From: Spirochaetia bacterium
GTDB taxonomy: Bacteria > Spirochaetota > Spirochaetia > UBA9216
DNA: 64,000 bases
Assembly (NCBI GenBank): GCA_965140585.1
Contig: OZ223272.1
Span: forward strand, 448,001-512,000
Direction of reading: 5' to 3'
In this document: positions 1 to 64,000 of the stretch, piece by piece
Layout of the letters: every line of letters begins with the position of its first letter
How positions within the stretch are numbered: position 1 is the stretch's first letter
Position numbers and translations under genes: made by a program
Notes under the pieces: generated by a model
Told to the model about the DNA's origin: nothing
The model's input: only the letters and a program-made list of their open reading frames with translations
Database searches by the model: none

Positions 1-356
1 ATACCGGTTTCGAGATCAGGATAATCAAGATAAAGCCTGAACACAGCCTGATGTCCCCGGCCTGCAATCTCATTCAGCAGCGGTTCTATTCCGCTGTCAA
101 AGGTAAAACTTGCCGGACCGTCCATTAAGGCATTCATTGGAACATAAAACCACTCAAGGCTGCATGGAAAATTAAAATCCTGGTCGTAATAAGGCATGAA
201 TCCTTTGAGCGGGTTATCAATCGGGGCGGCCTCTTCGGAAACACTCAGATCAGCATCAACCGGAAGGCTGTAAACCTGCCACTGAAAACCCGCGCAGGCG
301 CTCAAAATTATTATAAAAAATAGAACAACAGAACCGGCTAAAACAATCTTTCTCAT
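1..356 (-). CDS. Lipoprotein, DUF4832/DUF4874-like putative glycoside hydrolase (5' part; runs off the window)
   Basis: Manual translation from ATG at 356: MRKIVLAGSVVLFFIIILSAC (lipobox)...DNPLKGFMPY...SLEWFYVP...GHQAVFRLYLDYP; open to the window edge. Confidence 0.6.
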   Translation of the reverse strand, partial: MRKIVLAGSVVLFFIIILSACAGFQWQVYSLPVDADLSVSEEAAPIDNPLKGFMPYYDQDFNFPCSLEWFYVPMNALMDGPASFTFDSGIEPLLNEIAGRGHQAVFRLYLDYPDLETG

Positions 357-382
357 GGTTTCAAGTATATCAGATAACTATT

Positions 383-1339
383 TCAGTATCTTGCCGAAAT
401 AACTCCGCCGGCTTCAAAAACAGGGTCATAATCAGGATCGGCTGCAATCTTTACAGACCCCATAACTTCAAGTGAGAAAATATCAAAGAGGTCGGTTTTC
501 ACTGAGGCGGCAAGACTGCTTGCGCCAAGAACTTCAATAAACGGATTAACCGAAGAATCCCCTTCAACAAAGTCGGATGAGGAAGCATTGAGACCTATAC
601 GCAATGAGTCAACCGGATAAAAAGCAAGTTCGGCAGCATAATTATACAGAAGGTTTCCGTTGTCATCATAGAGGACTGCAATTTCAGGGGTTGTTGAAAG
701 CCACATGCCGTTGGAGAGATCCATTACAGATTTCATCCTTGCTGTGATTATGCCCACGTCGGCGGCAAGGTAGGAATATATGGTCGAATCCCAGTCTGTC
801 TTGTAAAAAAGATCCGGCTGCAGATATCCCCATCCCAGAGAAATTTCAGTTTCCGGAAAGATATAGTAACCGGCTCTAAGAGCAAGGATATGATACCTTA
901 GGACTGCAACGGTGGTTTCATCTGTTTTCCACCTTATCCGCTTGTCTTCCAGTGGTATTTCAACAATCAGAGGAAAACCGTCATAGACCCACCTCAGATC
1001 AAGATCAAAGCCTACCGTTGTATTGTCCAGGCTGTTGACGGTATCATCGATTGAAGTCTGTTTGAGATTGGTAAAAAACTGTGCCTGAATATCAGCCCAT
1101 CCGACCTGGTTGAGAAAGGCGGCTTCTTCCGAAGGGGCTCCATTCCGTTCAACCCTTCCAAAATAAAAAGTAAAATCAGGATTGGTATTAAACTCACCGG
1201 AACTCTGATCAAATGTATAGTTCATTCCCGTTCCGCATTCAAACATAAACGAATCCTTCGATGAAAACACATCAATGCCAAAAGCTGAGACCGTGCTCAT
1301 GGCAAGAAGGAATAGTGATATAGCCTTTTTAATCCTCAT
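383..1339 (-). CDS. Hypothetical secreted / outer-membrane-like protein
   Basis: 318 aa ORF, signal peptide, GGAGG RBS, beta-rich with terminal aromatic residue. Confidence 0.7.
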   Translation of the reverse strand: MRIKKAISLFLLAMSTVSAFGIDVFSSKDSFMFECGTGMNYTFDQSSGEFNTNPDFTFYFGRVERNGAPSEEAAFLNQVGWADIQAQFFTNLKQTSIDDTVNSLDNTTVGFDLDLRWVYDGFPLIVEIPLEDKRIRWKTDETTVAVLRYHILALRAGYYIFPETEISLGWGYLQPDLFYKTDWDSTIYSYLAADVGIITARMKSVMDLSNGMWLSTTPEIAVLYDDNGNLLYNYAAELAFYPVDSLRIGLNASSSDFVEGDSSVNPFIEVLGASSLAASVKTDLFDIFSLEVMGSVKIAADPDYDPVFEAGGVISARY

Positions 1340-1373
1340 TTTTAATCCTCCATTTTCGTTTGATATAATAATA

Positions 1374-1898
1374 TCACAATCCGGAGAGATATCTTGCGGT
1401 GTTAATATTGCGTACGGTCATCTGCCGGTAATGTTTATGCCCGGCCAGCTTGCTGAGCTGACTTTTATTCTGATTTTTTCTTTCAACATGCCAGAGCACT
1501 GCACCCGGGGTATAGCTGATATCAAGGTATTCTCTTTTAACCGGAAGTTCATCAATAATCTCCGGGTAATCGATAGCTGAGAAAAGAAAGGCTACATCTG
1601 TTTTCTGCTCTGAGTCATTCTGCCAGGTTTCAGGAATTTGAGACACAATCCGCTTAATCTCATCCTGCAAAATAACCAGCGTCGGCACCTCAAAGCCGAA
1701 CTCGTCCTCAATCAGCTTCATAATAATCCCGGTAAGTTCACCGGCTTCCCTGTCAGAGTTAAAAATCACATTCCCCGAGTTAAGATATGTCTCGGCACCG
1801 CTAAGCGAAGCTTCTTCAAAAAGTTTACGGAGAATCTTCATATCGACCTTCCGTTTCCCGCCTACATTTATTCCTCTTAAGAGTGCTGTATATTTCAT
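1374..1898 (-). CDS. DUF1697 family protein
   Basis: N-terminal YxALLRGINVGG and SGNVIF motifs. Confidence 0.9.
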   Translation of the reverse strand: MKYTALLRGINVGGKRKVDMKILRKLFEEASLSGAETYLNSGNVIFNSDREAGELTGIIMKLIEDEFGFEVPTLVILQDEIKRIVSQIPETWQNDSEQKTDVAFLFSAIDYPEIIDELPVKREYLDISYTPGAVLWHVERKNQNKSQLSKLAGHKHYRQMTVRNINTARYLSGL

Positions 1899-1931
1899 TT
1901 TTAAATTATATCACAGAGCCTTGGCTTAATG

Positions 1932-2819
1932 TCAGCAATCATTGAGTTTAACAAACTGCTTAAAACTATCAATAAACGCTGCAGGAGAGCTGCTGCTGTA
2001 TACAAAATACAGCTCCCTGATAAGAGGACCGAAGGCCAGCGGGCAGGTCTTGATTGAACCTAAAATCAGTTCTTTTTCAATTGCGGTCCGGGACATTACC
2101 GAGCATCCGTATCCTGCTTCTACAAGCGATTTGATTGCACTCAAACTGCCTACTTCCATAATAACTGTTTCCTCAGGCAGGTGCACACTATGTTCTTTAA
2201 GATACTCCTCCCAGTAATACCTCGTACCGGAACCCAGCTCTCTGAGAATCAACCGGGCACCTGAAAGCTCTTTCAGTCCTGCAGCAGAACAACCGGGTGG
2301 GATATAAGCATCAGTACCAATAAAAACCATCTCATCCTTTATAAAAAGTTCTGAGTAATATTTATCCTTTGGAAATGGACCTTCAACCATTGCCAAATCA
2401 ATAGTCCCCTCATCAAGAAGCCGGAGTATCTCCCTTGTGTTTTCAATCCTTATAACAAGTTCCAGCTGCGGGTTAATCTGACGGTATTTTCCGATGTATG
2501 ACGGCAGGATATACTCACCGATGGTCAGCGTAGCGCCTATTGTATAACGCTTCTTCGAGCCCAGCATGTTCTGAAGACCTTTTTCAAGACCGGCACTTAT
2601 ATTCCGCACCTGCTTAGCGGCCTCAAGTACCATATTTCCGGCACCAGTCAAACTCAGCTTTCTGCCTCTGTGTTCAAACAGAGGCACACCGTAAATATAT
2701 TCAAGAGCTTTAATATGCTGGGATACTGCAGACTGGGTCAATCCAAGGCTATCTGCAGCCTTCAGAAGAGTACCCTTTTCAACAACTGCAATCAGTGTTT
2801 TTATACGATAGTCAAGCAT
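1932..2819 (-). CDS. LysR family transcriptional regulator (CysL/YeiE-like)
   Basis: HTH AADSLGLTQSAVSQHIKALE, RExGSGTR motif; divergent from a YeiH-type gene. Confidence 0.92.
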   Translation of the reverse strand: MLDYRIKTLIAVVEKGTLLKAADSLGLTQSAVSQHIKALEYIYGVPLFEHRGRKLSLTGAGNMVLEAAKQVRNISAGLEKGLQNMLGSKKRYTIGATLTIGEYILPSYIGKYRQINPQLELVIRIENTREILRLLDEGTIDLAMVEGPFPKDKYYSELFIKDEMVFIGTDAYIPPGCSAAGLKELSGARLILRELGSGTRYYWEEYLKEHSVHLPEETVIMEVGSLSAIKSLVEAGYGCSVMSRTAIEKELILGSIKTCPLAFGPLIRELYFVYSSSSPAAFIDSFKQFVKLNDC

Positions 2820-2936
2820 AGGTGAATGATAGGCAAATAAGGCTGAAAAGTAAAGTTATTCTTAAGTTTAATGAAAATAATATAAATTTTAGTTAATTAT
2901 TATTTCTTATATAATTCATAGAACCCAAAGGAGACC

Positions 2937-3914
2937 ATGATGCTGAAAATATTACCCGGCCTGGGTATCTGTATTACTGTTGCCCTGATTTCACTCTTTA
3001 CAGCCGAATACTTCATTATCGGCGGCGTCACAATTGCCATACTTGCCGGAATAATAATCGGAAACCTGATAAAGATACCTGCACGCCTTACAAGCGGAAT
3101 AAAATTCTCTGAGAAAAAATTACTTCCTGTGGCAATTGCCCTTATGGGCTTCAGTCTTAATTACACAATACTCATAGAGCTGGGACTGCCCGTCATCATC
3201 ATGATTATATGCGGCGTTGCCTTTACCATAAGCTTTTCAATGTTTACAGGAAGGCTGCTTGGAATGGACAGAGAGCTTAACCTTCTGGTTGGAATAGGCA
3301 ACGCAGTCTGTGGGAGCTCCGCAATTGCAGCAGCCCAGGGCGTCATTAAAACTAAAGATGAGTACGCAGGCATATCGATAGGAATCATCAATCTGCTTGG
3401 AACCCTTGGCATTTTTCTGCTGCCGTTCCTCGCCCTTATACTTCCAGGGTTTTCCGACAGGGAATCAGGAATGCTTATAGGCAATACACTTCAGGCGGTT
3501 GGCCAGGTTACAGCCGCCGGATTTTCAATTGGTGATGAACCTGGGAAAATTGCTACAATAGTAAAAATGGGCAGGGTTCTGCTGATATCTCCGATAGTTC
3601 TTCTGCTCAATTTCCGAAAAAACGGAAAAACTAAATCTGCCGGTAAGATTCCGGGAATACCTGTTTACATCCTGCTGTTTATATTATTTTCCATAGTGTC
3701 ATCAACAGGAATAATTCCTGCCCGGTTAATTTCAATTTTAAAGTGGATTTCGGAGTTTAGCCTGATAACTGCAATGGCGGCGACAGGAATGAATATCAGG
3801 TTTAAGACACTGCTTACAAGCGGCAAAAAAGCCCTGCTTACAGGATTCATAACTTTCGGCGGACAGATCGTATTCTCGACAGCGATGATTTACCTTTTAA
3901 ATTATTTGTTTTAG
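2937..3914 (+). CDS. YeiH/UPF0324 putative sulfate exporter
   Basis: Polytopic membrane protein with GxGNAVCGSSAIAA motif. Confidence 0.9.
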   Translation: MMLKILPGLGICITVALISLFTAEYFIIGGVTIAILAGIIIGNLIKIPARLTSGIKFSEKKLLPVAIALMGFSLNYTILIELGLPVIIMIICGVAFTISFSMFTGRLLGMDRELNLLVGIGNAVCGSSAIAAAQGVIKTKDEYAGISIGIINLLGTLGIFLLPFLALILPGFSDRESGMLIGNTLQAVGQVTAAGFSIGDEPGKIATIVKMGRVLLISPIVLLLNFRKNGKTKSAGKIPGIPVYILLFILFSIVSSTGIIPARLISILKWISEFSLITAMAATGMNIRFKTLLTSGKKALLTGFITFGGQIVFSTAMIYLLNYLF

Positions 3915-4409
3915 AAGATATTCCAGAAACATTGTATCTCTGATTACCCAGCGGGGGAAATCGGTTTTTGATTCAATTATTTTTTTATTGTTTTTAACCG
4001 CTGATTTTATATCAACCCAGATCGGAGTAAACTCCAGCTCTTTTTCGTATTGGTCCAGATTCTGTCCTGAGGTCCTGATATTTGATATACCGCAACGGTA
4101 ATAGATAGAATCCATCCTGAAAAAATCAAGGGCCTCTTCCACAGGAGCATCATACTCGGCAATATGCCCGAGCAGCTCACCAACTTCAGTGCCGTCAAGT
4201 CCGCATTCTTCTCGTACTTCACGAACAAGAGCCTGCTGATGGCTCTCTCCTTCTTCAATTCCGCCGCCGGGGAATTTGTAATCGCCGTTAACACCTGAGT
4301 GAATCATAAGGATACTGCGGTTCCGAACAATTACAGCCCTGACTGCCGTTCTTACATGCCCCTTCCCGTCGACTTTTAATCCCTCTTTATGAAATATAAC
4401 TTTTTCCAT
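3897..4409 (-). CDS. NUDIX hydrolase
   Basis: Nudix box GGGIEEGESHQQALVREVREECG. Confidence 0.9.
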   Translation of the reverse strand: MEKVIFHKEGLKVDGKGHVRTAVRAVIVRNRSILMIHSGVNGDYKFPGGGIEEGESHQQALVREVREECGLDGTEVGELLGHIAEYDAPVEEALDFFRMDSIYYRCGISNIRTSGQNLDQYEKELEFTPIWVDIKSAVKNNKKIIESKTDFPRWVIRDTMFLEYLLKQII

Positions 4410-4430
4410 TAAATAACCTTTTTAGTGTTT

Positions 4431-4877
4431 TCAGCAAAGACGCATTTGATAGCCCTTCTTGGATGTTCCGTCAAATCCTATTTTCTCATAAAACCGGTGT
4501 GCATCTTCACGTTCTGAACTGCTGAGAAGCATAACCTTATAGCAGTTCTGTTCACGGGTAAGCTCAACAGCTTTTATTATTACGTTCCGGGCGTAGCCCT
4601 GTCTGCGGAAAGCCGGGTCGGTTACCACATTCTCAATTACGGCGTAGGGCCGCTGGTTTCTGGTGATGTTGGGAATAACCGAGACCGTACAGGAAGAAAC
4701 TGCCTGTCCAGCGGCATAGGCTATCAGGCAGCTGATTTTCGGGTCTTTAATAATCTGAAGCCAGGTATCCGCATAATGGCCTGAATTGGAGTAATCCTCA
4801 TCAGGATGCAGCTGTGCATACAGTTTCAGAACATCCTCCAGATCACCTTCTTCTGCGGTTTTTATCAATACCGGCAT
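4431..4877 (-). CDS. GNAT N-acetyltransferase
   Basis: IENVVTDPAFRRQGY and AHRFYEKIGF motifs. Confidence 0.9.
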   Translation of the reverse strand: MPVLIKTAEEGDLEDVLKLYAQLHPDEDYSNSGHYADTWLQIIKDPKISCLIAYAAGQAVSSCTVSVIPNITRNQRPYAVIENVVTDPAFRRQGYARNVIIKAVELTREQNCYKVMLLSSSEREDAHRFYEKIGFDGTSKKGYQMRLC

Positions 4878-4880
4878 TTC

Positions 4881-5126
4881 TTAACCTTGGAGAACTCCGA
4901 GGGCGCCAAGAGCATGAAATGTAATTGCTCCGCAGTTTCTGCACGCTATTATTGCCACAGGAACAGAAGCCCCTTCCATATCAGTCCCGCTGTTTATATC
5001 ATCCTGCAATATCACTTTTGAAAAACTGTTCATGACAGTAAAGTTTTCTGTTCCGCATCTGTGACATGGAAGCAATGCCTTTTTTTCATTAAGCAGTCTG
5101 ATTATTTCATTCTTATCTATTTTCAT
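4881..5126 (-). CDS. Small zinc-ribbon hypothetical protein
   Basis: Two CxxC pairs (CHRC, CRNC); AAGGAG RBS. Confidence 0.65.
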   Translation of the reverse strand: MKIDKNEIIRLLNEKKALLPCHRCGTENFTVMNSFSKVILQDDINSGTDMEGASVPVAIIACRNCGAITFHALGALGVLQG

Positions 5127-5198
5127 GATTGTACTCCTTGATTGCCGGCTCCAGTATACGGTTCTGCTTAGTATCTCTCAAGGGGACAGCCTCTCTTT

Positions 5199-5912
5199 TC
5201 AAAGTTCATCCTGATAATCAAGCCTTACGAATCTATAACCTTCAGAGCGAAGACCGGTTATAATTAGTCTCACTGATTCAACAAACTCTTGCGCATCAGA
5301 ATCTTTGCCGTCATGAAGATAGATCACAGCACATGGTCCTGCATTTTCAATAACCTCGGCTGCAACTTTTTCCGAATCAAACGGTCTGATATATTCAGAG
5401 GACGGATCAAAGGAACCGGTCACAAGAGTTTTATCCATTGCTTTAAGAACCAGCGGCAGAACAATATATTTTGAAGAATATGGCGGCTGAAAATACTGAA
5501 TATTAATCTGGCCTGCTGATTTAATAAGACCGTCGGTCTTGGTTATCTGATTTCTGACAAAACTGAAAGATTTAAAAATCATTCGCGGGTGGTCATAAGA
5601 GTGATTTCCTATGAGATGTCCCTTTTCATACACCTGCCGGGCGATATCAAGATATCTTTCTATATTTTCACCAAGCATAAAAAAAGAAGCTTTAACATTA
5701 TTTTCTTCAAGCATAGTTAAAAGAGCAGGCGTTCTTTTCTCAGACGGGCCGTCATCAAAAGTAAGTGCGACAACTTTTTCATCTCCGGCAAGCCGGTACA
5801 AAGGGCGAATAAACAGGGCATTCTGCCAAGACCTGCTGTACTGAAATGAAGCAGCTGCAGCTATTACGAGAACAAATACAGTCAGAAGACCGGCGATAAT
5901 TATTCTTTTCAT
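5199..5912 (-). CDS. Polysaccharide deacetylase (CE4)
   Basis: ALTFDDGP, GNHSYDH and LHDG motifs; N-terminal anchor. Confidence 0.9.
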   Translation of the reverse strand: MKRIIIAGLLTVFVLVIAAAASFQYSRSWQNALFIRPLYRLAGDEKVVALTFDDGPSEKRTPALLTMLEENNVKASFFMLGENIERYLDIARQVYEKGHLIGNHSYDHPRMIFKSFSFVRNQITKTDGLIKSAGQINIQYFQPPYSSKYIVLPLVLKAMDKTLVTGSFDPSSEYIRPFDSEKVAAEVIENAGPCAVIYLHDGKDSDAQEFVESVRLIITGLRSEGYRFVRLDYQDEL

Positions 5913-6202
5913 TTACTCATTGGAACATACCACAATCTTACTTTAAAAGTAAGCAGGCCTTTCTTTACAGCCGGATCGTCGGAGGCAAACTTTTCAATTT
6001 CTTCCATGGAAACACCCTCTTCTGCAATCATCATCCCTCCGGAATCTGCATCAGAAAAGGGTCCACCCATTCGAAGTTTCCCTGACTCCATCAGCTTTGA
6101 ATAATGTTCTACATGTTCAATAATTCCAGGCTGATTTCTAAAATCAAATTCATCCTGCCAATTTGGTCCCGGATAATGAAAGACTACACAATGCATTCCC
6201 AT
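5909..6202 (-). CDS. YciI family protein
   Basis: EHVEH, GGPF, GGMMI and DPAV motifs. Confidence 0.8.
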   Translation of the reverse strand: MGMHCVVFHYPGPNWQDEFDFRNQPGIIEHVEHYSKLMESGKLRMGGPFSDADSGGMMIAEEGVSMEEIEKFASDDPAVKKGLLTFKVRLWYVPMSK

Positions 6203-6248
6203 AATTCACTCCTGATTGAATAATACTAAGTTCCTGCTTCGCAGGAAA

Positions 6249-7108
6249 CTAAAACATATCGTTTATTTTTATCTTTGGATGATGGTATTTAACGCCGGGG
6301 GCTCTGCTCCAGTACTGTATAGCTCCATTAGGGCACCATTCATCACAGGCAAAACACACTTCACACCTGTGCATGAATTGGGGACTTCCATTTATTATTT
6401 CAATATTTTTTACAGGACATATCCTTGCACAGATTCCGCATCCAATACAATTATCATTTATTTTAATACTTCTATCTGTCAGAGGTAATAATTCATTACA
6501 GATTAAAGAAGGGTTAACCTCTTCTGCATATCCTCTCACGCTGTTTAATGTAGCATTTGTCATTATTTTAAAAAGGGGCTGTATTATAAAATTGAATAAT
6601 GTATTCGAAATTTCAAATTGCCCCCTGTGCTGCTTCCAATTTGTTTACTGATTTTTTGTAATTTTGACTCGGCTTGCGTTAATATATGCTGAGTTCTTTT
6701 TTCTATAGGAACCGGGATATGTTCATAATCAAGGTTATTCATCGGAAGCCGCAGTGAAAATCTTCTTTCCAACCTGCTCCCAGCCGATTCAATTATTTTT
6801 TTCAGCTTTATCAATGAAGGATCGGCGTTTACTATTTCATATCCTCCGCATGTCCAGACAGCGGTTATCTTTTTCAATTCTATATCCTCAATTGCCCTAA
6901 CGAACCTTTCTACAATCAGAGGAACTCCGCAAGCAGCAGCCAGATATGACGGAAAGACAATAATTATTCGTTCGGCCAGTACAGTATTATCAGAGCTCTT
7001 CAGGAACTGAGGTATTGAGATTACTATAAAATTATTTTCTGTCCCTATCATTCTGGCTGTGTACAGACAGTTTCCTGTACCGGAAAAATAATAAATTTCA
7101 GTACTCAA
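6249..7108 (-). pseudogene. EFR1 family ferrodoxin (flavodoxin + 4Fe-4S), frameshifted
   Basis: YFSGTGN flavodoxin N-part (6584-7108) and CIGCGICARICP ferredoxin C-part (6249-6563) in different frames; shift falls around a G5 run (6621-6625). Confidence 0.75.
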
Positions 7109-7587
7109 TCAATAAACTCCGGTAATATCTGATTCATACTGGTAGGCAACAAGGCCATTGCCGCAACCAAATCTATTGCCTTTGTTCTAATTTCCGGATT
7201 TATATTTTCAATAAGATTCAAAATATAGTCTTCGACTATTGGTCGAGCCATAGCCTGATCCTCTTTGAAAATATATATTACAGTATCAGTATAACCCTGT
7301 ACCATCCTGCCTGGAAACAGATTGTTTGTGTTTTCATTTGTAATGTATGTGCATACACCTTCTGAAGAAAGCAGAGATCGAAGCATCAGTTTATCTGATT
7401 GTGCAAAAATTCGAACAAACGGGATAATATCTTTACCCTCTGAATTTTCAATAAATTCCTGATTATAATCAAGCGCTTCATCCTCTAATCTTTCATGGGT
7501 ACCGATGCTTTTTGATTTTTTATTTTTATAAAAACCAACAATCATTATTATTGCTATTGCCAGAAAAATCAAAACAGCATTACTCAT
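7105..7587 (-). CDS. Membrane-anchored DUF2007-like protein
   Basis: N-terminal TM helix; LRSLLSSEGV...ENTNNLFP segment. Confidence 0.6.
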   Translation of the reverse strand: MSNAVLIFLAIAIIMIVGFYKNKKSKSIGTHERLEDEALDYNQEFIENSEGKDIIPFVRIFAQSDKLMLRSLLSSEGVCTYITNENTNNLFPGRMVQGYTDTVIYIFKEDQAMARPIVEDYILNLIENINPEIRTKAIDLVAAMALLPTSMNQILPEFID

Positions 7588-7633
7588 AAAACCTCTCTTT
7601 TACTGAAACGCAAAGTGATTCACTTACTTCCTG

Positions 7634-7769
7634 TTATATAAAAGCAGGAATGATAAATCGTGTAATAATATCATGGGTTATTAGCCTTATCAGGTATTCC
7701 AACGTTTCTAATTTTCTCGAAAAACTCTGACAGTTTTCCATTAACTTTTGTGTATACATATTCTTGCAT
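7634..7769 (-). pseudogene. Deletion chimera: DUF5343 N-terminus fused to a serine-hydrolase C-terminal tail
   Basis: 7769-7671 encodes MQEYVYTKVNGKLSEFFEKIRNVGIPDKANNP* (similar to the start of 37194-37814); 7675-7634 encodes HDIITRFIIPAFI* (cf. DDIMKRFIIPAFQ* ending at 16377). Confidence 0.6.
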
Positions 7770-8195
7770 TTTTTCCTCCTCTGAAATCATTCAAAAACAG
7801 TTTTATATGATTAAATCGATATTTATTACTGTCAAATAGTATCATAGTAACAATATTTGACATAGTTTTTTATCTAATCACCTCTTTCAATAAATAGTAC
7901 ATTTATATCCCTTCTTCGCCCGTCGGCCGGAGGTCCGGGCGTCTTCTTCTTGTCGGGCTCATTGCACATAACGTCTGCGGTTATATGACGTTTGGCGCAG
8001 CCAAATGTGCCGCAGGCCGAGGCCGAATGGCCGATGCAAATAACCGCTGTTATATAAAGTACTTGGGCTCACTAGTTTCTTCCCCAAAAGACAAGGACGT
8101 ATTTTGGGATCCAATATTAATCTACTTCTTTTCTCTTCAACTCTTACTCTTCAATCTCTTTATTTCAATAATGTTCCTAACTTTATCATAGAATA

Positions 8196-8711
8196 TTAAA
8201 TATTTGTTTTTTTGTTAATATTGTAGATCATTAAAAATTCCTCTTCATTCTCACCTATTATTTGGAACCCTATGTTTTGATACATCTTTAAAGCGTAGTT
8301 ATCTTTTTGTACAGCTAAACTTGCTTTCTTAAAACCTTTATCTCTTAATAATTTCAACATTGAAATCATCAAAGAAGTACCAATTCCATATCCTCTAAAA
8401 TCTTTTAGAATCGATATTGCGAACTCTGGAGTTTTATCATCTATATTCCCAAAGCCTTTGATTTGTTCGGATAATATCCTAACCCAAACACAGCCTATTA
8501 TTTCTTTTTCATATTCTGCTACTAAGCAATAATCTGATTCTTTTCCAAACTCCGCAATATAAACCTGAAGTTCAGGCTTTTTAATTATATCTTTTGGCAG
8601 TCGATCCTTATTATTCTTTTGAAATATTGCCTCGTAGAGAAAATTGTCTAATACATAAATTTCCGATGTTTTAATGTTTCTAATCTTGTAGTTGATTTGA
8701 TTCTTTTTCAT
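8196..8711 (-). CDS. GNAT acetyltransferase (cassette 1)
   Basis: FRGYGIGT, SLAVQKDN, YQNIGF motifs. Confidence 0.88.
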   Translation of the reverse strand: MKKNQINYKIRNIKTSEIYVLDNFLYEAIFQKNNKDRLPKDIIKKPELQVYIAEFGKESDYCLVAEYEKEIIGCVWVRILSEQIKGFGNIDDKTPEFAISILKDFRGYGIGTSLMISMLKLLRDKGFKKASLAVQKDNYALKMYQNIGFQIIGENEEEFLMIYNINKKTNI

Positions 8712-8958
8712 AATTTCTCAATAATTTCTATCATAAAATTTTTCAATCCTTCTCTTACCCTTTTTCTCTTTTTCTTCACGAGCCAGGACGGCGAGTGCTG
8801 AATCCTCTTCGCCCAAGTATTTCATATAACGTCCCGGGGTTAAGCGAAGTTGCGAAGCAATTTGGGCGCAGGCCGAAGGGCCGGAGCCGCTTAACCCCTG
8901 TTATCTGAAGTATTGTGGCTTAAGCCGTAATTACAGGACGTAATTACGGCTTTCTTCT

Positions 8959-9183
8959 CTACGATAACTCTCGAGCTTCTCTAATAACATCAAGAATTTC
9001 TTTGGTTGTAACTTTACTTTTAATTCCTGGAACATCAAATGGCGATTTGCTTTCATTTTTAGTAAGCGGTACAATCTTAAATCTGCTTCCATCCTTCTTT
9101 GCTATTATGACATCTTCTTCTGCTGCCATATTCAATATTGAAGCAAAATTCTGCCTAGCTTCTGAATAATTAAAAACTCTCAT
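8959..9183 (-). CDS. Phd/YefM family antitoxin (cassette 2)
   Basis: YSEARQNFASILN N-terminus. Confidence 0.85.
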   Translation of the reverse strand: MRVFNYSEARQNFASILNMAAEEDVIIAKKDGSRFKIVPLTKNESKSPFDVPGIKSKVTTKEILDVIREARELS

Positions 9184-9576
9184 TCAGACCTCCAATAAGT
9201 GGACTCCTAAATCATTAGCCACTTCTTTCATTCTATTATCCAAACTCAACAAACTGCATTTGTATCGTTTTGCTATTTCCAAATAATACGCATCGTAAGC
9301 ATATATTCCATAATCTGCTGCTATTACTAATGAGTTTTGAATATTAACATCAATCAAACGCACTGGTATTTTCTGAAATATTGAATAACAATCAATTATT
9401 TGACTCTTATCTAATCTATTTCTTTTATACATTACAGATAGAGCGTTTCCCACTTCGAAAGGTAAAACAACCGGTGATATCAGATCATCTTCCTGAGTTA
9501 ATCCAATTATTTTGCTTTTTTCCGGCTCATCGAGAATTACTGCTAAATATATGTTTGCATCTACCAATATACTCAT
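9184..9576 (-). CDS. PIN-domain (VapC) toxin, upstream of its antitoxin (cassette 2)
   Basis: ILVDAN...YAYDAYYL...LLSLD PIN motifs; start moved to ATG at 9576. Confidence 0.88.
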   Translation of the reverse strand: MSILVDANIYLAVILDEPEKSKIIGLTQEDDLISPVVLPFEVGNALSVMYKRNRLDKSQIIDCYSIFQKIPVRLIDVNIQNSLVIAADYGIYAYDAYYLEIAKRYKCSLLSLDNRMKEVANDLGVHLLEV

Positions 9577-9611
9577 GTGTACATTGTACAACACTTTTTA
9601 AATTTTATCAA
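9577..9611 (-). promoter_or_regulatory. Sigma70 promoter with TGTACA operator; probably leaderless transcript
   Basis: TTGATA-17-TACAAT, ATG 6 nt after the -10; two TGTACA palindromes around the -10. Confidence 0.7.
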
Positions 9612-9778
9612 TCTTAATTCTTTCTAACGAGCCAAGGAAGGCGAGTTTCTTCAAACCACAATATTTCGGATAACGTTCTGAGAATAGGCGAAGTTGGCCA
9701 CAGGCCAATTTGGGTGAAGCGAAGCGGAACCGCCTATTCTCTGTTACAGGAAGTTGATTGAGCTACCTTAGTTCAATC

Positions 9779-11135
9779 GATAACGTAAAAAATCTTTCGC
9801 ACATTTAAAAAATAATGGAAAAGGTCCTCAAGAAGGTTTAATATTTTTTCACCACAAAAAATGAACCAAAGAGAGGACCTTTATGGCAACAAATGAGCCA
9901 GGTAAAATTATACAAATAGATGAGCATTTAGTCCAATCACAATTGAAAGAAGTTGTGAGAGACACTGTTGAAGAAACTCTGAATTCTTTGCTCGATGCAG
10001 AAGCTGACAGGCTTTGCGGAGCAGAAAAATACGAGCGAACTGATGCACGTAAAGATACCCGTGCTGGCTATTACAAACGAAACCTTGATACATCTGCCGG
10101 TCGCGTTGAACTCAAAATGCCTAAGCTAAGAAATCTGCCTTTTGAAACAGCAATTGTCGAACGGTATAAGCGCCGAGAGGCTTCGGTTGAAGAGTCTCTG
10201 ATTGAGATGTATCTGGCCGGAGTTTCTGTTCGTCGAGTTGAAGATATTACCGAAGCACTCTGGGGAACCAAGGTTTCATCAGGTACTGTAAGTAATTTAA
10301 ATAAACAGATTTATGAGTAAATAGAAGCTTGGCGGAACAGACCTATCAAGGAGTATTACCTTTATGTTTATCTCGATGGCATAGTATTGAAGCGCTCCTG
10401 GGCTGGAGAAGTTAGAAATGTATCAGTTTTGGTGGCTATAGGGGTCTCAGAGAGCGGTTATCGTGAAATAATTGGTGTTGCCGAGGGAGCAAAAGAGGAT
10501 AAAGCAGGCTGGAGTGACTTCCTGAAGTTCTTGAAATCCCGAAGGCTTAAAGATGTTAAATTGATTATCTCTGATAAGTGTATGGGCCTTGTAGAATCGA
10601 TCTGTGAATACTTCCCCGAATCCAGATGGCAACGCTGTGTAGTGCATTATTACCGCAATGTTTTTTCTGTAGTACCTCGTGGAAAAATGCGAGAAGTTGC
10701 TGCAATGCTTAAAGCAATTCATGCTCAAGAAGATAGAGATGAGGCATTGAAAAAGGCTTCATATGTAGCTAAGAAACTTGAAGATATGAAACTTCACAAA
10801 GCATCGAAAAAGGTATCTGAATGTATCCATGAAACCCTTGAATACATGTTCTTCCCAGAACAGCACTGGCAAAGAATTAAGACGAATAATCCACTGGAAC
10901 GGATCATGCGGGAAATCCGAAGGCGTACCCGAGTAGTTGGTAATTTCCCTGATGGAAATTCTGCTCTTATGCTGGTCTCTGCTCGGCTCCGACATATTGC
11001 CGGAACAAAATGGGGCACAAAAAAATACTTGAACACTGCTCTTTTGAAGGAGTATGATTACATAGAAAAGGAGGTACTTGCATAGCATCTTCTTGAGGAC
11101 CAAATCTGAAAGTGCGAAAGATTTTAAGCGCTACC
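9779..11135 (+). mobile_element. IS256-family insertion sequence
   Basis: Imperfect TIRs (GATAACGTAAAAAATCTTTCGCAC / GGTAGCGCTTAAAATCTTTCGCAC); 8-bp target duplication GTTCAATC at 9771-9778 and 11136-11143. Confidence 0.92.
9883..11085 (+). pseudogene. IS256 transposase with in-frame nonsense codon
   Basis: EMYLAGVSVRRV, YLDG, QRCVVH, TNNPLER motifs; TAA at 10318-10320 with the frame continuing IEAWRNRP. Confidence 0.9.
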
Positions 11136-11541
11136 GTTCAATCATCATACCACAACCAAATTTTTCTGTTGGTCTCTTGAAGAAACCAAATTTCTCATAA
11201 AATTCTTCTTTTCCTTTTGCTGCCATTAAAGTGATATAAGAATTTTCTGGAGCATTTTCTTCGAGATAAAGCATTATGCTATTCATTATTTTTGCACCAA
11301 TTTTCTTTCCTCGAAAGTCAGGCTTTACAATTATGTCAGAAATAAAATATATAAAGCCTTTATCACCTACAATTCGTCCCATTCCAATTAATTCAGAATC
11401 AGCATAAGCTGTCACACAATATTCTGTATTACTTAATGATATCTGTATTGAGTGATCCGGCGGTAAAGGCCATCCAACAGATTTTCTAAGTTCTTTAAAT
11501 GATGTCAAAGTTATTATTTCTTTTCTGATCTCAATTTTCAT
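11131..11541 (-). CDS. GNAT acetyltransferase (cassette 3; extreme C-terminus altered by the IS)
   Basis: IGMGRIVGD, DIIVKPDFRGKKIG, FYEKFGF motifs. Confidence 0.88.
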   Translation of the reverse strand: MKIEIRKEIITLTSFKELRKSVGWPLPPDHSIQISLSNTEYCVTAYADSELIGMGRIVGDKGFIYFISDIIVKPDFRGKKIGAKIMNSIMLYLEENAPENSYITLMAAKGKEEFYEKFGFFKRPTEKFGCGMMIER

Positions 11542-11763
11542 TAAAGTCCTCAATCAATTTCCTATAACGTCCCGGGTTAAGCGAAGCTGAAGTGCTACTA
11601 CAGGAGAGTTTTGCGAATGCGCAAAACCGACTGAACTTGCTCTGCTTCTTCGTAAGCTTCAGTTTGGGTGAGGCCGTATGGCCGAACCGCTTAACCCTTG
11701 TTATCTGCTGTGAACCAGCGTTCCAGACCGTATAACGGAGTTAGGTCTGAAAATTCTTCATTC

Positions 11764-12162
11764 TTATATACTCCAATCTTCGATTTTTAACCCTTTCACT
11801 CTTTCGAATTCTTTAACATTGTTTGTTACAAATATTAATTCTTTATTTAAAGCTTGTGCAGCTAATAACATATCTATTGGACCTATAATCCGACCTTGTT
11901 TTCTTAAATCTGTCTTTAACCTTCCATAATCTATAGCATCTGAATCATCGAAATTTAAAATATTAAAAATCGATAAGAATTTTAGCAATGCAATACGATT
12001 ATTCTCAATCTTTTGACTATTTTCAACTCCAAACTCTAATTCAGCAACTGTTAGGGATGATATGTAGATTCCATCTGAAATCTTTTCTTTCAATTTCTTT
12101 AAAACCGATTCTGGTCTTTTTTTAATTGCGAAAATACAAATATTTGTATCTAATAAATACAT
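11764..12162 (-). CDS. vapC: VapC toxin (PIN), cassette 4
   Basis: YLLDTNIC, GPIDMLLAAQAL, VTNNVKEFERV. Confidence 0.93.
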   Translation of the reverse strand: MYLLDTNICIFAIKKRPESVLKKLKEKISDGIYISSLTVAELEFGVENSQKIENNRIALLKFLSIFNILNFDDSDAIDYGRLKTDLRKQGRIIGPIDMLLAAQALNKELIFVTNNVKEFERVKGLKIEDWSI

Positions 12163-12392
12163 TAGAAACTTTCCCTTTCTTGATTCTTTCCCTGTTCTCT
12201 TCCTGTATCCATAAAATCATCCGAAAACTCATTAATCCCTTCAACGAATATTTCCCATAACTTCTCATGTGGAAATAATAAAACAGCATCACCGTGCTTT
12301 TGAATATAAACTTCATCTCCTCTGAACTGGTACTCTTTTGGTAACCTAACTGCTTGAGATCTGCCATTCATAAATATTTTTGCTGTTTGCAT
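12162..12392 (-). CDS. vapB: VapB/VagC AbrB-type antitoxin, cassette 4
   Basis: AKIFMNGRSQAVRLPKEYQF. Confidence 0.93.
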   Translation of the reverse strand: MQTAKIFMNGRSQAVRLPKEYQFRGDEVYIQKHGDAVLLFPHEKLWEIFVEGINEFSDDFMDTGREQGKNQERESF

Positions 12393-12410
12393 ATTATCAC
12401 CTCTATATTA

Positions 12411-12439
12411 AATATATACCTTGATATATACCTTGTCAA
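12411..12439 (-). promoter_or_regulatory. vapBC promoter/operator
   Basis: TTGACA-17-TATATT containing two AGGTATATAT repeats. Confidence 0.7.
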
Positions 12440-12651
12440 ACATTACTTTATCCAAAATCTATTATTTTCTTAATCGCCCGTCGGCCGGAGGTCCGGGCGT
12501 CTTCTCTTCGCTGGTTTATTGCAGATAACGTTCCAGGGTTATACGACGTTCGGCGCAGCCCGTAGGCCGAATGGCCGGAGCGTGTAACCCTTGTTATGCG
12601 CTTTGAGCCTGACATCCAGACCGTTCAACGGAGTTAGGTCTGGATTCTTCT

Positions 12652-13173
12652 TTAATATCGCTCTTCTCTATTTCTTCTATCTATATCCTTCTCAATCTCT
12701 TTAATCATATCATAGTATTCTGAATCAATTGAGAATTTTACACTAACTTCTTTTCCATCCTTCTTATATAATATAATAAAATAAGTATTAGAACCTATCA
12801 TATTAATATTCTTCTCTTCTAAATATTCCACATTTCTTTTTTCAATAATTTCAATATTTTTTTTAAAAATATTGATTATAAGAAATTTTTCATTACCCCA
12901 ATATACAATCTTTATTTTTCGATATGTAAATAAATAAATGCATAAATAAACAACAACCACCAAAATGAAAAATGGTAAAAAACTATTTTTTATAAATCCA
13001 AATGAATACATTAAAAAATATCCAATAATTATTATTGGAAGCAAATATTTAATAACAAAATGCGAATCATTTGAGACTTTCCTATAACCATCATTAATTA
13101 AATTAACGTTATCATCTTTGCTGATTTTATATTCCATTTTTAAAAAATCAATTATTCTTTTTATTATATTCAT
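12652..13173 (-). CDS. Hypothetical membrane protein (cassette 5)
   Basis: 173 aa, two TM segments, AT-rich. Confidence 0.65.
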   Translation of the reverse strand: MNIIKRIIDFLKMEYKISKDDNVNLINDGYRKVSNDSHFVIKYLLPIIIIGYFLMYSFGFIKNSFLPFFILVVVVYLCIYLFTYRKIKIVYWGNEKFLIINIFKKNIEIIEKRNVEYLEEKNINMIGSNTYFIILYKKDGKEVSVKFSIDSEYYDMIKEIEKDIDRRNREERY

Positions 13174-13504
13174 TATTAATTATCCCTTTCTAAAAAACTT
13201 TGTATTCTTATGTTCTTAAAGTATTAAAAATCAATTTAAACAATCATTTTTGTTAAACACTATAGTATTTTTCATTTTTCCTTCTTTCTCGCCCGTCGGC
13301 CGAAGGTCCGGGCATCTTACTCTTGTTAGGCTCATTGCGTATAACGTTCCGGGGTTATGTGACGTACGGCGCCAAGCCGTATGTGGCGCAGCCCGAGGAG
13401 CGTATAGCGACGAAGCACATAGCCCCTGTTATCTGCTGTATTTTCGCCTCTTCGACCAGGCCGTACGGCGGGGCCAGGCTGGGTTCTTAAAATCCTCTTT
13501 ACTT

Positions 13505-14401
13505 CTAATTATATCTTCTCGTTCCTATTCTTCTAAACAGAAAACCTCCAATACAAGTATCTTCATATTTCGTACCTGGATATACATCATCAATTCTAAT
13601 TATTACTTCCTGATCGCAGAATACTTTGGTATCGATAAATTGAGGATTAGCGGTATCTTCTATCTCATAGGCCCGCTCAATATCCTTATCTTTACTAATG
13701 ATAGTAAACTTTTTTAATCTTGAATTTTCTGAATACAGTCGTGGTGAATCAAATGATATGTATCCATTAATTATATAAAATCCATCAATTATGCCCTTAT
13801 CACCAGAGAAATGTGTTAAATTCATATAAATTTCTTCACCTAAACCATTTCCAGAAGCAGCTTCAGCCCATGGATGTTTTAGATCAATATAAATTAAATT
13901 TTGCGCTTCATAATCAACCTTCTCTTCGGTTAAATGCGAACTCGAGGTAATTCTTGTAGATAATGATGCGAAACGGTATTTCTTTAAAAATTCTTGTGTA
14001 GCCCCAATAAAGATGGCACTATTTGTCTTATTTAATTGTTCTGACATATAAACTAATAGTAATTCATCATTCTCAAGAAGCAATAGCTTTCTTTCCCCAT
14101 TCACTGTTAAGTAATTAAACCCATTAACCTTTTCTATCTCATAATCTTCGTATAAAACTTCGGAAGGTATTTCGTATGAAACAGCATTTTCATACTTTGA
14201 ATTAATTCCCACACCTGCTTCATTATCCAATCTAAATTGCTGATCACTTATTTCTATTCTTAAATCATCACCAAAAAATGGATCTTCATAATAAAAGGGA
14301 TTATCAATTTGTGCGTAAATCATTTCTAAAGTGAAAAACAATATTGATATACTGATTAACTTTTTCACATCTTCTCCAATATTTTCATTTTTAATCATCA
14401 A
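13505..14401 (-). CDS. Secreted protein with NADase-type glycan-binding / discoidin-like C-terminal domain (cassette 6)
   Basis: WAEAASGNGLGE, INGY...YSENSRLK, DDVYPGTKYEDTCI motifs. Confidence 0.7.
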   Translation of the reverse strand: MMIKNENIGEDVKKLISISILFFTLEMIYAQIDNPFYYEDPFFGDDLRIEISDQQFRLDNEAGVGINSKYENAVSYEIPSEVLYEDYEIEKVNGFNYLTVNGERKLLLLENDELLLVYMSEQLNKTNSAIFIGATQEFLKKYRFASLSTRITSSSHLTEEKVDYEAQNLIYIDLKHPWAEAASGNGLGEEIYMNLTHFSGDKGIIDGFYIINGYISFDSPRLYSENSRLKKFTIISKDKDIERAYEIEDTANPQFIDTKVFCDQEVIIRIDDVYPGTKYEDTCIGGFLFRRIGTRRYN

Positions 14402-14610
14402 AATATGATTACACTTTCTTAATAGCCCGTCGGCCGGAGGTCCGGGTGTCTTCCTCTTTGCGGGGGCATTTCAGCTAACGTTCCAGGGTTACACGACGTT
14501 GGCGCAGCCGAATGTGGCGCAGCCCAGAGGCCGAATGGCCGAAGCGTGTAACCCTTGTTATCTGCTTTGAACCCGTCATCCAGACCGTTCAACGGAGTTA
14601 GGTCTGGATT

Positions 14611-14800
14611 CTTCCTCTCTTCCTCTCTTCCTCTCTTCCTCTCTTCCTCTCTTCCTCTCTTCCTCTCTTCCTCTCTTCCTCTCTTCCTCTCTTCCTCTCT
14701 TCCTCTCTTCCTCTCTTCCTCTCTTCCTCTCTTCCTCTCTTCCTCTCTTCCTCTCTTCCTCTCTTCCTCTCTTCCTCTCTTCCTCTCTTCCTCTCTTCCT
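14611..14800. repeat. Tandem repeat (CTTCCTCT) x ~23.75
   Basis: Direct reading; begins right after the cassette-7 trailer hairpin. Confidence 0.97.
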
Positions 14801-14830
14801 GTCGATAAAATCAATTCTTTCCCAACTATT

Positions 14831-15298
14831 TCAAGTTAAAGACTTATCAATCGCCTCTCTAATTTTTAAAATCTCTTGGAGCTTTCTTTCCCTTAATATT
14901 TCAATAAATTTATCAGCTTCACCTTCATCAAATTTTATTTCAACTTCTTGTATATTATTTTTATTATTTTCAAAAGTAAGTTTAACTATTCTTTCATCAA
15001 TTTTTACTATATCTTTTATTTTTAAAATCTTAACACTTTTGCCATATACTTCTAAAATTATTAGATCTTCACTGATTATGACATTATACCTTCTTATTAA
15101 GATAGGGGCCAAAGATTTACCCAACACATAAACGCTTATTATGAATGATATAAATATTGCTTTTATCTCAAACCGACTCGGAAAAACTTTATAAACCACA
15201 AAAAAACTAGCAATAATCATCCCAAATTCAACAAGCCCAACTTTTCTTATTTCTTTTGGCTGATAAAATGTATATCTTCCATTTTTATATTTATACAT
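14831..15298 (-). CDS. Hypothetical membrane protein (cassette 7)
   Basis: 155 aa, two TM segments. Confidence 0.65.
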   Translation of the reverse strand: MYKYKNGRYTFYQPKEIRKVGLVEFGMIIASFFVVYKVFPSRFEIKAIFISFIISVYVLGKSLAPILIRRYNVIISEDLIILEVYGKSVKILKIKDIVKIDERIVKLTFENNKNNIQEVEIKFDEGEADKFIEILRERKLQEILKIREAIDKSLT

Positions 15299-15499
15299 AT
15301 TGCTTATTCCTTAGCTATATTTATAAAATTGTAACTATCATTTATTTATAACTCAAAAACCACATACAAAATCTTCGCCCGTCGGCCGGAGGTCCGGGCG
15401 TCCTCTTTCCTGACGGGTTCATTGCTTATAACGTTCTGAGAATGTGCGAAGTCGCCGCAGGCGATTTGGGTGAAGCGAAGCGAAACCGCATATTCGCTG

Positions 15500-16147
15500 T
15501 TATGTGTCGTTTTTTTGGTTTCGGTGAAATTTAAACACATATGCATACGCTTTTTTTGTAAAATTTTCTCCTACCATTTTTTTCTGGACTTCCTCTAAAT
15601 CAATTGGAGTATTGTCGTCTTTTATAAAATACTCATCTAAATCTGTATCAGTAATACTGAACTTGTCTCCATTTCGTTTAATTATAGCAATTAACTCATA
15701 CTCTTCATCCGCATAGGCGAGACTTGCATCACCATGGCTATTATTACAGACTAATATGCCTTGATTTTTTAAGTATTTTTTACAGGATTGTGAAATAAAA
15801 CCGGCATAAAATGAAAATAAAATATCGAATGAATACATATCAATTGGTAATTCACTTGAAAAATCAGCTTGAAATGCTTGAATCGTAGGATCTTCCTCAT
15901 AGCTTTTATTGAGTTTGATAAAATTTAAGACTTTTTCATCTTCAAAGAACTTTGAAATTCTTTTATCCGAATCAATATATGTCATTTCACGAATATAAAA
16001 TGAAGGAGAAATATGTACAAAACTGCCAGGATAAATACCTTTTGTAGGATTGTATAAGTTCTTTATATTTTCAAATAATTTTTTTCGTTCATCTTTTTTG
16101 TCAATAAAGTATTGCTTATATAACTTCGGTATTTCTAATTCTTTCAT
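15500..16147 (-). CDS. Conserved hypothetical protein, possibly SAM-methyltransferase-like (cassette 8)
   Basis: YPGSFVHISPS, YIDSD, FDILFS...LKNQGILV; stop codon lies inside the R box. Confidence 0.65.
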   Translation of the reverse strand: MKELEIPKLYKQYFIDKKDERKKLFENIKNLYNPTKGIYPGSFVHISPSFYIREMTYIDSDKRISKFFEDEKVLNFIKLNKSYEEDPTIQAFQADFSSELPIDMYSFDILFSFYAGFISQSCKKYLKNQGILVCNNSHGDASLAYADEEYELIAIIKRNGDKFSITDTDLDEYFIKDDNTPIDLEEVQKKMVGENFTKKAYAYVFKFHRNQKNDT

Positions 16148-16376
16148 TTAATCTCCAAAAAATGACACATAACGTTCCGGGGTTATATGACGTTTGGCGA
16201 AGCCAAATGTGCCACAGGCCGAGCCCGAACAGGCGAAGCATATAGCCGCTGTTATGTGCTTTGTGCCCAACATCCAGACCGTTCAACGGAGTTAGGTCTG
16301 GATTCCTCATTCTATACAACGGTTTATCTTCACTGAAATCTTGAAATTTTTCAGTTTTCATATTTTTAAATGCCTA

Positions 16377-17780
16377 TTATTGAAAAGCAGGAATGATAAA
16401 TCTTTTCATAATATCATCATCGTATGACCCTCGTACAAAATTTTCTGCAGTAATAACAACAACCAAGTTTAAGTCCTCGATAATAATTATTCGTTGACCT
16501 CCCCAACCTTTAGCGGCTATTGCCCTATATTTTTTTTCATTAACATTATAATTTTTAATCCACCAATAATATCCATATTCATCCCAATTGTTATCATTAG
16601 TTGAAATATGTGTTGTAGTGGATTCTTCTATCCAATCTGCATCTATAATTCGCTGATCATTCCAAATTCCATTTGCCAATACAATTTGACCAATTTTGGC
16701 TATATCAATGGGACGTAATAGAAGTCCTCCCGCCGCGTTTTGACGACCGTCTATTTGTTTGTACCAATATGCGTTTTTTATACCTAATTTAGAAAATGAG
16801 CTTTTACCAGCAGAATCCGCAAGGGATGTTGCGCCCGTCGCATTCTTGATTATTTCGCCTATTACAGTAACATATCCTCCACTATATGTAAAAACCTTTC
16901 CAGGCTCGTATAAAGAAGGAATTGAAAGAACAAACTCAACCGAGTCATTGCTACTCATCTCTCTATTACGAATGTTATCTGAATCATTGTATGAGATATT
17001 CCACTCATTCCAAGCCAATCCAGCTGACATGGTTAATAAGTCTTTAATTGTAATTTTTTCTTTTTCGCCAGTAAGAATTGACTTGTACTCTGGTAAGTAT
17101 TTACTGATGGGATCATCAACACTGTCAATATAACCTTGAGCTATTGCGTCTCCTAAAAGCAGGGATGTAAAGCTTTTACTGATGGACTGCATCTGGTGTG
17201 GCTCTTCCTGGCTCCATCCACGAAAATATTCTTCCACAACTAACTTTCCATTTTTCATTACTAACAAACTGTTTTGTTTCCCGAAATATCCATTTTTGAG
17301 TTTTTCGATCAAATCATTTATTGATACTACGTCACCATTAACCTCGGCTACTGTACCAGTTTTGATTTCGATTTGTGATTCTTCTTCTGTTTCGCTTGCA
17401 TCGATTTTGATCAAATTATCAATTGATTTGTAAATAGCTTCATTATATTCAGTTATAGGTATTTCCAATCTTGTAAGACTTATGTCGATACCATTTTCTT
17501 CGAATGACAAATCTTGATATTTTTTATTTTTCAAATTATTGAAACGACCATCTACAGGATAATTTTTCAAACGAAAGTTGATATCGTTCTCTATAATTAT
17601 TTCATCTTTAACCCTCCAATCATTTATATACAGTTTCCCATTTCGTTCCTTAATGACTACTTTATAAACTTCATTTGAACGATCAGAGTATATGCCAACA
17701 TACTTTGAGTTGTCACCATTATTTGTGCATGAACATAACGCTATTAATAAAAATAGTAGACTTAATTTGACTAATTTCAT
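16377..17780 (-). CDS. Serine hydrolase, beta-lactamase/AmpC-like family lipoprotein (cassette 9)
   Basis: SxxK (SISK), LLTMSAG, PGKVFTYS, YGYYWW, GWGGQ; lipobox LCSC after ATG at 17780. Confidence 0.88.
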   Translation of the reverse strand: MKLVKLSLLFLLIALCSCTNNGDNSKYVGIYSDRSNEVYKVVIKERNGKLYINDWRVKDEIIIENDINFRLKNYPVDGRFNNLKNKKYQDLSFEENGIDISLTRLEIPITEYNEAIYKSIDNLIKIDASETEEESQIEIKTGTVAEVNGDVVSINDLIEKLKNGYFGKQNSLLVMKNGKLVVEEYFRGWSQEEPHQMQSISKSFTSLLLGDAIAQGYIDSVDDPISKYLPEYKSILTGEKEKITIKDLLTMSAGLAWNEWNISYNDSDNIRNREMSSNDSVEFVLSIPSLYEPGKVFTYSGGYVTVIGEIIKNATGATSLADSAGKSSFSKLGIKNAYWYKQIDGRQNAAGGLLLRPIDIAKIGQIVLANGIWNDQRIIDADWIEESTTTHISTNDNNWDEYGYYWWIKNYNVNEKKYRAIAAKGWGGQRIIIIEDLNLVVVITAENFVRGSYDDDIMKRFIIPAFQ

Positions 17781-17945
17781 GTAAATAACTCCTTTGTTAA
17801 ATATTTCTCTTCGCCCGTCGGCCGGAGGTCCGGGCGTCTTACTCTTGTTGGGCTCATTGCACATAACGTCCCGGGGTTATACGACGTTCGGCAAAGCCGA
17901 ATGTGGCGCAGCCCGAAGCCCGAATGGGCGGAGCGTATAGCCCCT

Positions 17946-18350
17946 GTTATGCGACGTCGCCTTTATTAGAGAAAGATTCCGATCAATCAAACGATCTAAA
18001 TAATCTCCTCTTACCATTTCTACCCAATATTCTATTCGCCCTTTGCGACTTTCACAATCATTTTTATTTCACCTGCAAGTCAACGAGCAAAGTGAGTGTG
18101 GCAGACTTGCCAAACTGAAAAAACCTGTCATGCCCACGAAGCAGATTTTGATAATTATAAGCCAATACTTTTTCTTTAACGTCAGAACAAACATCGTCCA
18201 ACGCAACGACCTTCTTATAACAACAACCAAATCAAAATCCAAAATCTTCCTCATTCCAGGGCGAATTGAATATTGCAAACTATTTGGTAATCACTTATGG
18301 TTCGGAACTTTCTCCACCCCAAGATCATGCTCCGGCGATGTCCGCATAAC
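17946..18350. repeat. ORF-less cassette family A, copy 1
   Basis: ~405 bp unit GTTATGCGACGTCGCC...GGCGATGTCCGCATAAC between att sites. Confidence 0.9.
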
Positions 18351-18487
18351 GTTCCGGGGTTATGTGACGTACGGCTTAAGCCGTATGTGGCGCAGCCCGA
18401 GGAGCGCATAGCGACGAAGCACATAGCCCCTGTTAGACGATGTCACGAACCTTCTTCAAAGCCAAGCAACACGGATGTTGTTTGGCT

Positions 18488-18817
18488 TTAATCTATTAAC
18501 ATTTCTTGTAGTATATTCTTGACGAGTTCAACTTCTTTTTTAGTTATTTTCCCTATTTTTTTTATTAGTCTCTTCTTATCAACAGTTCGCAGCTGATCTA
18601 AAACAATCCATCCTTCTTTCTTCTCAAATTTTATTGACACCCGCGTCGGATAAGGATGTGATTTCGTAGTCATCGGAGCAATTATAATTGTCTGAATTGA
18701 CTCATTCATTTCATTTGGTGAAATCACTAAACAAGGTCTTGTCTTTTTAATTTCATGGCCAACTGTGGGATCTAAGTTTATTAAAAATACTTCATATTGA
18801 TGAATTACCATTCCCAT
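18488..18817 (-). CDS. mazF: PemK/MazF toxin (cassette 11)
   Basis: LDPTVGHEIKKTRPCLVIS, LDQLRTVDKKRL. Confidence 0.93.
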   Translation of the reverse strand: MGMVIHQYEVFLINLDPTVGHEIKKTRPCLVISPNEMNESIQTIIIAPMTTKSHPYPTRVSIKFEKKEGWIVLDQLRTVDKKRLIKKIGKITKKEVELVKNILQEMLID

Positions 18818-19053
18818 TCAAAATCATCCTGATCAGTTAAATTGTCCACAAGTAATGAATCATCCTTATTTTGATGCATCTTCATAAACTCTTCAGACCA
18901 TCCTTCTCTTGGCTTTTTCTTTATAGGTCTAATCAGTATTTCTGTATTATGCACTTCTAACTCTACTTTTTCTTCTATATTTAACTGTTGCAAAATGCTT
19001 TTAGGAATTCGTATCCCTTTTGAATTACCTATAGGAACCACTGAAACTAACAT
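18805..19053 (-). CDS. mazE: AbrB/MazE antitoxin (cassette 11)
   Basis: IGNSKGIRIPK; overlaps mazF. Confidence 0.9.
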   Translation of the reverse strand: MLVSVVPIGNSKGIRIPKSILQQLNIEEKVELEVHNTEILIRPIKKKPREGWSEEFMKMHQNKDDSLLVDNLTDQDDFEWEW

Positions 19054-19072
19054 AATTCACCTCATTATTGTA

Positions 19073-19101
19073 ATTATATAGTAATTACTCCAATTCGTCA
19101 A
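19073..19101 (-). promoter_or_regulatory. mazEF promoter/operator
   Basis: TTGACG-17-TATAAT with GTAATTAC palindrome. Confidence 0.75.
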
Positions 19102-19230
19102 TCTTTGCTTGCCAGGGATGGTAAGCATCCTCTTTCTCTTAGGTTCGTGATTTCGTCTAACGTCCCGGGGTTAAGCGAAGTTGCGCAGCAATTTAGGCGC
19201 AGGCCGAAGGGCCGGAGCCGCTTAACCCCT

Positions 19231-19634
19231 GTTATGCGACGTCGCCTTTATTAGAGAAAGATTCCGATCAATCAAACGATCTAAATAATCTCCTCTTACC
19301 ATTTCTACCAAATATTCTATTCGCCCTTGGCGACTTTCACAATCATTTTTATTTCACCAGCAAGTCAACGAGCAAAGCGAGTGTGGCAGACTTGCCAAAC
19401 GGAAAAACCTGTCATGCCCACGAAGCAGATTTTGATGATTATAAGCCAATACTTTTTCTTTAACGTCAGAACAAACATCGTCCAACGCAACGACCTTCTT
19501 CTAACAACAACCAAATCAAAATCCAAAATCTTCATCATTCCAGGGCGAATTGAATATTGTAAACTATTTGGTAATCACTTTTGGTTCGGAACTTTCTCCA
19601 CCCCAAGATCATGCTTCGGCGATGTCCGCATAAC
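19231..19634. repeat. ORF-less cassette family A, copy 2
   Basis: Near-identical to copy 1; carries a different att variant. Confidence 0.9.
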
Positions 19635-19798
19635 GTCCCGCGGTTATGTGATGTTTTGTGCTCGGCCCTACAGGCCGATTGGCAACTCTTTTGCATACAG
19701 CGCCTTTACCTCACATCTTTCTCCACTTCGCAAAAGTGATGCCAAAACAAAATATGCCGGAGGCCAAGGAGCGTTTAGCGACGCCGCACATAGCCGCT

Positions 19799-20197
19799 GT
19801 TATACGCCGTCACAAAATAAAGAAAGTTGTACATCATCTTCACAACCTAAAATTTTAGTTCACATTTCAAACTTATTTAATATTCTATTCGACCATACTG
19901 TCTTTCACAATCTTTTTTATTTACTCCGCAAAATAACGAGCTTTGCGAGTGGGCCAGTTTTGCATAAACGTTTCTGCATGCCCCAGCCCCGTACAGATTT
20001 TGATTATTCCAAAGCCAAAACTCTTTCATAGAACGTCAGAAAAAAGTCATTGTTTGAAATTTTTCTTCATCAAAACAAAAATCAAAATCTGAAATCAGAT
20101 CTTAGTCGAACAGAATATTGCCAACTTATTATTTCATTATTTAAGCGCAGCAACTTTCTTCCACCCCATATCCTTGCCCAAAGTGATGGAGTATAAC
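19799..20197. repeat. ORF-less cassette family B, copy 1
   Basis: ~398 bp unit GTTATACGCCGTCAC...GTGATGGAGTATAAC with ~178 bp att. Confidence 0.9.
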
Positions 20198-20375
20198 GTC
20201 CCGGGGTTATGTGACGTACGGCGATAGCCGTATGTGGCGCAGCCCGAGGAGCGCATAGCGACGACGCACATAGCCCCTGTTATAAGCAGTAAGCCAGGCA
20301 TCCAGACCGTCCAACGGAGTTAGGTCTGGATTCTCTCATGTCTTTGTTTTATTAACCTTACTTTCTAAGGTTAAA

Positions 20376-21326
20376 TCAATGAAATATTCCTTTATTATCA
20401 ATTTGCTCTTTTTCGAGATAGCCACCGAAAACCCATCCAATTAATTCACCTTTTTTTATATATACCCATGGGTATTCCATATCATCAATATTATAAGCTA
20501 AAGGACTTACCCCAAGCATTTGTACTTCATCATTTTCTTGAAGCAATCCAATAATATTTGAATTTGTATTTGCTTCACTTCGTATTCTTAAATTCTTTGT
20601 ATTACAATACCCTTTATATGGGCGAGAATATCTATAATCTATAGAATATGCTCCTTTACTCTTCAATATCTTTACATATTCAGAATTTTCTCCATATTTA
20701 CTAACAGCAATGGCTAAAGTTGTCTTAAAATCATTCAATAAATTGATTTTATCTATTTTTACATTCATACTAATAAATATCTCAAAAGCTTCTAAATTGT
20801 TAGCTTCTAATGCTTCTTTTAATAAATCTACACTCAAGTAATTCATACTACTTGGGTCAAATCCATTTTCTATACACAATTTTAAAAACTTATTATTTTT
20901 TTCAATGATGGAATATAAAATTAATGTTTGAGGAAGATCTTCATCTGGCAACTCATCATATAAAGGAACCGCCCCAAGATTCAAAAAAAACTGAATTAAT
21001 TCCTCATTATTATTTTGACATGCGTAATACAAAGGAGTTTTCAAAACAGGATAGTATTCTTCCTCGAAATAGTTTATTTCCAAACCATCTTCTATAAATA
21101 GTTTAACTATTTCAGTTCTATTTTTCTCAAGAGCAGTTCTAAAAAATCTTACTTTTTCTGATGGTTCAATAAAATAATTGATTCTATTCTGATTTTCAAA
21201 AATCTCCTCCATCTTCATTATATCATTTTTAACAATTGCATCTCTCACTTCATCTGAATAATTAAATCTTTCAGCATATATTATTACACCGACTAACATA
21301 AAGAATAAAATCAATATCTTTTTCAT
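20376..21326 (-). CDS. Secreted ankyrin-repeat + SH3 domain protein (cassette 14)
   Basis: Signal peptide, TPLYYAC ankyrin, NLRIRSEANTNS...GWVFGGYL SH3b. Confidence 0.85.
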   Translation of the reverse strand: MKKILILFFMLVGVIIYAERFNYSDEVRDAIVKNDIMKMEEIFENQNRINYFIEPSEKVRFFRTALEKNRTEIVKLFIEDGLEINYFEEEYYPVLKTPLYYACQNNNEELIQFFLNLGAVPLYDELPDEDLPQTLILYSIIEKNNKFLKLCIENGFDPSSMNYLSVDLLKEALEANNLEAFEIFISMNVKIDKINLLNDFKTTLAIAVSKYGENSEYVKILKSKGAYSIDYRYSRPYKGYCNTKNLRIRSEANTNSNIIGLLQENDEVQMLGVSPLAYNIDDMEYPWVYIKKGELIGWVFGGYLEKEQIDNKGIFH

Positions 21327-21489
21327 TTAATCTCCTTTTTGAAATTCAGTCTTATCGCCCGTCGGCCGGAGGCCCGGGCGTCTTCCTCTTGCCTGGCTTA
21401 TTGCTTATAACGTCCCGGGGTTATACGACGTTCGGCAAAGCCGAATGTGGCGCAGCCCGAAGCCCGAATGGGCGGAGCGTATAGCCCCT

Positions 21490-21894
21490 GTTATGCGACG
21501 TCGCCTTTATTAGAGAAAGATTCCGATCAATCAAACGATCTAAATAATCTCCTCTTACCATTTCTACCCAATATTCTATTCGCCCTTTGCGACTTTCACA
21601 ATCATTTTTATTTCACCTGCAAGTCAACGAGCAAAGCGAGTGTGGCAGACTTGCCAAACGGAAAAAACCTGTCATGCCCACGAAGCAGATTTTGATAATT
21701 ATAAGCCAATACTTTTTCTTTAACGTCAGAACAAACATCGTCCAACGCAACGACCTTCTTCTAACAACAACCAAATCTAAATCCAAAATCTTCCTCATTC
21801 CAGGGCGAATTGAATATTTCAAACTATTTGGTAATCACTTATGGTTCGGAACTTTCTCCACCCCAAGATCATGCTCCGGCGATGTCCGCATAAC
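21490..21894. repeat. ORF-less cassette family A, copy 3
   Basis: Sequence similarity to copy 1. Confidence 0.9.
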
Positions 21895-21972
21895 GTCCCG
21901 GGGTTATACGACGTTCGGCAAAGCCGAATGTGGCGCAGCCCGAAGCCCGAATGGGCGGAGCGTATAGCCCCT

Positions 21973-22377
21973 GTTATGCGACGTCGCCTTTATTAGAGAA
22001 AGATTCCGATCAATCAAACGATATAAATAATCTCCTCTTACCATTTCTACCCAATATTCTATTCGCCCTTTGCGACTTTCACAATCATTTTTATTTCACC
22101 TGCAAGTCAACGAGCAAAGCGAGTGTGGCAGACTTGCCAAACGGAAAAAACCTGTCATGCCCACGAAGCAGATTTTGATAATTATAAGCCAATACTTTTT
22201 CTTTAACGTCAGAACAAACATCGTCCAACGCAACGACCTTCTTCTAACAACAACCAAATCAAAATCCAAAATCTTCCTCATTCCAGGGCGAATTGAATAT
22301 TGCAAACTATTTGGTAATCACTTATGGTTCGGAACTTTCTCCACCCCAAGATCATGCTCCGGCGATGTCCGCATAAC
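21973..22377. repeat. ORF-less cassette family A, copy 4
   Basis: Tandem with copy 3. Confidence 0.9.
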
Positions 22378-22523
22378 GTCCCGCGGTTATATGACGTTCG
22401 GCGTAGCCGAATGTGCCGCAGGCCGAGCCCGAATGGGCGAAGCAAATAACCGCTGTTATATGCTTTGGGCTCAACATCCAGACCGTTCAACGGAGTTAGG
22501 TCTGGATTCTTCTTTCTTTAAAA

Positions 22524-22817
22524 TTAACTAATCTTTCTTTTATCTACTAATTGTCCTGTAATATATTTATGAAGAACACTTTTTACAAAGGTTTGATATT
22601 TCAACCCTTCACTATCTGCGAATTCTTTAATCTTTTCCAATTCAAACTCATCAATTCTAATATTCATTTTTGTTTCTTTTTTTCTAAATTCACGAGCAGC
22701 ACTTTTAAACATTTTCTGTCTTTCAACCGTAGGCTTAGAAATATTTTGAATATCTATACTTTTTAAAGATTCTGCTAAATCTTTTTCTTCATCATCTAAA
22801 TATTTACCATCATTCAT
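22524..22817 (-). CDS. CopG/BrnA-like antitoxin (cassette 17)
   Basis: MNIRI...GLKYQTFVKSVLHKY RHH-like; overlaps the toxin gene. Confidence 0.8.
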   Translation of the reverse strand: MNDGKYLDDEEKDLAESLKSIDIQNISKPTVERQKMFKSAAREFRKKETKMNIRIDEFELEKIKEFADSEGLKYQTFVKSVLHKYITGQLVDKRKIS

Positions 22818-23088
22818 CTTTTACCTCCTCTATTAAATATAAGAAATCTCTATTTGGAAAAATTGTCTTTAAAAAAATTTCTTCTTCATCTAATACATAC
22901 GGGACACAATATGTATAATCATTTAAATTTACTACCATAATCATTTGATTTGGGTATTTTTCCCGGTTCGGATGCTGAAAATCTAAAAGAACGCCTTCAT
23001 TCTCTATTACTTCAATTATCTGATTAAATGTTATTCCTCGAGTCTTAAATAACAACTCATTCTTTTCAGCATTAAAATTGAACACCAT
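22810..23088 (-). CDS. BrnT-like toxin (cassette 17)
   Basis: FNAEKNELL..TRGITF, HPNREKYPNQ, LKTIFP; start moved to ATG at 23088. Confidence 0.8.
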   Translation of the reverse strand: MVFNFNAEKNELLFKTRGITFNQIIEVIENEGVLLDFQHPNREKYPNQMIMVVNLNDYTYCVPYVLDEEEIFLKTIFPNRDFLYLIEEVKDE

Positions 23089-23094
23089 ATTATC

Positions 23095-23124
23095 AGTATA
23101 CCCCCATTGTGCGCACATAGTCAA
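23095..23124 (-). promoter_or_regulatory. TA promoter with palindromic operator; probably leaderless
   Basis: TTGACT-18-TATACT, TGTGCGCACA palindrome in the spacer, ATG 6 nt after the -10. Confidence 0.65.
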
Positions 23125-23375
23125 TCTATTTTAATTTAATCTAATCTTGACTCTACGCCCGTCGGCCGGAGGTCCGGGCGTCTTTTTCTTGTTGAGCCCA
23201 TTGCATATAACGTCCGCGGTTATGTGATGTTTTGTGGTCGGCCCTACAGGCCGATTGGCAACTCTTTTGCATTCAGCGCCTTTACCCTCTATCTTGCTAC
23301 TACTTCGCAAAAGTGATGCCAAAACAAAATATGCCGCAGGCCAAGGAGCGTTTAGCGACGCCGCACATAGCCGCT

Positions 23376-23772
23376 GTTATACGCCGTCACAAAATAAAGA
23401 AAGTTGTTTATCATCATCACAATCTAAACAATTCTTTTACTTTTCAAATATCTATAATATTCTATTCGACCATACTGACTTTCACAATCTTTTTTATTTA
23501 CTCCGCAAAATAACGAGCTTTGCGAGTGGGCCAGTTTTGCATAAACGTTTCTGCATGCCCCAGCCCCGTACAGATTTTGATAATTCCAAAGCCAAAACTC
23601 TTTCATAAAACGTCAGAAAAAAGTCGTTGTTTGAATTTTTTCTTCATCAAAATAAAAATCAAAATCTGAAATCAGATCTTAGTCGAACAGAATATTGCCA
23701 ACTTATTATTTCATTATTAAGTGCAGCAACTTTCTTCCACCCAATATCCTTGCCAAAGTGATGGAGTATAAC
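23376..23772. repeat. ORF-less cassette family B, copy 2
   Basis: Similar to B1. Confidence 0.9.
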
Positions 23773-23850
23773 GTCCCGGGGTTATACGACGTTCGGCAAA
23801 GCCGAATGTGGCGCAGCCCGAAGCCCGAATGGGCGGAGCGTATAGCCCCT

Positions 23851-24255
23851 GTTATGCGACGTCGCCTTTATTAGAGAAAGATTTCGATCAATCAAACGAT
23901 CTAAATAATCTCCTCTTACCATTTCTACCCAATATTCTATTCGCCCTTTGCGACTTTCACAATCATTTTTATCTCACCTGCAAGTCAACGAGCAAAGCGA
24001 GTGTGGCAGACTTGCCAAACGGAAAAAACCTGTCATGCCCACGAAGCAGATTTTGATAATTATAAGCCAATACTTTTTCTTTAACGTCAGAACAAACATA
24101 GTCCAACGCAACGACCTTCTTCTAACAACAACCAAATCTAAATCCAAAATCTTCCTCATTCCAGGGCGAATTGAATATTGCAAACTATTTGGTAATCACT
24201 TATGGTTCGGAACTTTCTCCACCCCAAGATCATGCTCCGGCGATGTCCGCATAAC
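23851..24255. repeat. ORF-less cassette family A, copy 5
   Basis: Similar to A1. Confidence 0.9.
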
Positions 24256-24454
24256 GTCCCGGGGTTATGTGACGTATGGCGAAAGCCGTATGTGGCGGAG
24301 CCCGAGGAGCGTATAGCGACGAAGCACATAGCCCCTGTTATCTGCAGTGTTTCCGCCTCTTCGGCCAGACCGTTCGGCGGAGCCAGGACTGGCCTCTTTC
24401 CTAATCTATTCTCCTCTTCTCAGCTTTTCAAATTCATAAACACTTTTGAATTAA

Positions 24455-24931
24455 TTAAAAATATATTGATAACCCTAACGGTAAGACGAAGAAACTATCT
24501 TCTCCACCATCATAAATTTCATTTGTGATATAATTAGCTTTTAAATACATGAATAATTTCCATTTTTCAACAATCATAAACTGAAGCTGCATTCCACCAA
24601 TCAAGTACAGCTCACTAAACGCATTTTCTCCCGGATGAAAATCAGTTCCAATTCCAGCTTGTAATAATGCATTCAATCTTGGAGTAAACTCTAACGAATA
24701 TCGATAAGTTGTAGAAATTATTGATTGTGGACCCCAATGCCCTGATAACATTAAAATATTATTATTAATTTTATATCCAACACAAGTTTCAGAATATGCA
24801 AAAACACCATCAAAAGATTCTTCTTCAAGTGGTATACTTGTAACTCCTCCTAATTCAAAAACAACCTTATTTTCTCCGAAAGCGAACGAATTACTCAACA
24901 ATAACATTAAAAAAACAAATACCTTTTTCAT
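24455..24931 (-). CDS. Secreted beta-barrel-like protein (cassette 20)
   Basis: Signal peptide, amphipathic beta-strands, C-terminal YF. Confidence 0.65.
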   Translation of the reverse strand: MKKVFVFLMLLLSNSFAFGENKVVFELGGVTSIPLEEESFDGVFAYSETCVGYKINNNILMLSGHWGPQSIISTTYRYSLEFTPRLNALLQAGIGTDFHPGENAFSELYLIGGMQLQFMIVEKWKLFMYLKANYITNEIYDGGEDSFFVLPLGLSIYF

Positions 24932-25214
24932 AATTTTTCTTCCTCTATAATTTTTATAAATTTGTATTTAATATATCACCTTTAATTAAAGATGCTTGAA
25001 ATTTCTATATTTTCTTCGCCCGTCGGCCGGAGGTCCGGGCGTCTTCCTCTTGGCGGAAACATTGCAGATAACGTCCCGGGGTTATGTGACGTTCGGCAAA
25101 GCCGAATGTGGCGGAGCCCGAGGAGCGTATAGCGACGAAGCACATAGCCCCTGTTATCTGCTTTGTTTCCGCCTCTTCGACCAGACCGTACGGTGGAGCC
25201 AGGGCTAGTCTCTT

Positions 25215-26090
25215 TTAACCCTTAACTACAATCTTTGTTCCAACCCCACCTTCTTTATATATTTCTCTTAATTCTTCTCTAAAATAATCTATTCCAAGAT
25301 CTCCAGAACTATGCATTGGATATAACATTTTTAAAGGTAGCTCTTGAAATCTTTTTTTAGTAAATTCTAATAATTCCTCATTGGCCTGATATAATTGTAA
25401 ACCACCGATTATAGCAATTATATTATCATCACCATTCTTCTTAATATGTTCTATAGTATTTACTATTCCCGAATGACAACAACCACATACTATGATTTTT
25501 TTATTTTCTTCAAGTTCAATCACCAAAGAAATATCATCATCTATCTCATCCTGTTTTTCTTTTCCATTTTCTCTTGTAACAACTTGTTTTAATATTGGAT
25601 TGAGATCTTCTACCTTATTCGTCCTTGATATTTCTCCAGTAGTCCAGATATATTCATTCAAATTATAACGTTCTTTACTCTCGTATATTCTTCCCCTATT
25701 TCTTAGCTCATTAATTTTGGATAATTCTTTAATTCCAACGTTATTTTCTGAGCCATCATCTAATTTTAAGATTTTTTCGTTAAATATGCCTGGATGGCAG
25801 ATTATTTTTGTTTTTTCATTTGAATTATTGTAAGCATATAATAGCCCTCCTGTATGATCAAAATGACCATGACTAAGAACTATATAATCTATATCACTAA
25901 TCTCTAAACCCAGCTTTTTGAGATTAACTTCTAATCTTTCATTTTCAGGTCCTGTATCAAACAATATTTTAATAATGCTTCCATCATCGAATAAGTTTTC
26001 TATTAATGCAGAAAAACCACCGGGAGCATATTCATCTCCAATTAAGGATTTATTATCAACTATAATTGTAATATTCACTTTTTTGATCAT
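25215..26090 (-). CDS. MBL-fold metallo-hydrolase (cassette 21)
   Basis: LFDTG, SHGHFDHTGG, GCCHSG motifs. Confidence 0.88.
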   Translation of the reverse strand: MIKKVNITIIVDNKSLIGDEYAPGGFSALIENLFDDGSIIKILFDTGPENERLEVNLKKLGLEISDIDYIVLSHGHFDHTGGLLYAYNNSNEKTKIICHPGIFNEKILKLDDGSENNVGIKELSKINELRNRGRIYESKERYNLNEYIWTTGEISRTNKVEDLNPILKQVVTRENGKEKQDEIDDDISLVIELEENKKIIVCGCCHSGIVNTIEHIKKNGDDNIIAIIGGLQLYQANEELLEFTKKRFQELPLKMLYPMHSSGDLGIDYFREELREIYKEGGVGTKIVVKG

Positions 26091-26280
26091 TTATATACTC
26101 ACCTCTTTTCCATATTCTATGTACCAATAATTTAAATTACACTTTCTAATAGCCCGTCGGCCGGAGGTCCGGGCGTCTTTCTCTTGGCGGAAACATTGCA
26201 GATAACGTCCCGGGCATATGCGAAGTTGGCCGCAGGCCAATTTGGGCGAAGGGGCTTGACCCCGTAGCCGCATGTGCCCT

Positions 26281-26685
26281 GTTATGCGACGTCGCCTTTA
26301 TTAGAGAAAGATTCCGATCAATCAAACGATCTAAATAATCTCCTCTTACCATTTCTACCCAATATTCTATTCGCCCTTTGCGACTTTCACAATCATTTTT
26401 ATTTCACCTGCAAGTCAACGAGCAAAGCGAGTGTGGCAGACTTGCCAAACGGAAAAAACCTGTCATGCCCACGAAGCAGATTTTGATAATTATAAGCCAA
26501 TACTTTTTCTTTAACGTCAGAACAAACATCGTCCAACGCAACGACCTTCTTCTAACAACAACCAAATCAAAATCCAAAATCTTCCTCATTCCAGGGCGAA
26601 TTGAATATTGCAAACTATTTGGTAATCACTTATGGTTCGGAACTTTCTCCACCCCAAGATCATGCTCCGGCGATGTCCGCATAAC
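26281..26685. repeat. ORF-less cassette family A, copy 6
   Basis: Similar to A1; third att variant. Confidence 0.9.
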
Positions 26686-26848
26686 GTCCCGGGGTTATGT
26701 GACGTACGGCGAAGCCGTATGTGGCGCAGCCCGAGGAGCGCATAGCGACGATGCACATAGCCCCTGTTATCTGAAGTGCCCCCGCTCTTCAACCCAACCG
26801 CACGGCGGAGTCAAGGTTGGGTTTCTTTGAACATCTTCAACATTTCTT

Positions 26849-27376
26849 TTAATCAATTATTTTCCCCATCAATAACGCTCCATAGTATCTTCCATTTATT
26901 AAGAACTCACGCTTTTGATTTCCTTCTACCTCAAAACCAATTTTTTCATATAATTTAACAGCCCTGAAATTATCTTCTTTTACTTTTAAATTAATCTTAG
27001 TTTTATCATTCTGTTTAGCCCATAATAATAGAGAAGAAATCATTTCAGTTGCAATCCCTTCTCCCCAATATTGCTTTAAAACATAAACACTAAACTCACC
27101 AACATGTTTATTTCTTTTTCGCCCACCTGATATAAAATATAAACTTCCTATAATTTCGTCCTTATATTCTGCAACTATACAATAATGATTTGAGCTATCT
27201 ATACAATCCTGAACAAGTTCCTTTTCTCTTTCAAATGTTGATATTATTTCTCCAGCACTAAAAGATAATTCATCTGATTCAGTTGCAATTTTATCCATTA
27301 AGATTTTTCTCTTCTCGATATCGTATGATTCAATCTTTCTAATATTATAATCCATTTCTTCTTCTTTTTTATTCAC
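26849..27376 (-). CDS. GNAT acetyltransferase, RimJ/RimL-like (cassette 23)
   Basis: YWGEGIA, NFRAVKLYEKIGF. Confidence 0.88.
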   Translation of the reverse strand: MNKKEEEMDYNIRKIESYDIEKRKILMDKIATESDELSFSAGEIISTFEREKELVQDCIDSSNHYCIVAEYKDEIIGSLYFISGGRKRNKHVGEFSVYVLKQYWGEGIATEMISSLLLWAKQNDKTKINLKVKEDNFRAVKLYEKIGFEVEGNQKREFLINGRYYGALLMGKIID

Positions 27377-27740
27377 TCTCAGATTTTACCATTTTTTTTG
27401 AAATAATCTAAAACTCTTTTTCGCCCGTCGGCCGGAGGTCCGGGCGATTTCTCCCAAGGGGGCATTTCAGATAACGGCCCCAGCATAACCGAAGTTGAAG
27501 TGCAACCAAAGGAGTGTTTTGCCCAAAGAGCAAAACCGACTGTCCCTGCTCTCCTTCTCCGCAAGCTTCAATTTGGGTGGAGGCCGAATGGCCGGAACCG
27601 GTTATGGTGTGTTATGTGCTTTGAGCCCGACATCCAGACCGTTCAACGGAGTTAGGTCTGGATTCTTCATTTATCCAGCTTAAAATTACATTTAATGAAA
27701 TTAAAAACATCAAATAATTTTCTTATAAACTGTATCTTTT

Positions 27741-28622
27741 TTATCCATAATATTTATTTGTAATGATATCATAAAGCTCCTTTTTATATGATTCAGCTTT
27801 ATTTATAAAAGCTTTTTCAACTAATTCTTTTTTCTTTTCATTATTTAAACCTGGAAGATTCGTCATATTAAGCAATCTCTTCAATTCTTCATCAGATAAA
27901 ACTCGTACAACCCAATCTAAATCTTCATTAGCCAAAGCTTTCATTATTTTCTTCTTGATTTTTCGGTTGTACTCAACGGTTTTTATTTTTTCTATAAAAT
28001 TAATTATTCCATATTTAACCAAATCGTACATTAAGGCACCGGTCACAGAAAAGATTAAGGCTTGAATGACATAGTCACCTTCTCCTCCTTTCTCTTCTGG
28101 CATTTCAAGTGTGAGATCTAGTAATCTCTTTAAATATCTATATTTCTCATTATCACAATTATAAAAAGAATTAACAATTTCAATTTCGATTTTATGTACT
28201 TGGGAAAGATTATCTATTTCTTCTAAACTTATCAATGCAACTTCTTTAATAGCGAGATCTATTTCCCTTTTTAATTCTTTCCAAAAATAATCGTAGAAAT
28301 AATACCCCATACTCATTTGTATTTCTATGATAAATTCTTCCTCGCAAACTTCACATTTAACATTCATCTTTAACTTTTCTTGAAAAGTCTCTATTAAGAT
28401 TTCACTTATATCCACTATTTCTATTTCTTCATTTTTATATTCTTCATGCAATGATTTGATAAAGGAAACAGTTTTTTTATTAATATTCTCATAATAATTA
28501 TTCAACAAATCTATACTGTCAAAAACAACAAACTTTCCAGAATTAAAAATATATTTAACAGATTCATCTAATGGCTTTAGTTTTTTACTTCTACATTTTG
28601 GACATTGATTATCATAAAACAT
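27741..28622 (-). CDS. Hypothetical protein with two CxxC pairs (cassette 24)
   Basis: 293 aa; CPKC and CEVC; AAGGGG RBS. Confidence 0.65.
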   Translation of the reverse strand: MFYDNQCPKCRSKKLKPLDESVKYIFNSGKFVVFDSIDLLNNYYENINKKTVSFIKSLHEEYKNEEIEIVDISEILIETFQEKLKMNVKCEVCEEEFIIEIQMSMGYYFYDYFWKELKREIDLAIKEVALISLEEIDNLSQVHKIEIEIVNSFYNCDNEKYRYLKRLLDLTLEMPEEKGGEGDYVIQALIFSVTGALMYDLVKYGIINFIEKIKTVEYNRKIKKKIMKALANEDLDWVVRVLSDEELKRLLNMTNLPGLNNEKKKELVEKAFINKAESYKKELYDIITNKYYG

Positions 28623-28879
28623 TTCATTAACCCCTTCCTTTATTTATAATCTTTTCTCTTCGCCCGTCGGCCGGAGGTCCGGGCGTCTTCTTCTTGTCGG
28701 GCTCATTGCACATAACGTTCCGGGGTTATACGACGTTCGGCGCAGCCGAATGTGGCGCAGCCCGGAGCCCGAATGGGCGGAGCGTATAGCCCCTGTTATG
28801 TTCAGTAAAAAGGCAGGCCTCCAACTTTAAAGGAGAACTTGTACACGGATGTACAAGTTCTCTCTTTTCATCTTCAAAT

Positions 28880-29566
28880 TCATACATTAAATGCATTTCC
28901 TTTTCCTAAATTACATTCTCTACACTTTGTTTCTAAATTCTCAGGAATGGTTTCTCCTCCTTTTGACCAAGGAAGAATATGATCAACATGTAATTCAACA
29001 CCCAATTCTTTCATTGGACTTCTACCACATTTCTTACATGTAAATCCATCTCGCATCAATATCTTAAAACGTAACCTATCTGAAATTTCTCGTTTTGTTT
29101 TATGAACTATTTGCTGCTTTGATTCTTGCTTAATGATTTCATCTTTCTTTTCTTCGACATCTTCTTCGCTATCATCAGCATTTATAAAAACAACAAATTG
29201 TTCTAAAGCTTTCATCCATGAACCGAATCGACTCTCATATGGTTTTGTAGAAAATGCAGAAAGTGGCTTTTTTATTTCTGAATATCTCGGTTGTCTCCCA
29301 AGTTTTATCCAAACATTTTCTATGTTCTTAAATAATTCTTTTTCCGTAATATTCACTTTTCTATTTATTCTTAATCCTGCTTTCTCTAATGCATCAGTCC
29401 AAGACCCAAATCTATTTTGCAACGTATGATGATTATATTTTCCATACTGTTCATATTCCGCAATTGTAACACTATCTTTTTCTAATGTTTTTGATACTTT
29501 CTTTAAATCTTCTAATAATTTTTCATCTGAGATATTCCTATTGTATTCTTCTAATTCAAACATCAT
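28880..29566 (-). CDS. HNH endonuclease with N-terminal homing-endonuclease-associated repeats (cassette 25)
   Basis: Two RFGSWxxAL repeats; RDGFTCKKCG, LHVDHILPWSKGG, NL..C..CN. Confidence 0.88.
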   Translation of the reverse strand: MMFELEEYNRNISDEKLLEDLKKVSKTLEKDSVTIAEYEQYGKYNHHTLQNRFGSWTDALEKAGLRINRKVNITEKELFKNIENVWIKLGRQPRYSEIKKPLSAFSTKPYESRFGSWMKALEQFVVFINADDSEEDVEEKKDEIIKQESKQQIVHKTKREISDRLRFKILMRDGFTCKKCGRSPMKELGVELHVDHILPWSKGGETIPENLETKCRECNLGKGNAFNV

Positions 29567-29803
29567 TTTCTCATTATACCTTTTTTGGGCCAGGACGGCC
29601 CAAAAACACCCTCCGAAGCCGCCTTTTTATTGAACATAACGTCCGCGGTTATGTGATGTTTTGTGGTCGGCCCTACAGGCCGATTGGCAACTCTTTTGCA
29701 TTCAGCGCCTTTACCCTCTATCTTTCTCCATTTCGCAAAAGTGGTGACAAAACAAAATATGCCGCAGGCCAAGGAGCGTCTAGCGACGCCGCACATAGCC
29801 GCT

Positions 29804-30202
29804 GTTATACGCCGTCACAAAATAAAGAAAGTTGTACATCATCTTCACAATCTAAACATTTCTTTCACATTTCAAACTTCTTTAATATTCTATTCGACCA
29901 TACTGACTTTCACAATCTTTTTTATTTACTCCGCAAAATAACGAGCTTTGCGAGTGGGCCAGTTTTGCATAAACGTTTCTGTATGCCCCAGCCCCGTACA
30001 GATTTTGATAATTCCAAAGCCAAAACTCTTTCATAGAACGTCAGAAAAAAGTCATTGTTTGAAATTTTTCTTCATCAAAACAAAAATCAAAATCTGAAAT
30101 CAGATCTTAGTCGAACAGAATATTGCCAACTTATTATTTCATTATTTAAGCGCAGCAACTTTCTTCCACCCCATATCCTTGCCCAAAGTGATGGAGTATA
30201 AC
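29804..30202. repeat. ORF-less cassette family B, copy 3
   Basis: Similar to B1. Confidence 0.9.
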
Positions 30203-30271
30203 GTCCCGGGGTTAAGCGAAGTTGCGCAGCAATTTAGGCGTAGGCCGAATGGCCGGAGCCGCTTAACCCCT

Positions 30272-30674
30272 GTTATGCGACGTCGCTTTTTATTAGAGAA
30301 AGATTCCGATCAATCAAGTGATCTAAAAGAATCTCCACTTCTTATTTCTACCCAATATTCTATTCGCCCTTTGCGACTTTCTCAATCATTTTTATTTTAT
30401 CTGCAAGTCAACGAGCATAGCGAGTGAAGCAGACTTGCTGAACGGAACAACCTGCTGCGCCCGCGAAGCAGATTTTGATAATTATAAGCCAATACTTTTT
30501 CTTTAACGTCAGAACAAACATCGTCCAACGCAACGACCTTCTTCTAACAACCAAATCAAAATCCAAAATCTTCCTCATTCCAGGGCGAATTGAATATTGT
30601 AAACTATTTGGTAATCACTTGTGGTTCGGAACTTTCTCCACCCCAAGATCATGCTCCTGCGATGTCCGCATAAC
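30272..30674. repeat. ORF-less cassette family A, copy 7 (most divergent)
   Basis: Clustered substitutions in the left half. Confidence 0.88.
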
Positions 30675-31062
30675 GTCCCGGGGTTATATGACGTTTTTAT
30701 TTTTCTTAATTTTACCACCAATTACCCGTATTTACCAATTATAAACTATTGCTTCATGTCTGTGCATTTAACGACGATTTGAGTAGCAAAATCGGCCGAG
30801 TCTTCGAGGCATGGCGCAGTTCTGGAACGTAGCGCGATCAGCGCGAAGTGTCTTTAGCCAGAACTGTGACAAAGATTTTGACTACTCCAAATCTCTTGTT
30901 AAATGCTTACACCCAACTTACCCAAATCATAAAATAAAAATGTGGCGCAGCCCGAGGAGCTTATAGCGACGAGCAAATAACCCCTGTTATAGGCAGTAAG
31001 CGCCTCTTTGATTACATGTAGTGAGGCACGGATGCCGAACGGTAATCTTGCTATCTTTTCTG

Positions 31063-32271
31063 CTATTCTCCTCTATCTATGTTCATCATACTATTCTTAT
31101 ATTCTTTAGATGCATTTGAAACATTCATTTCTGGATATACCAATAAACCATCGAAAACAACCTTTGGTTCTATTTCAATAGTATCTCGATAAAATCCAAA
31201 AATAATTCTTTCATTAATTGGAGCATATTTAAAATCGAGAAAAGCATAACGACTACTGTCCTTTTCTCCAATTAATTTCATTAAATTTTCTTCTTTAGAG
31301 TTTTTTACAAAATCAAATTGAAAAGTTTCTGAATCTGCCCAATTATCCTTAAATTCACCTTTCAACCCAAGAGTTAAAATATGATATAATTCTTCACTTC
31401 CATATTTATTTTGCATTTTTTCTCCTATAACTTGTAATCCTTCAATTCCAAGATTCCATTGATTCTTTTTTTGAGCATGCCACAATCCGCAATTTATAAT
31501 AATTTTATCATTTGGTCGAAGCTGTTCAATCTTATTACTAATTTGTTCAAACATAGCTTCTTCTCTAAATTCCCAAGAATAATTCTTTTTATATTCCAGC
31601 GTTTTCAATTCGAATTTAGTCATTTCTATCAATGTATTAACAACTTCTGTATTTATAGTATTTTTATATAGTGATAATACGTTCAAATAATTTCTTAATA
31701 TTTCTTCATAATTAGAAGATGAATGTTCGAGCGTCTGGCTACTTTCAAGTAAATTAATATCTTCTATTTCATTTAGATTCAGGATGGTAATTACTGCATT
31801 CTTAAAAACATCATCTTTATGATTTAGATCAAAACATGAAATTGATATCATTGCTTTATTATTCTTCTTTAATTCAGCATTTATATTTCTTACTTCTAAT
31901 AAAATATCTTTATGTAATCCTAATATAAGGTCATCAAGTATGAACGATTCATCTTTTACATATAAATCATATATATAGGAGTTTGCATCCATATCTTCTA
32001 TCAAAAGATATCTATACCCTTCTTCATAAGCACTTTTTATTATAAGAGATAACATTAAAACATGCTCTTCAATATAATGAGTTTCACCTATAAAGATGAT
32101 TCGATTCTTTGAAAAAGCGGTTAATAAATTTTCTGGTAAATTCGATATTGATTTTGGCTTATCAAAATATGAGGCTTCACTAACATATTTTCGTTCTGGA
32201 GATTGTTGCTTGGTTGTGCAACTAAAAAGTATTAATAAAATCAAAATAAGAGCTGTAAACTTTTTTAACAT
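31063..32271 (-). CDS. Lipoprotein, EreA/ChaN-like (erythromycin esterase superfamily) (cassette 28)
   Basis: Lipobox LFSC; IFIGETH, LLIE, REEAM, IIINCGLWHAQK, FDGLL. Confidence 0.65.
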   Translation of the reverse strand: MLKKFTALILILLILFSCTTKQQSPERKYVSEASYFDKPKSISNLPENLLTAFSKNRIIFIGETHYIEEHVLMLSLIIKSAYEEGYRYLLIEDMDANSYIYDLYVKDESFILDDLILGLHKDILLEVRNINAELKKNNKAMISISCFDLNHKDDVFKNAVITILNLNEIEDINLLESSQTLEHSSSNYEEILRNYLNVLSLYKNTINTEVVNTLIEMTKFELKTLEYKKNYSWEFREEAMFEQISNKIEQLRPNDKIIINCGLWHAQKKNQWNLGIEGLQVIGEKMQNKYGSEELYHILTLGLKGEFKDNWADSETFQFDFVKNSKEENLMKLIGEKDSSRYAFLDFKYAPINERIIFGFYRDTIEIEPKVVFDGLLVYPEMNVSNASKEYKNSMMNIDRGE

Positions 32272-32494
32272 TTTATATATCCTTCATTCTTAAATGTTTG
32301 AGCCATGGACGGCTCAAACTCTTATTCTTAATTACTCTTGGCGCTTATTGACTATAACGTTCCAGGGTTATACGACGTTCGGCAAAGCCGAATGTGGCGC
32401 AGCCCGGAGGCCGTATGGCCGGAGCGAATAACCCTTGTTATAGGCAGTAAGCGCCTCTTTGATTACATGTAGTGAGGCACGGATGCCGAACGGA

Positions 32495-32702
32495 AATCTT
32501 TCTTCTTAATCTTTCTTCTTAATCTTTCTTCTTAATCTTTCTTCTTAATCTTTCTTCTTAATCTTTCTTCTTAATCTTTCTTCTTAATCTTTCTTCTTAA
32601 TCTTTCTTCTTAATCTTTCTTCTTAATCTTTCTTCTTAATCTTTCTTCTTAATCTTTCTTCTTAATCTTTCTTCTTAATCTTTCTTCTTAATCTTTCTTC
32701 TT
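32495..32702. repeat. 13-mer tandem repeat (AATCTTTCTTCTT) x16
   Basis: 208 bp counted directly. Confidence 0.96.
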
Positions 32703-33191
32703 AACAACATCTTCATAAATCATTGAAACAGCATCTGGAATGGATAAGTTTGAATTAATTCTGCTCTCAGAAATAATTCCAATCAAATCTTCTTCTCTCC
32801 ACCACTTCCTCATATCCTCTTCTCCAAAATCAGAACTATTTGATTTCGATTTATGTCGTCGTATTGTCTCTTCAAAAGATAAATCATAATAATAAGCAAA
32901 TATTTCAGAGTCAAATTCTTCTATTGCTTTTTTAAATAATCTAAGATAATAATCTGAGTATAAAATACCTTCTAAAATTACAAATTCTGAATTTCTCTTT
33001 CCATATTTAATTAATTCCTCTAAAAGTGGGATTGCCTTATTTTCAATTCTATCATGAACCCATAACATCTCTCTTCTTATATAATCCTGAGAAATCATCA
33101 TAGTATTTCGACCCAATTTTCTTTGTAATGATTTTGCTAAGGAAGTTTTTCCACTTCCTGAATTACCTCTAATAATTATTAGCTTTGACAT
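32688..33191 (-). CDS. P-loop (AAA_33-like) kinase, copy 1 (cassette 29)
   Basis: IIIRGNSGSGKT Walker A, VILEG. Confidence 0.85.
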   Translation of the reverse strand: MSKLIIIRGNSGSGKTSLAKSLQRKLGRNTMMISQDYIRREMLWVHDRIENKAIPLLEELIKYGKRNSEFVILEGILYSDYYLRLFKKAIEEFDSEIFAYYYDLSFEETIRRHKSKSNSSDFGEEDMRKWWREEDLIGIISESRINSNLSIPDAVSMIYEDVVKKKD

Positions 33192-33379
33192 CTACTTTTT
33201 ATTTCCCTCTTAGAATCCGCCACGGAAGGCGGATTTCTTTCTTCTCGAAAAATCTTGGCGCTTATTGCCTATAACGTTCCAGGGTTATACGACGTTCGGC
33301 AAAGCCGAATGTGGCGCAGCCCGGAGGTCGTATGGCCGGAGCGAATAACCCTTGTTATAGGCAGTAAGCGCCTCTTTGA

Positions 33380-33913
33380 TTACATGTAGTGAGGCACGGA
33401 TGCCGAACGGAAATCTTTCTTCTTAACAACGTCTTCATAAATCATTGAAACAGCATCTGGAATGGATAAGTCTGAATTAATTCTGCTCTCAGAAATAATT
33501 CCAATCAAATCTTCTTCTCTCCACCACTTCCTCATATCCTCTTCTCCAAAATCAGAACTATTTGATTTCGATTTATGTCGTCGTATTGTCTCTTCAAAAG
33601 ATAAATCATAATAATAAGCAAATATTTCAGAGTCAAATTCTTCTATTGCTTTTTTAAATAATCTAAGATAATAATCTGAGTATAAAATACCTTCTAAAAT
33701 TACAAATTCTGAATTTCTCTTTCCATATTTAATTAATTCCTCTAAAAGTGGGATTGCCTTATTTTCAATTCTATCATGAACCCATAACATCTCTCTTCTT
33801 ATATAATCCTGAGAAATCATCATAGTATTTCGACCCAATTTTCTTTGTAATGATTTTGCTAAGGAAGTTTTTCCACTTCCTGAATTACCTCTAATAATTA
33901 TTAGCTTTGACAT
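33380..33913 (-). CDS. P-loop kinase, copy 2, with 10-aa C-terminal extension (cassette 30)
   Basis: Single 13-mer unit, so no TAA is formed; ends FRSASVPHYM. Confidence 0.85.
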   Translation of the reverse strand: MSKLIIIRGNSGSGKTSLAKSLQRKLGRNTMMISQDYIRREMLWVHDRIENKAIPLLEELIKYGKRNSEFVILEGILYSDYYLRLFKKAIEEFDSEIFAYYYDLSFEETIRRHKSKSNSSDFGEEDMRKWWREEDLIGIISESRINSDLSIPDAVSMIYEDVVKKKDFRSASVPHYM

Positions 33914-34133
33914 CTACTTTTTATTTCCCTCTTAGAATCCGCCACGGAAGGCGGATTTCTTTCTTCTCGAAAAATCTTGGCGCTTATTGCCTATAACGTT
34001 CCAGGGTTATACGACGTTCGGCAAAGCCGAATGTGGCGCAGCCCGGAGGCCGTATGGCCGGAGCGAATAACCCTTGTTATAGGCAGTAAGCGCCTCTTTG
34101 ATTACATGTAGTGAGGCACGGATGCCGAACGGA

Positions 34134-34276
34134 AATCTTTCTTCTTAATCTTTCTTCTTAATCTTTCTTCTTAATCTTTCTTCTTAATCTTTCTTCTTAA
34201 TCTTTCTTCTTAATCTTTCTTCTTAATCTTTCTTCTTAATCTTTCTTCTTAATCTTTCTTCTTAATCTTTCTTCTT
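34134..34276. repeat. 13-mer tandem repeat (AATCTTTCTTCTT) x11
   Basis: 143 bp counted directly. Confidence 0.96.
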
Positions 34277-34765
34277 AACAACATCTTCATAAATCATTGA
34301 AACAGCATCTGGAATGGATAAGTTTGAATTAATTCTGCTCTCAGAAATAATTCCAATCAAATCTTCTTCTCTCCACCACTTCCTCATATCCTCTTCTCCA
34401 AAATCAGAACTATTTGATTTCGATTTATGTCGTCGTATTGTCTCTTCAAAAGATAAATCATAATAATAAGCAAATATTTCAGAGTCAAATTCTTCTATTG
34501 CTTTTTTAAATAATCTAAGATAATAATCTGAGTATAAAATACCTTCTAAAATTACAAATTCTGAATTTCTCTTTCCATATTTAATTAATTCCTCTAAAAG
34601 TGGGATTGCCTTATTTTCAATTCTATCATGAACCCATAACATCTCTCTTCTTATATAATCCTGAGAAATCATCATAGTATTTCGACCCAATTTTCTTTGT
34701 AATGATTTTGCTAAGGAAGTTTTTCCACTTCCTGAATTACCTCTAATAATTATTAGCTTTGACAT
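34262..34765 (-). CDS. P-loop kinase, copy 3 (cassette 31)
   Basis: Protein identical to copy 1. Confidence 0.85.
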   Translation of the reverse strand: MSKLIIIRGNSGSGKTSLAKSLQRKLGRNTMMISQDYIRREMLWVHDRIENKAIPLLEELIKYGKRNSEFVILEGILYSDYYLRLFKKAIEEFDSEIFAYYYDLSFEETIRRHKSKSNSSDFGEEDMRKWWREEDLIGIISESRINSNLSIPDAVSMIYEDVVKKKD

Positions 34766-34927
34766 CTACTTTTTATTTCCCTCTTAGAATCCGCCACGGA
34801 AGGCGGATTTCTTTCTTCTCGAAAAATCTTGGCGCTTATTGCCTATAACGTCCCGGGGTTATACGACGTTCGGCAAAGCCGAATGTGGCGCAGCCCGAAG
34901 CCCGAATGGGCGGAGCGTATAGCCCCT

Positions 34928-35328
34928 GTTATGCGACGTCGCCTTTATTAGAGAAAGATTCCGACCAATCAAACGATCTAAATAATCTCCTCTTACCATT
35001 TCTACCCAATATTCTATTCGCCCTTTGCGACTTTCACAATCATTTTTATTTTACCTGCAAGTCAACGAGCAAAGCGAGTGTGGCAGACTTGCCAAACGGA
35101 AAAACCTGTCATGCCCACGAAGCAGATTTTGATAATTATAAGCCAATACTTTTTCTTTAACGTCAGAACAAACATCGTCCAGCGCAACGACCTTCTTTTA
35201 ACAACCAAATCAAAATCCAAAATCTTCCTCATTCCAGGGCGAATTGAATATTGTAAACTATTTGGTAATCACTTGTGGTTCGGAACTTTCTCCACCCCAA
35301 GATCATGCTCCTGCGATGTCCGCATAAC
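34928..35328. repeat. ORF-less cassette family A, copy 8
   Basis: Similar to A1 with small indels. Confidence 0.9.
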
Positions 35329-35406
35329 GTCCCGGGGTTATACGACGTTCGGCAAAGCCGAATGTGGCGCAGCCCGAAGCCCGAATGGGCGGAGCGTATA
35401 GCCCCT

Positions 35407-35809
35407 GTTATGCGACGTCGCCTTTATTAGAGAAAGATTCCGATCAATCAAACGATCTAAATAATCTCCTCTTACCATTTCTACCCAATATTCTATTCGC
35501 CCTTTGCGACTTTCACAATCATTTTTTTTCACCTGCAAGTTAACGAGCAAAGCGAGTGTGGCAGACTTGCCAAACGGAAAAACCTGTCATGCCCACGAAG
35601 CAGATTTTGATAATTATAAGCCAATACTTTTTCTTTAACGTCAGAACAAACATCGTCCAACGCAACAACCTTCTTCTAACAACAACCAAATCAAAATCCA
35701 AAATCTTCCTCATTCCAGGGCGAATTAAATATTGCAAACTATTTGGTAATCACTTATGGTTCGGAACTTTCTCCACCCCAAGATCATGCTCCGGCGATGT
35801 CCGCATAAC
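35407..35809. repeat. ORF-less cassette family A, copy 9
   Basis: Similar to A1 with small indels. Confidence 0.9.
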
Positions 35810-35974
35810 GTCCGCGGTTATGTGATGTTTTGTGGTCGGGCCCTACAGGCCGATTGGCAACTCTTTTGCATTCAGCGCCTTTACCCTCTATCTTGCTACT
35901 ACTTCGCAAAAGTGGTGACAAAGCAAAATATGCCGCAGGCCAAGGAGCGTTTAGCGACGCCGCACATAGCCGCT

Positions 35975-36372
35975 GTTATACGCCGTCACAGAATAAAGAA
36001 AGTTGTACATCATCTTCATAATCTAAACATTTATTTCACATTTCAAACTTCTTTAATATTCTATTCGACCATACTGACTTTCACAATCTTTTTTATTTAC
36101 TCCGCAAAATAACGAGCTTTGCGAGTGGGCCAGTTTTGCATAAACGTTTCTGCATGCCCCAGCCCCGTACAGATTTTGATTATTCCAAAGCCAAAACTCT
36201 TTCATAGAACGTCAGAAAAAAGTCATTGTTTGAAATTTTTCTTCATCAAAATAGAAATCAAAATCTGAAATCATATCTTAGTCGAAGAGAATATTGCCAA
36301 CTTATTATTTCATTATTAAGCGCAGCAACTTTCTTCCACCCAATATCCTTGCCCAAAGTGATGGAGTATAAC
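35975..36372. repeat. ORF-less cassette family B, copy 4
   Basis: Similar to B1. Confidence 0.9.
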
Positions 36373-36622
36373 GTCCGTGGTTAAGCGAAGCTGATGCGCA
36401 ACTAAAGGAGTGTTTTGCGAATGCGCAAAACCGACTGACCCTGCTCTACTTCTCCGTAAGCTTCAGTTTGGGTGAAAGCGCCATGGCGCTTTCACCGCTT
36501 AACCATTGTTATGTGCTTTGAGCCCGACATCCAGACCGTTCAACGGAGTTAGGTCTGGATTCTTCTTTTCTTTTCCCAGGATTCTGAAAATAATCAATAC
36601 TGCTGTAAACACGTATTATGTT

Positions 36623-37201
36623 TTATAATCCTATTACTCTATTCCAATCTGCAATATACATATAAATTCTTTGAAATTCTGATGGTAGTAGCATTCTATT
36701 ATGTGCTATAAAATTTCTTGTTTTTTCAAGTTCATCCATTCTTTGTTTTAACCAATGTTGCGATGGTATCAAGGTTTCAAAAAAATGCCAAAACTCAATC
36801 ATAATTTGAGACAGCATTCCAAAATCTATAAAACCAAGAAGATCAGATTTTTCACCTTCTAACCAACTATCTTTTAAAGCGGATTCCTGACGTCTTTGAG
36901 CATGATCTTTTATTCTATTTGGAATCGAATCCCACCAATTTACCCCGATATTTTCCTGTAATGTTTCTCGAATTAGATCTCTTATTTCATTTTCAAAACA
37001 AAATATTAAACTATATAAACGAGACATTTCTAGTGCTTTATTTCTCCTATTAATCGAGAAAGGAGAGATAACCTCATTTGTTAAATCTATCTCAGTTCTC
37101 GAATCAGAAGCCCCTATTTGTATTCCTGCTTTTTGAAATTTATTTGCTTCAGATTCAAACATTAACCCTCGAAAAAGATAATCTCTTAAATCTTTAGTCA
37201 A
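36623..37201 (-). CDS. Swt1-like HEPN domain protein (cassette 35)
   Basis: FENEIRDLI..L....G.NWW, RNFIAH (RxxxxH). Confidence 0.8.
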   Translation of the reverse strand: MTKDLRDYLFRGLMFESEANKFQKAGIQIGASDSRTEIDLTNEVISPFSINRRNKALEMSRLYSLIFCFENEIRDLIRETLQENIGVNWWDSIPNRIKDHAQRRQESALKDSWLEGEKSDLLGFIDFGMLSQIMIEFWHFFETLIPSQHWLKQRMDELEKTRNFIAHNRMLLPSEFQRIYMYIADWNRVIGL

Positions 37202-37814
37202 TTAAATGCTCCTTAACACTTTTAAATATTGCGTTATAAACTTCTATATCTTTTGTTGCTGGTAAATGTATCTGAATATTATAATGTAATGAAGTTTGAC
37301 TGATCTTCCTTTCAATTGACTCAATTTTTTCTGGCTCGATTTCTTCTTTCTCATTATCATTATCTTCTACTATTTTTGTCTCTTCAACTACATCAGAATT
37401 TATATCTGCAAATTCTAATAGTGAATAAAATGTTTTCATCATCAATTCTGCATTGCGTTCTGAAGTATTATGAGTACTTTTAAACTTACCTTTTATTAAT
37501 TCTTTATCTTTATCTTCAGGATATCTGCTAATAGTAAAAATATCCGAATATGCCTCTTTAATTGCTTTGCCCAAGATTTTTCGTGATAAAGCTTCATTTC
37601 TAAATTCTTTATATTCATCAGTTGGTGATCCATCCTCTGTTAAAAACCCTAAAGCTTTTAATAATGGAATAAATGCTCTATGATTAGTCGAAGTAAATCC
37701 TATATCTTTCAAATGCTGATTAGTAAATTTCCCAGGAGCTTGTCCTTGTTTTATTTTATTAAAAAAATCTCCTAATTGACCATAAACTTGCAGCGGAATA
37801 TTTGCCAAACTCAT
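37194..37814 (-). CDS. DUF5343 domain protein (cassette 35)
   Basis: APGKFT..HLKDIGF, LKALGFLTEDGSPT, YNIQIHLPAT. Confidence 0.8.
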   Translation of the reverse strand: MSLANIPLQVYGQLGDFFNKIKQGQAPGKFTNQHLKDIGFTSTNHRAFIPLLKALGFLTEDGSPTDEYKEFRNEALSRKILGKAIKEAYSDIFTISRYPEDKDKELIKGKFKSTHNTSERNAELMMKTFYSLLEFADINSDVVEETKIVEDNDNEKEEIEPEKIESIERKISQTSLHYNIQIHLPATKDIEVYNAIFKSVKEHLID

Positions 37815-38132
37815 ATTCTCTCCCTTTATTTAAATTATTTCATATATATAACATTATAACGCTAAAATAATAATTTGGATCCTTAAAAATCACAACTTAA
37901 ACATTCTCTCTTCGCCCGTCGGCCGGAGGTCCGGGCGTCTTCCTCTTGTCGGGCTCATTGCACATAACGTCCCGCGGTTATGTGATGTTTTGTGCTCGGC
38001 CCTACAGGCCGATTGGCAACTCTTTTGCATTCAGCGCCTTTACCCTCTATCTTTCTCCATTTCGCAAAAGTGGTGACAAAACAAAATATGCCGCAGGCCA
38101 AGGAGCGTCTAGCGACGCCGCACATAGCCGCT

Positions 38133-38531
38133 GTTATACGCCGTCACAAAATAAAGAAAGTTGTACATCATCTTCACAATCTAAACATTTCTTTCACATT
38201 TCAAACTTCTTTAATATTCTATTCGACCATACTGACTTTCACAATCTTTTTTATTTACTTCGCAAAATAACGAGCTTTGCGAGTGGGCCAGTTTTGCATA
38301 AACGTTTCTGCATGCCCCAGCCCCGTACAGATTTTGATTATTCCAAAGCCAAAACTCTTTCATAGAACGTCAGAAAAAAGTCGTTGTTTGAAATTTTTCT
38401 TCATCAAAACAAAAATCAAAATCTGAAATCAGATCTTAGTCGAACAGAATATTGCAAACTTATTATTTCATTATTTAAGCGCAGCAACTTTCTTCCACCC
38501 CATATCCTTGCCAAAAGTGATGGAGTATAAC
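38133..38531. repeat. ORF-less cassette family B, copy 5
   Basis: Most similar to B3. Confidence 0.9.
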
Positions 38532-38609
38532 GTCCCGGGGTTATACGACGTTCGGCAAAGCCGAATGTGGCGCAGCCCGAAGCCCGAATGGGCGGAGCGT
38601 ATAGCCCCT

Positions 38610-39014
38610 GTTATGCGACGTCGCCTTTATTAGAGAAAGATTCCGATCAATCAAACGATCTAAATAATCTCCTCTTACCATTTCTACCCAATATTCTATT
38701 CGCCCTTTGCGACTTTCACAATCATTTTTATTTCACCTGCAAGTCAACGAGCAAAGTGAGTGTGGCAGACTTGCCAAACTGAAAAAACCTGTCATGCCCA
38801 CGAAGCAGATTTTGATAATTATAAGCCAATACTTTTTCTTTAACGTCAGAACAAACATCGTCCAACGCAACGACCTTCTTATAACAACAACCAAATCAAA
38901 ATCCAAAATCTTCCTCATTCCAGGGCGAATTGAATATTGCAAACTATTTGGTAATCACTTATGGTTCGGAACTTTCTCCACCCCAAGATCATGCTCCGGC
39001 GATGTCCGCATAAC
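38610..39014. repeat. ORF-less cassette family A, copy 10 (first cassette of the array)
   Basis: Shares diagnostic variants with A1. Confidence 0.9.
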
Positions 39015-39081
39015 TCAGAATTATAAACTGGAATATCGTGCATATAACCCTCTAGATCCAGTACTTATAAACCTGTTATTC
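39008..39081 (-). other. Array-proximal (attI-equivalent) recombination site
   Basis: Cassette homology stops at the G/TTATGC junction (39014); the site is an imperfect palindrome ending in the integrase stop codon. Confidence 0.75.
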
Positions 39082-40153
39082 ATAATAACCCGTCCAGTGG
39101 ACTATTTATATTTTTTAGGTCTTTAGTACTTACATGTGTATAAATCTGTGTTGTTTTTGGATCACGATGGCCTAAGAGCTCCTGAATATATCTGAGGTCT
39201 GTACCGTTTTCCAACAGGTGAGTGGCAAAGGCATGTCTTAAAGAATGTATACTTACATTTTTTTCAATACCTGTTGCTTCGATAGCTTTATAAAAGGCGT
39301 TCTGTGCAGATCTTGTAGCAAGATGGGTATCCGCACCTGCACTGCCAGGAAAAAGCCATGTATGTACCATCACTTTGGATCTGTATTCATTAATCATATG
39401 AATAATCTCAGTTGAAAGCATTACATATCTATCTTTTCGTCCTTTTGCCTGCCTGATATGAATTACTTTCCTATCGGTGTCAATATCCTGCAACTGTATT
39501 ATAACTGCTTCGCTTACTCGGAGACCTGCAGAGTATATTAATGATAATAGCAATCGGTGCTTAATATTCGGCGGAGATGTTATAATCTTCTTTACTTCTT
39601 CCCTGGATAGAATATCCGGATACTTCTTTTCTTTTTTCGGCATGGGAATCGATGCTGCAGGATTAAACAGACCGCCTAGATATCCGTATTTATAATAGCA
39701 TTTCAGGGCGCTCACACATTGTACAAAGTATGTTCTTGAGCATCCTGCAAGTGTCCGCATTTTCTCAAGATATATTTTAATATCCTCTGTCGTAACCTCT
39801 GAAGGATAAAGTTCTGTTCTTTCAAAGAACCACTTCAGCTGCATCTTATATGTTTCGATAGTATGAGGACTATAGTCTCTAAGCTTTAGATACTGCAGCA
39901 TCTTTTCCAGATAGCGGTTATGAGACGGTTCCTGATTTTCGAGAGACTTCTCATCCACATTAAACCTGCCGGTTTTATACAATGACAAAAGAAAGTGCTG
40001 CATATTTGCATCTGTATCCGGAAATGTCCATTTTTTATTTGCCGGCTGCCATTGTCTTCCCGGTATTGTACGTACAATATCAAGAACCTGAGCATCGAAA
40101 GGGAAAAATATACCTATTTTATTATTTTCTTCATAAACGATTTCAACTGCCAA
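39080..40153 (-). CDS. Tyrosine recombinase (integron-integrase-like SAM_4 N-domain; lacks the IntI insertion; extra N-terminal domain)
   Basis: Catalytic R (GLRVSE), K (KGRKDR), HxLRH, LGH, Y (QIYTHV); LRDYSPHTIETY SAM-like domain. Confidence 0.93.
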   Translation of the reverse strand: MAVEIVYEENNKIGIFFPFDAQVLDIVRTIPGRQWQPANKKWTFPDTDANMQHFLLSLYKTGRFNVDEKSLENQEPSHNRYLEKMLQYLKLRDYSPHTIETYKMQLKWFFERTELYPSEVTTEDIKIYLEKMRTLAGCSRTYFVQCVSALKCYYKYGYLGGLFNPAASIPMPKKEKKYPDILSREEVKKIITSPPNIKHRLLLSLIYSAGLRVSEAVIIQLQDIDTDRKVIHIRQAKGRKDRYVMLSTEIIHMINEYRSKVMVHTWLFPGSAGADTHLATRSAQNAFYKAIEATGIEKNVSIHSLRHAFATHLLENGTDLRYIQELLGHRDPKTTQIYTHVSTKDLKNINSPLDGLL

Positions 40154-40196
40154 TACTTTATCCGTTTTTATTTTATATTAGCAGACCTATGCCGAA

Positions 40197-41129
40197 TCAG
40201 CAATAAAATTTAAGTACACGAAGAGCCCTCAGAGTATTCCATCGGCCTGGTTTACCTGCCTGCTCAAAATTTGTGTGGACCTGCCCCGGCAGGGAGGCCT
40301 GGGCGTTCCAGTGACCGGGAGGTTTTTGCTTGCTTTTGATTATAGCTATAGCTTCATCCATAGCCGGGGCGTAAAGCGTTTCCGAATACCTGAAATAATC
40401 CATTGCCCGCAGAATGTCATAACGCCATCTCGGCGGATACGGAAAACGGAGGAAATCTTTCTTAATTATTTCACCTGTTCGATCTGAACGGAACAGTCTG
40501 TGCCGAAAGATAAAATCACGAATCCCGCCGAGAGAGCTTTTGATTTCATCGGCTCGGTAGGAGTAACCGTTTTTCAGGTATTCGGTGAAACCTTCGGCTA
40601 CGGAAAGACTGGAATGCAGTGAGCTGTGAACAGCACCTTTGCGGTTAAACTGACAGTTATATCCGCCGTCTGGAAGTCTCTGATCAAGCATATAATCAAT
40701 TACTGATACAAGCTTTTCAGGATCAGCATTAAAATAGCAGGCATAATTCAGAAACATCCCGTTTAAACAGACGTCACTCTGTTTTACAGATCCGGGCGGA
40801 TTTATTCCGCCATCTCCGCCTTTTTCTTCCTTAAGAAGCATTTCAACAGTTTCCTGCACTGCAGGAGTTTCAGTAGGAATGCACAGGTTGCGTAAATCCA
40901 GCAGCGTATAGTGGGTAGATGTCCATTTGGGCTGATAGAACTTCAGGCCCCAGTGACCGTCAGGACGCTGTGCATCAAGAAGAATTTTACCCCACCCCCC
41001 GGCAGCGGCTTTTATCTGAAGTTCAGGTCTGTCTGTATCAAGAAGGTCACGGTAGGTCTGATATGCGATCGAGGCATCGCCTTCAAGAAGCCATCTGATT
41101 ATCTCATCCACTTCATATCCTCCCGTCAC
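40197..41129 (-). CDS. Conserved protein, prenyltransferase/squalene-cyclase-like alpha-barrel
   Basis: QRPDGHW, QRLPDGGYNC, YDILRAMDYF, WNTLRALRVL. Confidence 0.7.
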   Translation of the reverse strand: MTGGYEVDEIIRWLLEGDASIAYQTYRDLLDTDRPELQIKAAAGGWGKILLDAQRPDGHWGLKFYQPKWTSTHYTLLDLRNLCIPTETPAVQETVEMLLKEEKGGDGGINPPGSVKQSDVCLNGMFLNYACYFNADPEKLVSVIDYMLDQRLPDGGYNCQFNRKGAVHSSLHSSLSVAEGFTEYLKNGYSYRADEIKSSLGGIRDFIFRHRLFRSDRTGEIIKKDFLRFPYPPRWRYDILRAMDYFRYSETLYAPAMDEAIAIIKSKQKPPGHWNAQASLPGQVHTNFEQAGKPGRWNTLRALRVLKFYC

Positions 41130-41131
41130 AG

Positions 41132-41920
41132 TCAGCTGATGCTTTTTATAAGCACATCAGCAATTTCTACAAAGCCGCTTCCTCCTCTTGAGTCTGCGAT
41201 GTAGGCAGGACGGTGGACGAGCATATCATCAAAGTCGCGGATATTTGCTACGGCGAAGGAGTAAGGCAGGAAGTTAAACATAGGCTCATCGTTGGGAGAG
41301 TCTCCGCAGAAGACGGAGGATTTTTTAAAAGCTTCTGAATCAAGGCCGTAGCGGTATTTCATAAATAGCCCCGCCATTCCTATCTTTGAATAATCACCGA
41401 ACCAGGTGTTTACGTGTATTGAGCTGACCTTGGCTATCGCGCCCTGGGCCTCACATATATCCTTAATCCGGCCGGCCGCTTCATAGCCGAGCCTCGGAGG
41501 ATCCTCGTTGAAATCAATTGCAAGATCATAGATTCTTGCAAACTGATCTTTTGCTTTTCGGACCAGGGGAATTTCAGTCTTTACCGCATCGTATACATCA
41601 TCAAGCTTCTTTCTCACATCGGTATCAGCAACTGACGGGTGTGTGTAGGTCTTAAGCTGATGGTCTTCAAAATAGTAGACAAAGGCACCGTTCTCACCTA
41701 TTACTGCATCAACAGGCCACTGGCGGATTATCATATCGCACCAGCCTGCCGGACGTCCGGTTACAGGGATCACTGTAAAGCCCGTATCATGCAGCTTCCA
41801 CAGGGCTGAATATGCATCTGCGCCCAGTTTCCCTTCCTCTGTCAGGGTATCATCGATATCAGTAAGTACATACTTTATCTTTTGAGGGCAGTCTGAAAGA
41901 AAATCTTTTACATTTTTCAC
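41132..41920 (-). CDS. HAD-IIB family hydrolase
   Basis: TDIDDTLT, VTGRPAGW, GDSPNDEPMF; start moved to GTG at 41920. Confidence 0.88.
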   Translation of the reverse strand: MKNVKDFLSDCPQKIKYVLTDIDDTLTEEGKLGADAYSALWKLHDTGFTVIPVTGRPAGWCDMIIRQWPVDAVIGENGAFVYYFEDHQLKTYTHPSVADTDVRKKLDDVYDAVKTEIPLVRKAKDQFARIYDLAIDFNEDPPRLGYEAAGRIKDICEAQGAIAKVSSIHVNTWFGDYSKIGMAGLFMKYRYGLDSEAFKKSSVFCGDSPNDEPMFNFLPYSFAVANIRDFDDMLVHRPAYIADSRGGSGFVEIADVLIKSIS

Positions 41921-41950
41921 TTTGATGCATTTCCTTGTGCAGGGATTTGT

Positions 41951-41992
41951 ACACAGCTCCCCGCAGCAATACAGGGCTGCGGGGAGCTGTGT
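41951..41992. terminator. Strong intergenic hairpin
   Basis: 17-bp perfect stem ACACAGCTCCCCGCAGC / GCTGCGGGGAGCTGTGT between pgsA and the HAD gene. Confidence 0.5.
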
Positions 41993-42038
41993 TCCGGACT
42001 GGACGGCTGCTGCTCTGCAGCTGTTCAGCACTTGTGCT

Positions 42039-42620
42039 TCAGCTGCCCTTCAGGACTTTCCGGGCACTTGCAAAATAGGTGAGAAAGGAAAGAGCTGAGG
42101 AGATAGCTGCCAGCGCAAAAAGTATATAGGTTACAGTTCCGAACAGAGGCATCCAGTCGGGATAGTATTCAAGCCTGTTGAACGATGTAACAAGAAGTCC
42201 TGCTATACCGGCTATTGTATAGGTGATTGCCTTGGCCTTGCCCCAGATGCTTGCCGCCATTGCGGTGCCCTTACCCATCATCATCATACGAAGAAAGGTG
42301 ATTCCGAGCTCACGATAGATGATAATTACAAAGGCCCAGAGGGGCATGATTCCGGTAAAGGTAAAGCATATAAAGAAGGTTACCCGGCTTATTACGTCCG
42401 AAAACGGGTCGAGGATCTTGCCGAGATCAGTAACCATGTTGTATTTTCTGGCGATGTGTCCGTCCAGCGCATCGGATATTTCCATGAGCACGAAAAGCGG
42501 AAGCATTATCGCTACTGACAAACCCATGAAACTGCCGGTCTGCTCTGGAAGCATGTAGATAATGATAAATACCGGCGCTAAGATGATTCTGAAAACGGTT
42601 ATTTTAGTTGGAAGATTCAT
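42039..42620 (-). CDS. pgsA: CDP-diacylglycerol--glycerol-3-phosphate 3-phosphatidyltransferase
   Basis: MNLPTKITVFRI, DALDGHIARK...TDLGKILDP. Confidence 0.9.
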   Translation of the reverse strand: MNLPTKITVFRIILAPVFIIIYMLPEQTGSFMGLSVAIMLPLFVLMEISDALDGHIARKYNMVTDLGKILDPFSDVISRVTFFICFTFTGIMPLWAFVIIIYRELGITFLRMMMMGKGTAMAASIWGKAKAITYTIAGIAGLLVTSFNRLEYYPDWMPLFGTVTYILFALAAISSALSFLTYFASARKVLKGS

Positions 42621-42719
42621 GATATGAGGGTATTAGTATTTTCATATATTGTCAACGCAGAGGCCGGGCAGCTGTGTTACTTCTGCACTAAAGAGTAACT
42701 CCGTACTTAAACAATGCTA

Positions 42720-43320
42720 TTTCCCTGATTCCGTTTTGTTCGGCGGCTGTTTCTTCTTCGTTTACAACCGCGACCAGCCGGTCAAGCAGCAGTTCTGCTT
42801 GAAATCTTAAGGGTGGGAATAAACCCTCCAATCGGAGTTCCTCTTCCAGTTGAAAAAAGCACCAGCTGGCAGCCTGAGGTGCCTAGCAGGGAGGTTGCAA
42901 CAATATCGTTCCCCGGAGCATGCAGCAGATTAAGCCCCTGCCTCGAAATCCGTTCCTCCATCCCTACAATATCAGCTATTGCCGAACTTCCGGCTTTTCT
43001 GATGCATCCCAGCGACTTCTCTTCAAGTGTGGTAATGCCTCCGTCCTTGTTGCCCGGAGACGGATTTTCATAAACCGGCTGATTGTGAGCCGTATAGTGA
43101 GCCTTCCACTGATCTATCATTTCTGCAGTCCGGCTGAACATTTCGTCATCAGGACACAGTTTTAGCAGCACATTTTCGGCTCCGAACCTCCGCACAAGAA
43201 CTCCTCCCGCATTAGGGTGCAGAACAAGGTTTTGAAGCAGTGTTCTGGCACGGGCATGATCATCACCAAGCTGGGACCACCATAGGGATGGGGGAAGCTG
43301 AAAATCCCGTCGATTCCCGG
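42720..43320 (-). pseudogene. uxaA: Altronate dehydratase remnant
   Basis: NPSPGNKDGGITTLEEKSLG, FSTGRGTP; upstream frameshifted QLGDDH...HPNAGGVLV; N-terminus missing. Confidence 0.8.
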
Positions 43321-44006
43321 CTAGGTCCGCCCGTCAAGTTCAGCCCTGCAAAATATGGCAAGTGCGGCAAGAGACAGGGACCTAAGAGGCGGAAGCTTGC
43401 CGTCCTTACGGTTGTATTCAAGAAACTGCGGTAGAAGCCTCGTCTTGAACTTGGTCATTAAATTATGTGATATTGAAAGAAGCTGATGATGTATAAATGG
43501 ATTTTTGAACCTGGCAACCACACTATCCGCATATTGCTTCAGTTCAGCTTCAAGAAGACGCCTCAAAAACTCTGAAAGTTTGCTGTCTGGAACAGAAGCC
43601 CCTACCGTCTCAAAGCTGCAAAGCCAAGCAACCGGAACCAGTGCAGTATGACATCCATTTAAAATTCCAACCCTTCTCTGTTTATAGGGCTTTAAATCAT
43701 CCACAACCTTACATCAAGTCCGCTGCTGGCAAGTTTAAGTTCCTCCCCAACCTCGGCAGGAACCAGGATCACAAACAAATGAAAATATTCGCCGGCTGTT
43801 ATGAAATTATCTTTATAACCAAGCTCCTTCTCGAGTACCTGAGCCTGTTCATGTGGATAATCGGTAACAACACGGTCTACGAGGGTCGAACAGAAAGTAT
43901 TTGAGTTCAATAGCCATTTGGTGAATCCATTTTCAAGGGTTCCATATACCGGCATATTTAAGCACAATTTCCTTAAGGACTTCTCCGTTACAATCAATGA
44001 GCTCAC
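43321..44006 (-). pseudogene. uxaB: Tagaturonate reductase remnant
   Basis: FCSTLVDRVV, LNGCHTALVP, RFKNPFIHHQL; frameshifted and truncated. Confidence 0.8.
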
Positions 44007-44029
44007 AGGGTATCAGGCTCAAGCCCGAT

Positions 44030-44215
44030 TCAGCCGAACCCGTTACATAGATCGATATAACAAAGGGTACAAACCAAAATCCCAACGAAATCTACAGAAT
44101 GCTGAGGGGCCTTGATGATCGGCGATACATAAGCAGAGATTCGGCAACAGGCTGCTATCAGATGACGCTTAAACTGTACAACCTCTCGCACTGCCACTCT
44201 CCTCGCCCAGGACAA
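44030..44215 (+). pseudogene. IclR-family regulator fragment
   Basis: EIYRMLRGLDDRRYISRD...YQMTLKL HTH-like fragment. Confidence 0.45.
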
Positions 44216-44242
44216 TCCGGAACACCGGCTGAACAGTGTCTT

Positions 44243-44536
44243 CTATCCGGCGTTCATCTTCGAGACTTCATCGAACATGCTGACATACTTCTTGTTTCTG
44301 GCAAACGAATACAGAACCTTGTAGCCGTCTTTCACTCTTTCGTTGAATATTTCTCTCATCCTTTTATCCATTTCACGCCTGGTTGTAAATGAATAAACGC
44401 GTTCGCGTCCGCTTCCCTGATTCATACCGTAGATCGAAGTGAATGAATACTTACTGAACAATGTAGGCTGACGGTCATGGACCGAGTAGTATCTGAGACT
44501 TCCGTCTTCTTCTGGTTTGTAGAATGTTATCAGCAT
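44243..44536 (-). CDS. Small hypothetical protein (WGR-like)
   Basis: 97 aa; RYYSV..RQPTLF....YG. Confidence 0.6.
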   Translation of the reverse strand: MLITFYKPEEDGSLRYYSVHDRQPTLFSKYSFTSIYGMNQGSGRERVYSFTTRREMDKRMREIFNERVKDGYKVLYSFARNKKYVSMFDEVSKMNAG

Positions 44537-44583
44537 ATATTACTGTATCGGGCACGCTCCTCAATAGCGTGAGCATCATTTTA

Positions 44584-45321
44584 TCAGTCAATTCTTTTTT
44601 TTATGGCCGGCAGACCGTCGGAATTGAATGACAAATCATATCGGACTCCGGGAACCGGATAGAGGGGTCCTGCACTTTCAGTTACAAGAATAAAGCCCGG
44701 AATCCGTCCGAAAAGCTGCCTGATCTTACCCGCCGGAGCGCTCTCAGAATCTCCGGTTTCCGCAGCAGCAAGCTGTAAATGCAGAGGCTCATATATTGCC
44801 CCTGTTTTGGACAGGAAAAACCACGGCGGAAGTTCAAGCATCCTGATTTCAGGATAGATCCCTCCAGCGCCGAATTCAAGTACATCCTGATTATTTTGCG
44901 GATCTTCACTCAATATTGTGGTTTTATCGCCGCCGCCTGAAAGAAGTGTAAAACTGCAGAGGTTCTGTCCCGGTTGAACCGGCGACCAGGAGGCGAAACT
45001 GTAATAAAAAATAAAAAGAGCCGCAAAAAACAGCGAGAACACCGGAATACCCACAAAGCGCCAAAACCTGACACAGAGAAAGCCTGAGGCAGTAAGTACT
45101 CCGAACCAGAGAAGAAGCATCCTGTAATTCCAGAAGCTGTAGCTGCTCAAAAATATTCCGAAGGTAAGAAAGAGAATTGATAAACTGATAAATAGTACAG
45201 CCGCAACCGGATGCCTCTGCGGCTTTCTGTAGCTGAAAAAACTGATTCCGCTGCCCAGAGCAAAACCGGCCAGAGTCAGCCACAGGTACTGATTTTCGGG
45301 ATTAATTCCCGCGAAGTCCAT
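44584..45321 (-). CDS. Hypothetical membrane protein
   Basis: Four N-terminal TM segments; overlaps the upstream gene. Confidence 0.65.
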   Translation of the reverse strand: MDFAGINPENQYLWLTLAGFALGSGISFFSYRKPQRHPVAAVLFISLSILFLTFGIFLSSYSFWNYRMLLLWFGVLTASGFLCVRFWRFVGIPVFSLFFAALFIFYYSFASWSPVQPGQNLCSFTLLSGGGDKTTILSEDPQNNQDVLEFGAGGIYPEIRMLELPPWFFLSKTGAIYEPLHLQLAAAETGDSESAPAGKIRQLFGRIPGFILVTESAGPLYPVPGVRYDLSFNSDGLPAIKKRID

Positions 45322-46825
45322 AGATTCCGCCGAATTTATCCCGCAGGTAGTCTGTAAAGTAGATGGCGTTCAAATCCTCTCCTGTGACTCTTCTGCAGAG
45401 TGCGGAGGCAGGGTAAACCATACCGTGGCTGTGGATATTATCACGCAGCCACCCAAGTATTGTACCAAGATCGCCTGATTCTAATATTCCATCCACGTCT
45501 CCAAGCTGCTTTTTCATACTGTTGAGGAACTGGGCGCCGTAGAGGTTTCCAAGAGCATAGGTCGGGAAATAACCGATCAGTCCCGCAGACCAGTGTACAT
45601 CCTGAAGCACGCCTTCGGAATCGTTGGCCGGGGTGATGCCAAGAAATTTCTTCATCCTTCTGTTCCATTCATCAGGAAGATCTGAAACCTTGAGGTTTCC
45701 GGCAAGAACTTCCTTTTCAAGTTCAAAGCGAAGCACTACATGAAGACTGTAGGTTACCTCATCAGCCTCAATACGTATAAACGACGGAGTCACCTTGTTA
45801 ACGGCTTTATAGAATGTTTCCACGTCCACGCCCTTAGTCTGCTCAGGAAAGAGCTTTGAAAACTCAGGATAAAAATGCTTCCAGAACGGAAGGCTCCGGC
45901 CTACCAGGTTTTCCCAGAAACGTGACTGTGATTCATGAATACCAAGTGATACACCGGTACCGAGGATTCCGCCTTTCAGATTATCGCCTACGCCTAGTTC
46001 ATAGAGGGCATGTCCGCATTCGTGGATATTGCTGAACACACCGCTCATTACGAGTTTTTCATCGTAGCGGGTGGTTATTCTCACATCATCTGCACCAAGA
46101 GTTGTTGTGAAGGGGTGTGCCGAAATATCAAGCCTGCCCCGTTTTTCAGGGTATCCCATCCGATCTATAAGCATACGGCCGAACTGATCCTGCAGATCTG
46201 TCGGATAGCTTTTCTCCAGAAAGGACGAGTCGGGAGCCCCGGCCTTTTTAATATCCGCAACCAGGACGGAAAGTTCCGCAGCAAGGGGTGTAAACACCTT
46301 TTCAACCTCGGCGGCTGTCATCCAGGGTTCATATTCATCAAGCAGGGCATCATAGGGATGTTCTTTATAGCCAAGTTTCTCAGCCTTCTGATGGTTGAGC
46401 TCATATATCTTTGTAAGAGAATCCTCAAATATGCTGAAATCAGCCTTCTTTCTTGCCTCAACCCAGACCTGATGTGAAATACCCGTCTGTTTTGCAAGTT
46501 CGGTTACAAGACTTTCAGGCAACTTCGAAGCGTGACTATACAGCCGGAACATTTCACGGACAAAGGCCTTGTCCGCAGTATCAAAATCACCCTTGCCCTC
46601 GGGTTTGCCTTCTTCTGCGCCGAGAAACGACAGCAGACGTCCGATTTCAGGTGAAGTTATTTTTCTGTGTGTTAATCCTTCAAAAAGTGCAAGCTGGTCG
46701 GCGCGTTCTTCGGCACCGTCTTCAGGCATCTGGGTTTCCATATCCCATTCAAGTACGGCCTGGGCGTGCTGCATTAAATAAATCTCTCGCCCTAGCTGTT
46801 TAAGGTTTGACAGGCTCTCTTTCAT
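45302..46825 (-). CDS. Carboxypeptidase, M32 (Taq) family
   Basis: HPF, DVRITTRY, HECGH, HESQS, IRIEADE, GYFPTYALG. Confidence 0.95.
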   Translation of the reverse strand: MKESLSNLKQLGREIYLMQHAQAVLEWDMETQMPEDGAEERADQLALFEGLTHRKITSPEIGRLLSFLGAEEGKPEGKGDFDTADKAFVREMFRLYSHASKLPESLVTELAKQTGISHQVWVEARKKADFSIFEDSLTKIYELNHQKAEKLGYKEHPYDALLDEYEPWMTAAEVEKVFTPLAAELSVLVADIKKAGAPDSSFLEKSYPTDLQDQFGRMLIDRMGYPEKRGRLDISAHPFTTTLGADDVRITTRYDEKLVMSGVFSNIHECGHALYELGVGDNLKGGILGTGVSLGIHESQSRFWENLVGRSLPFWKHFYPEFSKLFPEQTKGVDVETFYKAVNKVTPSFIRIEADEVTYSLHVVLRFELEKEVLAGNLKVSDLPDEWNRRMKKFLGITPANDSEGVLQDVHWSAGLIGYFPTYALGNLYGAQFLNSMKKQLGDVDGILESGDLGTILGWLRDNIHSHGMVYPASALCRRVTGEDLNAIYFTDYLRDKFGGIYGLRGN

Positions 46826-46945
46826 CTCAATCTCCGATACACATGCCCTCTTTTCCGGTATTCTCAAATAGGTATTGCCGGAGGGCTGAAGCGTATGTAT
46901 ATTTTACTGATAAATTCGTAAAAATACAAATTTTTAGAGGTATTA

Positions 46946-47671
46946 ATGAACAAAAGCTCTGTAACAAACCTTATAGCTGCAGCAGTAATTGCTGCAGGAT
47001 ACATCATAGCCGCCCGACTGGATCCGGTGTGGGGGGAAAGGATTAGAAGTATAGGCTTCTTTGCACTTTCGGGAGCCCTTACAAACTGGCTTGCGATTTT
47101 CATGCTGTTTGAAAAGGTTCCCGGACTCTATGGTTCCGGTGTAATTCCGGCTCATTTTATTGAGATAAAGGTATGGATCAAGGAACTTGTAATGGATCAG
47201 TTTTTTACGACTGAAAATCTGCACAAGTATTTCAGCGAAGGCCAGGACATGATCCTCGAATCGATAGACTTTGAGTCAGCAGTCGACAAAGTCGACTATG
47301 ACAAGATTTACGACACAGTAAAGAAAGAGATTCTTTCAAGCGGATTTGGAAGCATGCTATCGATGTTCGGGGGCGACGGCCTGTTTGAAAAGTACAGAGG
47401 CAAGTTTAAGGAAAAAATCAGGGAATATCTGCTTGAAGAGGTTGCACACCCCAAGTTTATCAAGGGTATTCTCGAATCCGGGAATTTCGACCTCTCCGCA
47501 GTAATAAAAGACAAGGTTGACGGTATCGTTCAGGGAAGACTTGATGAACTTACACCAAAGATGGTAAAGGAACTGGTAAAAGAGATGATGAGAAGGCATC
47601 TTGGATGGCTTGTTGTCTGGGGAGGCGTCTTCGGCGGCCTTATTGGCTTTGTAATGAGCTATTTAAAATAA
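46946..47671 (+). CDS. DUF445 family membrane protein
   Basis: GALTNWLAIFMLFEKVPGLYGSG; HLGWLVVWGGVFGG. Confidence 0.88.
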   Translation: MNKSSVTNLIAAAVIAAGYIIAARLDPVWGERIRSIGFFALSGALTNWLAIFMLFEKVPGLYGSGVIPAHFIEIKVWIKELVMDQFFTTENLHKYFSEGQDMILESIDFESAVDKVDYDKIYDTVKKEILSSGFGSMLSMFGGDGLFEKYRGKFKEKIREYLLEEVAHPKFIKGILESGNFDLSAVIKDKVDGIVQGRLDELTPKMVKELVKEMMRRHLGWLVVWGGVFGGLIGFVMSYLK

Positions 47672-47716
47672 ACTGAATTGTTCATTTTAAATTGCAAAAT
47701 GCGTTTTATTATTAAA

Positions 47717-48361
47717 TTAACGATTCCGCAGCTTTGCAAGAAGACCCTGCTTTGGAGCCTTTTCCGTTTTAGCTGAAGCACCCGCTGTCGGTGAACCGGA
47801 AAGCTGGGAATCATGCTCAATTGCGGTCTCCGCAGCACGGGCCTCACGGGTTTCCTGACTGCGGGCATCGGTTATCCAGCCGCTTCCGGCGGCCGGAGTA
47901 ATCCTTTTTGTAAAAACCTTTGAACCGTCAAGGCTTCGGCCGTTTTCCTCTTCACATTCCCGAAGGACTATCTGCCAGGCCGGAGCAAAGCCTGGAGCCT
48001 GAAGCGACATCTTCTCTACAGCATCCTGGTATATCCGAAGCTGAAGGTTTTCCTTCCTGCCGGCCTTCTGTGAAAGATTGGAAATGGATGACTGAAGGTT
48101 TGCATTCTTTATCCGCAGTGATTCAATTTCCTTCCGCATCCGGTCTATCGACTCGGAATCAAGGTCAATTCTGCTTGTTAGGGTATGTTTAAGCCCCCGA
48201 ATAACCTTTTTACTGCGGGATTTGAGCACCAGTATCCTGATTCCGAATATCAGCCAGGCAAGAATAAACCCGGCAGCAAAGGAATATACAATGGTATGAT
48301 CAATGGGGCCAACTTCAAAAACAGGTACTGACAATTTTATCTCCTTGGTAATATCCTTCAC
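47717..48361 (-). CDS. Membrane-anchored coiled-coil hypothetical protein
   Basis: TM segment followed by a heptad-rich region. Confidence 0.65.
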   Translation of the reverse strand: MKDITKEIKLSVPVFEVGPIDHTIVYSFAAGFILAWLIFGIRILVLKSRSKKVIRGLKHTLTSRIDLDSESIDRMRKEIESLRIKNANLQSSISNLSQKAGRKENLQLRIYQDAVEKMSLQAPGFAPAWQIVLRECEEENGRSLDGSKVFTKRITPAAGSGWITDARSQETREARAAETAIEHDSQLSGSPTAGASAKTEKAPKQGLLAKLRNR

Positions 48362-48405
48362 GGATATTAATCAAATATACTTCAGAATACACCGTTCATC
48401 AAATC

Positions 48406-48436
48406 AAAAAAAACCGGGTCCATTTCGAACCCGGTG
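48406..48436 (-). terminator. Intrinsic terminator after thrS
   Basis: ACCGGGT stem-loop followed by a T run on the minus strand. Confidence 0.7.
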
Positions 48437-48465
48437 ATTATTATGCGTTATCTAAAGCTGCTCAA

Positions 48466-50208
48466 TCAGCCTTTATTTTCAATTGCCTCGTTCAGTTGTT
48501 TCATAAAATCAGCAAATGGAACACCGTTAGTCTGTTTTCCGGAACGGAATCTTACAGAGACCGCACCTTCTTCAGCCTCTTTCTCACCCAGAACCAGCAT
48601 ATAGGGAATCTTCTGATTCTGTGCATTTCTAATCTTTGCGTTCATGCGATCATCTGAAAGATCAGTTTCAACCCTTATTCCTGCGGCTCTCAGTTCGGCT
48701 GCCACCTTCTTTGCATATTCATCAAAAGCTGCAGCAACAGGAATAACTTCAACCTGGACGGGAGCAAGCCACACAGGGAAGGCTCCGCCGAAGTGCTCGA
48801 TAAGCACGCCGAAGAACCTTTCGATAGATCCCAGAAGTGCACGGTGAATCATGTAGGGCTGTTTTTCCTTACCATCCTGATCAACGAAGGTCATTTTAAA
48901 CCTTTCAGGAAGGTTGAAGTCAAATTGTATTGTTGACAGCTGCCAGGCGCGGCCCATGGCATCCTTTATCTTGATATCGATTTTCGGACCGTAGAATGCT
49001 CCACCTCCCTCGTCAACCTCATACTCAAGACCTTCTTTTACAATAGCCTTCCTGAGTGATTCGGTTGCTGCTTCCCATTTGGACTCATCACCAACACTCT
49101 TTCCACCGCCCGGCTTGGTTGACAGGTAGGCCTTAAACTCGGTAAATCCGAAAGATTTAAGCATATATAGCGAGAACCGCAGCGTTTCTGCTATCTCATC
49201 TTCCATCTGATCCGGTGTACAGAAAATATGCGCATCATCTTGGGTAAATCCCCGGACACGCATCAGTCCGTGAAGAACTCCTGATTTCTCATAACGGTAA
49301 ACGGTTCCAAGCTCCGCCCATCTGCAGGGAAGATCACGGTAGCTGTGCTTCTTGTTGTTGTAGATCATTATATGGAAGGGGCAGTTCATCGGCTTGGCGT
49401 AGTAGTCGCTTGCGTCCATTTCCATGGAGTTAAACATCCCCTCTTTGTAGAAATCAAGGTGTCCGGAAGTTTCCCAGAGCCAGGATTTACCTACATGCGG
49501 GGTATAAACCATCTCATAACCGTTTTTATAGTGCTCTTTTCTCCAGAAATCTTCAATTGCGAGTCTGATTCTTGCACCCTTGGGATGCCAGTAAACCATT
49601 CCGGGACCGGCTTCCTCATGAAGACTGAACAGCTCCAGTTCTTTCCCAAGCTTTCTGTGGTCGCGTTTTTCCATCTCTTCAAGATGCTGCAGATGCATCC
49701 TAAGTTCCTTCGGGTTACTCCAGGCTGTACCGTATATACGCTGAAGCATCGGTCTGCTTTCATCACCCCGCCAGTATGCCCCGGCTATGGAAAGAAGCTT
49801 GAATGACTGAGGATTAAGTTTTCCGGTATTTTCAACATGGGGACCGCGGCAGAGATCTGTGAACCCACCCTGGTTGTAGGTTGTAATAACCGCATCTTCA
49901 GGAAGGTCATTGATCAGCTCAACCTTGTAGGGCTGATCCTTGAAAAGCTCAAGGGCCTCCGCCTTTGAGACTTCAGTTCTTACAAACTCTTTCTTTTCCT
50001 TCATTATTTCCTGCATAACCTTTGTAATTTCTTCAAGGTCATCAGGACCGATTGAGCGCGGCAGATCGAAGTCATAATAGAATCCGTTTTCTATAGACGG
50101 TCCGATTGCTATTCGGGCTTCGGGAAACAGTTTTAAAACAGCCTCCGCCATTACATGCGCTGTAGAGTGCCTTATTAATTCAAGTTTTTCGTTTTTTTCT
50201 TCTGCCAT
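48466..50208 (-). CDS. thrS: Threonine--tRNA ligase (short form without N-terminal TGS domain)
   Basis: RHSTAHVMAEA, DLCRGPH, KPMNCP, RVRGFTQDDAH, FYGPK; start at ATG 50208. Confidence 0.97.
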   Translation of the reverse strand: MAEEKNEKLELIRHSTAHVMAEAVLKLFPEARIAIGPSIENGFYYDFDLPRSIGPDDLEEITKVMQEIMKEKKEFVRTEVSKAEALELFKDQPYKVELINDLPEDAVITTYNQGGFTDLCRGPHVENTGKLNPQSFKLLSIAGAYWRGDESRPMLQRIYGTAWSNPKELRMHLQHLEEMEKRDHRKLGKELELFSLHEEAGPGMVYWHPKGARIRLAIEDFWRKEHYKNGYEMVYTPHVGKSWLWETSGHLDFYKEGMFNSMEMDASDYYAKPMNCPFHIMIYNNKKHSYRDLPCRWAELGTVYRYEKSGVLHGLMRVRGFTQDDAHIFCTPDQMEDEIAETLRFSLYMLKSFGFTEFKAYLSTKPGGGKSVGDESKWEAATESLRKAIVKEGLEYEVDEGGGAFYGPKIDIKIKDAMGRAWQLSTIQFDFNLPERFKMTFVDQDGKEKQPYMIHRALLGSIERFFGVLIEHFGGAFPVWLAPVQVEVIPVAAAFDEYAKKVAAELRAAGIRVETDLSDDRMNAKIRNAQNQKIPYMLVLGEKEAEEGAVSVRFRSGKQTNGVPFADFMKQLNEAIENKG

Positions 50209-50242
50209 ATTTATCTCCCCGGCAGGCAAGGTTATAAAATTC

Positions 50243-50595
50243 AAAAAAGCCCTTACGCCTGCCATCCTTACGTATTATGCAAGGACGAAAAGCATAAGGG
50301 CTCTTTCAAGCCGTTTCGCTATCCGCGGTTCCACCTTACTTCGTCAGATAAAAACAGGTTTAAGAAAACTTGTTTTTATCCACGCACCTTATGGAAGATT
50401 TTTACGTGTCGTCCACGGCCCGGAATAATTGCAGAAATAGACGGGCAGAGTCCTTAAGGACTTTGGCCGGATTTTTCCACGTTCCTGCGGGCAGCTCGGG
50501 AGTGGTTTTGGGCGGGCAGTCATCAGCACCTTCCAGCCTGTGGGTGCTTTCTCTATCGATAACTGTAACCGCTTACTCGTCTCCGTCTATGCTGT
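50243..50595 (-). promoter_or_regulatory. T-box riboswitch leader (Thr)
   Basis: T-box AAGGTGGAACCGCG (50337-50324); AGTA, AGAGA and GCTG stem-I boxes; ACC specifier at 50506-50504; terminator GCCCTTA..TAAGGGC-T run. Confidence 0.82.
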
Positions 50596-50636
50596 TATTT
50601 ATAATATGCTAATTTGAATCCAAAGTGTCAAGACAA

Positions 50637-51746
50637 TCAATAATTCAGAAGCTGAATCTCGCCGTCAATTATTGTGTAGGCAGTCATTCCGCTGGTACAG
50701 TCACCGTACTTATCGAAAGAGTAGTCAAGATTCACACCGCTGTATCGACCTTTACTGATTATTTCATTCTTAATCCTGCCGGGATCCATCTTTTTTTCAG
50801 TAACTGCTGTTTGGTAAAGAAGCTTTACCAGATCATAGTTTTTAACAGATTGAAAGGTCGGTTCTGTACCGAATCTTTCATGGTATACATTCACAAAATC
50901 GGCATATGCATCAGATTCCGAATCGCCGCCGTTCGAAACAATCGCAACGACCCCTTCCACTGCCTGACCGCCGTTTTCAATAAATTCATTGGATAAACCC
51001 CAGGGGGCAATCAGCTTAAGCCTGGGCCTGGCACTCATGTGCTGAAAAATAAGGGCTGAATCAAATGGATTGGCGATAACAAGAACGGTATCCGGTGCAA
51101 TGTCGGAGGCCTGTGCAGCAATATCTTTGAAATTCGGATTGTTCAGTGTATTGTAGATAATCCGGGAAATCATTTTCGGGAGTCCCGAACCATTCAGCTG
51201 TTTGACGAAGCTCTCGGAAAGGCTTTGTGAATACATCTGATTACTGCCGTCAGCAATTATTAATGCGTTTGTGACTCCATTCTCTGAAGCATACTTTCCA
51301 AGAACAGTACCAAAGGTAGAAGACGAAACCTCTGTTCTTATAAGATTATCATCCTTGCCTGTAAAGACTTCTGAGGACACCGTTGATGAAAGAGCCAGAA
51401 CATCGCTTCCGTCAATCAGATCGGCGGCCTCTCCATAGTTTGAACTTACAACCGCCATAACCAGAAACTTGACATCCTCTTCAAGAAGTTCCTTAACCCT
51501 GCCTTTTATAATATCCCGATCACTTTCGTCATCTTTAATAGTTAATGCAATTTTCAGTTCATTTTCATTGTTTATCTCTTCTACTGCAAGCAGAGCCCCG
51601 TTTCTGGCAGAGGTAAGCAGGGATGAGTATTTTCCGGTCAAACTTACAACCATTCCTATGCTTAAAGACCGTTCACCGGAACCGCATGATAGAAGGAGAA
51701 TCAGAATAACAAAAACAGTTAACTTTTTCGTAAATACATTCCTCAA
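50637..51746 (-). CDS. ABC-type branched-chain amino acid substrate-binding lipoprotein
   Basis: Lipobox LLSC; IGMVVSLTGKY, GALLAVEEIN, FDKYGD. Confidence 0.85.
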   Translation of the reverse strand: MRNVFTKKLTVFVILILLLSCGSGERSLSIGMVVSLTGKYSSLLTSARNGALLAVEEINNENELKIALTIKDDESDRDIIKGRVKELLEEDVKFLVMAVVSSNYGEAADLIDGSDVLALSSTVSSEVFTGKDDNLIRTEVSSSTFGTVLGKYASENGVTNALIIADGSNQMYSQSLSESFVKQLNGSGLPKMISRIIYNTLNNPNFKDIAAQASDIAPDTVLVIANPFDSALIFQHMSARPRLKLIAPWGLSNEFIENGGQAVEGVVAIVSNGGDSESDAYADFVNVYHERFGTEPTFQSVKNYDLVKLLYQTAVTEKKMDPGRIKNEIISKGRYSGVNLDYSFDKYGDCTSGMTAYTIIDGEIQLLNY

Positions 51747-51784
51747 AGTAGACTTACTTTAATAATAGTATGATAATTTAGATT

Positions 51785-53476
51785 ATGCAAAGAGTCATAA
51801 AAAGTTTCAGGCTTCAGCTTCTTACAGGAATGATACTATTCTCATTTTTTGCAGTTCTAATCTCACTTATACTGGTAATTTCAACAGACAGGATTTATAA
51901 AAAGCGGATGATGTCTGAAATAGACAGTCTGACTGAAATAGTGAGTCAAAGTATTGATCATAACTTTTATATACCGGTCAGTTATCTTAAAGGTATCAGA
52001 ACTTATTTCAATGAACATTATGAGCTCGGCCAGAGTTCTGATGACCCCTGCTTTATTTCGGATATGATAGAATATACGCAAACTTTTGAGGCAATTGCGC
52101 TAGTAGATGAGAAGGGAGAAGTATCTGATATGTGGCCCTTCGAAGAGAATTTTCTCGGGATTGATATTACCAACCAGCCCTTCTACAAAAAGGACCTTGC
52201 GCCCGATGAAGTTTACTGGTCGGGCAGCTTTCTATCATTTATTTCCGGAGCACCCACAATTGCCATGTCCACAAGATGTGATGCCGGCATTCTGATAGCC
52301 TTCTATAATATGAAACAGCTGGAACAGTATATTTCCATAGAAGTTGAGTATGAATCGGATTTTATTGCTATTCTTGACAGCAGGGGGAATATTGTTACCC
52401 AGTCCAGGAATTCAGACAAACTTATCGGAAACCTTAACAACCTTCCTGCGATCCAGAACTCAATAAGTGGAGATTACGGAACCTCAATTAACTATCTCTT
52501 CAATAAAAAAGGACTGGTCAGTGTAAAAAAAACAGATATCAGCGGATATATGATCCTTGTCTTCAAGGATTATGATCTGATGTACCGTAAAATATATATT
52601 GTTACAACCTCACTGCTCCTCTCAATTATTTTCATTGCAGCGGTCTTTACCACTATAGCTTTTCTTATTATAAGGAGATTTTTTCTGCCTCTTTCAGAAT
52701 TTCAGTTATCGATGAGCAGTGCCGCCTCTGGCAGATACGATCAGATGAAACCCGCTGCCTACAGTGAATTTCAGTCCCTTGCCAACAGTTTCTCAAAAAT
52801 GATAAATAAAATTCAAAGCAGGGAAACTTCGCTAAATGAGGCAATTTCAGAAAGAGAAACACTGCTTTCAGAGCTGAATCACCGGACAAAAAACAACATG
52901 CAGATGATAATAGCCCTAATGCAGCTCTATGAAAATCAGTACCAGGATGCGGATCCTCAGCAGATTCTGAAAAAAATCAAATCCAAAATTGAATCCATAG
53001 CCCTTATACACGAAAATTTTTATAATTCAGCAGAGCTCTCACATATAAATTTTAAAAACTATATAACCGAGCTTGTCCCAATTCTGATTTACAGCTTTAC
53101 GCCCCCTTCAAAGCAGATAGAGTATCATATTGTTTCGGGAGAGCTGCATCTGCTCATCGATTATTCCATTCCGCTTGGACTGGTAATTAATGAGCTGATT
53201 ATGAACAGTCTTAAATATGCTTTTAATGAAACAGACAATGGATTGATAGAAATAGATGTAAAAATCTGCGAAGAGAATACACTGGAAGTCCGGTACCGGG
53301 ATAACGGACCGGGGCTGTCTGCCGGATTTGATATAGAAACAACAGAATCACTAGGCCTGTCAATAATTAACAATCTTGTAACATCACAACTTAACGGAAC
53401 TCTTACATTTCCGGATGATGCACATTTTTCATGTATAATCCGAATTAATCTGGAAACCTATAACCAGCGAATCTGA
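51785..53476 (+). CDS. Sensor histidine kinase (dCache, HAMP, HisKA_2, HATPase)
   Basis: ELNHRTKNNMQ, NELIMNSLKYAF, DNGPG, SLGLSII. Confidence 0.9.
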   Translation: MQRVIKSFRLQLLTGMILFSFFAVLISLILVISTDRIYKKRMMSEIDSLTEIVSQSIDHNFYIPVSYLKGIRTYFNEHYELGQSSDDPCFISDMIEYTQTFEAIALVDEKGEVSDMWPFEENFLGIDITNQPFYKKDLAPDEVYWSGSFLSFISGAPTIAMSTRCDAGILIAFYNMKQLEQYISIEVEYESDFIAILDSRGNIVTQSRNSDKLIGNLNNLPAIQNSISGDYGTSINYLFNKKGLVSVKKTDISGYMILVFKDYDLMYRKIYIVTTSLLLSIIFIAAVFTTIAFLIIRRFFLPLSEFQLSMSSAASGRYDQMKPAAYSEFQSLANSFSKMINKIQSRETSLNEAISERETLLSELNHRTKNNMQMIIALMQLYENQYQDADPQQILKKIKSKIESIALIHENFYNSAELSHINFKNYITELVPILIYSFTPPSKQIEYHIVSGELHLLIDYSIPLGLVINELIMNSLKYAFNETDNGLIEIDVKICEENTLEVRYRDNGPGLSAGFDIETTESLGLSIINNLVTSQLNGTLTFPDDAHFSCIIRINLETYNQRI

Positions 53477-53478
53477 GT

Positions 53479-53775
53479 TTAACTGATAACCGAAATCTTC
53501 TTTATACCGTCAGGAACAGTATATACACCAAGAAGTTTCTTCATATCATCAATTTCAGAGAGCGTGGCTCCGCTTTTTTCATTGTAGGCATTCAGGACAT
53601 ATTTAAGATCATCCCCGTTATCATCAAAAAGCGCTGAACAGAAAGCAGCACGGTACAGACCCTTATCTGCCAGCGCTTTTGTACCAAGCTTTCCATATTC
53701 CTTTTTGGCCTTTCCGTCGATGATTGCCGACTCACCCTGGAATCCGATTGAAAACACAAATTCTTCTCTGGTCAT
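53479..53775 (-). CDS. Conserved hypothetical protein
   Basis: 98 aa ORF with GGGGTG RBS. Confidence 0.65.
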   Translation of the reverse strand: MTREEFVFSIGFQGESAIIDGKAKKEYGKLGTKALADKGLYRAAFCSALFDDNGDDLKYVLNAYNEKSGATLSEIDDMKKLLGVYTVPDGIKKISVIS

Positions 53776-53789
53776 ACTTTCACCCCTTC

Positions 53790-53822
53790 AAAAAAAAGCC
53801 CCGCCCAAAACCGGGCAGGGCT
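53790..53822 (-). terminator. Intrinsic terminator downstream of groEL
   Basis: AGCCCTGCCC..GGGCGGGGCT followed by a T run. Confidence 0.7.
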
Positions 53823-53952
53823 GTATAAATCATTCTATCAACCAATCAAAAAGCCTGATTGATCGTATTTTTAATTGGTCATTATGGACGTTTTGTACGG
53901 AAATCCATTTCCGGACAAATACTCCAAAAACAAAAAAGCTAAGCTTTTTTGT

Positions 53953-55593
<1,641 letters not shown>

Positions 55594-55845
55594 TTATATT
55601 ACCTCTCTTATTTTTGGTTTTACCAGCTGCGGATGACAAAGAAGCAGATATCTGCCTTCTGTCTGATAAAACTCCGCAAATACCCCCCGACATAGTGGAG
55701 GTTTCTTTTCTGTATGAATTTTCTGTTATTAAGATACAAATATTAATACTGATCATCAACAGAAAAATTAAAAAATTTTTGCAGTAATTGTATTTAGTAA
55801 ATATATGCTTGACTTTATATCCTTTTCGGTGCAAAAAATAAAGCG

Positions 55846-57309
55846 ATGGCTGTTAAAAATCCGGAAAATATACTTTTAATCGTAAGATTCTTCTCAGAAT
55901 TCAGCGAAAAGCTGCCGGAAATGACTGAAAAACTGTCGGAACTTCTGGCTGAAGATTCTTCAGGGCTGATTCCGGGCTCGGTGGCACTCAATATACCTGC
56001 TGATCCGGAAACGCTTGCAGTTTCAGAGAAAGCGGGATTCCATATACTGCCGTCAGGAAAGAAAGGCTTACCGCTTCTCAACCTGCCTGCAGGGGATATT
56101 GATGCAGAAATTGATGTGCTAGGTCCTTACATCATGCCGGCAGCCGCAGACTGCTGCAATACCACCCTTTTAAATAAGCTTACAGAAAAAAAACTGAGCC
56201 TGCTCTGTATCAGAAAAATCGGAAACAAACCGGTTCTGACACTGACAGATGCTGAAAAGGAAATCAGTATTCCTGCCTTAATTGTAAATGCAGCTGCTGA
56301 ATCAGGAAAACTTACGGCCGTTCTTTCAGAACTGAAAAATACAGGAAACACTGCGGCTCTGGTTTTTGATTATTACCCGGGGGATGATGAAAAGTTTTCT
56401 GAATTCCTTAATATACTTAAACTTAAATTCCTAAGGAAAAACAGGATTAACTTTATTGCTCCTGAAGCTCTCAAGCAGATTAGCACTGAAGCACTTTCAA
56501 AAATCTCAGCGCTCCCATGCTCAGGCCCGGCTTCAACCCCGCTTTTTCGGAGCAGGATGATTCCCGAGAACAGCTTTTCATCTGTCGCATCCGCAGCCGG
56601 AGCAAGAACACTTGTTGCCAACATGAGCGGACAGACCCAGCTGGCCGGAGAGAAGATAAATCTTCACTTTTACAGAGGCAGACCGACTGGAGTTTCCTGT
56701 TCAAAGCTCAGTATTCTCAACTGGACCGGAGGCGGCGCCTCAATCAAAACCTCGGAAGGGGTTTTCAAGTACACAAATGAAAGTGCTTTTTCATTCGAAG
56801 ACGAAGATGAGTACGGAATGCGTACTCTTCAGTATCCCGAAAAACTCAGCCAGGATAGCCGAATCATCACAGATTTTTATTTTTCAGATAATTTTGACGA
56901 TCCTCTTATTTCAATATTTTCTGATTACCCGGAACTTCCGGATGATTCTGTAGTTTATGAGGCATCCCTTTGCGAAATACCTCTTTTCGATCTGAGACGC
57001 GGAGAAATCAAAATTGAATATTCATCTTCCGACGGAAGTTCAGGTTCGGCAGAACCGGGCAGAGGGATCGGTAAATGGCTCATTCCCGGAAACAGGTTTA
57101 CACTTAAATCGGGAAAACGTATTGTTGAAATCAGTTATTATAGCGATACGAACGGAATCAACCCGGGACTGCCGGTGAAAATTGCCGGCCACAGGGGCAG
57201 GCGGTACTTTTTCGTTAACCCGGGCGGTAACTACTATCCGGTGCCTGCCTGGTTCTACAGCGGACACCGCGATCACATACAGTTCAGCTTCAAAGCCGTT
57301 GAAATCTGA
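55846..57309 (+). CDS. Hypothetical protein
   Basis: 487 aa ORF; no family recognised. Confidence 0.65.
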   Translation: MAVKNPENILLIVRFFSEFSEKLPEMTEKLSELLAEDSSGLIPGSVALNIPADPETLAVSEKAGFHILPSGKKGLPLLNLPAGDIDAEIDVLGPYIMPAAADCCNTTLLNKLTEKKLSLLCIRKIGNKPVLTLTDAEKEISIPALIVNAAAESGKLTAVLSELKNTGNTAALVFDYYPGDDEKFSEFLNILKLKFLRKNRINFIAPEALKQISTEALSKISALPCSGPASTPLFRSRMIPENSFSSVASAAGARTLVANMSGQTQLAGEKINLHFYRGRPTGVSCSKLSILNWTGGGASIKTSEGVFKYTNESAFSFEDEDEYGMRTLQYPEKLSQDSRIITDFYFSDNFDDPLISIFSDYPELPDDSVVYEASLCEIPLFDLRRGEIKIEYSSSDGSSGSAEPGRGIGKWLIPGNRFTLKSGKRIVEISYYSDTNGINPGLPVKIAGHRGRRYFFVNPGGNYYPVPAWFYSGHRDHIQFSFKAVEI

Positions 57310-58167
57310 TTAAACTATCAGCTCGCCGCTTGAGTATTCACAGGACTTACCGTTTACATCAATCAATAAAGCACCGCTTAAACCTACTCCTGCCATGACT
57401 CCGCTTACAACAGCTCCCGAAGCCCCCGAGGAGAAATCATCAGGCATGCCTGTTCTGAATTCAACATTTTCTCCAATGCGGTAAAGCCGTTTTTCCAGCC
57501 TTGCCTGCCACTGATTCTCAGAAACAGTACTTTGAAGTTTTTCAAGAAACAGCTGAAGCAGTCGGTTACCATAAGGTCCGTATCCGGGTCCGTCTGCTGA
57601 TTCATAGTATAATGCTTCTCCGGAAGTCACCGGCTTTCCCGAACCGGAAAGAAGCTCCATACTGGTTGCGGGTCTTCTGAATCCCTCATCATGTTTTTCA
57701 AGCCTGAGATTAATACCGACACCGGCGTAAATGAACCTTCCCGAAGCCTCGCATAATATTCCGCATATTTTACGGCCGTCCGCCAGAACATCATTAGGCC
57801 ACTTGATTGAAACAGTCCCCTTCGGAGTCCCTGCAAACTCTTCGATCGCCTCAGCCGCGGCAATACCGCATAGAAGGGGTAAAAGAGTAAACGGCTTATC
57901 ACCCATAGCAGGGTTAATATGATCCTGATGAAATATCACTGTAAAAAGAAGACTTCCGCCGTGCTCCGACTCCCAGCGCCTGCCGTCTATTCTGCCGCGG
58001 CCGCTGTTCTGGAATCCTGCCGCAATTACCGAACCGGAGGGCGCCTCATCACGCGCAAGAACACGGGCATCACTCATGGTTGATTCAGTTTCACCAATAT
58101 ACCAGACCGGGGATTGTTTACCATTGACAGAGAACGGGTTAATTATATCAGGAATAAGCTCATACAT
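57310..58167 (-). CDS. birA: Biotin--[acetyl-CoA-carboxylase] ligase (no N-terminal HTH)
   Basis: QNSGRGR, IKWPND, KICGIL, GVGIN. Confidence 0.9.
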   Translation of the reverse strand: MYELIPDIINPFSVNGKQSPVWYIGETESTMSDARVLARDEAPSGSVIAAGFQNSGRGRIDGRRWESEHGGSLLFTVIFHQDHINPAMGDKPFTLLPLLCGIAAAEAIEEFAGTPKGTVSIKWPNDVLADGRKICGILCEASGRFIYAGVGINLRLEKHDEGFRRPATSMELLSGSGKPVTSGEALYYESADGPGYGPYGNRLLQLFLEKLQSTVSENQWQARLEKRLYRIGENVEFRTGMPDDFSSGASGAVVSGVMAGVGLSGALLIDVNGKSCEYSSGELIV

Positions 58168-59263
58168 TATCGGATCTCTGAATTATTCCGCCGCCAATGA
58201 CGAGCTCTCCGTCATAAAAGACTGCTGACTGGCCGGGGGTGGCTACGGCCGGAGATTCAAGACGAACCTCAAACCTGTCATCACCTGCGGGAGTAATCTG
58301 TGCGGCATATTCTGTTGAATTGTATCTGACCTGAACTTTGCATTCCAGCTGCTTTACAGGTTTGTCTATAAACCAGTTTGTATCAGAAATAACAAAATCA
58401 TCAGTGCCCTGCTCTTCCTTCCGGCCTACAACTACACGGTTATCCGCGGGGTCAATCGAGACAACATACCAGGGGCCGTTACCCAGCCCAAGACCCTTGC
58501 GCTGACCGATTGTATAGTGAAGGAACCCTCTCGACGGCCCCAGCTTCTTCCCGCTTGTATCACAGATTGTTCCGGGATGATCATTTTTATCCAGAACATC
58601 TGAAGGAAGGTAGCGCTTCATGAATTTTATATAATCATCATCTATAAAACAGATATCCTGACTTTCCTTGATGGCCTTGCCGAAGAATCCGTGTTCATCA
58701 GCTATATCCTTGATTCTCTCCTTGGTGTACTCTCCAAGCGGAAAAATACAGTGCTGCAGAACTTCACGCTTTATTCGATAAAGCATGTAGGACTGATCTT
58801 TTGACGGGTCGGCTGCCTTACGAAGGAACAGCCTGCCGTCTGACTCTGCAGTACGGACATAATGACCCGTGCAGAAGTAAAAATCCCCGGCCGATGCCCC
58901 CTCCTTTTCACAGGCGATATTGAGGCAGCTGCGGTAAAACTCGCTGAATCGGACCCTCTCATTGCAGCGTACACAGGGGTTGGGAGTCATCCCGGAAAGA
59001 TAGTTTCCGGCAAAATCATCCATAACACTTTTCCGGAAAAGGCTCTCAAGATCGACTACATGGTAATTTATACCGAGCCTGCTGCAGACATTGCCCGCCC
59101 TTTCCTGAAGACCGGGACTCGAAAGCCTCAGCTCATCCCACCAGTGGGTAACTCCGAATATTTTATTGTCAGGATAAATCTCCCGGAAGCCGGGATCATT
59201 TTTAAGAAGCCAGGCGGCAGCGCTTGAATCCACCCCGCCGCTCATTGCTACAGCAGTTATCAT
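58160..59263 (-). CDS. mnmA: tRNA 2-thiouridine(34) synthase
   Basis: AMSGGVDS, TPNPCVRCN, TGHY, KDQSY, YTIGQRKGLG, TPGQ. Confidence 0.96.
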   Translation of the reverse strand: MITAVAMSGGVDSSAAAWLLKNDPGFREIYPDNKIFGVTHWWDELRLSSPGLQERAGNVCSRLGINYHVVDLESLFRKSVMDDFAGNYLSGMTPNPCVRCNERVRFSEFYRSCLNIACEKEGASAGDFYFCTGHYVRTAESDGRLFLRKAADPSKDQSYMLYRIKREVLQHCIFPLGEYTKERIKDIADEHGFFGKAIKESQDICFIDDDYIKFMKRYLPSDVLDKNDHPGTICDTSGKKLGPSRGFLHYTIGQRKGLGLGNGPWYVVSIDPADNRVVVGRKEEQGTDDFVISDTNWFIDKPVKQLECKVQVRYNSTEYAAQITPAGDDRFEVRLESPAVATPGQSAVFYDGELVIGGGIIQRSDNV

Positions 59264-59289
59264 TTTTCAAATATAGTATTAATGGAGAC

Positions 59290-59319
59290 AAAAAAAAAGC
59301 GGCTGTAAAAACAGCCGCC
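59290..59319 (-). terminator. Intrinsic terminator
   Basis: GCGGCTGT..ACAGCCGC followed by a T run. Confidence 0.75.
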
Positions 59320-59331
59320 TGCTGGGTAGAA

Positions 59332-59964
59332 TTACATTGTTAACGAAAAGGTTCCGGATTCACCGCTAAGGACATAGCCATTAACAGTTCCAGTACAATC
59401 ATAGGTTGCAATTGCGGATGTACTGCTGTCAGAAAGAGTCATCGAATAATCCAAGGAATTAACAACATCTATTTCAATATCAGTATCAAGATCCGCTCCG
59501 GTTATATGGAGGGTATCATCATCTCTAGTATAAAAGAGCAACTTGTAACTGTATGTGTAGGTAGTGAGATTAACGATCGTGAATGCATAGGTATACTCAT
59601 AATACATTGTACCATCAAGAGTATATACAGTGGAATTATCATCCTCATCAGTATAGGCTACCTCATAATCTGTGAAAGATACAGAAAATGTACCTACAGC
59701 ATTGGTTAAACTATCCTCACCGTCATAATCTGAAGAATATACAAATTCAGCTACTCCACCACCGCTCTGTTCATAAGTAAATGTATTATCTACCGTTGCA
59801 CCTAATCCGCGACTTCCAGCACTGTCATCTACTTCATTAAACCCTGAAGATAAAACCTGTACTGTTTTTACTGCAGTAGCTTCATCCATTTCATCAATAT
59901 TTCCACAGGATGATAACCCCAGGATTATTGCAACAATACTTGTTAATATAAGAAATCGTTTCAT
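59332..59964 (-). CDS. Acidic beta-rich lipoprotein
   Basis: MKRFLIL...LSSC lipobox; GGAGG RBS. Confidence 0.7.
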   Translation of the reverse strand: MKRFLILTSIVAIILGLSSCGNIDEMDEATAVKTVQVLSSGFNEVDDSAGSRGLGATVDNTFTYEQSGGGVAEFVYSSDYDGEDSLTNAVGTFSVSFTDYEVAYTDEDDNSTVYTLDGTMYYEYTYAFTIVNLTTYTYSYKLLFYTRDDDTLHITGADLDTDIEIDVVNSLDYSMTLSDSSTSAIATYDCTGTVNGYVLSGESGTFSLTM

Positions 59965-60125
59965 ATTTCCCTCCATAAAAAACGTTTATTCTTTTATCGA
60001 TTAATATAACACCCTTTTCACAGGAAACAAATGAGTTTCTACTCACTTTAATATTTACATACAGTTTACCCATTTTTTACACTCCCCGGATCTACATTAA
60101 ATACATACAGAAACAGGGAGTTGAA

Positions 60126-60380
60126 ATGAAAAAGAAATCACACTTTAACCCGAAACACATTCTGCTTCTTCTTTTTACGGCTTCAGCTGTGCTGTTTACA
60201 TCATGCCTGACAGACAAAGAAGAAGAAAATAATCAGCCGTCCATGCAGCAGCCTCCGCAGGACGGAATGCTGGGTCCTCCACCGGGAGTACATGCTGATA
60301 AGCAGCATATTGCGGCACTGCTTAAAGGGCTGTATACGCTTGACGGTGGTGAAGACTCTCGCAGCGGTGCTCGTAACTAA
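60126..60380 (+). CDS. Short, possibly truncated lipoprotein
   Basis: LFTSC lipobox, GGGAG RBS, early stop. Confidence 0.4.
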   Translation: MKKKSHFNPKHILLLLFTASAVLFTSCLTDKEEENNQPSMQQPPQDGMLGPPPGVHADKQHIAALLKGLYTLDGGEDSRSGARN

Positions 60381-60635
60381 AGGCTTAAACATCAGCCTTA
60401 AAAGCAAAAATATTGTTACGACAGAGGGTTCGAAGCCGCGTGTGTGTAAGGACGAAACCCAGTTCATCAACCGGAATTCTGCTGGAGTCGTCTCCGGACA
60501 GATGGGATACTGATAGAAACAACGGAAACAGGCTGGTTCCCGCTTTTATCTCTGATGCCGATTTCTGCTCATTATGGGGTCAGGAAAATCTGTTATATTT
60601 TTGATTAATTCTTGAATGACGGTTATACTCAGCCC

Positions 60636-61001
60636 ATGTATCAGATAACTTTCTTTGTACCCAAAGAACAGGCCGAAGAGGTCAAAGAGGCGATGTTTGC
60701 AGCAGGTGCCGGTGCGATGGGTGAGTACTCAAACTGCAGCTGGGAAATTGAAGGAACCGGCCAGTTTAAGCCGCTTTCAGAAAGCACTCCGTTTATAGGC
60801 GAGCGCAACAGCCTTTCAAGGATTCCCGAGTTGCGTGTTGAAATGATGTGTCTTGATGAATGCATTGAAGCGGCGCTTAAGGCTCTTGTAGACACGCATC
60901 CGTATGAAGTTCCCGCCTACTTTGCGGTTAAATTCTCAACTCTTGAAGATTTCCCCGAGGGGGTGGCGGAAGACCGGCCCGGCGTACCCGGCGGAGTATA
61001 A
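60636..61001 (+). CDS. NIF3/YqfO-like protein
   Basis: FAAGAG..G.YS.CS, GTGQF, HPYEVPAY. Confidence 0.85.
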   Translation: MYQITFFVPKEQAEEVKEAMFAAGAGAMGEYSNCSWEIEGTGQFKPLSESTPFIGERNSLSRIPELRVEMMCLDECIEAALKALVDTHPYEVPAYFAVKFSTLEDFPEGVAEDRPGVPGGV

Positions 61002-61078
61002 ACGAGCCGGGAGCTGTACGGCGGATTAAACCGGGCTGTAGACAGGGGGAGACTTCCCCCTCTTAGATTCTCCGGATT

Positions 61079-61342
61079 TTATTTATTGTCCGGGGTAGTA
61101 GCCTTATCAAAGGCGCGGAGGATGGTCATTGCCTCTTCATTGCTTGAGCCGCAGAACTCCGGTGTCGGGGTGAAGTTGCGGCAGGCTGAGGGGTAATCGG
61201 GGCTGTTCCAGATTGTACAGAGTCCGTGCTCATCAAGATTGACGCAGCGGACGCCACCGGGTTTACCTTCGGGCATTCCTGGTATTGCCTGGGAAATTGA
61301 AGCTTCAATACAGCATGCGGCACAGCCTTTGCGGCATTCCAT
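61079..61342 (-). CDS. YkgJ family cysteine-cluster protein
   Basis: CRKGCAACC, GKPGGVRC. Confidence 0.88.
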   Translation of the reverse strand: MECRKGCAACCIEASISQAIPGMPEGKPGGVRCVNLDEHGLCTIWNSPDYPSACRNFTPTPEFCGSSNEEAMTILRAFDKATTPDNK

Positions 61343-61410
61343 TTTATCCTCCGATGCCGCGATTATCTCATCTTTTTTCTATAAATACTACTTGATACAA
61401 ACCGATAATA

Positions 61411-61448
61411 GGCGTATATTTATGCACACTTTGGTATATTTATACATT
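61411..61448 (+). promoter_or_regulatory. Tandem ARG boxes
   Basis: Two 18-bp boxes with GTATATTTAT(G/A)CA cores, 20 bp apart, immediately upstream of argR. Confidence 0.7.
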
Positions 61449-61458
61449 GGGGTTGATT

Positions 61459-61920
61459 ATGCAGAAAACACAGCGGTTTGAGGCGGTAAGAAAGATCATT
61501 CGTGAAAAACGGATAGAAAGTCAGGAACAGCTGCTTAACGAGCTGCACCGGAAGGGCTTCGACGTAACCCAGGCTACCCTGTCCAGGGATCTGAAACAGC
61601 TGAAGGTTGCAAAGGTTCCCGACGGAGTATCAGGCTACAAGTATACAATACCCGAGTACCAGAAACCGCAGAGGGAGGCAGGTGCCGCCTCTGTATATAT
61701 AGAAGATTTGCGGAGAGGCTTTGTATCACTTGCCTTTTCTGGCAATATATGTGTAATTTCAACACTTGAAGGTCATGCGAACAGCGTGGCTTCGGCCATC
61801 GATAATATCGAAGTCCCGGGGATACTGGGAACTCTGGCCGGTGACGATACAATCATGGCGGTACTGTCGGAAGGCAGCGATCGCAGGGAAATTGAAGATT
61901 TTTTCAGGGGGATAGAATGA
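61459..61920 (+). CDS. argR: Arginine repressor
   Basis: SQEQL, VTQATLSRDL, GTLAGDDT. Confidence 0.95.
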   Translation: MQKTQRFEAVRKIIREKRIESQEQLLNELHRKGFDVTQATLSRDLKQLKVAKVPDGVSGYKYTIPEYQKPQREAGAASVYIEDLRRGFVSLAFSGNICVISTLEGHANSVASAIDNIEVPGILGTLAGDDTIMAVLSEGSDRREIEDFFRGIE

Positions 61921-62957
61921 AAGCAGCGATACTCGGAGCAACAGGTTATACGGGAATGATCCTGCTGAGGCTTCTTGCTGATCATCCGGATATTACAGAA
62001 ATCATACCGGTCTCATCATCGAGCGCCGGAAAGCATATAAAAGAAATCGACCCGGGCGTATACACTGCCCTTGCTGCAAAGACTGCGGCAACCGGCGGAT
62101 GCACGACAACCGTAGCCGAGGCGGTTAAGGCAGGGCCGGATGTTGTATTTGCAGCGCTTCCGCATCTTGAATCTGCAAAGATATGCGAACCATTCTTCGG
62201 CAAGGCTGTCATCATTGACCTTTCAGCCGACTTCAGGATCAAAAATCATGATACATTTTTCAAGGCATACGGGGTTGCTCCCGAACGTCCGGACCTGCTT
62301 GAGAAGGCAGTATACGGACTGTCTGAAATTTATACCGATGAGATCAAAAAAGCGGACCTGGTTGCAAACCCCGGCTGCTACCCTACATCTGTACTGCTTC
62401 CCACTCTTCCGATTGTTAAGGAGTTCGGACTGAAAGGCAGGGTGATAATCAATTCGCTTTCAGGAGTTTCCGGGGCCGGGAAAAAGGCTGCGGTTAACAA
62501 CCTCTTCGTTGAACGGACCGAAAACTGCGGCGCATATGCTCCCGGAACCTCGCACAGGCACCAGCCCGAGATCAAGCAGGAACTTGACCGCAATGCCGAT
62601 GTGGCCCTGCCGGTTCTTTTTACACCGCACCTTGTTCCGCTGAAACGGGGCATGGAATCAACTATAATTGTAGAACCTGCGAAGCAGCTTTCAGATGCCG
62701 ATATTGCAGCTGTATACGAGAAATACTACGGCGCAAGCCCCTTCGTTGAGGCTGACGGCGGCAGGCTGCCGCAGAGCCGTGATGTCTGGGGTTCAAACTC
62801 ATGCCGAATCAGCTGGAAAGTTGAGGACGGGGTTTTGATGCTTTTCTCGGTTATAGACAACCTCGTGAAGGGCGCATCGGGACAGGCCGTGCAGAACATG
62901 AACATCCGCTTCGGATTAAACGAAACTGCAGGTCTCAAGATCTACGGGGAACTTTAA
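61917..62957 (+). CDS. argC: N-acetyl-gamma-glutamyl-phosphate reductase
   Basis: GATGYTG, ANPGCYPT, DNLVKGASGQAVQ. Confidence 0.96.
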   Translation: MKAAILGATGYTGMILLRLLADHPDITEIIPVSSSSAGKHIKEIDPGVYTALAAKTAATGGCTTTVAEAVKAGPDVVFAALPHLESAKICEPFFGKAVIIDLSADFRIKNHDTFFKAYGVAPERPDLLEKAVYGLSEIYTDEIKKADLVANPGCYPTSVLLPTLPIVKEFGLKGRVIINSLSGVSGAGKKAAVNNLFVERTENCGAYAPGTSHRHQPEIKQELDRNADVALPVLFTPHLVPLKRGMESTIIVEPAKQLSDADIAAVYEKYYGASPFVEADGGRLPQSRDVWGSNSCRISWKVEDGVLMLFSVIDNLVKGASGQAVQNMNIRFGLNETAGLKIYGEL

Positions 62958-63718
62958 TGGAAACAGTACTCATCAAAATAGGCGGAAGGGCGGCTTCTGA
63001 GACAGAGGCGCTTAAGGCTCTGGCATCAGAGATGGCTGAGCTGTCATCAGAATACAGCTTCATACTCGTGCACGGCGGAGGAGCCGAGGTTACAAAGGTG
63101 TCGGAAGTCTTCGGCCTGAAGGCTGTTTTTGAAAACGGAGTAAGAAAAACGACGCCGGAGGAGATGGACATCGTGGACATGGTCCTGGCCGGCAAGATGA
63201 ATAAATACATTGTACGGCTCTTTGCCTCTATCGGGGTGAAAGCTGTAGGAGTCAGCGGCTGCGACGGCGCGGTATTTACCGGTAAATCTGTTGCAGCCGG
63301 ATCCAGAACCGGGGCTGTTACCGGGACCTCACCGGAACTGCTTAAGCTTCTGGTTGATGGCGGCTACATGCCGGTAATGTCGTCGGTTTCGATGGATGAT
63401 GCGGGAACAGCCCTCAATATCAATGCCGATGACGCGGCGCTTGCGGTTGCCTGTTCAATGCCTGCGGACAGGCTAGTGTTCATATCGGACATCCCCGGAA
63501 TACTGAAAGACGGAAAGGTGATTACAAACCTAACCCCGGCGCAGGCGGAGGCCGAGATAGAAGCAGGGGTTATTGCCGGCGGCATGATACCGAAGGTTCG
63601 TTCATCGGCCGGAGCTCTGGCAGAGGGAGTAGGCTCGGTAACTATCGGCGGATACAATGAAAGCGGAGATCTCGCTAAGCTTCTTGAACGCAGCGAGGGA
63701 ACAAACATACACAAATAA
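62957..63718 (+). CDS. argB: Acetylglutamate kinase
   Basis: IKIGG, VHGGG, NINAD, GGMIPKV. Confidence 0.95.
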   Translation: METVLIKIGGRAASETEALKALASEMAELSSEYSFILVHGGGAEVTKVSEVFGLKAVFENGVRKTTPEEMDIVDMVLAGKMNKYIVRLFASIGVKAVGVSGCDGAVFTGKSVAAGSRTGAVTGTSPELLKLLVDGGYMPVMSSVSMDDAGTALNINADDAALAVACSMPADRLVFISDIPGILKDGKVITNLTPAQAEAEIEAGVIAGGMIPKVRSSAGALAEGVGSVTIGGYNESGDLAKLLERSEGTNIHK

Positions 63719-63740
63719 TACTAAGACAGGAATATATATT

Positions 63741-64000
63741 ATGGAACACATGGAAAAATATGAAGTAACGACGGAAGCATACGATGTTCCCTACCCCAAC
63801 AACTATACGGTCCCTTTCCATATCTTTGAACATGGAAAAGGCTGTTATGTATACGACAAGGCAGGGAAGGAATACCTTGATTTCGGAAGCGGGATAGCGG
63901 TAAACGCCCTCGGACACGGCAGGGATGACCTTGCACTTACCGCATATGAGCAGATGAAGAAACTGATTCACGTTTCGAACCTCTACACAACCGAGCCGAC
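63741..64000 (+). CDS. argD: Acetylornithine aminotransferase (partial)
   Basis: GKGCYVYDKAGKEYLDFGSGIAVNALGH...HVSNLY; runs off the window. Confidence 0.88.
   Translation, partial: MEHMEKYEVTTEAYDVPYPNNYTVPFHIFEHGKGCYVYDKAGKEYLDFGSGIAVNALGHGRDDLALTAYEQMKKLIHVSNLYTTEP

What the first reader, a model, noticed from the sequence alone, without database searches (positions are those of the whole stretch)
17946..39014. 15 ORF-less ~400 bp cassettes in two homologous families with a covarying nested fold
Seen: 10 A and 5 B copies; apparent ORFs are broken by indels between copies. A and B are colinear homologs (AATATTCTATTCG, CTTTCACAATC, AACGAGC..GCGAGTG, CAGATTTTGAT, AACGTCAGAA, GAATATTG). Both can form the same nested stems with compensatory changes. 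In A1: P1 17946/18350, P2 17969-82/18302-14, P3 18026-42/18258-74 (TCGCCCT/AGGGCGA), P4 GCAAGTC/GACTTGC, P5 GATTTTGAT/ATCAAAATC. In B1: P2 19820-30/20150-60, P3 19879-93/20105-19 (TCGAC/GTCGA), P4 GCAAAAT/GTTTTGC, P5 19994-20005/20080-91. G-T pairs favour the + strand. Inference: a structured ncRNA, a single-strand origin/priming element, a promoter cassette (ORF-less promoter cassettes are known in integrons), or a selfish mini-element exploiting the recombinase.
Basis: partly seen in the sequence, partly recalled or inferred. Interest (0 to 1): 0.88.

Follow-up and report, generated by a model that had tools for sequence, protein, structure and literature searches.

The report
Self-folding gene-less integron cassettes
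Fifteen copies of two related non-coding cassettes sit in a spirochaete gene-cassette array; each carries a promoter-like motif and a conserved set of base-paired stems, so they look like mobile switches for neighbouring genes that may also be built to move easily.

Summary
The window holds a cassette array (attC-like sites 7968-38614, recombinase gene 39080-40153). Of the 28 cassettes nearest the recombinase, 10 are A and 5 are B. Each has a ~390-nt body plus its own attC-like site.

- **Non-coding.** No ORF is shared by A and B, copies differ by frame-breaking indels, substitutions show no codon periodicity, and Pfam and NCBIfam give no hits.
- **Stems.** Helices P2-P5 are under strong purifying selection: 0 of 85 variable columns among A lineages fall in the 80 stem columns. 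They carry 5 compensatory pair changes between A and B.

Two claims fail. P1 is not special, because 30 of 30 cassettes tested in this array have cassette-specific terminal stems. The G-T bias for the + strand does not hold for P2-P5.

All 15 copies carry TTGNNN-17-TAGAAT with an A-rich upstream tract on the cassette sense strand.

My best reading is a mobile promoter cassette whose whole strand folds, probably as single-stranded DNA during recombination. A sense-strand structured RNA remains a serious rival. No RNA data exist.

The family was found only in this genus and in two of the four other sequencing runs laid.

The array's recombinase lacks the insertion typical of integron integrases.

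The parts
17951..18345 (-). A1 body (cassette sense strand is the window - strand); 100% identical to A10
19236..19629 (-). A2 body
21495..21889 (-). A3 body (tandem with A4)
21978..22372 (-). A4 body
23856..24250 (-). A5 body
26286..26680 (-). A6 body
30277..30669 (-). A7 body (most divergent window copy, 91%)
34933..35323 (-). A8 body (tandem with A9)
35412..35804 (-). A9 body
38615..39009 (-). A10 body, first cassette next to the attI-like junction
19804..20192 (-). B1 body
23381..23767 (-). B2 body
29809..30197 (-). B3 body
35980..36367 (-). B4 body
38138..38526 (-). B5 body
17863..17950 (-). attC-like site belonging to cassette A1. The same type follows 7 of 10 A bodies; A2/A7 carry a second type and A6 a third.
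19630..19803 (-). long (~174 nt) attC-like site belonging to cassette B1 (all 5 B copies have this type)
18029..18057 (-). A1 promoter-like motif: -35 TTGTGA 18057-18052, 17-nt spacer, -10 TAGAAT 18034-18029; A-rich tract just upstream. Equivalent motifs in all 15 copies are listed.
19882..19910 (-). B1 promoter-like motif (-35 19910-19905, -10 19887-19882)
17951..17961 (.). A1 P1 arm, pairs with 18334-18345. It is the cassette-terminal stem found in all cassettes of this array.
17969..17981 (.). A1 P2 arm, pairs with 18303-18314 (B1: 19820-19829 with 20151-20160)
18025..18041 (.). A1 P3 arm, pairs with 18259-18275 (B1: 19879-19893 with 20104-20118); contains the -10 hexamer
18075..18110 (.). 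A1 P4 local hairpin (18075-18081 with 18104-18110). Its 22-nt loop carries the invariant motif AACGAGC-NNN-GCGAGTG (B1: 19928-19934 with 19957-19963).
18144..18152 (.). A1 P5 arm, pairs with 18231-18239 (B1: 19994-20004 with 20081-20091)
39080..40153 (-). tyrosine recombinase at the head of the array, same orientation as the cassettes; lacks the integron-integrase insertion
39010..39082 (-). attI-like junction between the recombinase stop codon and cassette A10; homology of A10 to the other A copies ends right after GCATAAC

Best explanation
A and B are two related families of gene-less cassettes in a chromosomal integron-like array. The cassette sense strand is the window - strand.

Shown:
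- Each unit is a ~390-nt non-coding body plus its own attC-like site, cut out precisely at the AAC/GTT crossover.
- Four internal helices (P2-P5) are kept by purifying selection and by compensatory changes.
- A sigma-70-type promoter motif (A-rich tract, TTGNNN, 17 nt, TAGAAT) points down the array in every copy.

Inferred:
1. They act as mobile promoter cassettes that switch on the promoter-less cassettes behind them.
2. The helices act on the single-stranded cassette DNA. They continue the terminal stem that every cassette of this array has beside the crossover point, so the whole cassette strand collapses into one branched rod.
3. In the array this rod would bring the two flanking recombination sites together. 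In an excised circle it would lengthen the attC stem.
4. That would make these cassettes unusually easy to cut out and put back at the attI-like site, which would explain why they fill 15 of the 28 positions nearest the recombinase.
For: **Cassette nature**
- attC-like sites in one orientation run from 7968 to 38614.
- Homology of A10 to the other A copies stops right after GCATAAC, at the attI-like junction.
- A1 and A10, the 28th and 1st cassettes, are 100% identical.

**Non-coding**
- No ORF is shared by A and B.
- Substitutions by codon position are flat: 25/19/17, 10/11/10 and 45/51/46.
- Pfam and NCBIfam give 0 hits on 9 frames at E<=1.

**Stems**
- 0 of 85 variable columns among the A lineages fall in the 80 stem columns (P=3e-9).
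- 0 of 32 do so among the 5 B copies (P=5e-4).
- The 13 stem differences between A1 and B1 form 5 double compensations and 3 wobbles.

**Promoter**
- The motif is in 15 of 15 window copies and nowhere else in the window on either strand.
- TTG, the 17-nt spacing and TAGAAT are also kept in both copies of the sister genome.
- The mazEF cassette of the same array has a near-consensus TTGACG-17-TATAAT, which suggests such motifs are what this host's promoters look like.
- A/B lie in 8 clusters, each followed by 1-4 gene cassettes.
- Published work shows gene-less cassettes acting as sense promoters in Vibrio (PMC11014356, abstract and discussion) and in Treponema-type arrays (PMC6557892, passages).

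**Single-strand DNA reading**
- 30 of 30 cassettes have cassette-specific terminal stems. Own ends average -20.1 kcal/mol against -8.1 for foreign ends.
- 12 cassettes of the canonical integron in the same genome do not (-5.1 against -3.5).
- In a circular fold, attC, crossover helix, P1 and P2-P5 form one continuous rod.
Against: - No expression or recombination data exist. No RNA run holds the sequence.
- The promoter motif matches only 9 of 12 consensus positions. Matches of that quality are about as common as chance in this AT-rich DNA (8 found against 5.8 expected in 2.5 kb). Its weight rests on conservation, and the blocks that carry it would be conserved under other readings too.
- A pure structural role in DNA does not explain why P3 and P5 are almost invariant in sequence. 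It also does not explain why unpaired motifs (the P4 loop AACGAGC-NNN-GCGAGTG, and ACGTCAGAA) are invariant across families that differ at 142 of 371 aligned columns (38%, A1 vs B1).
- The folded strand is not resolved for P2-P5.
- The - strand has an extra 5' hairpin with G-U pairs and two compensations, which suits an RNA.
- In the sister genome there are only two copies, 10-11 kb from the recombinase. Amplification is therefore not a constant trait.
- The adjacent recombinase lacks the domain that in known integron integrases reads folded attC, so a single-strand mechanism is assumed, not shown.
- Tandem A-A and A-B pairs are redundant for a promoter role.
Confidence: 0.4

Rival explanations
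1. The fold is a structured RNA on the cassette sense (window -) strand. It is made as part of the long array transcripts and acts in cis, for example as a processing, stability or insulating element between cassettes, or as a large non-coding RNA with a function of its own. The promoter motif may or may not matter.
For: - Compensatory changes and strong stem conservation.
- Invariant unpaired motifs in the loops, as in many structured RNAs.
- The RNAalifold consensus is better on the - strand: -42.2 kcal/mol, 56 pairs, 8 compensated, against -35.0 and 48 pairs.
- A 5' hairpin and two extra P5 pairs form only on the - strand, through G-U.
Against: - The fold runs from the first to the last bases of the cassette body. 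No promoter or terminator can frame it inside the cassette, and the upstream neighbour differs between copies.
- The only conserved promoter motif starts transcription downstream of P3, P4 and P5.
- No terminator-like tail follows any helix.
- Rfam gives 0 matches at gathering scores over the window and 0 at E<=1 over 17800-20300.
- The outermost helix is shared with protein-coding cassettes and abuts the DNA crossover point.
Confidence: 0.25
2. The cassettes are plain promoter cassettes. The long-range helices are leftovers of their origin, or serve only to stabilise the terminal stem, and have no role of their own.
For: The promoter motif is conserved in all copies. Published precedent exists. 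Control gene cassettes also fold well below shuffled sequence.
Against: - The motif and its A-rich tract explain only about 45 of ~390 nt.
- Substitutions avoid the 80 stem columns completely in three independent comparisons, while the loops diverge freely.
- All 5 pairs that changed on both sides stayed paired.
Confidence: 0.12
3. The + strand (antisense to the cassette genes) is the working strand. It acts as an antisense or trans-acting small RNA, or as a single-strand replication or priming signal.
For: - A1 folds with a stronger z-score on the + strand (-5.3 against -3.5).
- Three helix-end wobbles need the + strand.
- The attC-like sites and terminal stems show more + strand G-T pairs: 18 against 3 and 14 against 5, mostly at one homologous position.
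- An ORF-less Xanthomonas cassette encodes a trans-acting sRNA (cited in PMC6557892).
Against: - No + strand promoter motif is shared by A and B.
- B1 folds better on the - strand (-3.9 against -2.7).
- Four wobbles in P3 and P5 need the - strand.
- Nothing resembles known priming signals, and Rfam is blank.
Confidence: 0.08
4. The cassettes encode a small protein or are decayed copies of a protein gene, and that explains the conservation.
For: - A 25-aa ORF recurs in 6 of the 8 A-family copies whose ORFs I listed.
- A 50-aa ORF is present in all 5 B copies.
- One + strand frame of A1 is open for 122 codons.
Against: - None of these ORFs is kept between A and B. The shared DNA blocks are read in different frames because of 1-nt indels.
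- There is no codon periodicity.
- Pfam and NCBIfam are blank in 9 read-through frames.
- Conservation tracks the helices, not any frame.
Confidence: 0.03

Closest known systems
Gene-less 'promoter cassettes' of Vibrionaceae superintegrons (Blanco et al. 2024, PMC11014356) and ORF-less promoter cassettes of Treponema-type arrays (Tansirichaiya et al. 2019, PMC6557892)
   Same: Cassettes of about 400-670 bp without a gene sit inside long chromosomal arrays. Promoter activity is mostly on the sense strand, and starts are not at the cassette's 5' end. In the Treponema case the recombinase gene points the same way as the cassettes.
   Different: Promoter activity here is only a conserved motif, not measured. 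In the passages I read, neither paper mentions a conserved secondary structure ('secondary structure' occurs 0 times in either text). Neither mentions amplification to half of the recombinase-proximal array. Their supplements were not available to me.
attC recombination sites of integrons (folded single-stranded DNA hairpins)
   Same: These are imperfect palindromes with paired core boxes (here ATAAC/GTTAT), unpaired bases on one arm and one preferred strand. The A/B helices nest directly onto this structure.
   Different: attC sites are 57-141 nt in my recollection and lie at the cassette's end. Here pairing continues across the crossover into the cassette body (all cassettes), and in A/B through the whole 390 nt.
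sRNA-Xcc1, a trans-acting small RNA encoded by an ORF-less Xanthomonas integron cassette (as cited in PMC6557892)
   Same: A non-coding cassette with an RNA-level function.
   Different: I saw only the citing sentence. There is no sequence or structural comparison, and here no framed RNA gene is visible.
DUF1874 motif (Weinberg et al. 2017, PMC5737381)
   Same: A multistem motif recurring between consecutive genes. Its authors discussed it as a possible unusually complex single-stranded-DNA attC site.
   Different: It sits between genes as a candidate recombination site. Here the fold is the cassette's cargo. Rfam found no match in the window.
Miniature inverted-repeat elements (MITEs)
   Same: Short, non-coding, multi-copy, with inverted termini, able to fold into a long hairpin.
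   Different: All 15 copies lie in one array, in one orientation, with boundaries exactly at the attC crossover and no copies elsewhere in the genome. This is not the scattered pattern of a transposon.

Membership tests
Integron gene cassette | Bounded by an attC-type site: imperfect palindrome with paired outer (R) and inner (L) boxes and unpaired bases on one arm | tested here: met
   An nhmmer profile built from the window's sites finds 33 in one orientation on the contig. 20 of 20 sites examined show ATAAC/GTTAT boxes, a 4-nt bulge on the + strand 5' arm and a 10-bp inner helix. This was not tested with the IntegronFinder attC model.
Integron gene cassette | Unit boundary at the conserved crossover (G/TT of the R' box) | tested here: met
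   Homology of A10 to A1-A9 ends right after GCATAAC at the attI-like junction. B copies with different right-hand neighbours diverge at the same point.
Integron gene cassette | Array headed by an integron integrase carrying the IntI-specific extra domain | tested here: not met
   - The adjacent recombinase scores 192.8 bits on TIGR02249 (cut-off 265). Its best model is the XerA-type NF040815 (229.4, cut-off 220).
- Against VchIntIA (2a3v) it has 21 residues where that protein has 62.
- A canonical IntI (374.7 bits) lies on another contig with its own array.
Gene-less promoter cassette | No protein-coding gene (published working rule: no ORF over 210 bp, no conserved peptide) | tested here: met
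   - The longest - strand ORF inside a body is 69 aa and is not kept in A2, A7, A8, G1b or B.
- + strand ORFs run into the neighbouring attC.
- There is no periodicity and there are no family hits.
Gene-less promoter cassette | Measured promoter activity driving the downstream cassette | not testable with these tools
   Only a conserved motif is available. No RNA run is listed.
Known structured RNA family (Rfam) | Match to a curated covariance model | tested here: not met
   0 matches at gathering scores over 64 kb. 0 matches at E<=1 over 17800-20300.
Structured non-coding RNA (generic) | Covariation supporting helices, plus evidence that the strand is transcribed as a unit | tested here: inconclusive
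   Covariation is present but rests on one A/B split. The strand is unresolved. No transcript data exist.
Transposon-derived miniature element (MITE) | Copies dispersed in the genome with target-site duplications | tested here: not met
   15 of 15 copies lie in the array, in one orientation, at attC crossovers.
Hairpin promoter of single-stranded plasmid DNA (Frpo type; features recalled, not from a call) | Both -35 and -10 rebuilt as duplex inside one hairpin stem | tested here: not met
   Only the -10 and part of the spacer lie in P3. The -35 region has no complementary partner in the 3' arm.

The most novel reading that the evidence does not exclude
This is a distinct integron-like system in which folding of the whole cassette strand, not only of the attC site, is part of the recombination substrate.
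- It is run by a Xer-like recombinase that lacks the integron-integrase insertion and is read in the same direction as the cassettes.
- Every cassette pairs its two ends across the crossover point.
- The A/B cassettes have taken this to the limit. They have shed their gene, become a fully self-paired rod with an outward promoter, and multiply inside the array as a selfish but useful passenger.
Probability: 0.22. Interest if true: 0.85.

Novelty: new variant of a known kind. Interest (0 to 1): 0.6.

Why it matters
Gene-less cassettes make up a sizeable share of chromosomal integron arrays, and only recently were some shown to be promoters. Here is a family where the non-promoter part is clearly under selection for base pairing, which the promoter idea alone does not explain.

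If the fold acts on single-stranded DNA, it would be the first case of cassette cargo shaped to help its own recombination. It would also give a simple handle for testing how distance and folding between attC sites set excision rates, using stem-breaking and stem-restoring mutants. If it acts as RNA, it is a new large structured RNA that travels as an integron cassette.

The side observations point to an integron-like system that standard integron definitions would not file as complete. These are a recombinase without the IntI insertion kept next to such arrays in two genera, and terminal stems on all cassettes.

Tried and rejected
**Searches for relatives**
- BLAST of A1 and B1 in 60 relatives: only the sister genome G001, with two tandem A copies.
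- Exact pattern scan of one genome per species (AATATTCTATTCG-gap-AACGAGC): 13 stretches. Only the G001 contig matched the A/B profile; the other 12 were chance.
- P3 pattern in metagenome contigs: 1 stretch, an unrelated coding sequence with no profile match.
- P4 motif with up to 3 mismatches in 400 other genomes of the phylum: 0.
- P4 motif in viral contigs: 0.
- blastn against plasmids: 0.
- A/B profile on arrays of three related genomes: 0.

**Expression**
- No RNA holder was listed by the look-up of sequencing runs, so nothing can be said on transcription.
- Laying contigs of 4 runs showed A and B in X2 and one A-like 503-nt contig in X4. X3 and X5 held only attC-like and mazEF parts. 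Parts without cover are not evidence of absence.

**Other attempts**
- Coding: six-frame ORF lists, codon-position counts, Pfam and NCBIfam on read-through frames. All were negative.
- Folding energy as evidence: rejected, because control gene cassettes have z-scores from about +1.0 to -7.6, overlapping A/B (only 12 shuffles each).
- Strand call from wobble pairs: inconclusive for P2-P5.
- Paired operators for a DNA-binding protein: rejected. Matched double changes in both arms, including a local hairpin, are not expected without base pairing.
- Hairpin promoter of the Frpo kind: rejected. The -35 is unpaired.
- Group I or II intron, ribozyme or riboswitch: no Rfam match.
- I did not build a covariance model.
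- I did not use the search for homologous proteins, structure prediction or complex prediction. No protein question remained that would change the verdict.

**Literature**
- Six searches listed no paper describing a covarying, cassette-spanning fold in gene-less cassettes.
- I read only listings, abstracts and the passages named above. Supplements are closed, so cassette sequences of the Treponema and Vibrio studies could not be compared.

Full report
**Setting.** The window is G000:C9:448001-512000.
- From 7968 to 38614 it holds a low-GC array (0.33-0.40 against 0.42-0.52 outside) of short imperfect palindromes, all in one orientation. An nhmmer profile grown from one of them finds 33 on this contig and one elsewhere in the genome. 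Two more divergent ones lie at 27471-27613 and 36368-36513.
- The long ORFs between them are on the - strand. They include mazEF, an ankyrin/SH3 protein, a PF00144 serine-hydrolase-type protein and a metallo-hydrolase-fold protein.
- A tyrosine recombinase gene (39080-40153, - strand) heads the array.
- The only close relative with the same elements is titled 'MAG: Spirochaetia bacterium'.

**What the 15 units are.**
- BLAST, whole-genome BLAST and a profile search all give 10 A and 5 B copies and nothing else in 4.85 Mb.
- Each body (A 391-395 nt, B 387-389 nt) lies between two attC-like sites. On the - strand the unit reads crossover, body, own attC-like site.
- Homology of A10, the first cassette, to the other A copies ends right after GCATAAC, where the attI-like junction begins. 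B copies with different neighbours diverge at the same point. These are therefore cassettes in the integron sense.
- Counting the attC-like sites, 28 cassettes lie between the recombinase and position 17863, and 15 of them are A or B. They form 8 clusters of 2, 3, 2, 1, 2, 2, 2 and 1, separated by 1, 4, 3, 2, 1, 1 and 1 gene cassettes. None occurs among the cassettes from 7968 to 17862.
- A1 (28th) and A10 (1st) are 100% identical.
- Seven A bodies carry one attC type, A2 and A7 a second, and A6 and both sister-genome copies a third. Body and site have therefore re-assorted.

**Not coding.**
- The A copies differ by 1-nt indels: column 173 of alignment A2 in 4 of 10 window copies, with others in A7 and A9. 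A and B differ by many 1-, 4- and 5-nt indels.
- Listing ORFs of 25 aa or more in 13 copies shows a 25-aa ORF in 6 of the 8 A-family copies listed, a 50-aa ORF in all 5 B copies, and ORFs of up to 69 aa in some A copies. None is shared by A and B. Where the DNA blocks are shared they are read in different frames.
- Substitutions fall evenly on the three codon positions: A1/G1b 25, 19, 17; A1/G1a 10, 11, 10; A1/B1 45, 51, 46.
- Nine read-through frames (six of A1, three of B1, stops as X) hit no Pfam or NCBIfam model at E<=1.

**The helices.**
- On 40 pairs, 30 never vary, 5 changed on both sides and stay paired, and 3 changed on one side to G-U. 99.2% of cells pair against 32-52% in slid controls. 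Since the structure was derived from these sequences, the slid control flatters it.
- A stronger argument comes from where substitutions fall:
  - Among four A lineages (A1, A7, G1a, G1b), 85 of 388 columns vary and 0 lie in the 80 stem columns (binomial P=3e-9).
  - Among the 5 B copies, 32 vary and 0 lie in stems (P=5e-4).
  - Between A1 and B1, 142 of 371 vary. Only 13 lie in stems, and those 13 are the compensations and wobbles.
  - Among the 10 recent window A copies, 6 of 45 variable columns are in stems, which is not significant.
- All compensations lie on the single A/B split, so they amount to a handful of events.

**What did not hold.**
- First, P1. Pairing the first and last bases of every cassette body showed complementary ends in 30 of 30 single cassettes (17 distinct end families), protein-coding ones included.
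  - The mean duplex energy of the 20-nt ends is -20.1 kcal/mol for a cassette's own ends against -8.1 for ends of different cassettes. Only 0.3% of 786 foreign pairs reach the own-end median.
  - P1 is thus a property of this array's cassettes. The canonical integron on contig C6 of the same genome lacks it: 12 cassettes, -5.1 against -3.5.
- Second, the strand.
  - For P2-P5 I count 3 wobbles that need the + strand and 4 that need the - strand.
  - Single-sequence z-scores disagree: A1 +5.3/-3.5 in favour of +, B1 2.7/3.9 in favour of - (absolute values).
  - The - strand consensus is a little better and adds a 5' hairpin with two compensations.
  - Only the attC-like sites and the terminal stems lean to the + strand: 18 against 3 and 14 against 5 G-T pairs, mostly at one homologous position, with a 4-nt bulge on the + strand arm in 20 of 20 sites.
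- Third, folding energy. Control gene cassettes reach z-scores from about +1.0 to -7.6, so energy does not single out A/B.

**Promoter motif.**
- On the - strand every copy has TTGTGA (TTGAGA in A7), a 17-nt spacer and TAGAAT, preceded by AATAAAAA(T/A)GA. The pattern occurs 15 times in the window, all in A/B, and 0 times on the other strand.
- The two sister-genome copies keep TTG, the spacing and TAGAAT.
- The spacer differs between A and B while its length does not.
- The motif points toward the cassette's own attC-like site and the next cassette.
- The -10 lies inside the 5' arm (+ coordinates) of P3, so part of P3's invariance may come from the promoter.
- A 9-of-12 match is by itself no better than chance here.
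- The mazEF cassette's own TTGACG-17-TATAAT suggests the host uses this kind of promoter.
- Published work measured sense-strand promoter activity in most of 29 gene-less Vibrio cassettes (PMC11014356; abstract, section 18 and discussion read). It was also measured in ORF-less cassettes assigned to Treponema (PMC6557892; passages).

**How it most likely works.** I commit to a mobile promoter cassette whose strand is built to fold.
- The terminal stems of all cassettes touch the crossover point and covary per cassette. This is hard to explain other than by pairing of a single strand of the recombination substrate.
- In a circular fold of the A1 or B1 cassette, the attC-like hairpin, the crossover helix, P1 and then P2-P5 stack into one branched rod with 58-65% of bases paired. 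The A/B helices are the continuation of that design through a body that no longer has to encode anything.
- In published work, integron attC sites recombine as folded single strands, and excision rises when the recombining strand is exposed (PMC13108822, passages).
- A body that zips up would bring the two flanking sites together, or lengthen the attC stem of the excised circle. That would raise the turnover of these cassettes.
- This fits 15 copies in 28 positions, the identical first and last copies, and clusters that look like repeated insertions at the head of the array. These last steps are inference.
- What this reading does not explain is the sequence invariance of P5 and of the loop motifs. 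That is why a sense-strand RNA role keeps a quarter of the probability.

**The recombinase and the array type (outside the finding, but it bears on it).**
- The recombinase next to the array passes the XerA-type model (229.4 bits, cut-off 220) and fails the integron-integrase model (192.8, cut-off 265).
- Aligned to VchIntIA (2a3v) it has 21 residues where that protein has 62, the place of the IntI-specific insertion. It also has about 75 extra N-terminal residues.
- A canonical IntI (374.7 bits) lies on contig C6, divergent from its own low-GC array with a different ~130-nt attC type.
- Homologues of the Xer-like protein, 52-57% identical over the full length, occur in four genomes of a second genus. 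In the three I fetched, each is followed by the same attC type in the same orientation.
- The two attC types do meet. The element at 30670-30990 is a C9-type site with an inverted C6-type site in its loop. The sister-genome array has four split attC matches with the same spacing, and in one of them I saw the C6-type site by eye.

**Distribution.** A/B were found only in this genome, its sister species (two diverged tandem copies 10-11 kb from the recombinase), run X2 of the same organism label, and one contig of a plastisphere metagenome. They were not found in 59 other relatives, 400 genomes of the phylum, the species-level genome collection by one exact pattern, metagenome contigs by another, viral contigs or plasmids. 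These are pattern and BLAST searches, so distant relatives could be missed.

**Verdict.** This is a real, selected, non-coding structured cassette family.

Noticed in passing
window 39080-40153 (-); G000:C6:916643-917902; L063-L066, L071-L074: The recombinase heading this array is Xer-like.
- It passes the XerA model, fails the integron-integrase model, and has 21 residues where VchIntIA has its 62-residue insertion region.
- It is read in the same direction as the cassettes.
- Homologues 52-57% identical in a second genus also sit in front of the same kind of array.
- A canonical IntI with its own, different array lies on another contig of the same genome.
   Followed up: partly
window 7968-39009, every cassette (e.g. 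20284-20306 with 21385-21406; 18436-18455 with 19138-19157): All 30 single cassettes tested have cassette-specific inverted repeats of about 15-20 bp just inside the ATAAC/GTTAT crossover boxes. A recurrent G-T or T-T irregularity sits about 6 nt from the box. The 12 cassettes of the canonical integron on contig C6 lack such repeats.
   Followed up: yes
window 17798-17869, 21342-21413, 23142-23213, 25003-25074, 26137-26208, 28647-28718, 37899-37970: Seven different gene cassettes begin, on the - strand, with the same ~65-nt leader holding a GC-rich hairpin (GCCCGTCGGCCGGAGGTCCGGGCGTC on the + strand). On the + strand it looks like a terminator with a T-rich tail. Five of the seven lie directly downstream of an A or B cassette. 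The sister genome has it too (L002:2740-2790).
   Followed up: no
window 20265-20340, 22441-22516, 27597-27672, 36494-36569: Several gene cassettes end with a shared hairpin (ATCCAGACC...GGTCTGGAT) just inside the terminal repeat. Leader, attC-like site and trailer therefore form one long conserved repeat of about 240 nt.
   Followed up: no
window 30670-30990; G001 array (four split attC matches about 320 nt long): This is a nested recombination site: an attC of the type used by the canonical integron on contig C6 lies inverted inside the loop of a C9-type attC-like site. The G001 array shows four split attC matches with the same spacing. I saw the C6-type site by eye in one of them (L002:780-930).
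   Followed up: partly
window 18488-19053 (-), promoter-like site 19101-19073: A mazE/mazF (PemK-like) toxin-antitoxin cassette sits between A1 and A2. It has a near-consensus promoter motif of its own (TTGACG-17-TATAAT, 11 of 12).
   Followed up: no
window 32354-34844: Three consecutive cassettes carry near-identical ORFs of 167-177 aa. Runs of a 13-nt tandem repeat lie at about 32495-32872 and 34134-34446.
   Followed up: no
window 16377-17864 (-), 25215-26090 (-): These cassettes encode a 495-aa protein with a PF00144 (beta-lactamase-family serine hydrolase) domain and a 291-aa metallo-beta-lactamase-fold protein. Family-level hits only; no function is implied.
   Followed up: no
G000:C1:859303-859385: One solitary attC-like site of the C9 type lies outside the array, on another contig.
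   Followed up: no
window 18170-18180 and equivalents in all A and B bodies: The apical loop enclosed by P5 holds AACGTCAGAA (in A, TAACGTC). This repeats 6-7 nt of the crossover box ATAACGTC of the attC-like sites. It may be chance.
   Followed up: no

What the first reader, a model, noticed from the sequence alone, without database searches (positions are those of the whole stretch)
39080..40153. Integrase lacks the IntI insertion and carries an extra N-terminal domain
Seen: only 23 residues lie between KGRKDR and WLFP, with no LPxALxRKYP-like or DPRSG..RRHH-like segment; the catalytic R-K-H-R-H-Y set is intact. A ~65 aa N-terminal extension (FPFDAQVLDIVRTIPGRQWQPANKKWTFP) precedes the SAM-like domain. 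Known: IntI enzymes have an insertion containing the I2 helix that contributes to recognising folded attC sites. Inference: the extension resembles the HARP-like domains at the N-terminus of some SNF2 helicases, which bind ss/ds junctions, and may substitute for I2.
Basis: partly seen in the sequence, partly recalled or inferred. Interest (0 to 1): 0.82.

Follow-up and report, generated by a model that had tools for sequence, protein, structure and literature searches.

The report
Integron-like array with a non-IntI integrase
A tyrosine recombinase that lacks the hallmark insertion of integron integrases, and instead carries a small fork-binding-like domain at its start, heads a 31-kb array of about 37 gene cassettes, which suggests a second kind of integron-like gene-capture system.

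Summary
ORF 39080-40153(-) encodes a 357-aa tyrosine recombinase with intact catalytic residues. Only 23 residues separate KGRKDR from WLFP, where IntI carries its ~31-aa patch. A ~60-aa N-terminal domain is HARP-like (Pfam HARP in 51 of 102 relatives; Foldseek top hit SMARCAL1 HARP, weak).

The context matters more. The gene heads a co-oriented array of ~37 cassettes (7963-38619). Each cassette ends in an attC-like site whose bottom strand folds into R stem, one-sided 4-nt bulge, covarying L stem and a branched top, without the extrahelical bases of canonical attC.

Orthologues (38-96% identity) in 8 of 8 fetched spirochaete loci head the same kind of array, on the same strand. One closed genome has 132 sites over 332 kb while its canonical IntI is broken. 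Homology with the sister genome stops exactly at the attI junction (39012).

The same genome also has a true IntI with its own canonical attC array on another contig. Some cross-talk occurs: nested composite sites, and R1-type sites inside an IntI array.

Best reading (0.7): this is the dedicated integrase of a distinct integron-like platform. That the HARP-like domain replaces I2 is plausible but untested. I found no description in six literature searches.

The parts
39080..40153 (-). Integrase gene (357 aa): a Xer/XerA-like tyrosine recombinase without the IntI patch
   Evidence: Best curated profile is NF040815, 229.4 bits (cut-off 220), matching residues 84-348 only.
39974..40153 (-). N-terminal HARP-like domain (residues 1-60, b-b-a-b-b-a; W35 at least 90% conserved, W42 invariant)
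39686..39910 (-). SAM-like core-binding domain (residues 82-156; PF13495)
39125..39610 (-). Catalytic domain (residues 182-343; PF00589; R212, K237, H303, R306, H329, Y338)
39359..39427 (-). Short 23-residue connector (residues 243-265) at the place where IntI carries its ~31-aa insertion
39009..39090 (-). Candidate attI: four GTT(T)AT-type boxes from the stop codon to the first cassette junction (..CTGAGTTAT). Homology with the sister genome ends at 39012.
7963..38619 (-). Cassette array: 37 att sites in one orientation. ORFs lie on the - strand, co-oriented with the integrase; G+C is 33-40% against 42-52% in the flanks.
38522..38619 (+). First R1-type att site, given on its folding (bottom) strand: R stem, 4-nt bulge, 11-bp L stem, branched top. 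It is the representative of 31 sites found by the covariance model.
37953..38137 (+). Long-type att site (~175-185 nt; hairpin 1 replaced by a long insert). Four more lie at 19630-19803, 23207-23380, 29636-29808 and 35805-35979.
   Evidence: paired half-site motifs; missed by model R1.
30670..30990 (+). Composite site: a long R1-type site with a complete canonical (C6-type) attC nested in its centre (30787-30901, read on the - strand)
38620..39008 (-). First cassette: ORF-less, ~483 bp with its site, present in 5 near-identical (99-100%) copies in the array (17863, 21407, 21890, 23768, 38527) plus diverged ones
   Evidence: (families D1-D3).
36623..37814 (-). Cassette with a DUF5343 + HEPN(Swt1-like) gene pair
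9883..11085 (+). ORFs on the opposite strand inside the array: 10387-11085 is an IS256/Mutator-family transposase fragment (profile positions 175-371 of 379); 9883-10320 was not scanned

Best explanation
The ORF encodes the dedicated site-specific recombinase of a sedentary, integron-like gene-cassette platform that is distinct from classical integrons. The gene sits upstream of the cassettes and points the same way. Its attI lies in the ~70 nt after its stop codon. Each cassette ends in an 83-185-nt imperfect palindrome. The bottom strand of that palindrome folds into a short invariant R stem (ATAAC/GTTAT), a one-sided 4-nt bulge, an 11-bp L stem and a branched top. INFERRED: the enzyme binds the folded bottom strand and exchanges one strand pair with attI or another site within the shared GTTAT, and replication resolves the product, as in integrons and as in XerCD integration of folded CTX-phage DNA (the latter recalled). 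Because the enzyme lacks the I2 helix/patch that reads the extrahelical bases of canonical attC, site recognition must rest on something else. The most likely candidate, also INFERRED, is the N-terminal HARP-like domain, whose structural relatives bind branched or ss/ds-junction DNA (recalled), docking on the branch point or the bulge.
For: SHOWN by comparison:
(1) 31 model hits, 37 sites by half-site motifs, all in one orientation, starting 461 nt below the stop codon.
(2) Folding is supported by covariation. Over 50 distinct sites from 6 genomes, 93.3% of cells pair and 18 of 32 pairs show compensatory changes; 0 of 500 shuffles reach this, and slid controls pair 32-46% (window alone). The alignment was fitted to the model, which favours the structure.
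(3) Strand asymmetry: two near-invariant G.T wobbles (49 of 50, 49 of 49), and the + strand is 3.6-4.5 kcal/mol more stable in 4 of 4 sites folded.
(4) Linkage is conserved. In 8 of 8 orthologous loci fetched (38-96% identity, at least 5 genera), all 73 primary hits lie downstream of the integrase on the strand opposite to it. These loci hold only ~1 kb of upstream sequence.
(5) Genome-wide, most R1-type sites lie in that array: G039 17 of 19, G091 9 of 12, G066 3 of 4, G001 7 of 7, G261 9 of 9. In the own genome the core motif occurs 25 times in the array and 6 times elsewhere.
(6) G261 (one contig, 98% complete) has 132 hits on one strand over 331.9 kb directly below its orthologue and none in the 20 kb above. 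Its only IntI match is split and carries stops.
(7) Homology with the 96%-identical sister genome (95% DNA identity) ends at window 39012, the attI junction. Beyond it, cassettes differ or are reordered. A contig of run X3 diverges at the same place.
(8) attI architecture recurs below the stop codon in G000, G039, G091, G001 and G234.
(9) The genome's canonical integron on C6 has a different site type with two single-base bulges. Model R1 finds nothing in its first 20 kb.
(10) More distant homologues are also followed by structured repeats: two Flavobacteriaceae loci with 3 each, and a Chryseobacterium plasmid with 4 copies of a branched hairpin, z -11.3, the first 18 nt after the stop.
Against: No recombination or binding was observed; all evidence is comparative.
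A true IntI is present in this genome and in 15 of the 23 other genomes of the class sample that carry a full-length homologue, so action in trans cannot be excluded.
Cross-talk exists. Two R1-type sites lie in series with canonical attCs inside the IntI array of G039, and canonical attCs are nested in R1-type sites. This shows that some enzyme joins the two site types.
Three of the distant loci with 10 kb of downstream sequence (L018, L022, L038) showed no repeats by my criteria, and L013 showed none by those criteria though it holds one R1 hit.
The HARP assignment is weak for this protein itself (22.5 bits, below 25; fold Z under 6).
G091 has 3 R1-type sites ~390 kb from the integrase.
Confidence: 0.7

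Rival explanations
1. The array is an ordinary integron array (a CALIN) built and shuffled in trans by the canonical IntI on contig C6. The adjacent recombinase does something else, such as array inversion, stabilisation or an unrelated Xer-like task.
For: A true IntI is present (374.7 bits) and common in the class (97 of 301 genomes over the cut-off). R1-type sites occur in series inside the IntI array of G039. The sites share the ATAAC/GTTAT R boxes with the C6 attCs.
Against: The integrase-attI-array arrangement and strand are conserved in 8 of 8 fetched loci. A 332-kb array exists in a closed genome whose IntI is broken, and intact arrays exist in G001 and G234, whose IntI matches are split into two pieces, none over the cut-off. 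The homology break lies exactly at the attI next to this gene. The two arrays of this genome stay almost pure in site type: 22 of 23 C6-type motifs on C6, 25 of 31 R1 core motifs in the window array, and none of the other 6 in the C6 array.
Confidence: 0.12
2. The enzyme is the array's recombinase but works on double-stranded sites like a classical Xer or Cre-type enzyme. The 5' half of each site reads ATAAC-N8-GTTAT, a symmetric core with an 8-bp spacer. Folding plays no part, and the N-domain is an accessory arm-type or multimerisation domain.
For: The I2 helix is absent, and the literature links I2 to the switch from ds to ss substrates (PMC7790495, abstract and passages read). The symmetric ATAAC-N8-GTTAT is visible in the sites. 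attI carries four direct or inverted GTTAT-type boxes.
Against: Compensatory changes occur between the two halves of a site ~80 nt apart: 9 of 11 L-stem pairs and 5 of 9 hairpin-1 pairs. A purely double-stranded mechanism gives no reason for them. The spacer itself varies between sites, which would block ds exchange between them. Conserved G.T wobbles make the two strands unequal.
Confidence: 0.12
3. The gene is the integrase of a phage, ICE or other mobile element, or a housekeeping Xer, that lies next to the array by chance.
For: The best curated profile is the XerA equivalog NF040815 (229.4 against 220). Homologues occur on plasmids.
Against: The genome already has two ordinary Xer genes on C4 (300 and 312 aa), which fall in the XerC/D clade away from this protein. 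No phage or conjugation genes lie nearby: upstream are core genes at higher G+C. The linkage recurs in 8 of 8 loci.
Confidence: 0.03

Closest known systems
Integrons (IntI integrase + attI + attC cassette arrays; e.g. VchIntIA, PDB 2a3v)
   Same: A tyrosine recombinase sits next to an attI and a one-directional array of mostly single-gene cassettes, each ending in an imperfect palindrome with R''-L''...L'-R' boxes and a GTTAT-type crossover box. The bottom strand folds. Cassette content is typical of sedentary integrons (GNAT, PIN, HEPN, zeta-like kinase, unknowns). The best structural match of the whole model is IntI4 (Foldseek E 2.4e-15). The C-terminal SPLD motif and the SAM_4-type core-binding domain are shared with this genome's IntI.
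   Different: There is no I2/patch insertion. The protein scores below the IntI cut-off and falls outside the IntI clade (SH-aLRT 100) in a quick tree. It has an extra HARP-like N-domain. The gene is co-oriented with the cassettes, and attI lies at its 3' end. The sites have a one-sided 4-nt bulge instead of a two-sided unpaired spacer, no single-base extrahelical bulges, and a branched top.
'Integron-like' subgroup of simple tyrosine recombinases (Smyshlyaev et al. 2021, PMC8138268; one passage read)
   Same: [quoted passage not shown]
   Different: The passage read gives no link to cassette arrays, to an attI, or to an N-terminal HARP-like domain. I did not read its supplements (closed), which might list such members.
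XerA / XerC / XerD chromosome-dimer resolvases, and XerCD integration of folded single-stranded CTX-phage DNA (recalled, no call)
   Same: Same two-domain fold without the I2 insertion (4a8e E 1.8e-40, 5hxy, 1a0p). The CTX case is a precedent for an I2-less Xer enzyme exchanging one strand pair with a folded single-stranded hairpin.
   Different: The Xer enzymes act at one dif site per replicon, have no N-terminal HARP-like domain and head no arrays. This genome has separate XerC/D-type genes.
HARP / substrate-recognition domains of SMARCAL1, T4 UvsW and archaeal XPB (4o66, 1rif/2oca, 2fz4)
   Same: A ~60-residue b-b-a-b-b-a domain, supported by Pfam HARP hits in half of the family and by Foldseek and VIA matches. 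These domains are known, from recall, to bind forked or branched DNA.
   Different: Here the domain is fused to a tyrosine recombinase instead of an SF2 motor. The similarity is weak (8-12% identity, Z 4.7-5.6). No paper in the library holds both 'HARP domain' and 'tyrosine recombinase'.

Membership tests
Integron integrase IntI (TIGR02249) | Tyrosine-recombinase catalytic set R-K-H-R-H-Y | tested here: met
   R212, K237, H303, H329 and Y338 are invariant and R306 is at least 90% conserved in 102 relatives. PF00589 E 1.6e-42.
Integron integrase IntI (TIGR02249) | IntI-specific ~30-35-residue insertion (I2 helix/patch) between the beta-hairpin and the HxxR motif | tested here: not met
   23 residues instead of about 54. 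The profile and VchIntIA alignments split around it. There are 31+9-residue gaps against the own IntI. The block is absent in 38 of 38 family rows and present in 10 of 10 IntI rows.
Integron integrase IntI (TIGR02249) | Score over the curated cut-off (265 bits) | tested here: not met
   192.8 bits. The genome's real IntI scores 374.7.
Integron integrase IntI (TIGR02249) | Placement inside the IntI clade | tested here: not met
   In the quick ML tree (85 rows, 264 columns, patch columns removed) IntI forms one clade of 10 (SH-aLRT 100) that excludes it. 36 of 38 family rows form another group (93). This was a quick search with LG+G4 and no bootstrap.
Integron (system) | Integrase adjacent to an attI and an array of cassettes bounded by structured att sites | tested here: met
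Integron (system) | attC with two extrahelical bases and a two-sided unpaired central spacer on the bottom strand | tested here: not met
   R1-type sites fold with a one-sided 4-nt bulge and a continuous 11-bp L stem. The C6 attCs of the same genome show the two single-base bulges. These are energy-model folds, not experiments.
XerA (NF040815, equivalog) | Score over the curated cut-off (220 bits) | tested here: met
   229.4 bits over residues 84-348. The N-domain is not part of the profile. The model's product name is 'site-specific tyrosine recombinase/integron integrase'.
XerA (NF040815, equivalog) | Role as the chromosome-dimer resolvase acting at dif | not testable with these tools
   Context argues against it: the array linkage, and two other Xer genes in the genome.
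HARP domain (PF07443) | Score over the gathering cut-off (25 bits) | tested here: inconclusive
   22.5 bits, E 8.1e-5 for this protein. 51 of 102 relatives hit at E<=0.01, best 4.1e-8.
HARP domain (PF07443) | HARP fold | tested here: inconclusive
   Foldseek rank 1 is 4o66 (E 0.03, prob 0.99, TM 0.61). VIA gives Z 4.7, rmsd 1.9 over 48 residues (rank 13), with UvsW-N at Z 5.6 and XPB-N at Z 5.3. All lie below the tool's stated noise level.
HARP domain (PF07443) | Binding of forked or branched DNA | not testable with these tools
   No protein-DNA tool was available. This step is inference only.

The most novel reading that the evidence does not exclude
This is one member of a widespread second class of integron-like gene-capture platforms found in Spirochaetota, Bacteroidota (including plasmids), Bacillota and perhaps others. 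Its recombinase never acquired the I2 helix. It reads folded, branched single-stranded att sites through a HARP-type structure-specific DNA-binding domain. These platforms can grow to more than 330 kb, exchange cassettes with classical integrons through composite double sites, and account for part of the unexplained 'CALIN' arrays. They give the integron field the I2-less comparator that it says it lacks.
Probability: 0.4. Interest if true: 0.92.

Novelty: new variant of a known kind. Interest (0 to 1): 0.84.

Why it matters
The integron papers read here treat the I2/patch insertion as the defining feature of IntI (PMC4889954, PMC9024848, PMC8138268) and as the innovation that moved it from double-stranded to folded single-stranded substrates (PMC7790495); detection tools use it to define an integron. 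PMC7790495 notes a 'lack of intermediates' for studying how that innovation arose. Here a patch-less relative heads cassette arrays with covarying, folded att sites, in the same genome as a classical integron.

If the enzyme is active on these sites, three things follow. Structure-specific cassette recombination has evolved, or persisted, without I2. Arrays now filed as integrase-less CALINs may have an overlooked integrase next to them. A HARP-type domain would gain a new role, in site-specific recombination.

Two orthogonal platforms in one cell, with composite sites, also make a natural system for studying site selectivity. Their cassettes are a large untapped gene pool (defence, toxin-antitoxin and modifying enzymes).

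Tried and rejected
- Rfam at gathering thresholds on the whole window: 0 matches.
- Model R1 on 80 more distant loci from the search for related loci: 1 hit only (L013, Spirochaetota). This is expected for a lineage-specific model and is no evidence that those loci lack arrays.
- Self-BLAST of 20 distant loci that carry the N-domain. 12 end less than 2 kb below the integrase, so they are uninformative, though suggestive of assembly breaks at repeats. L013, L018, L022 and L038 had 10 kb downstream and no repeats by my criteria (25-400 nt, at least 150 nt apart). L025 and L027 had 3 repeats each, and L030 had a pair.
- Upstream synteny is conserved only with the same-genus genome within the short flanks held, so I make no claim about a fixed chromosomal locus.
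- Promoter and terminator scan of 37800-40300: 11 promoter-like sites against 7.4 +/- 2.8 in shuffles, which is not significant.
- Fold searches of the N-domain gave only weak matches. I therefore do not file it as a proven HARP domain.
- Sequencing runs: 4 listed, all kept as contigs, and no RNA holder listed. Contigs cannot show rare excision circles or deletions, so in-vivo activity could not be tested. The many ~1340-nt 'joints' between 36557-36569 and 37903-37912 link conserved modules of different cassettes ('between: not known'), and I do not read them as excision.
- Complex prediction and the protein-atlas search were not used, because no protein-protein claim is made.
- Literature: six searches found no paper that links a patch-less or HARP-bearing recombinase to cassette arrays. 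Subscription journals and supplements were not visible.
- Rows dropped. Alignment A3 left out 16 hits covering 80% of the query or less, P0002 (the window's own protein), and P0026 and P0118 (long N-terminal extras), from the 120 listed. The tree used 85 rows. The ORFs I extracted for L048, L052, L073 and L079 came out at 0-14 aa and L071, L080 and L065 at 156-234 aa; these and several other loci were never put into the tree, and no row was dropped by its 230-aa filter.
Full report
WHAT IS THERE. The ORF at 39080-40153 on the minus strand exists as described: 357 aa with a TTG start. Pfam finds a tyrosine-recombinase catalytic domain (residues 182-343, E 1.6e-42), a SAM_4-type core-binding domain (82-156), and a sub-threshold HARP match at residues 17-48 (22.5 bits, cut-off 25). 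The best curated family is the XerA equivalog NF040815 (229.4 bits, cut-off 220, residues 84-348). The integron-integrase model TIGR02249 reaches only 192.8 of 265 bits and matches in two pieces that skip profile positions 181-234.

phmmer against solved structures gives archaeal XerA first (4a8e, E 1.8e-40). It aligns VchIntIA (2a3v) in two pieces, with 21 query residues standing opposite 62 residues of IntI4.

THE MISSING PATCH. The 23 residues between KGRKDR and WLFP can be counted. BLASTP against this genome's own IntI opens gaps of 31 and 9 residues there. In an 85-row alignment the block of the type '..G.GxV.LP.AL..KYP.A...W.W..' is present in 10 of 10 IntI rows and in none of the 38 rows of this family. 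The catalytic residues are conserved in 102 relatives.

THE N-TERMINAL DOMAIN. Of the 120 best database relatives listed, 104 cover at least 94% of the protein, N-terminus included. W42 is invariant, and W35 and P45 are at least 90% conserved. AlphaFold2 with a 102-row alignment gives mean pLDDT 91.4. It shows a separate b-b-a-b-b-a domain at residues 1-60, joined by a less confident linker. Folded alone, the domain has pLDDT 91.7.

Foldseek's first hit for the domain is the SMARCAL1 HARP domain (4o66, E 0.03, probability 0.99, TM 0.61), and archaeal XPB also appears in the list. The Foldseek-independent aligner gives Z 5.6 to the T4 UvsW N-domain, 5.3 to the XPB N-domain and 4.7 to HARP. It also gives Z 5.7 to an unrelated SUI1 fold, and all values lie under the tool's own noise line.

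At sequence level 51 of 102 relatives hit Pfam HARP at E<=0.01, the best at 4.1e-8. I take 'HARP-like' as moderately supported. That such domains bind branched DNA is recalled knowledge and was not tested here.

THE CONTEXT: A CASSETTE ARRAY. From about 6 to 40 kb the window is AT-rich with strongly negative GC skew, and it is full of repeats. On the minus strand the repeats read R''(ATAAC)-spacer-L''...L'-spacer-R'(GTTAT), like attC sites.

A covariance model (R1) built from 19 of them finds 31 sites, all on the plus strand, between 7963 and 38619, and none elsewhere in the window. Pairing of half-site motifs adds five long sites and one composite site, 37 in all. ORFs between sites lie on the minus strand, co-oriented with the integrase.

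The cassettes encode typical sedentary-integron cargo:
- three GNAT acetyltransferases;
- a PIN toxin;
- a DUF5343/HEPN pair;
- a zeta-toxin-like kinase, scanned in two of its three copies;
- an HNH nuclease;
- beta-lactamase-fold and metallo-beta-lactamase-fold proteins;
- 7 of the 20 ORFs scanned have no family.

THE SITES FOLD. On the plus strand, which is the bottom strand relative to the cassette ORFs, the consensus has four parts: a 5-bp invariant R stem, a 4-nt bulge on one side only, an 11-bp L stem, and a top with two or three small hairpins.

In the window alone, 92.7% of cells pair and 11 pairs show compensatory change; 0 of 500 shuffles reach this. Over 50 distinct sites from six genomes, 93.3% of cells pair. 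18 of 32 pairs have compensatory changes, 9 of the 11 in the L stem. 0 of 500 shuffles reach the observed values, and slid controls pair 32-46%. That alignment was fitted to the model, which favours the structure.

Two G.T wobbles are nearly invariant (49 of 50, 49 of 49). On the other strand they would be A.C mismatches. In 4 of 4 sites folded both ways, the plus strand is 3.6-4.5 kcal/mol more stable.

THE SAME GENOME ALSO HAS A CLASSICAL INTEGRON. Contig C6 encodes a true IntI (374.7 bits; 419 aa, with the patch) that is divergent from its own array. That array holds 22 attC motifs over 42 kb. The bottom strands of these attCs fold with two single-base bulges in the L stem, the classical extrahelical bases. 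The R1-type sites have none.

One genome thus pairs a patch-bearing IntI with bulge-bearing attCs, and a patch-less enzyme with bulge-less, branched sites. R1 finds nothing in the first 20 kb of the C6 array. The looser R1 core motif has 25 hits in the window array and 6 scattered elsewhere, none of them in the C6 array.

attI AND TURNOVER. The first cassette junction (..CTGAGTTAT|GCGG..) lies 67 nt below the stop codon. The stretch between holds four GTT(T)AT-type boxes. Similar architecture follows the stop codon in G039, G091, G001 and G234.

Against the same-genus genome G039 (integrase 96% identical), collinear homology at 95% runs from the upstream genes through the integrase and stops at window 39012. 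Beyond that point only a few cassettes are shared, in another order. A contig of public run X3 diverges at the same place. This is the footprint of cassette exchange at that attI since the two lineages split.

CONSERVED LINKAGE. In a sample of 301 genomes of the class, 55 have a match at E<=1e-40, including 9 of 10 genomes in the window's family. 23 other genomes have a match that starts within the first 15 residues.

I fetched the downstream side of eight orthologues (38-96% identity; families f1, f8, f17). All 73 primary R1 hits there lie below the integrase's 3' end, on the strand opposite to it. Those loci hold only about 1 kb of upstream sequence, so this test is one-sided.

The whole-genome searches fill the gap:
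- G039: 17 of 19 hits lie in the array.
- G091: 9 of 12.
- G066: 3 of 4.
- G001: 7 of 7.
- G261: 9 of 9 on one strand.

G261 is a single-contig genome. I fetched 500 kb around its orthologue and found 132 hits, all on one strand, from 1,848,865 to 2,180,715. That is 331.9 kb, or 8.4% of the genome. There were none in the 20 kb upstream and none in the 145 kb beyond the array.

INDEPENDENCE FROM IntI, AND CROSS-TALK. Canonical IntI is common in the class: 97 of 301 genomes score over the cut-off. Of the 23 other genomes with a full-length homologue:
- 15 have an intact IntI.
- 3 (G001, G234, G261) have only split or stop-bearing matches.
- 5 fragmented assemblies have no match at E<=1e-40.

The giant G261 array therefore exists beside a broken IntI, which argues that the adjacent enzyme suffices.

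The two systems are not sealed off from each other. One canonical attC sits nested in the centre of a long R1-type site in the window (30670-30990). The same composite occurs twice in G039's array and once in G091's. In G039 two R1 hits lie inside the IntI array; one of them, a complete site, stands in series between canonical attCs, and half-site motifs beside canonical attCs there suggest nested arrangements too. So cassettes do pass between platforms, and at least one of the enzymes accepts both kinds of site. This keeps alive the rival that IntI serves the array in trans.

PLACE AMONG RECOMBINASES. A quick ML tree (85 rows, 264 core columns, patch columns removed, LG+G4, SH-aLRT only) gives these groups:
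- XerC/D-type proteins separate at 99. This group includes the genome's two other Xer genes.
- The remaining 70 rows form a superclade that holds IntI, archaeal and CPR Xer-like proteins, and this family.
- IntI is one clade at 100.
- 36 of the 38 N-domain-bearing rows form another group at 93.
- The window's protein sits in a spirochaete clade of 11 at 100.

The protein is therefore a cousin of IntI and not an IntI that lost its patch, with the caveats of a quick, unrooted tree. Smyshlyaev et al. 2021 noted that in their 'integron-like' subgroup the insertion 'is not fully conserved' (PMC8138268, one passage read). That passage makes no link to arrays.

BEYOND SPIROCHAETES. The architecture is large and wide. 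2,786 representatives at 50% identity match at E<=1e-30, although not all of them carry the N-domain. Named hits come from Spirochaetales, Bacillota, Bacteroidota and one archaeal MAG.

Two Flavobacteriaceae loci carry three ~130-150-nt repeats downstream. For 2 of the 5 copies folded, the strand opposite to the integrase forms a long branched hairpin (z -4.8 and -4.6); the other three gave z -1.9 to +1.0.

On a Chryseobacterium plasmid (NZ_CP041688.1) a 37%-identical full-length homologue is followed by four copies of a ~280-nt branched hairpin. The copy folded has z -11.3. The first copy starts 18 nt after the stop, and the copies are 2.1-3.1 kb apart, with co-oriented genes between them. 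Other distant loci show nothing, or end at a contig break just below the gene. The generality is suggested, not established.

HOW IT MOST LIKELY WORKS. Shown by comparison: the enzyme, its attI and the array form one conserved unit; the sites are selected to fold, with a strand bias; cassettes turn over at the attI.

Inferred:
- The enzyme binds the folded bottom strand through its core-binding and catalytic domains on the R and L stems.
- It cleaves within the shared GTTAT and exchanges one strand pair with attI or with another site.
- Replication resolves the product, as in integrons.
- XerCD acting on folded CTX-phage DNA is a recalled precedent for an I2-less enzyme doing this.

More speculative: the HARP-like domain supplies the structure-specific contact, at the branch point or the bulge, that the I2 helix supplies in IntI through the extrahelical bases.

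LITERATURE. The integron papers read in passages define IntI by the extra domain and leave CALINs unexplained (PMC4889954; PMC9024848). PMC7790495 describes I2 acquisition as the innovation towards single-strand recombination and notes the 'lack of intermediates'. PMC8352920 models 'Spirochaetes-type' attCs but, in the passages read, says nothing about the integrase. Six searches found nothing on a patch-less or HARP-bearing integrase with cassette arrays. Supplements and subscription journals were not visible.

VERDICT. All evidence is comparative, and activity and the role of the N-domain remain to be tested.

Noticed in passing
Own genome contig C6:916649-962341 (loci L008, L009): A complete classical integron in the same genome. 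Its IntI (419 aa, 374.7 bits) carries a ~110-aa N-terminal extension that is not HARP-like and is divergent from an array of 22 canonical attC sites over about 42 kb. The first cassettes include a DUF262-like 567-aa gene and a toxin-antitoxin-like pair (not scanned).
   Followed up: partly
window 30670-30990; L120 5524-5843 and 6765-7083; L122 about 8536-8800; L134 (G039 C3, IntI array): Composite 'site within a site': a complete canonical attC nested, in cassette orientation, in the centre of a long R1-type site, conserved at 80-92% identity between genomes. The reverse also occurs: two R1 hits lie inside an IntI array, one of them a complete site in series with canonical attCs. These may be dual-use sites that let cassettes move between the two platforms.
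   Followed up: partly
G261:C1:1848865-2180715 (loci L126, L136-L150, L152): A 331.9-kb array with 132 model hits, all on one strand, directly below the orthologous integrase in a closed 3.93-Mb genome (8.4% of it). The canonical IntI of that genome is split and carries stops. From recall, this exceeds the Vibrio cholerae superintegron (~126 kb).
   Followed up: partly
window, e.g. 37913-37937 (13 copies) and 12618-12648 (8 copies): Two further conserved GC-rich hairpin modules flank many sites. One lies at the 5' start of cassettes just after the GTTAT box (13 copies, family D15). The other lies between the ORF stop and the site (8 of the 10 copies in family D12). Both recur in G066, and the first also in G039 and G091. 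Their function is unknown (transcription insulation, or extra recombinase contacts?).
   Followed up: no
window 38527-39035, 17863-18371, 21407-21915, 21890-22398, 23768-24276 and diverged copies: An ORF-less ~483-bp cassette is present in five near-identical copies, including the first position next to attI and one tandem pair. It carries a promoter-like TTGTGA-17-TAGAAT on the cassette strand (38721-38693). That scan was not significant overall.
   Followed up: partly
window 32300-34800: Three copies of a cassette encoding a 167-177-aa AAA_33/zeta-toxin-like kinase (32688-33191, 33380-33913, 34262-34765; the latter two scanned against Pfam). Runs of a 13-nt tandem repeat lie beside them (32495-32872, 34134-34446).
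   Followed up: no
window 9883-11085 (+): Two ORFs on the opposite strand inside the array; 10387-11085 is an IS256/Mutator-family transposase fragment (profile positions 175-371 of 379), probably a decayed insertion sequence. 9883-10320 was not scanned.
   Followed up: no
L160 = NZ_CP041688.1 7035-26054 (Chryseobacterium plasmid); L025, L027 (Flavobacteriaceae): Distant full-length homologues (35-38% identity) are followed by repeated, strongly structured branched hairpins between co-oriented gene groups. On the plasmid the first copy starts 18 nt after the stop codon.
   Followed up: partly
G091:C1:3906575-3919108 (locus L135): Three R1-type sites about 390 kb from the integrase-linked array, with no integrase examined nearby. 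This may be a detached mini-array.
   Followed up: no
loci L010, L012, L015, L017, L019, L021, L043, L049 and others: In 12 of 20 distant loci that encode an N-domain-bearing homologue, the contig ends less than 2 kb below the gene; in 8 of these the full 10 kb is present above it. This is the pattern expected if repeats downstream break assemblies. One such locus is from an archaeal (Undinarchaeales) MAG.
   Followed up: no
window 16377-17864 (-), 25215-26090 (-), 8196-8711, 11131-11553, 26849-27376 (-): Cassettes with a beta-lactamase-fold protein (PF00144, 495 aa), a metallo-beta-lactamase-fold protein and three GNAT acetyltransferases. Only the family names are known; no resistance function was tested or implied.
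   Followed up: no
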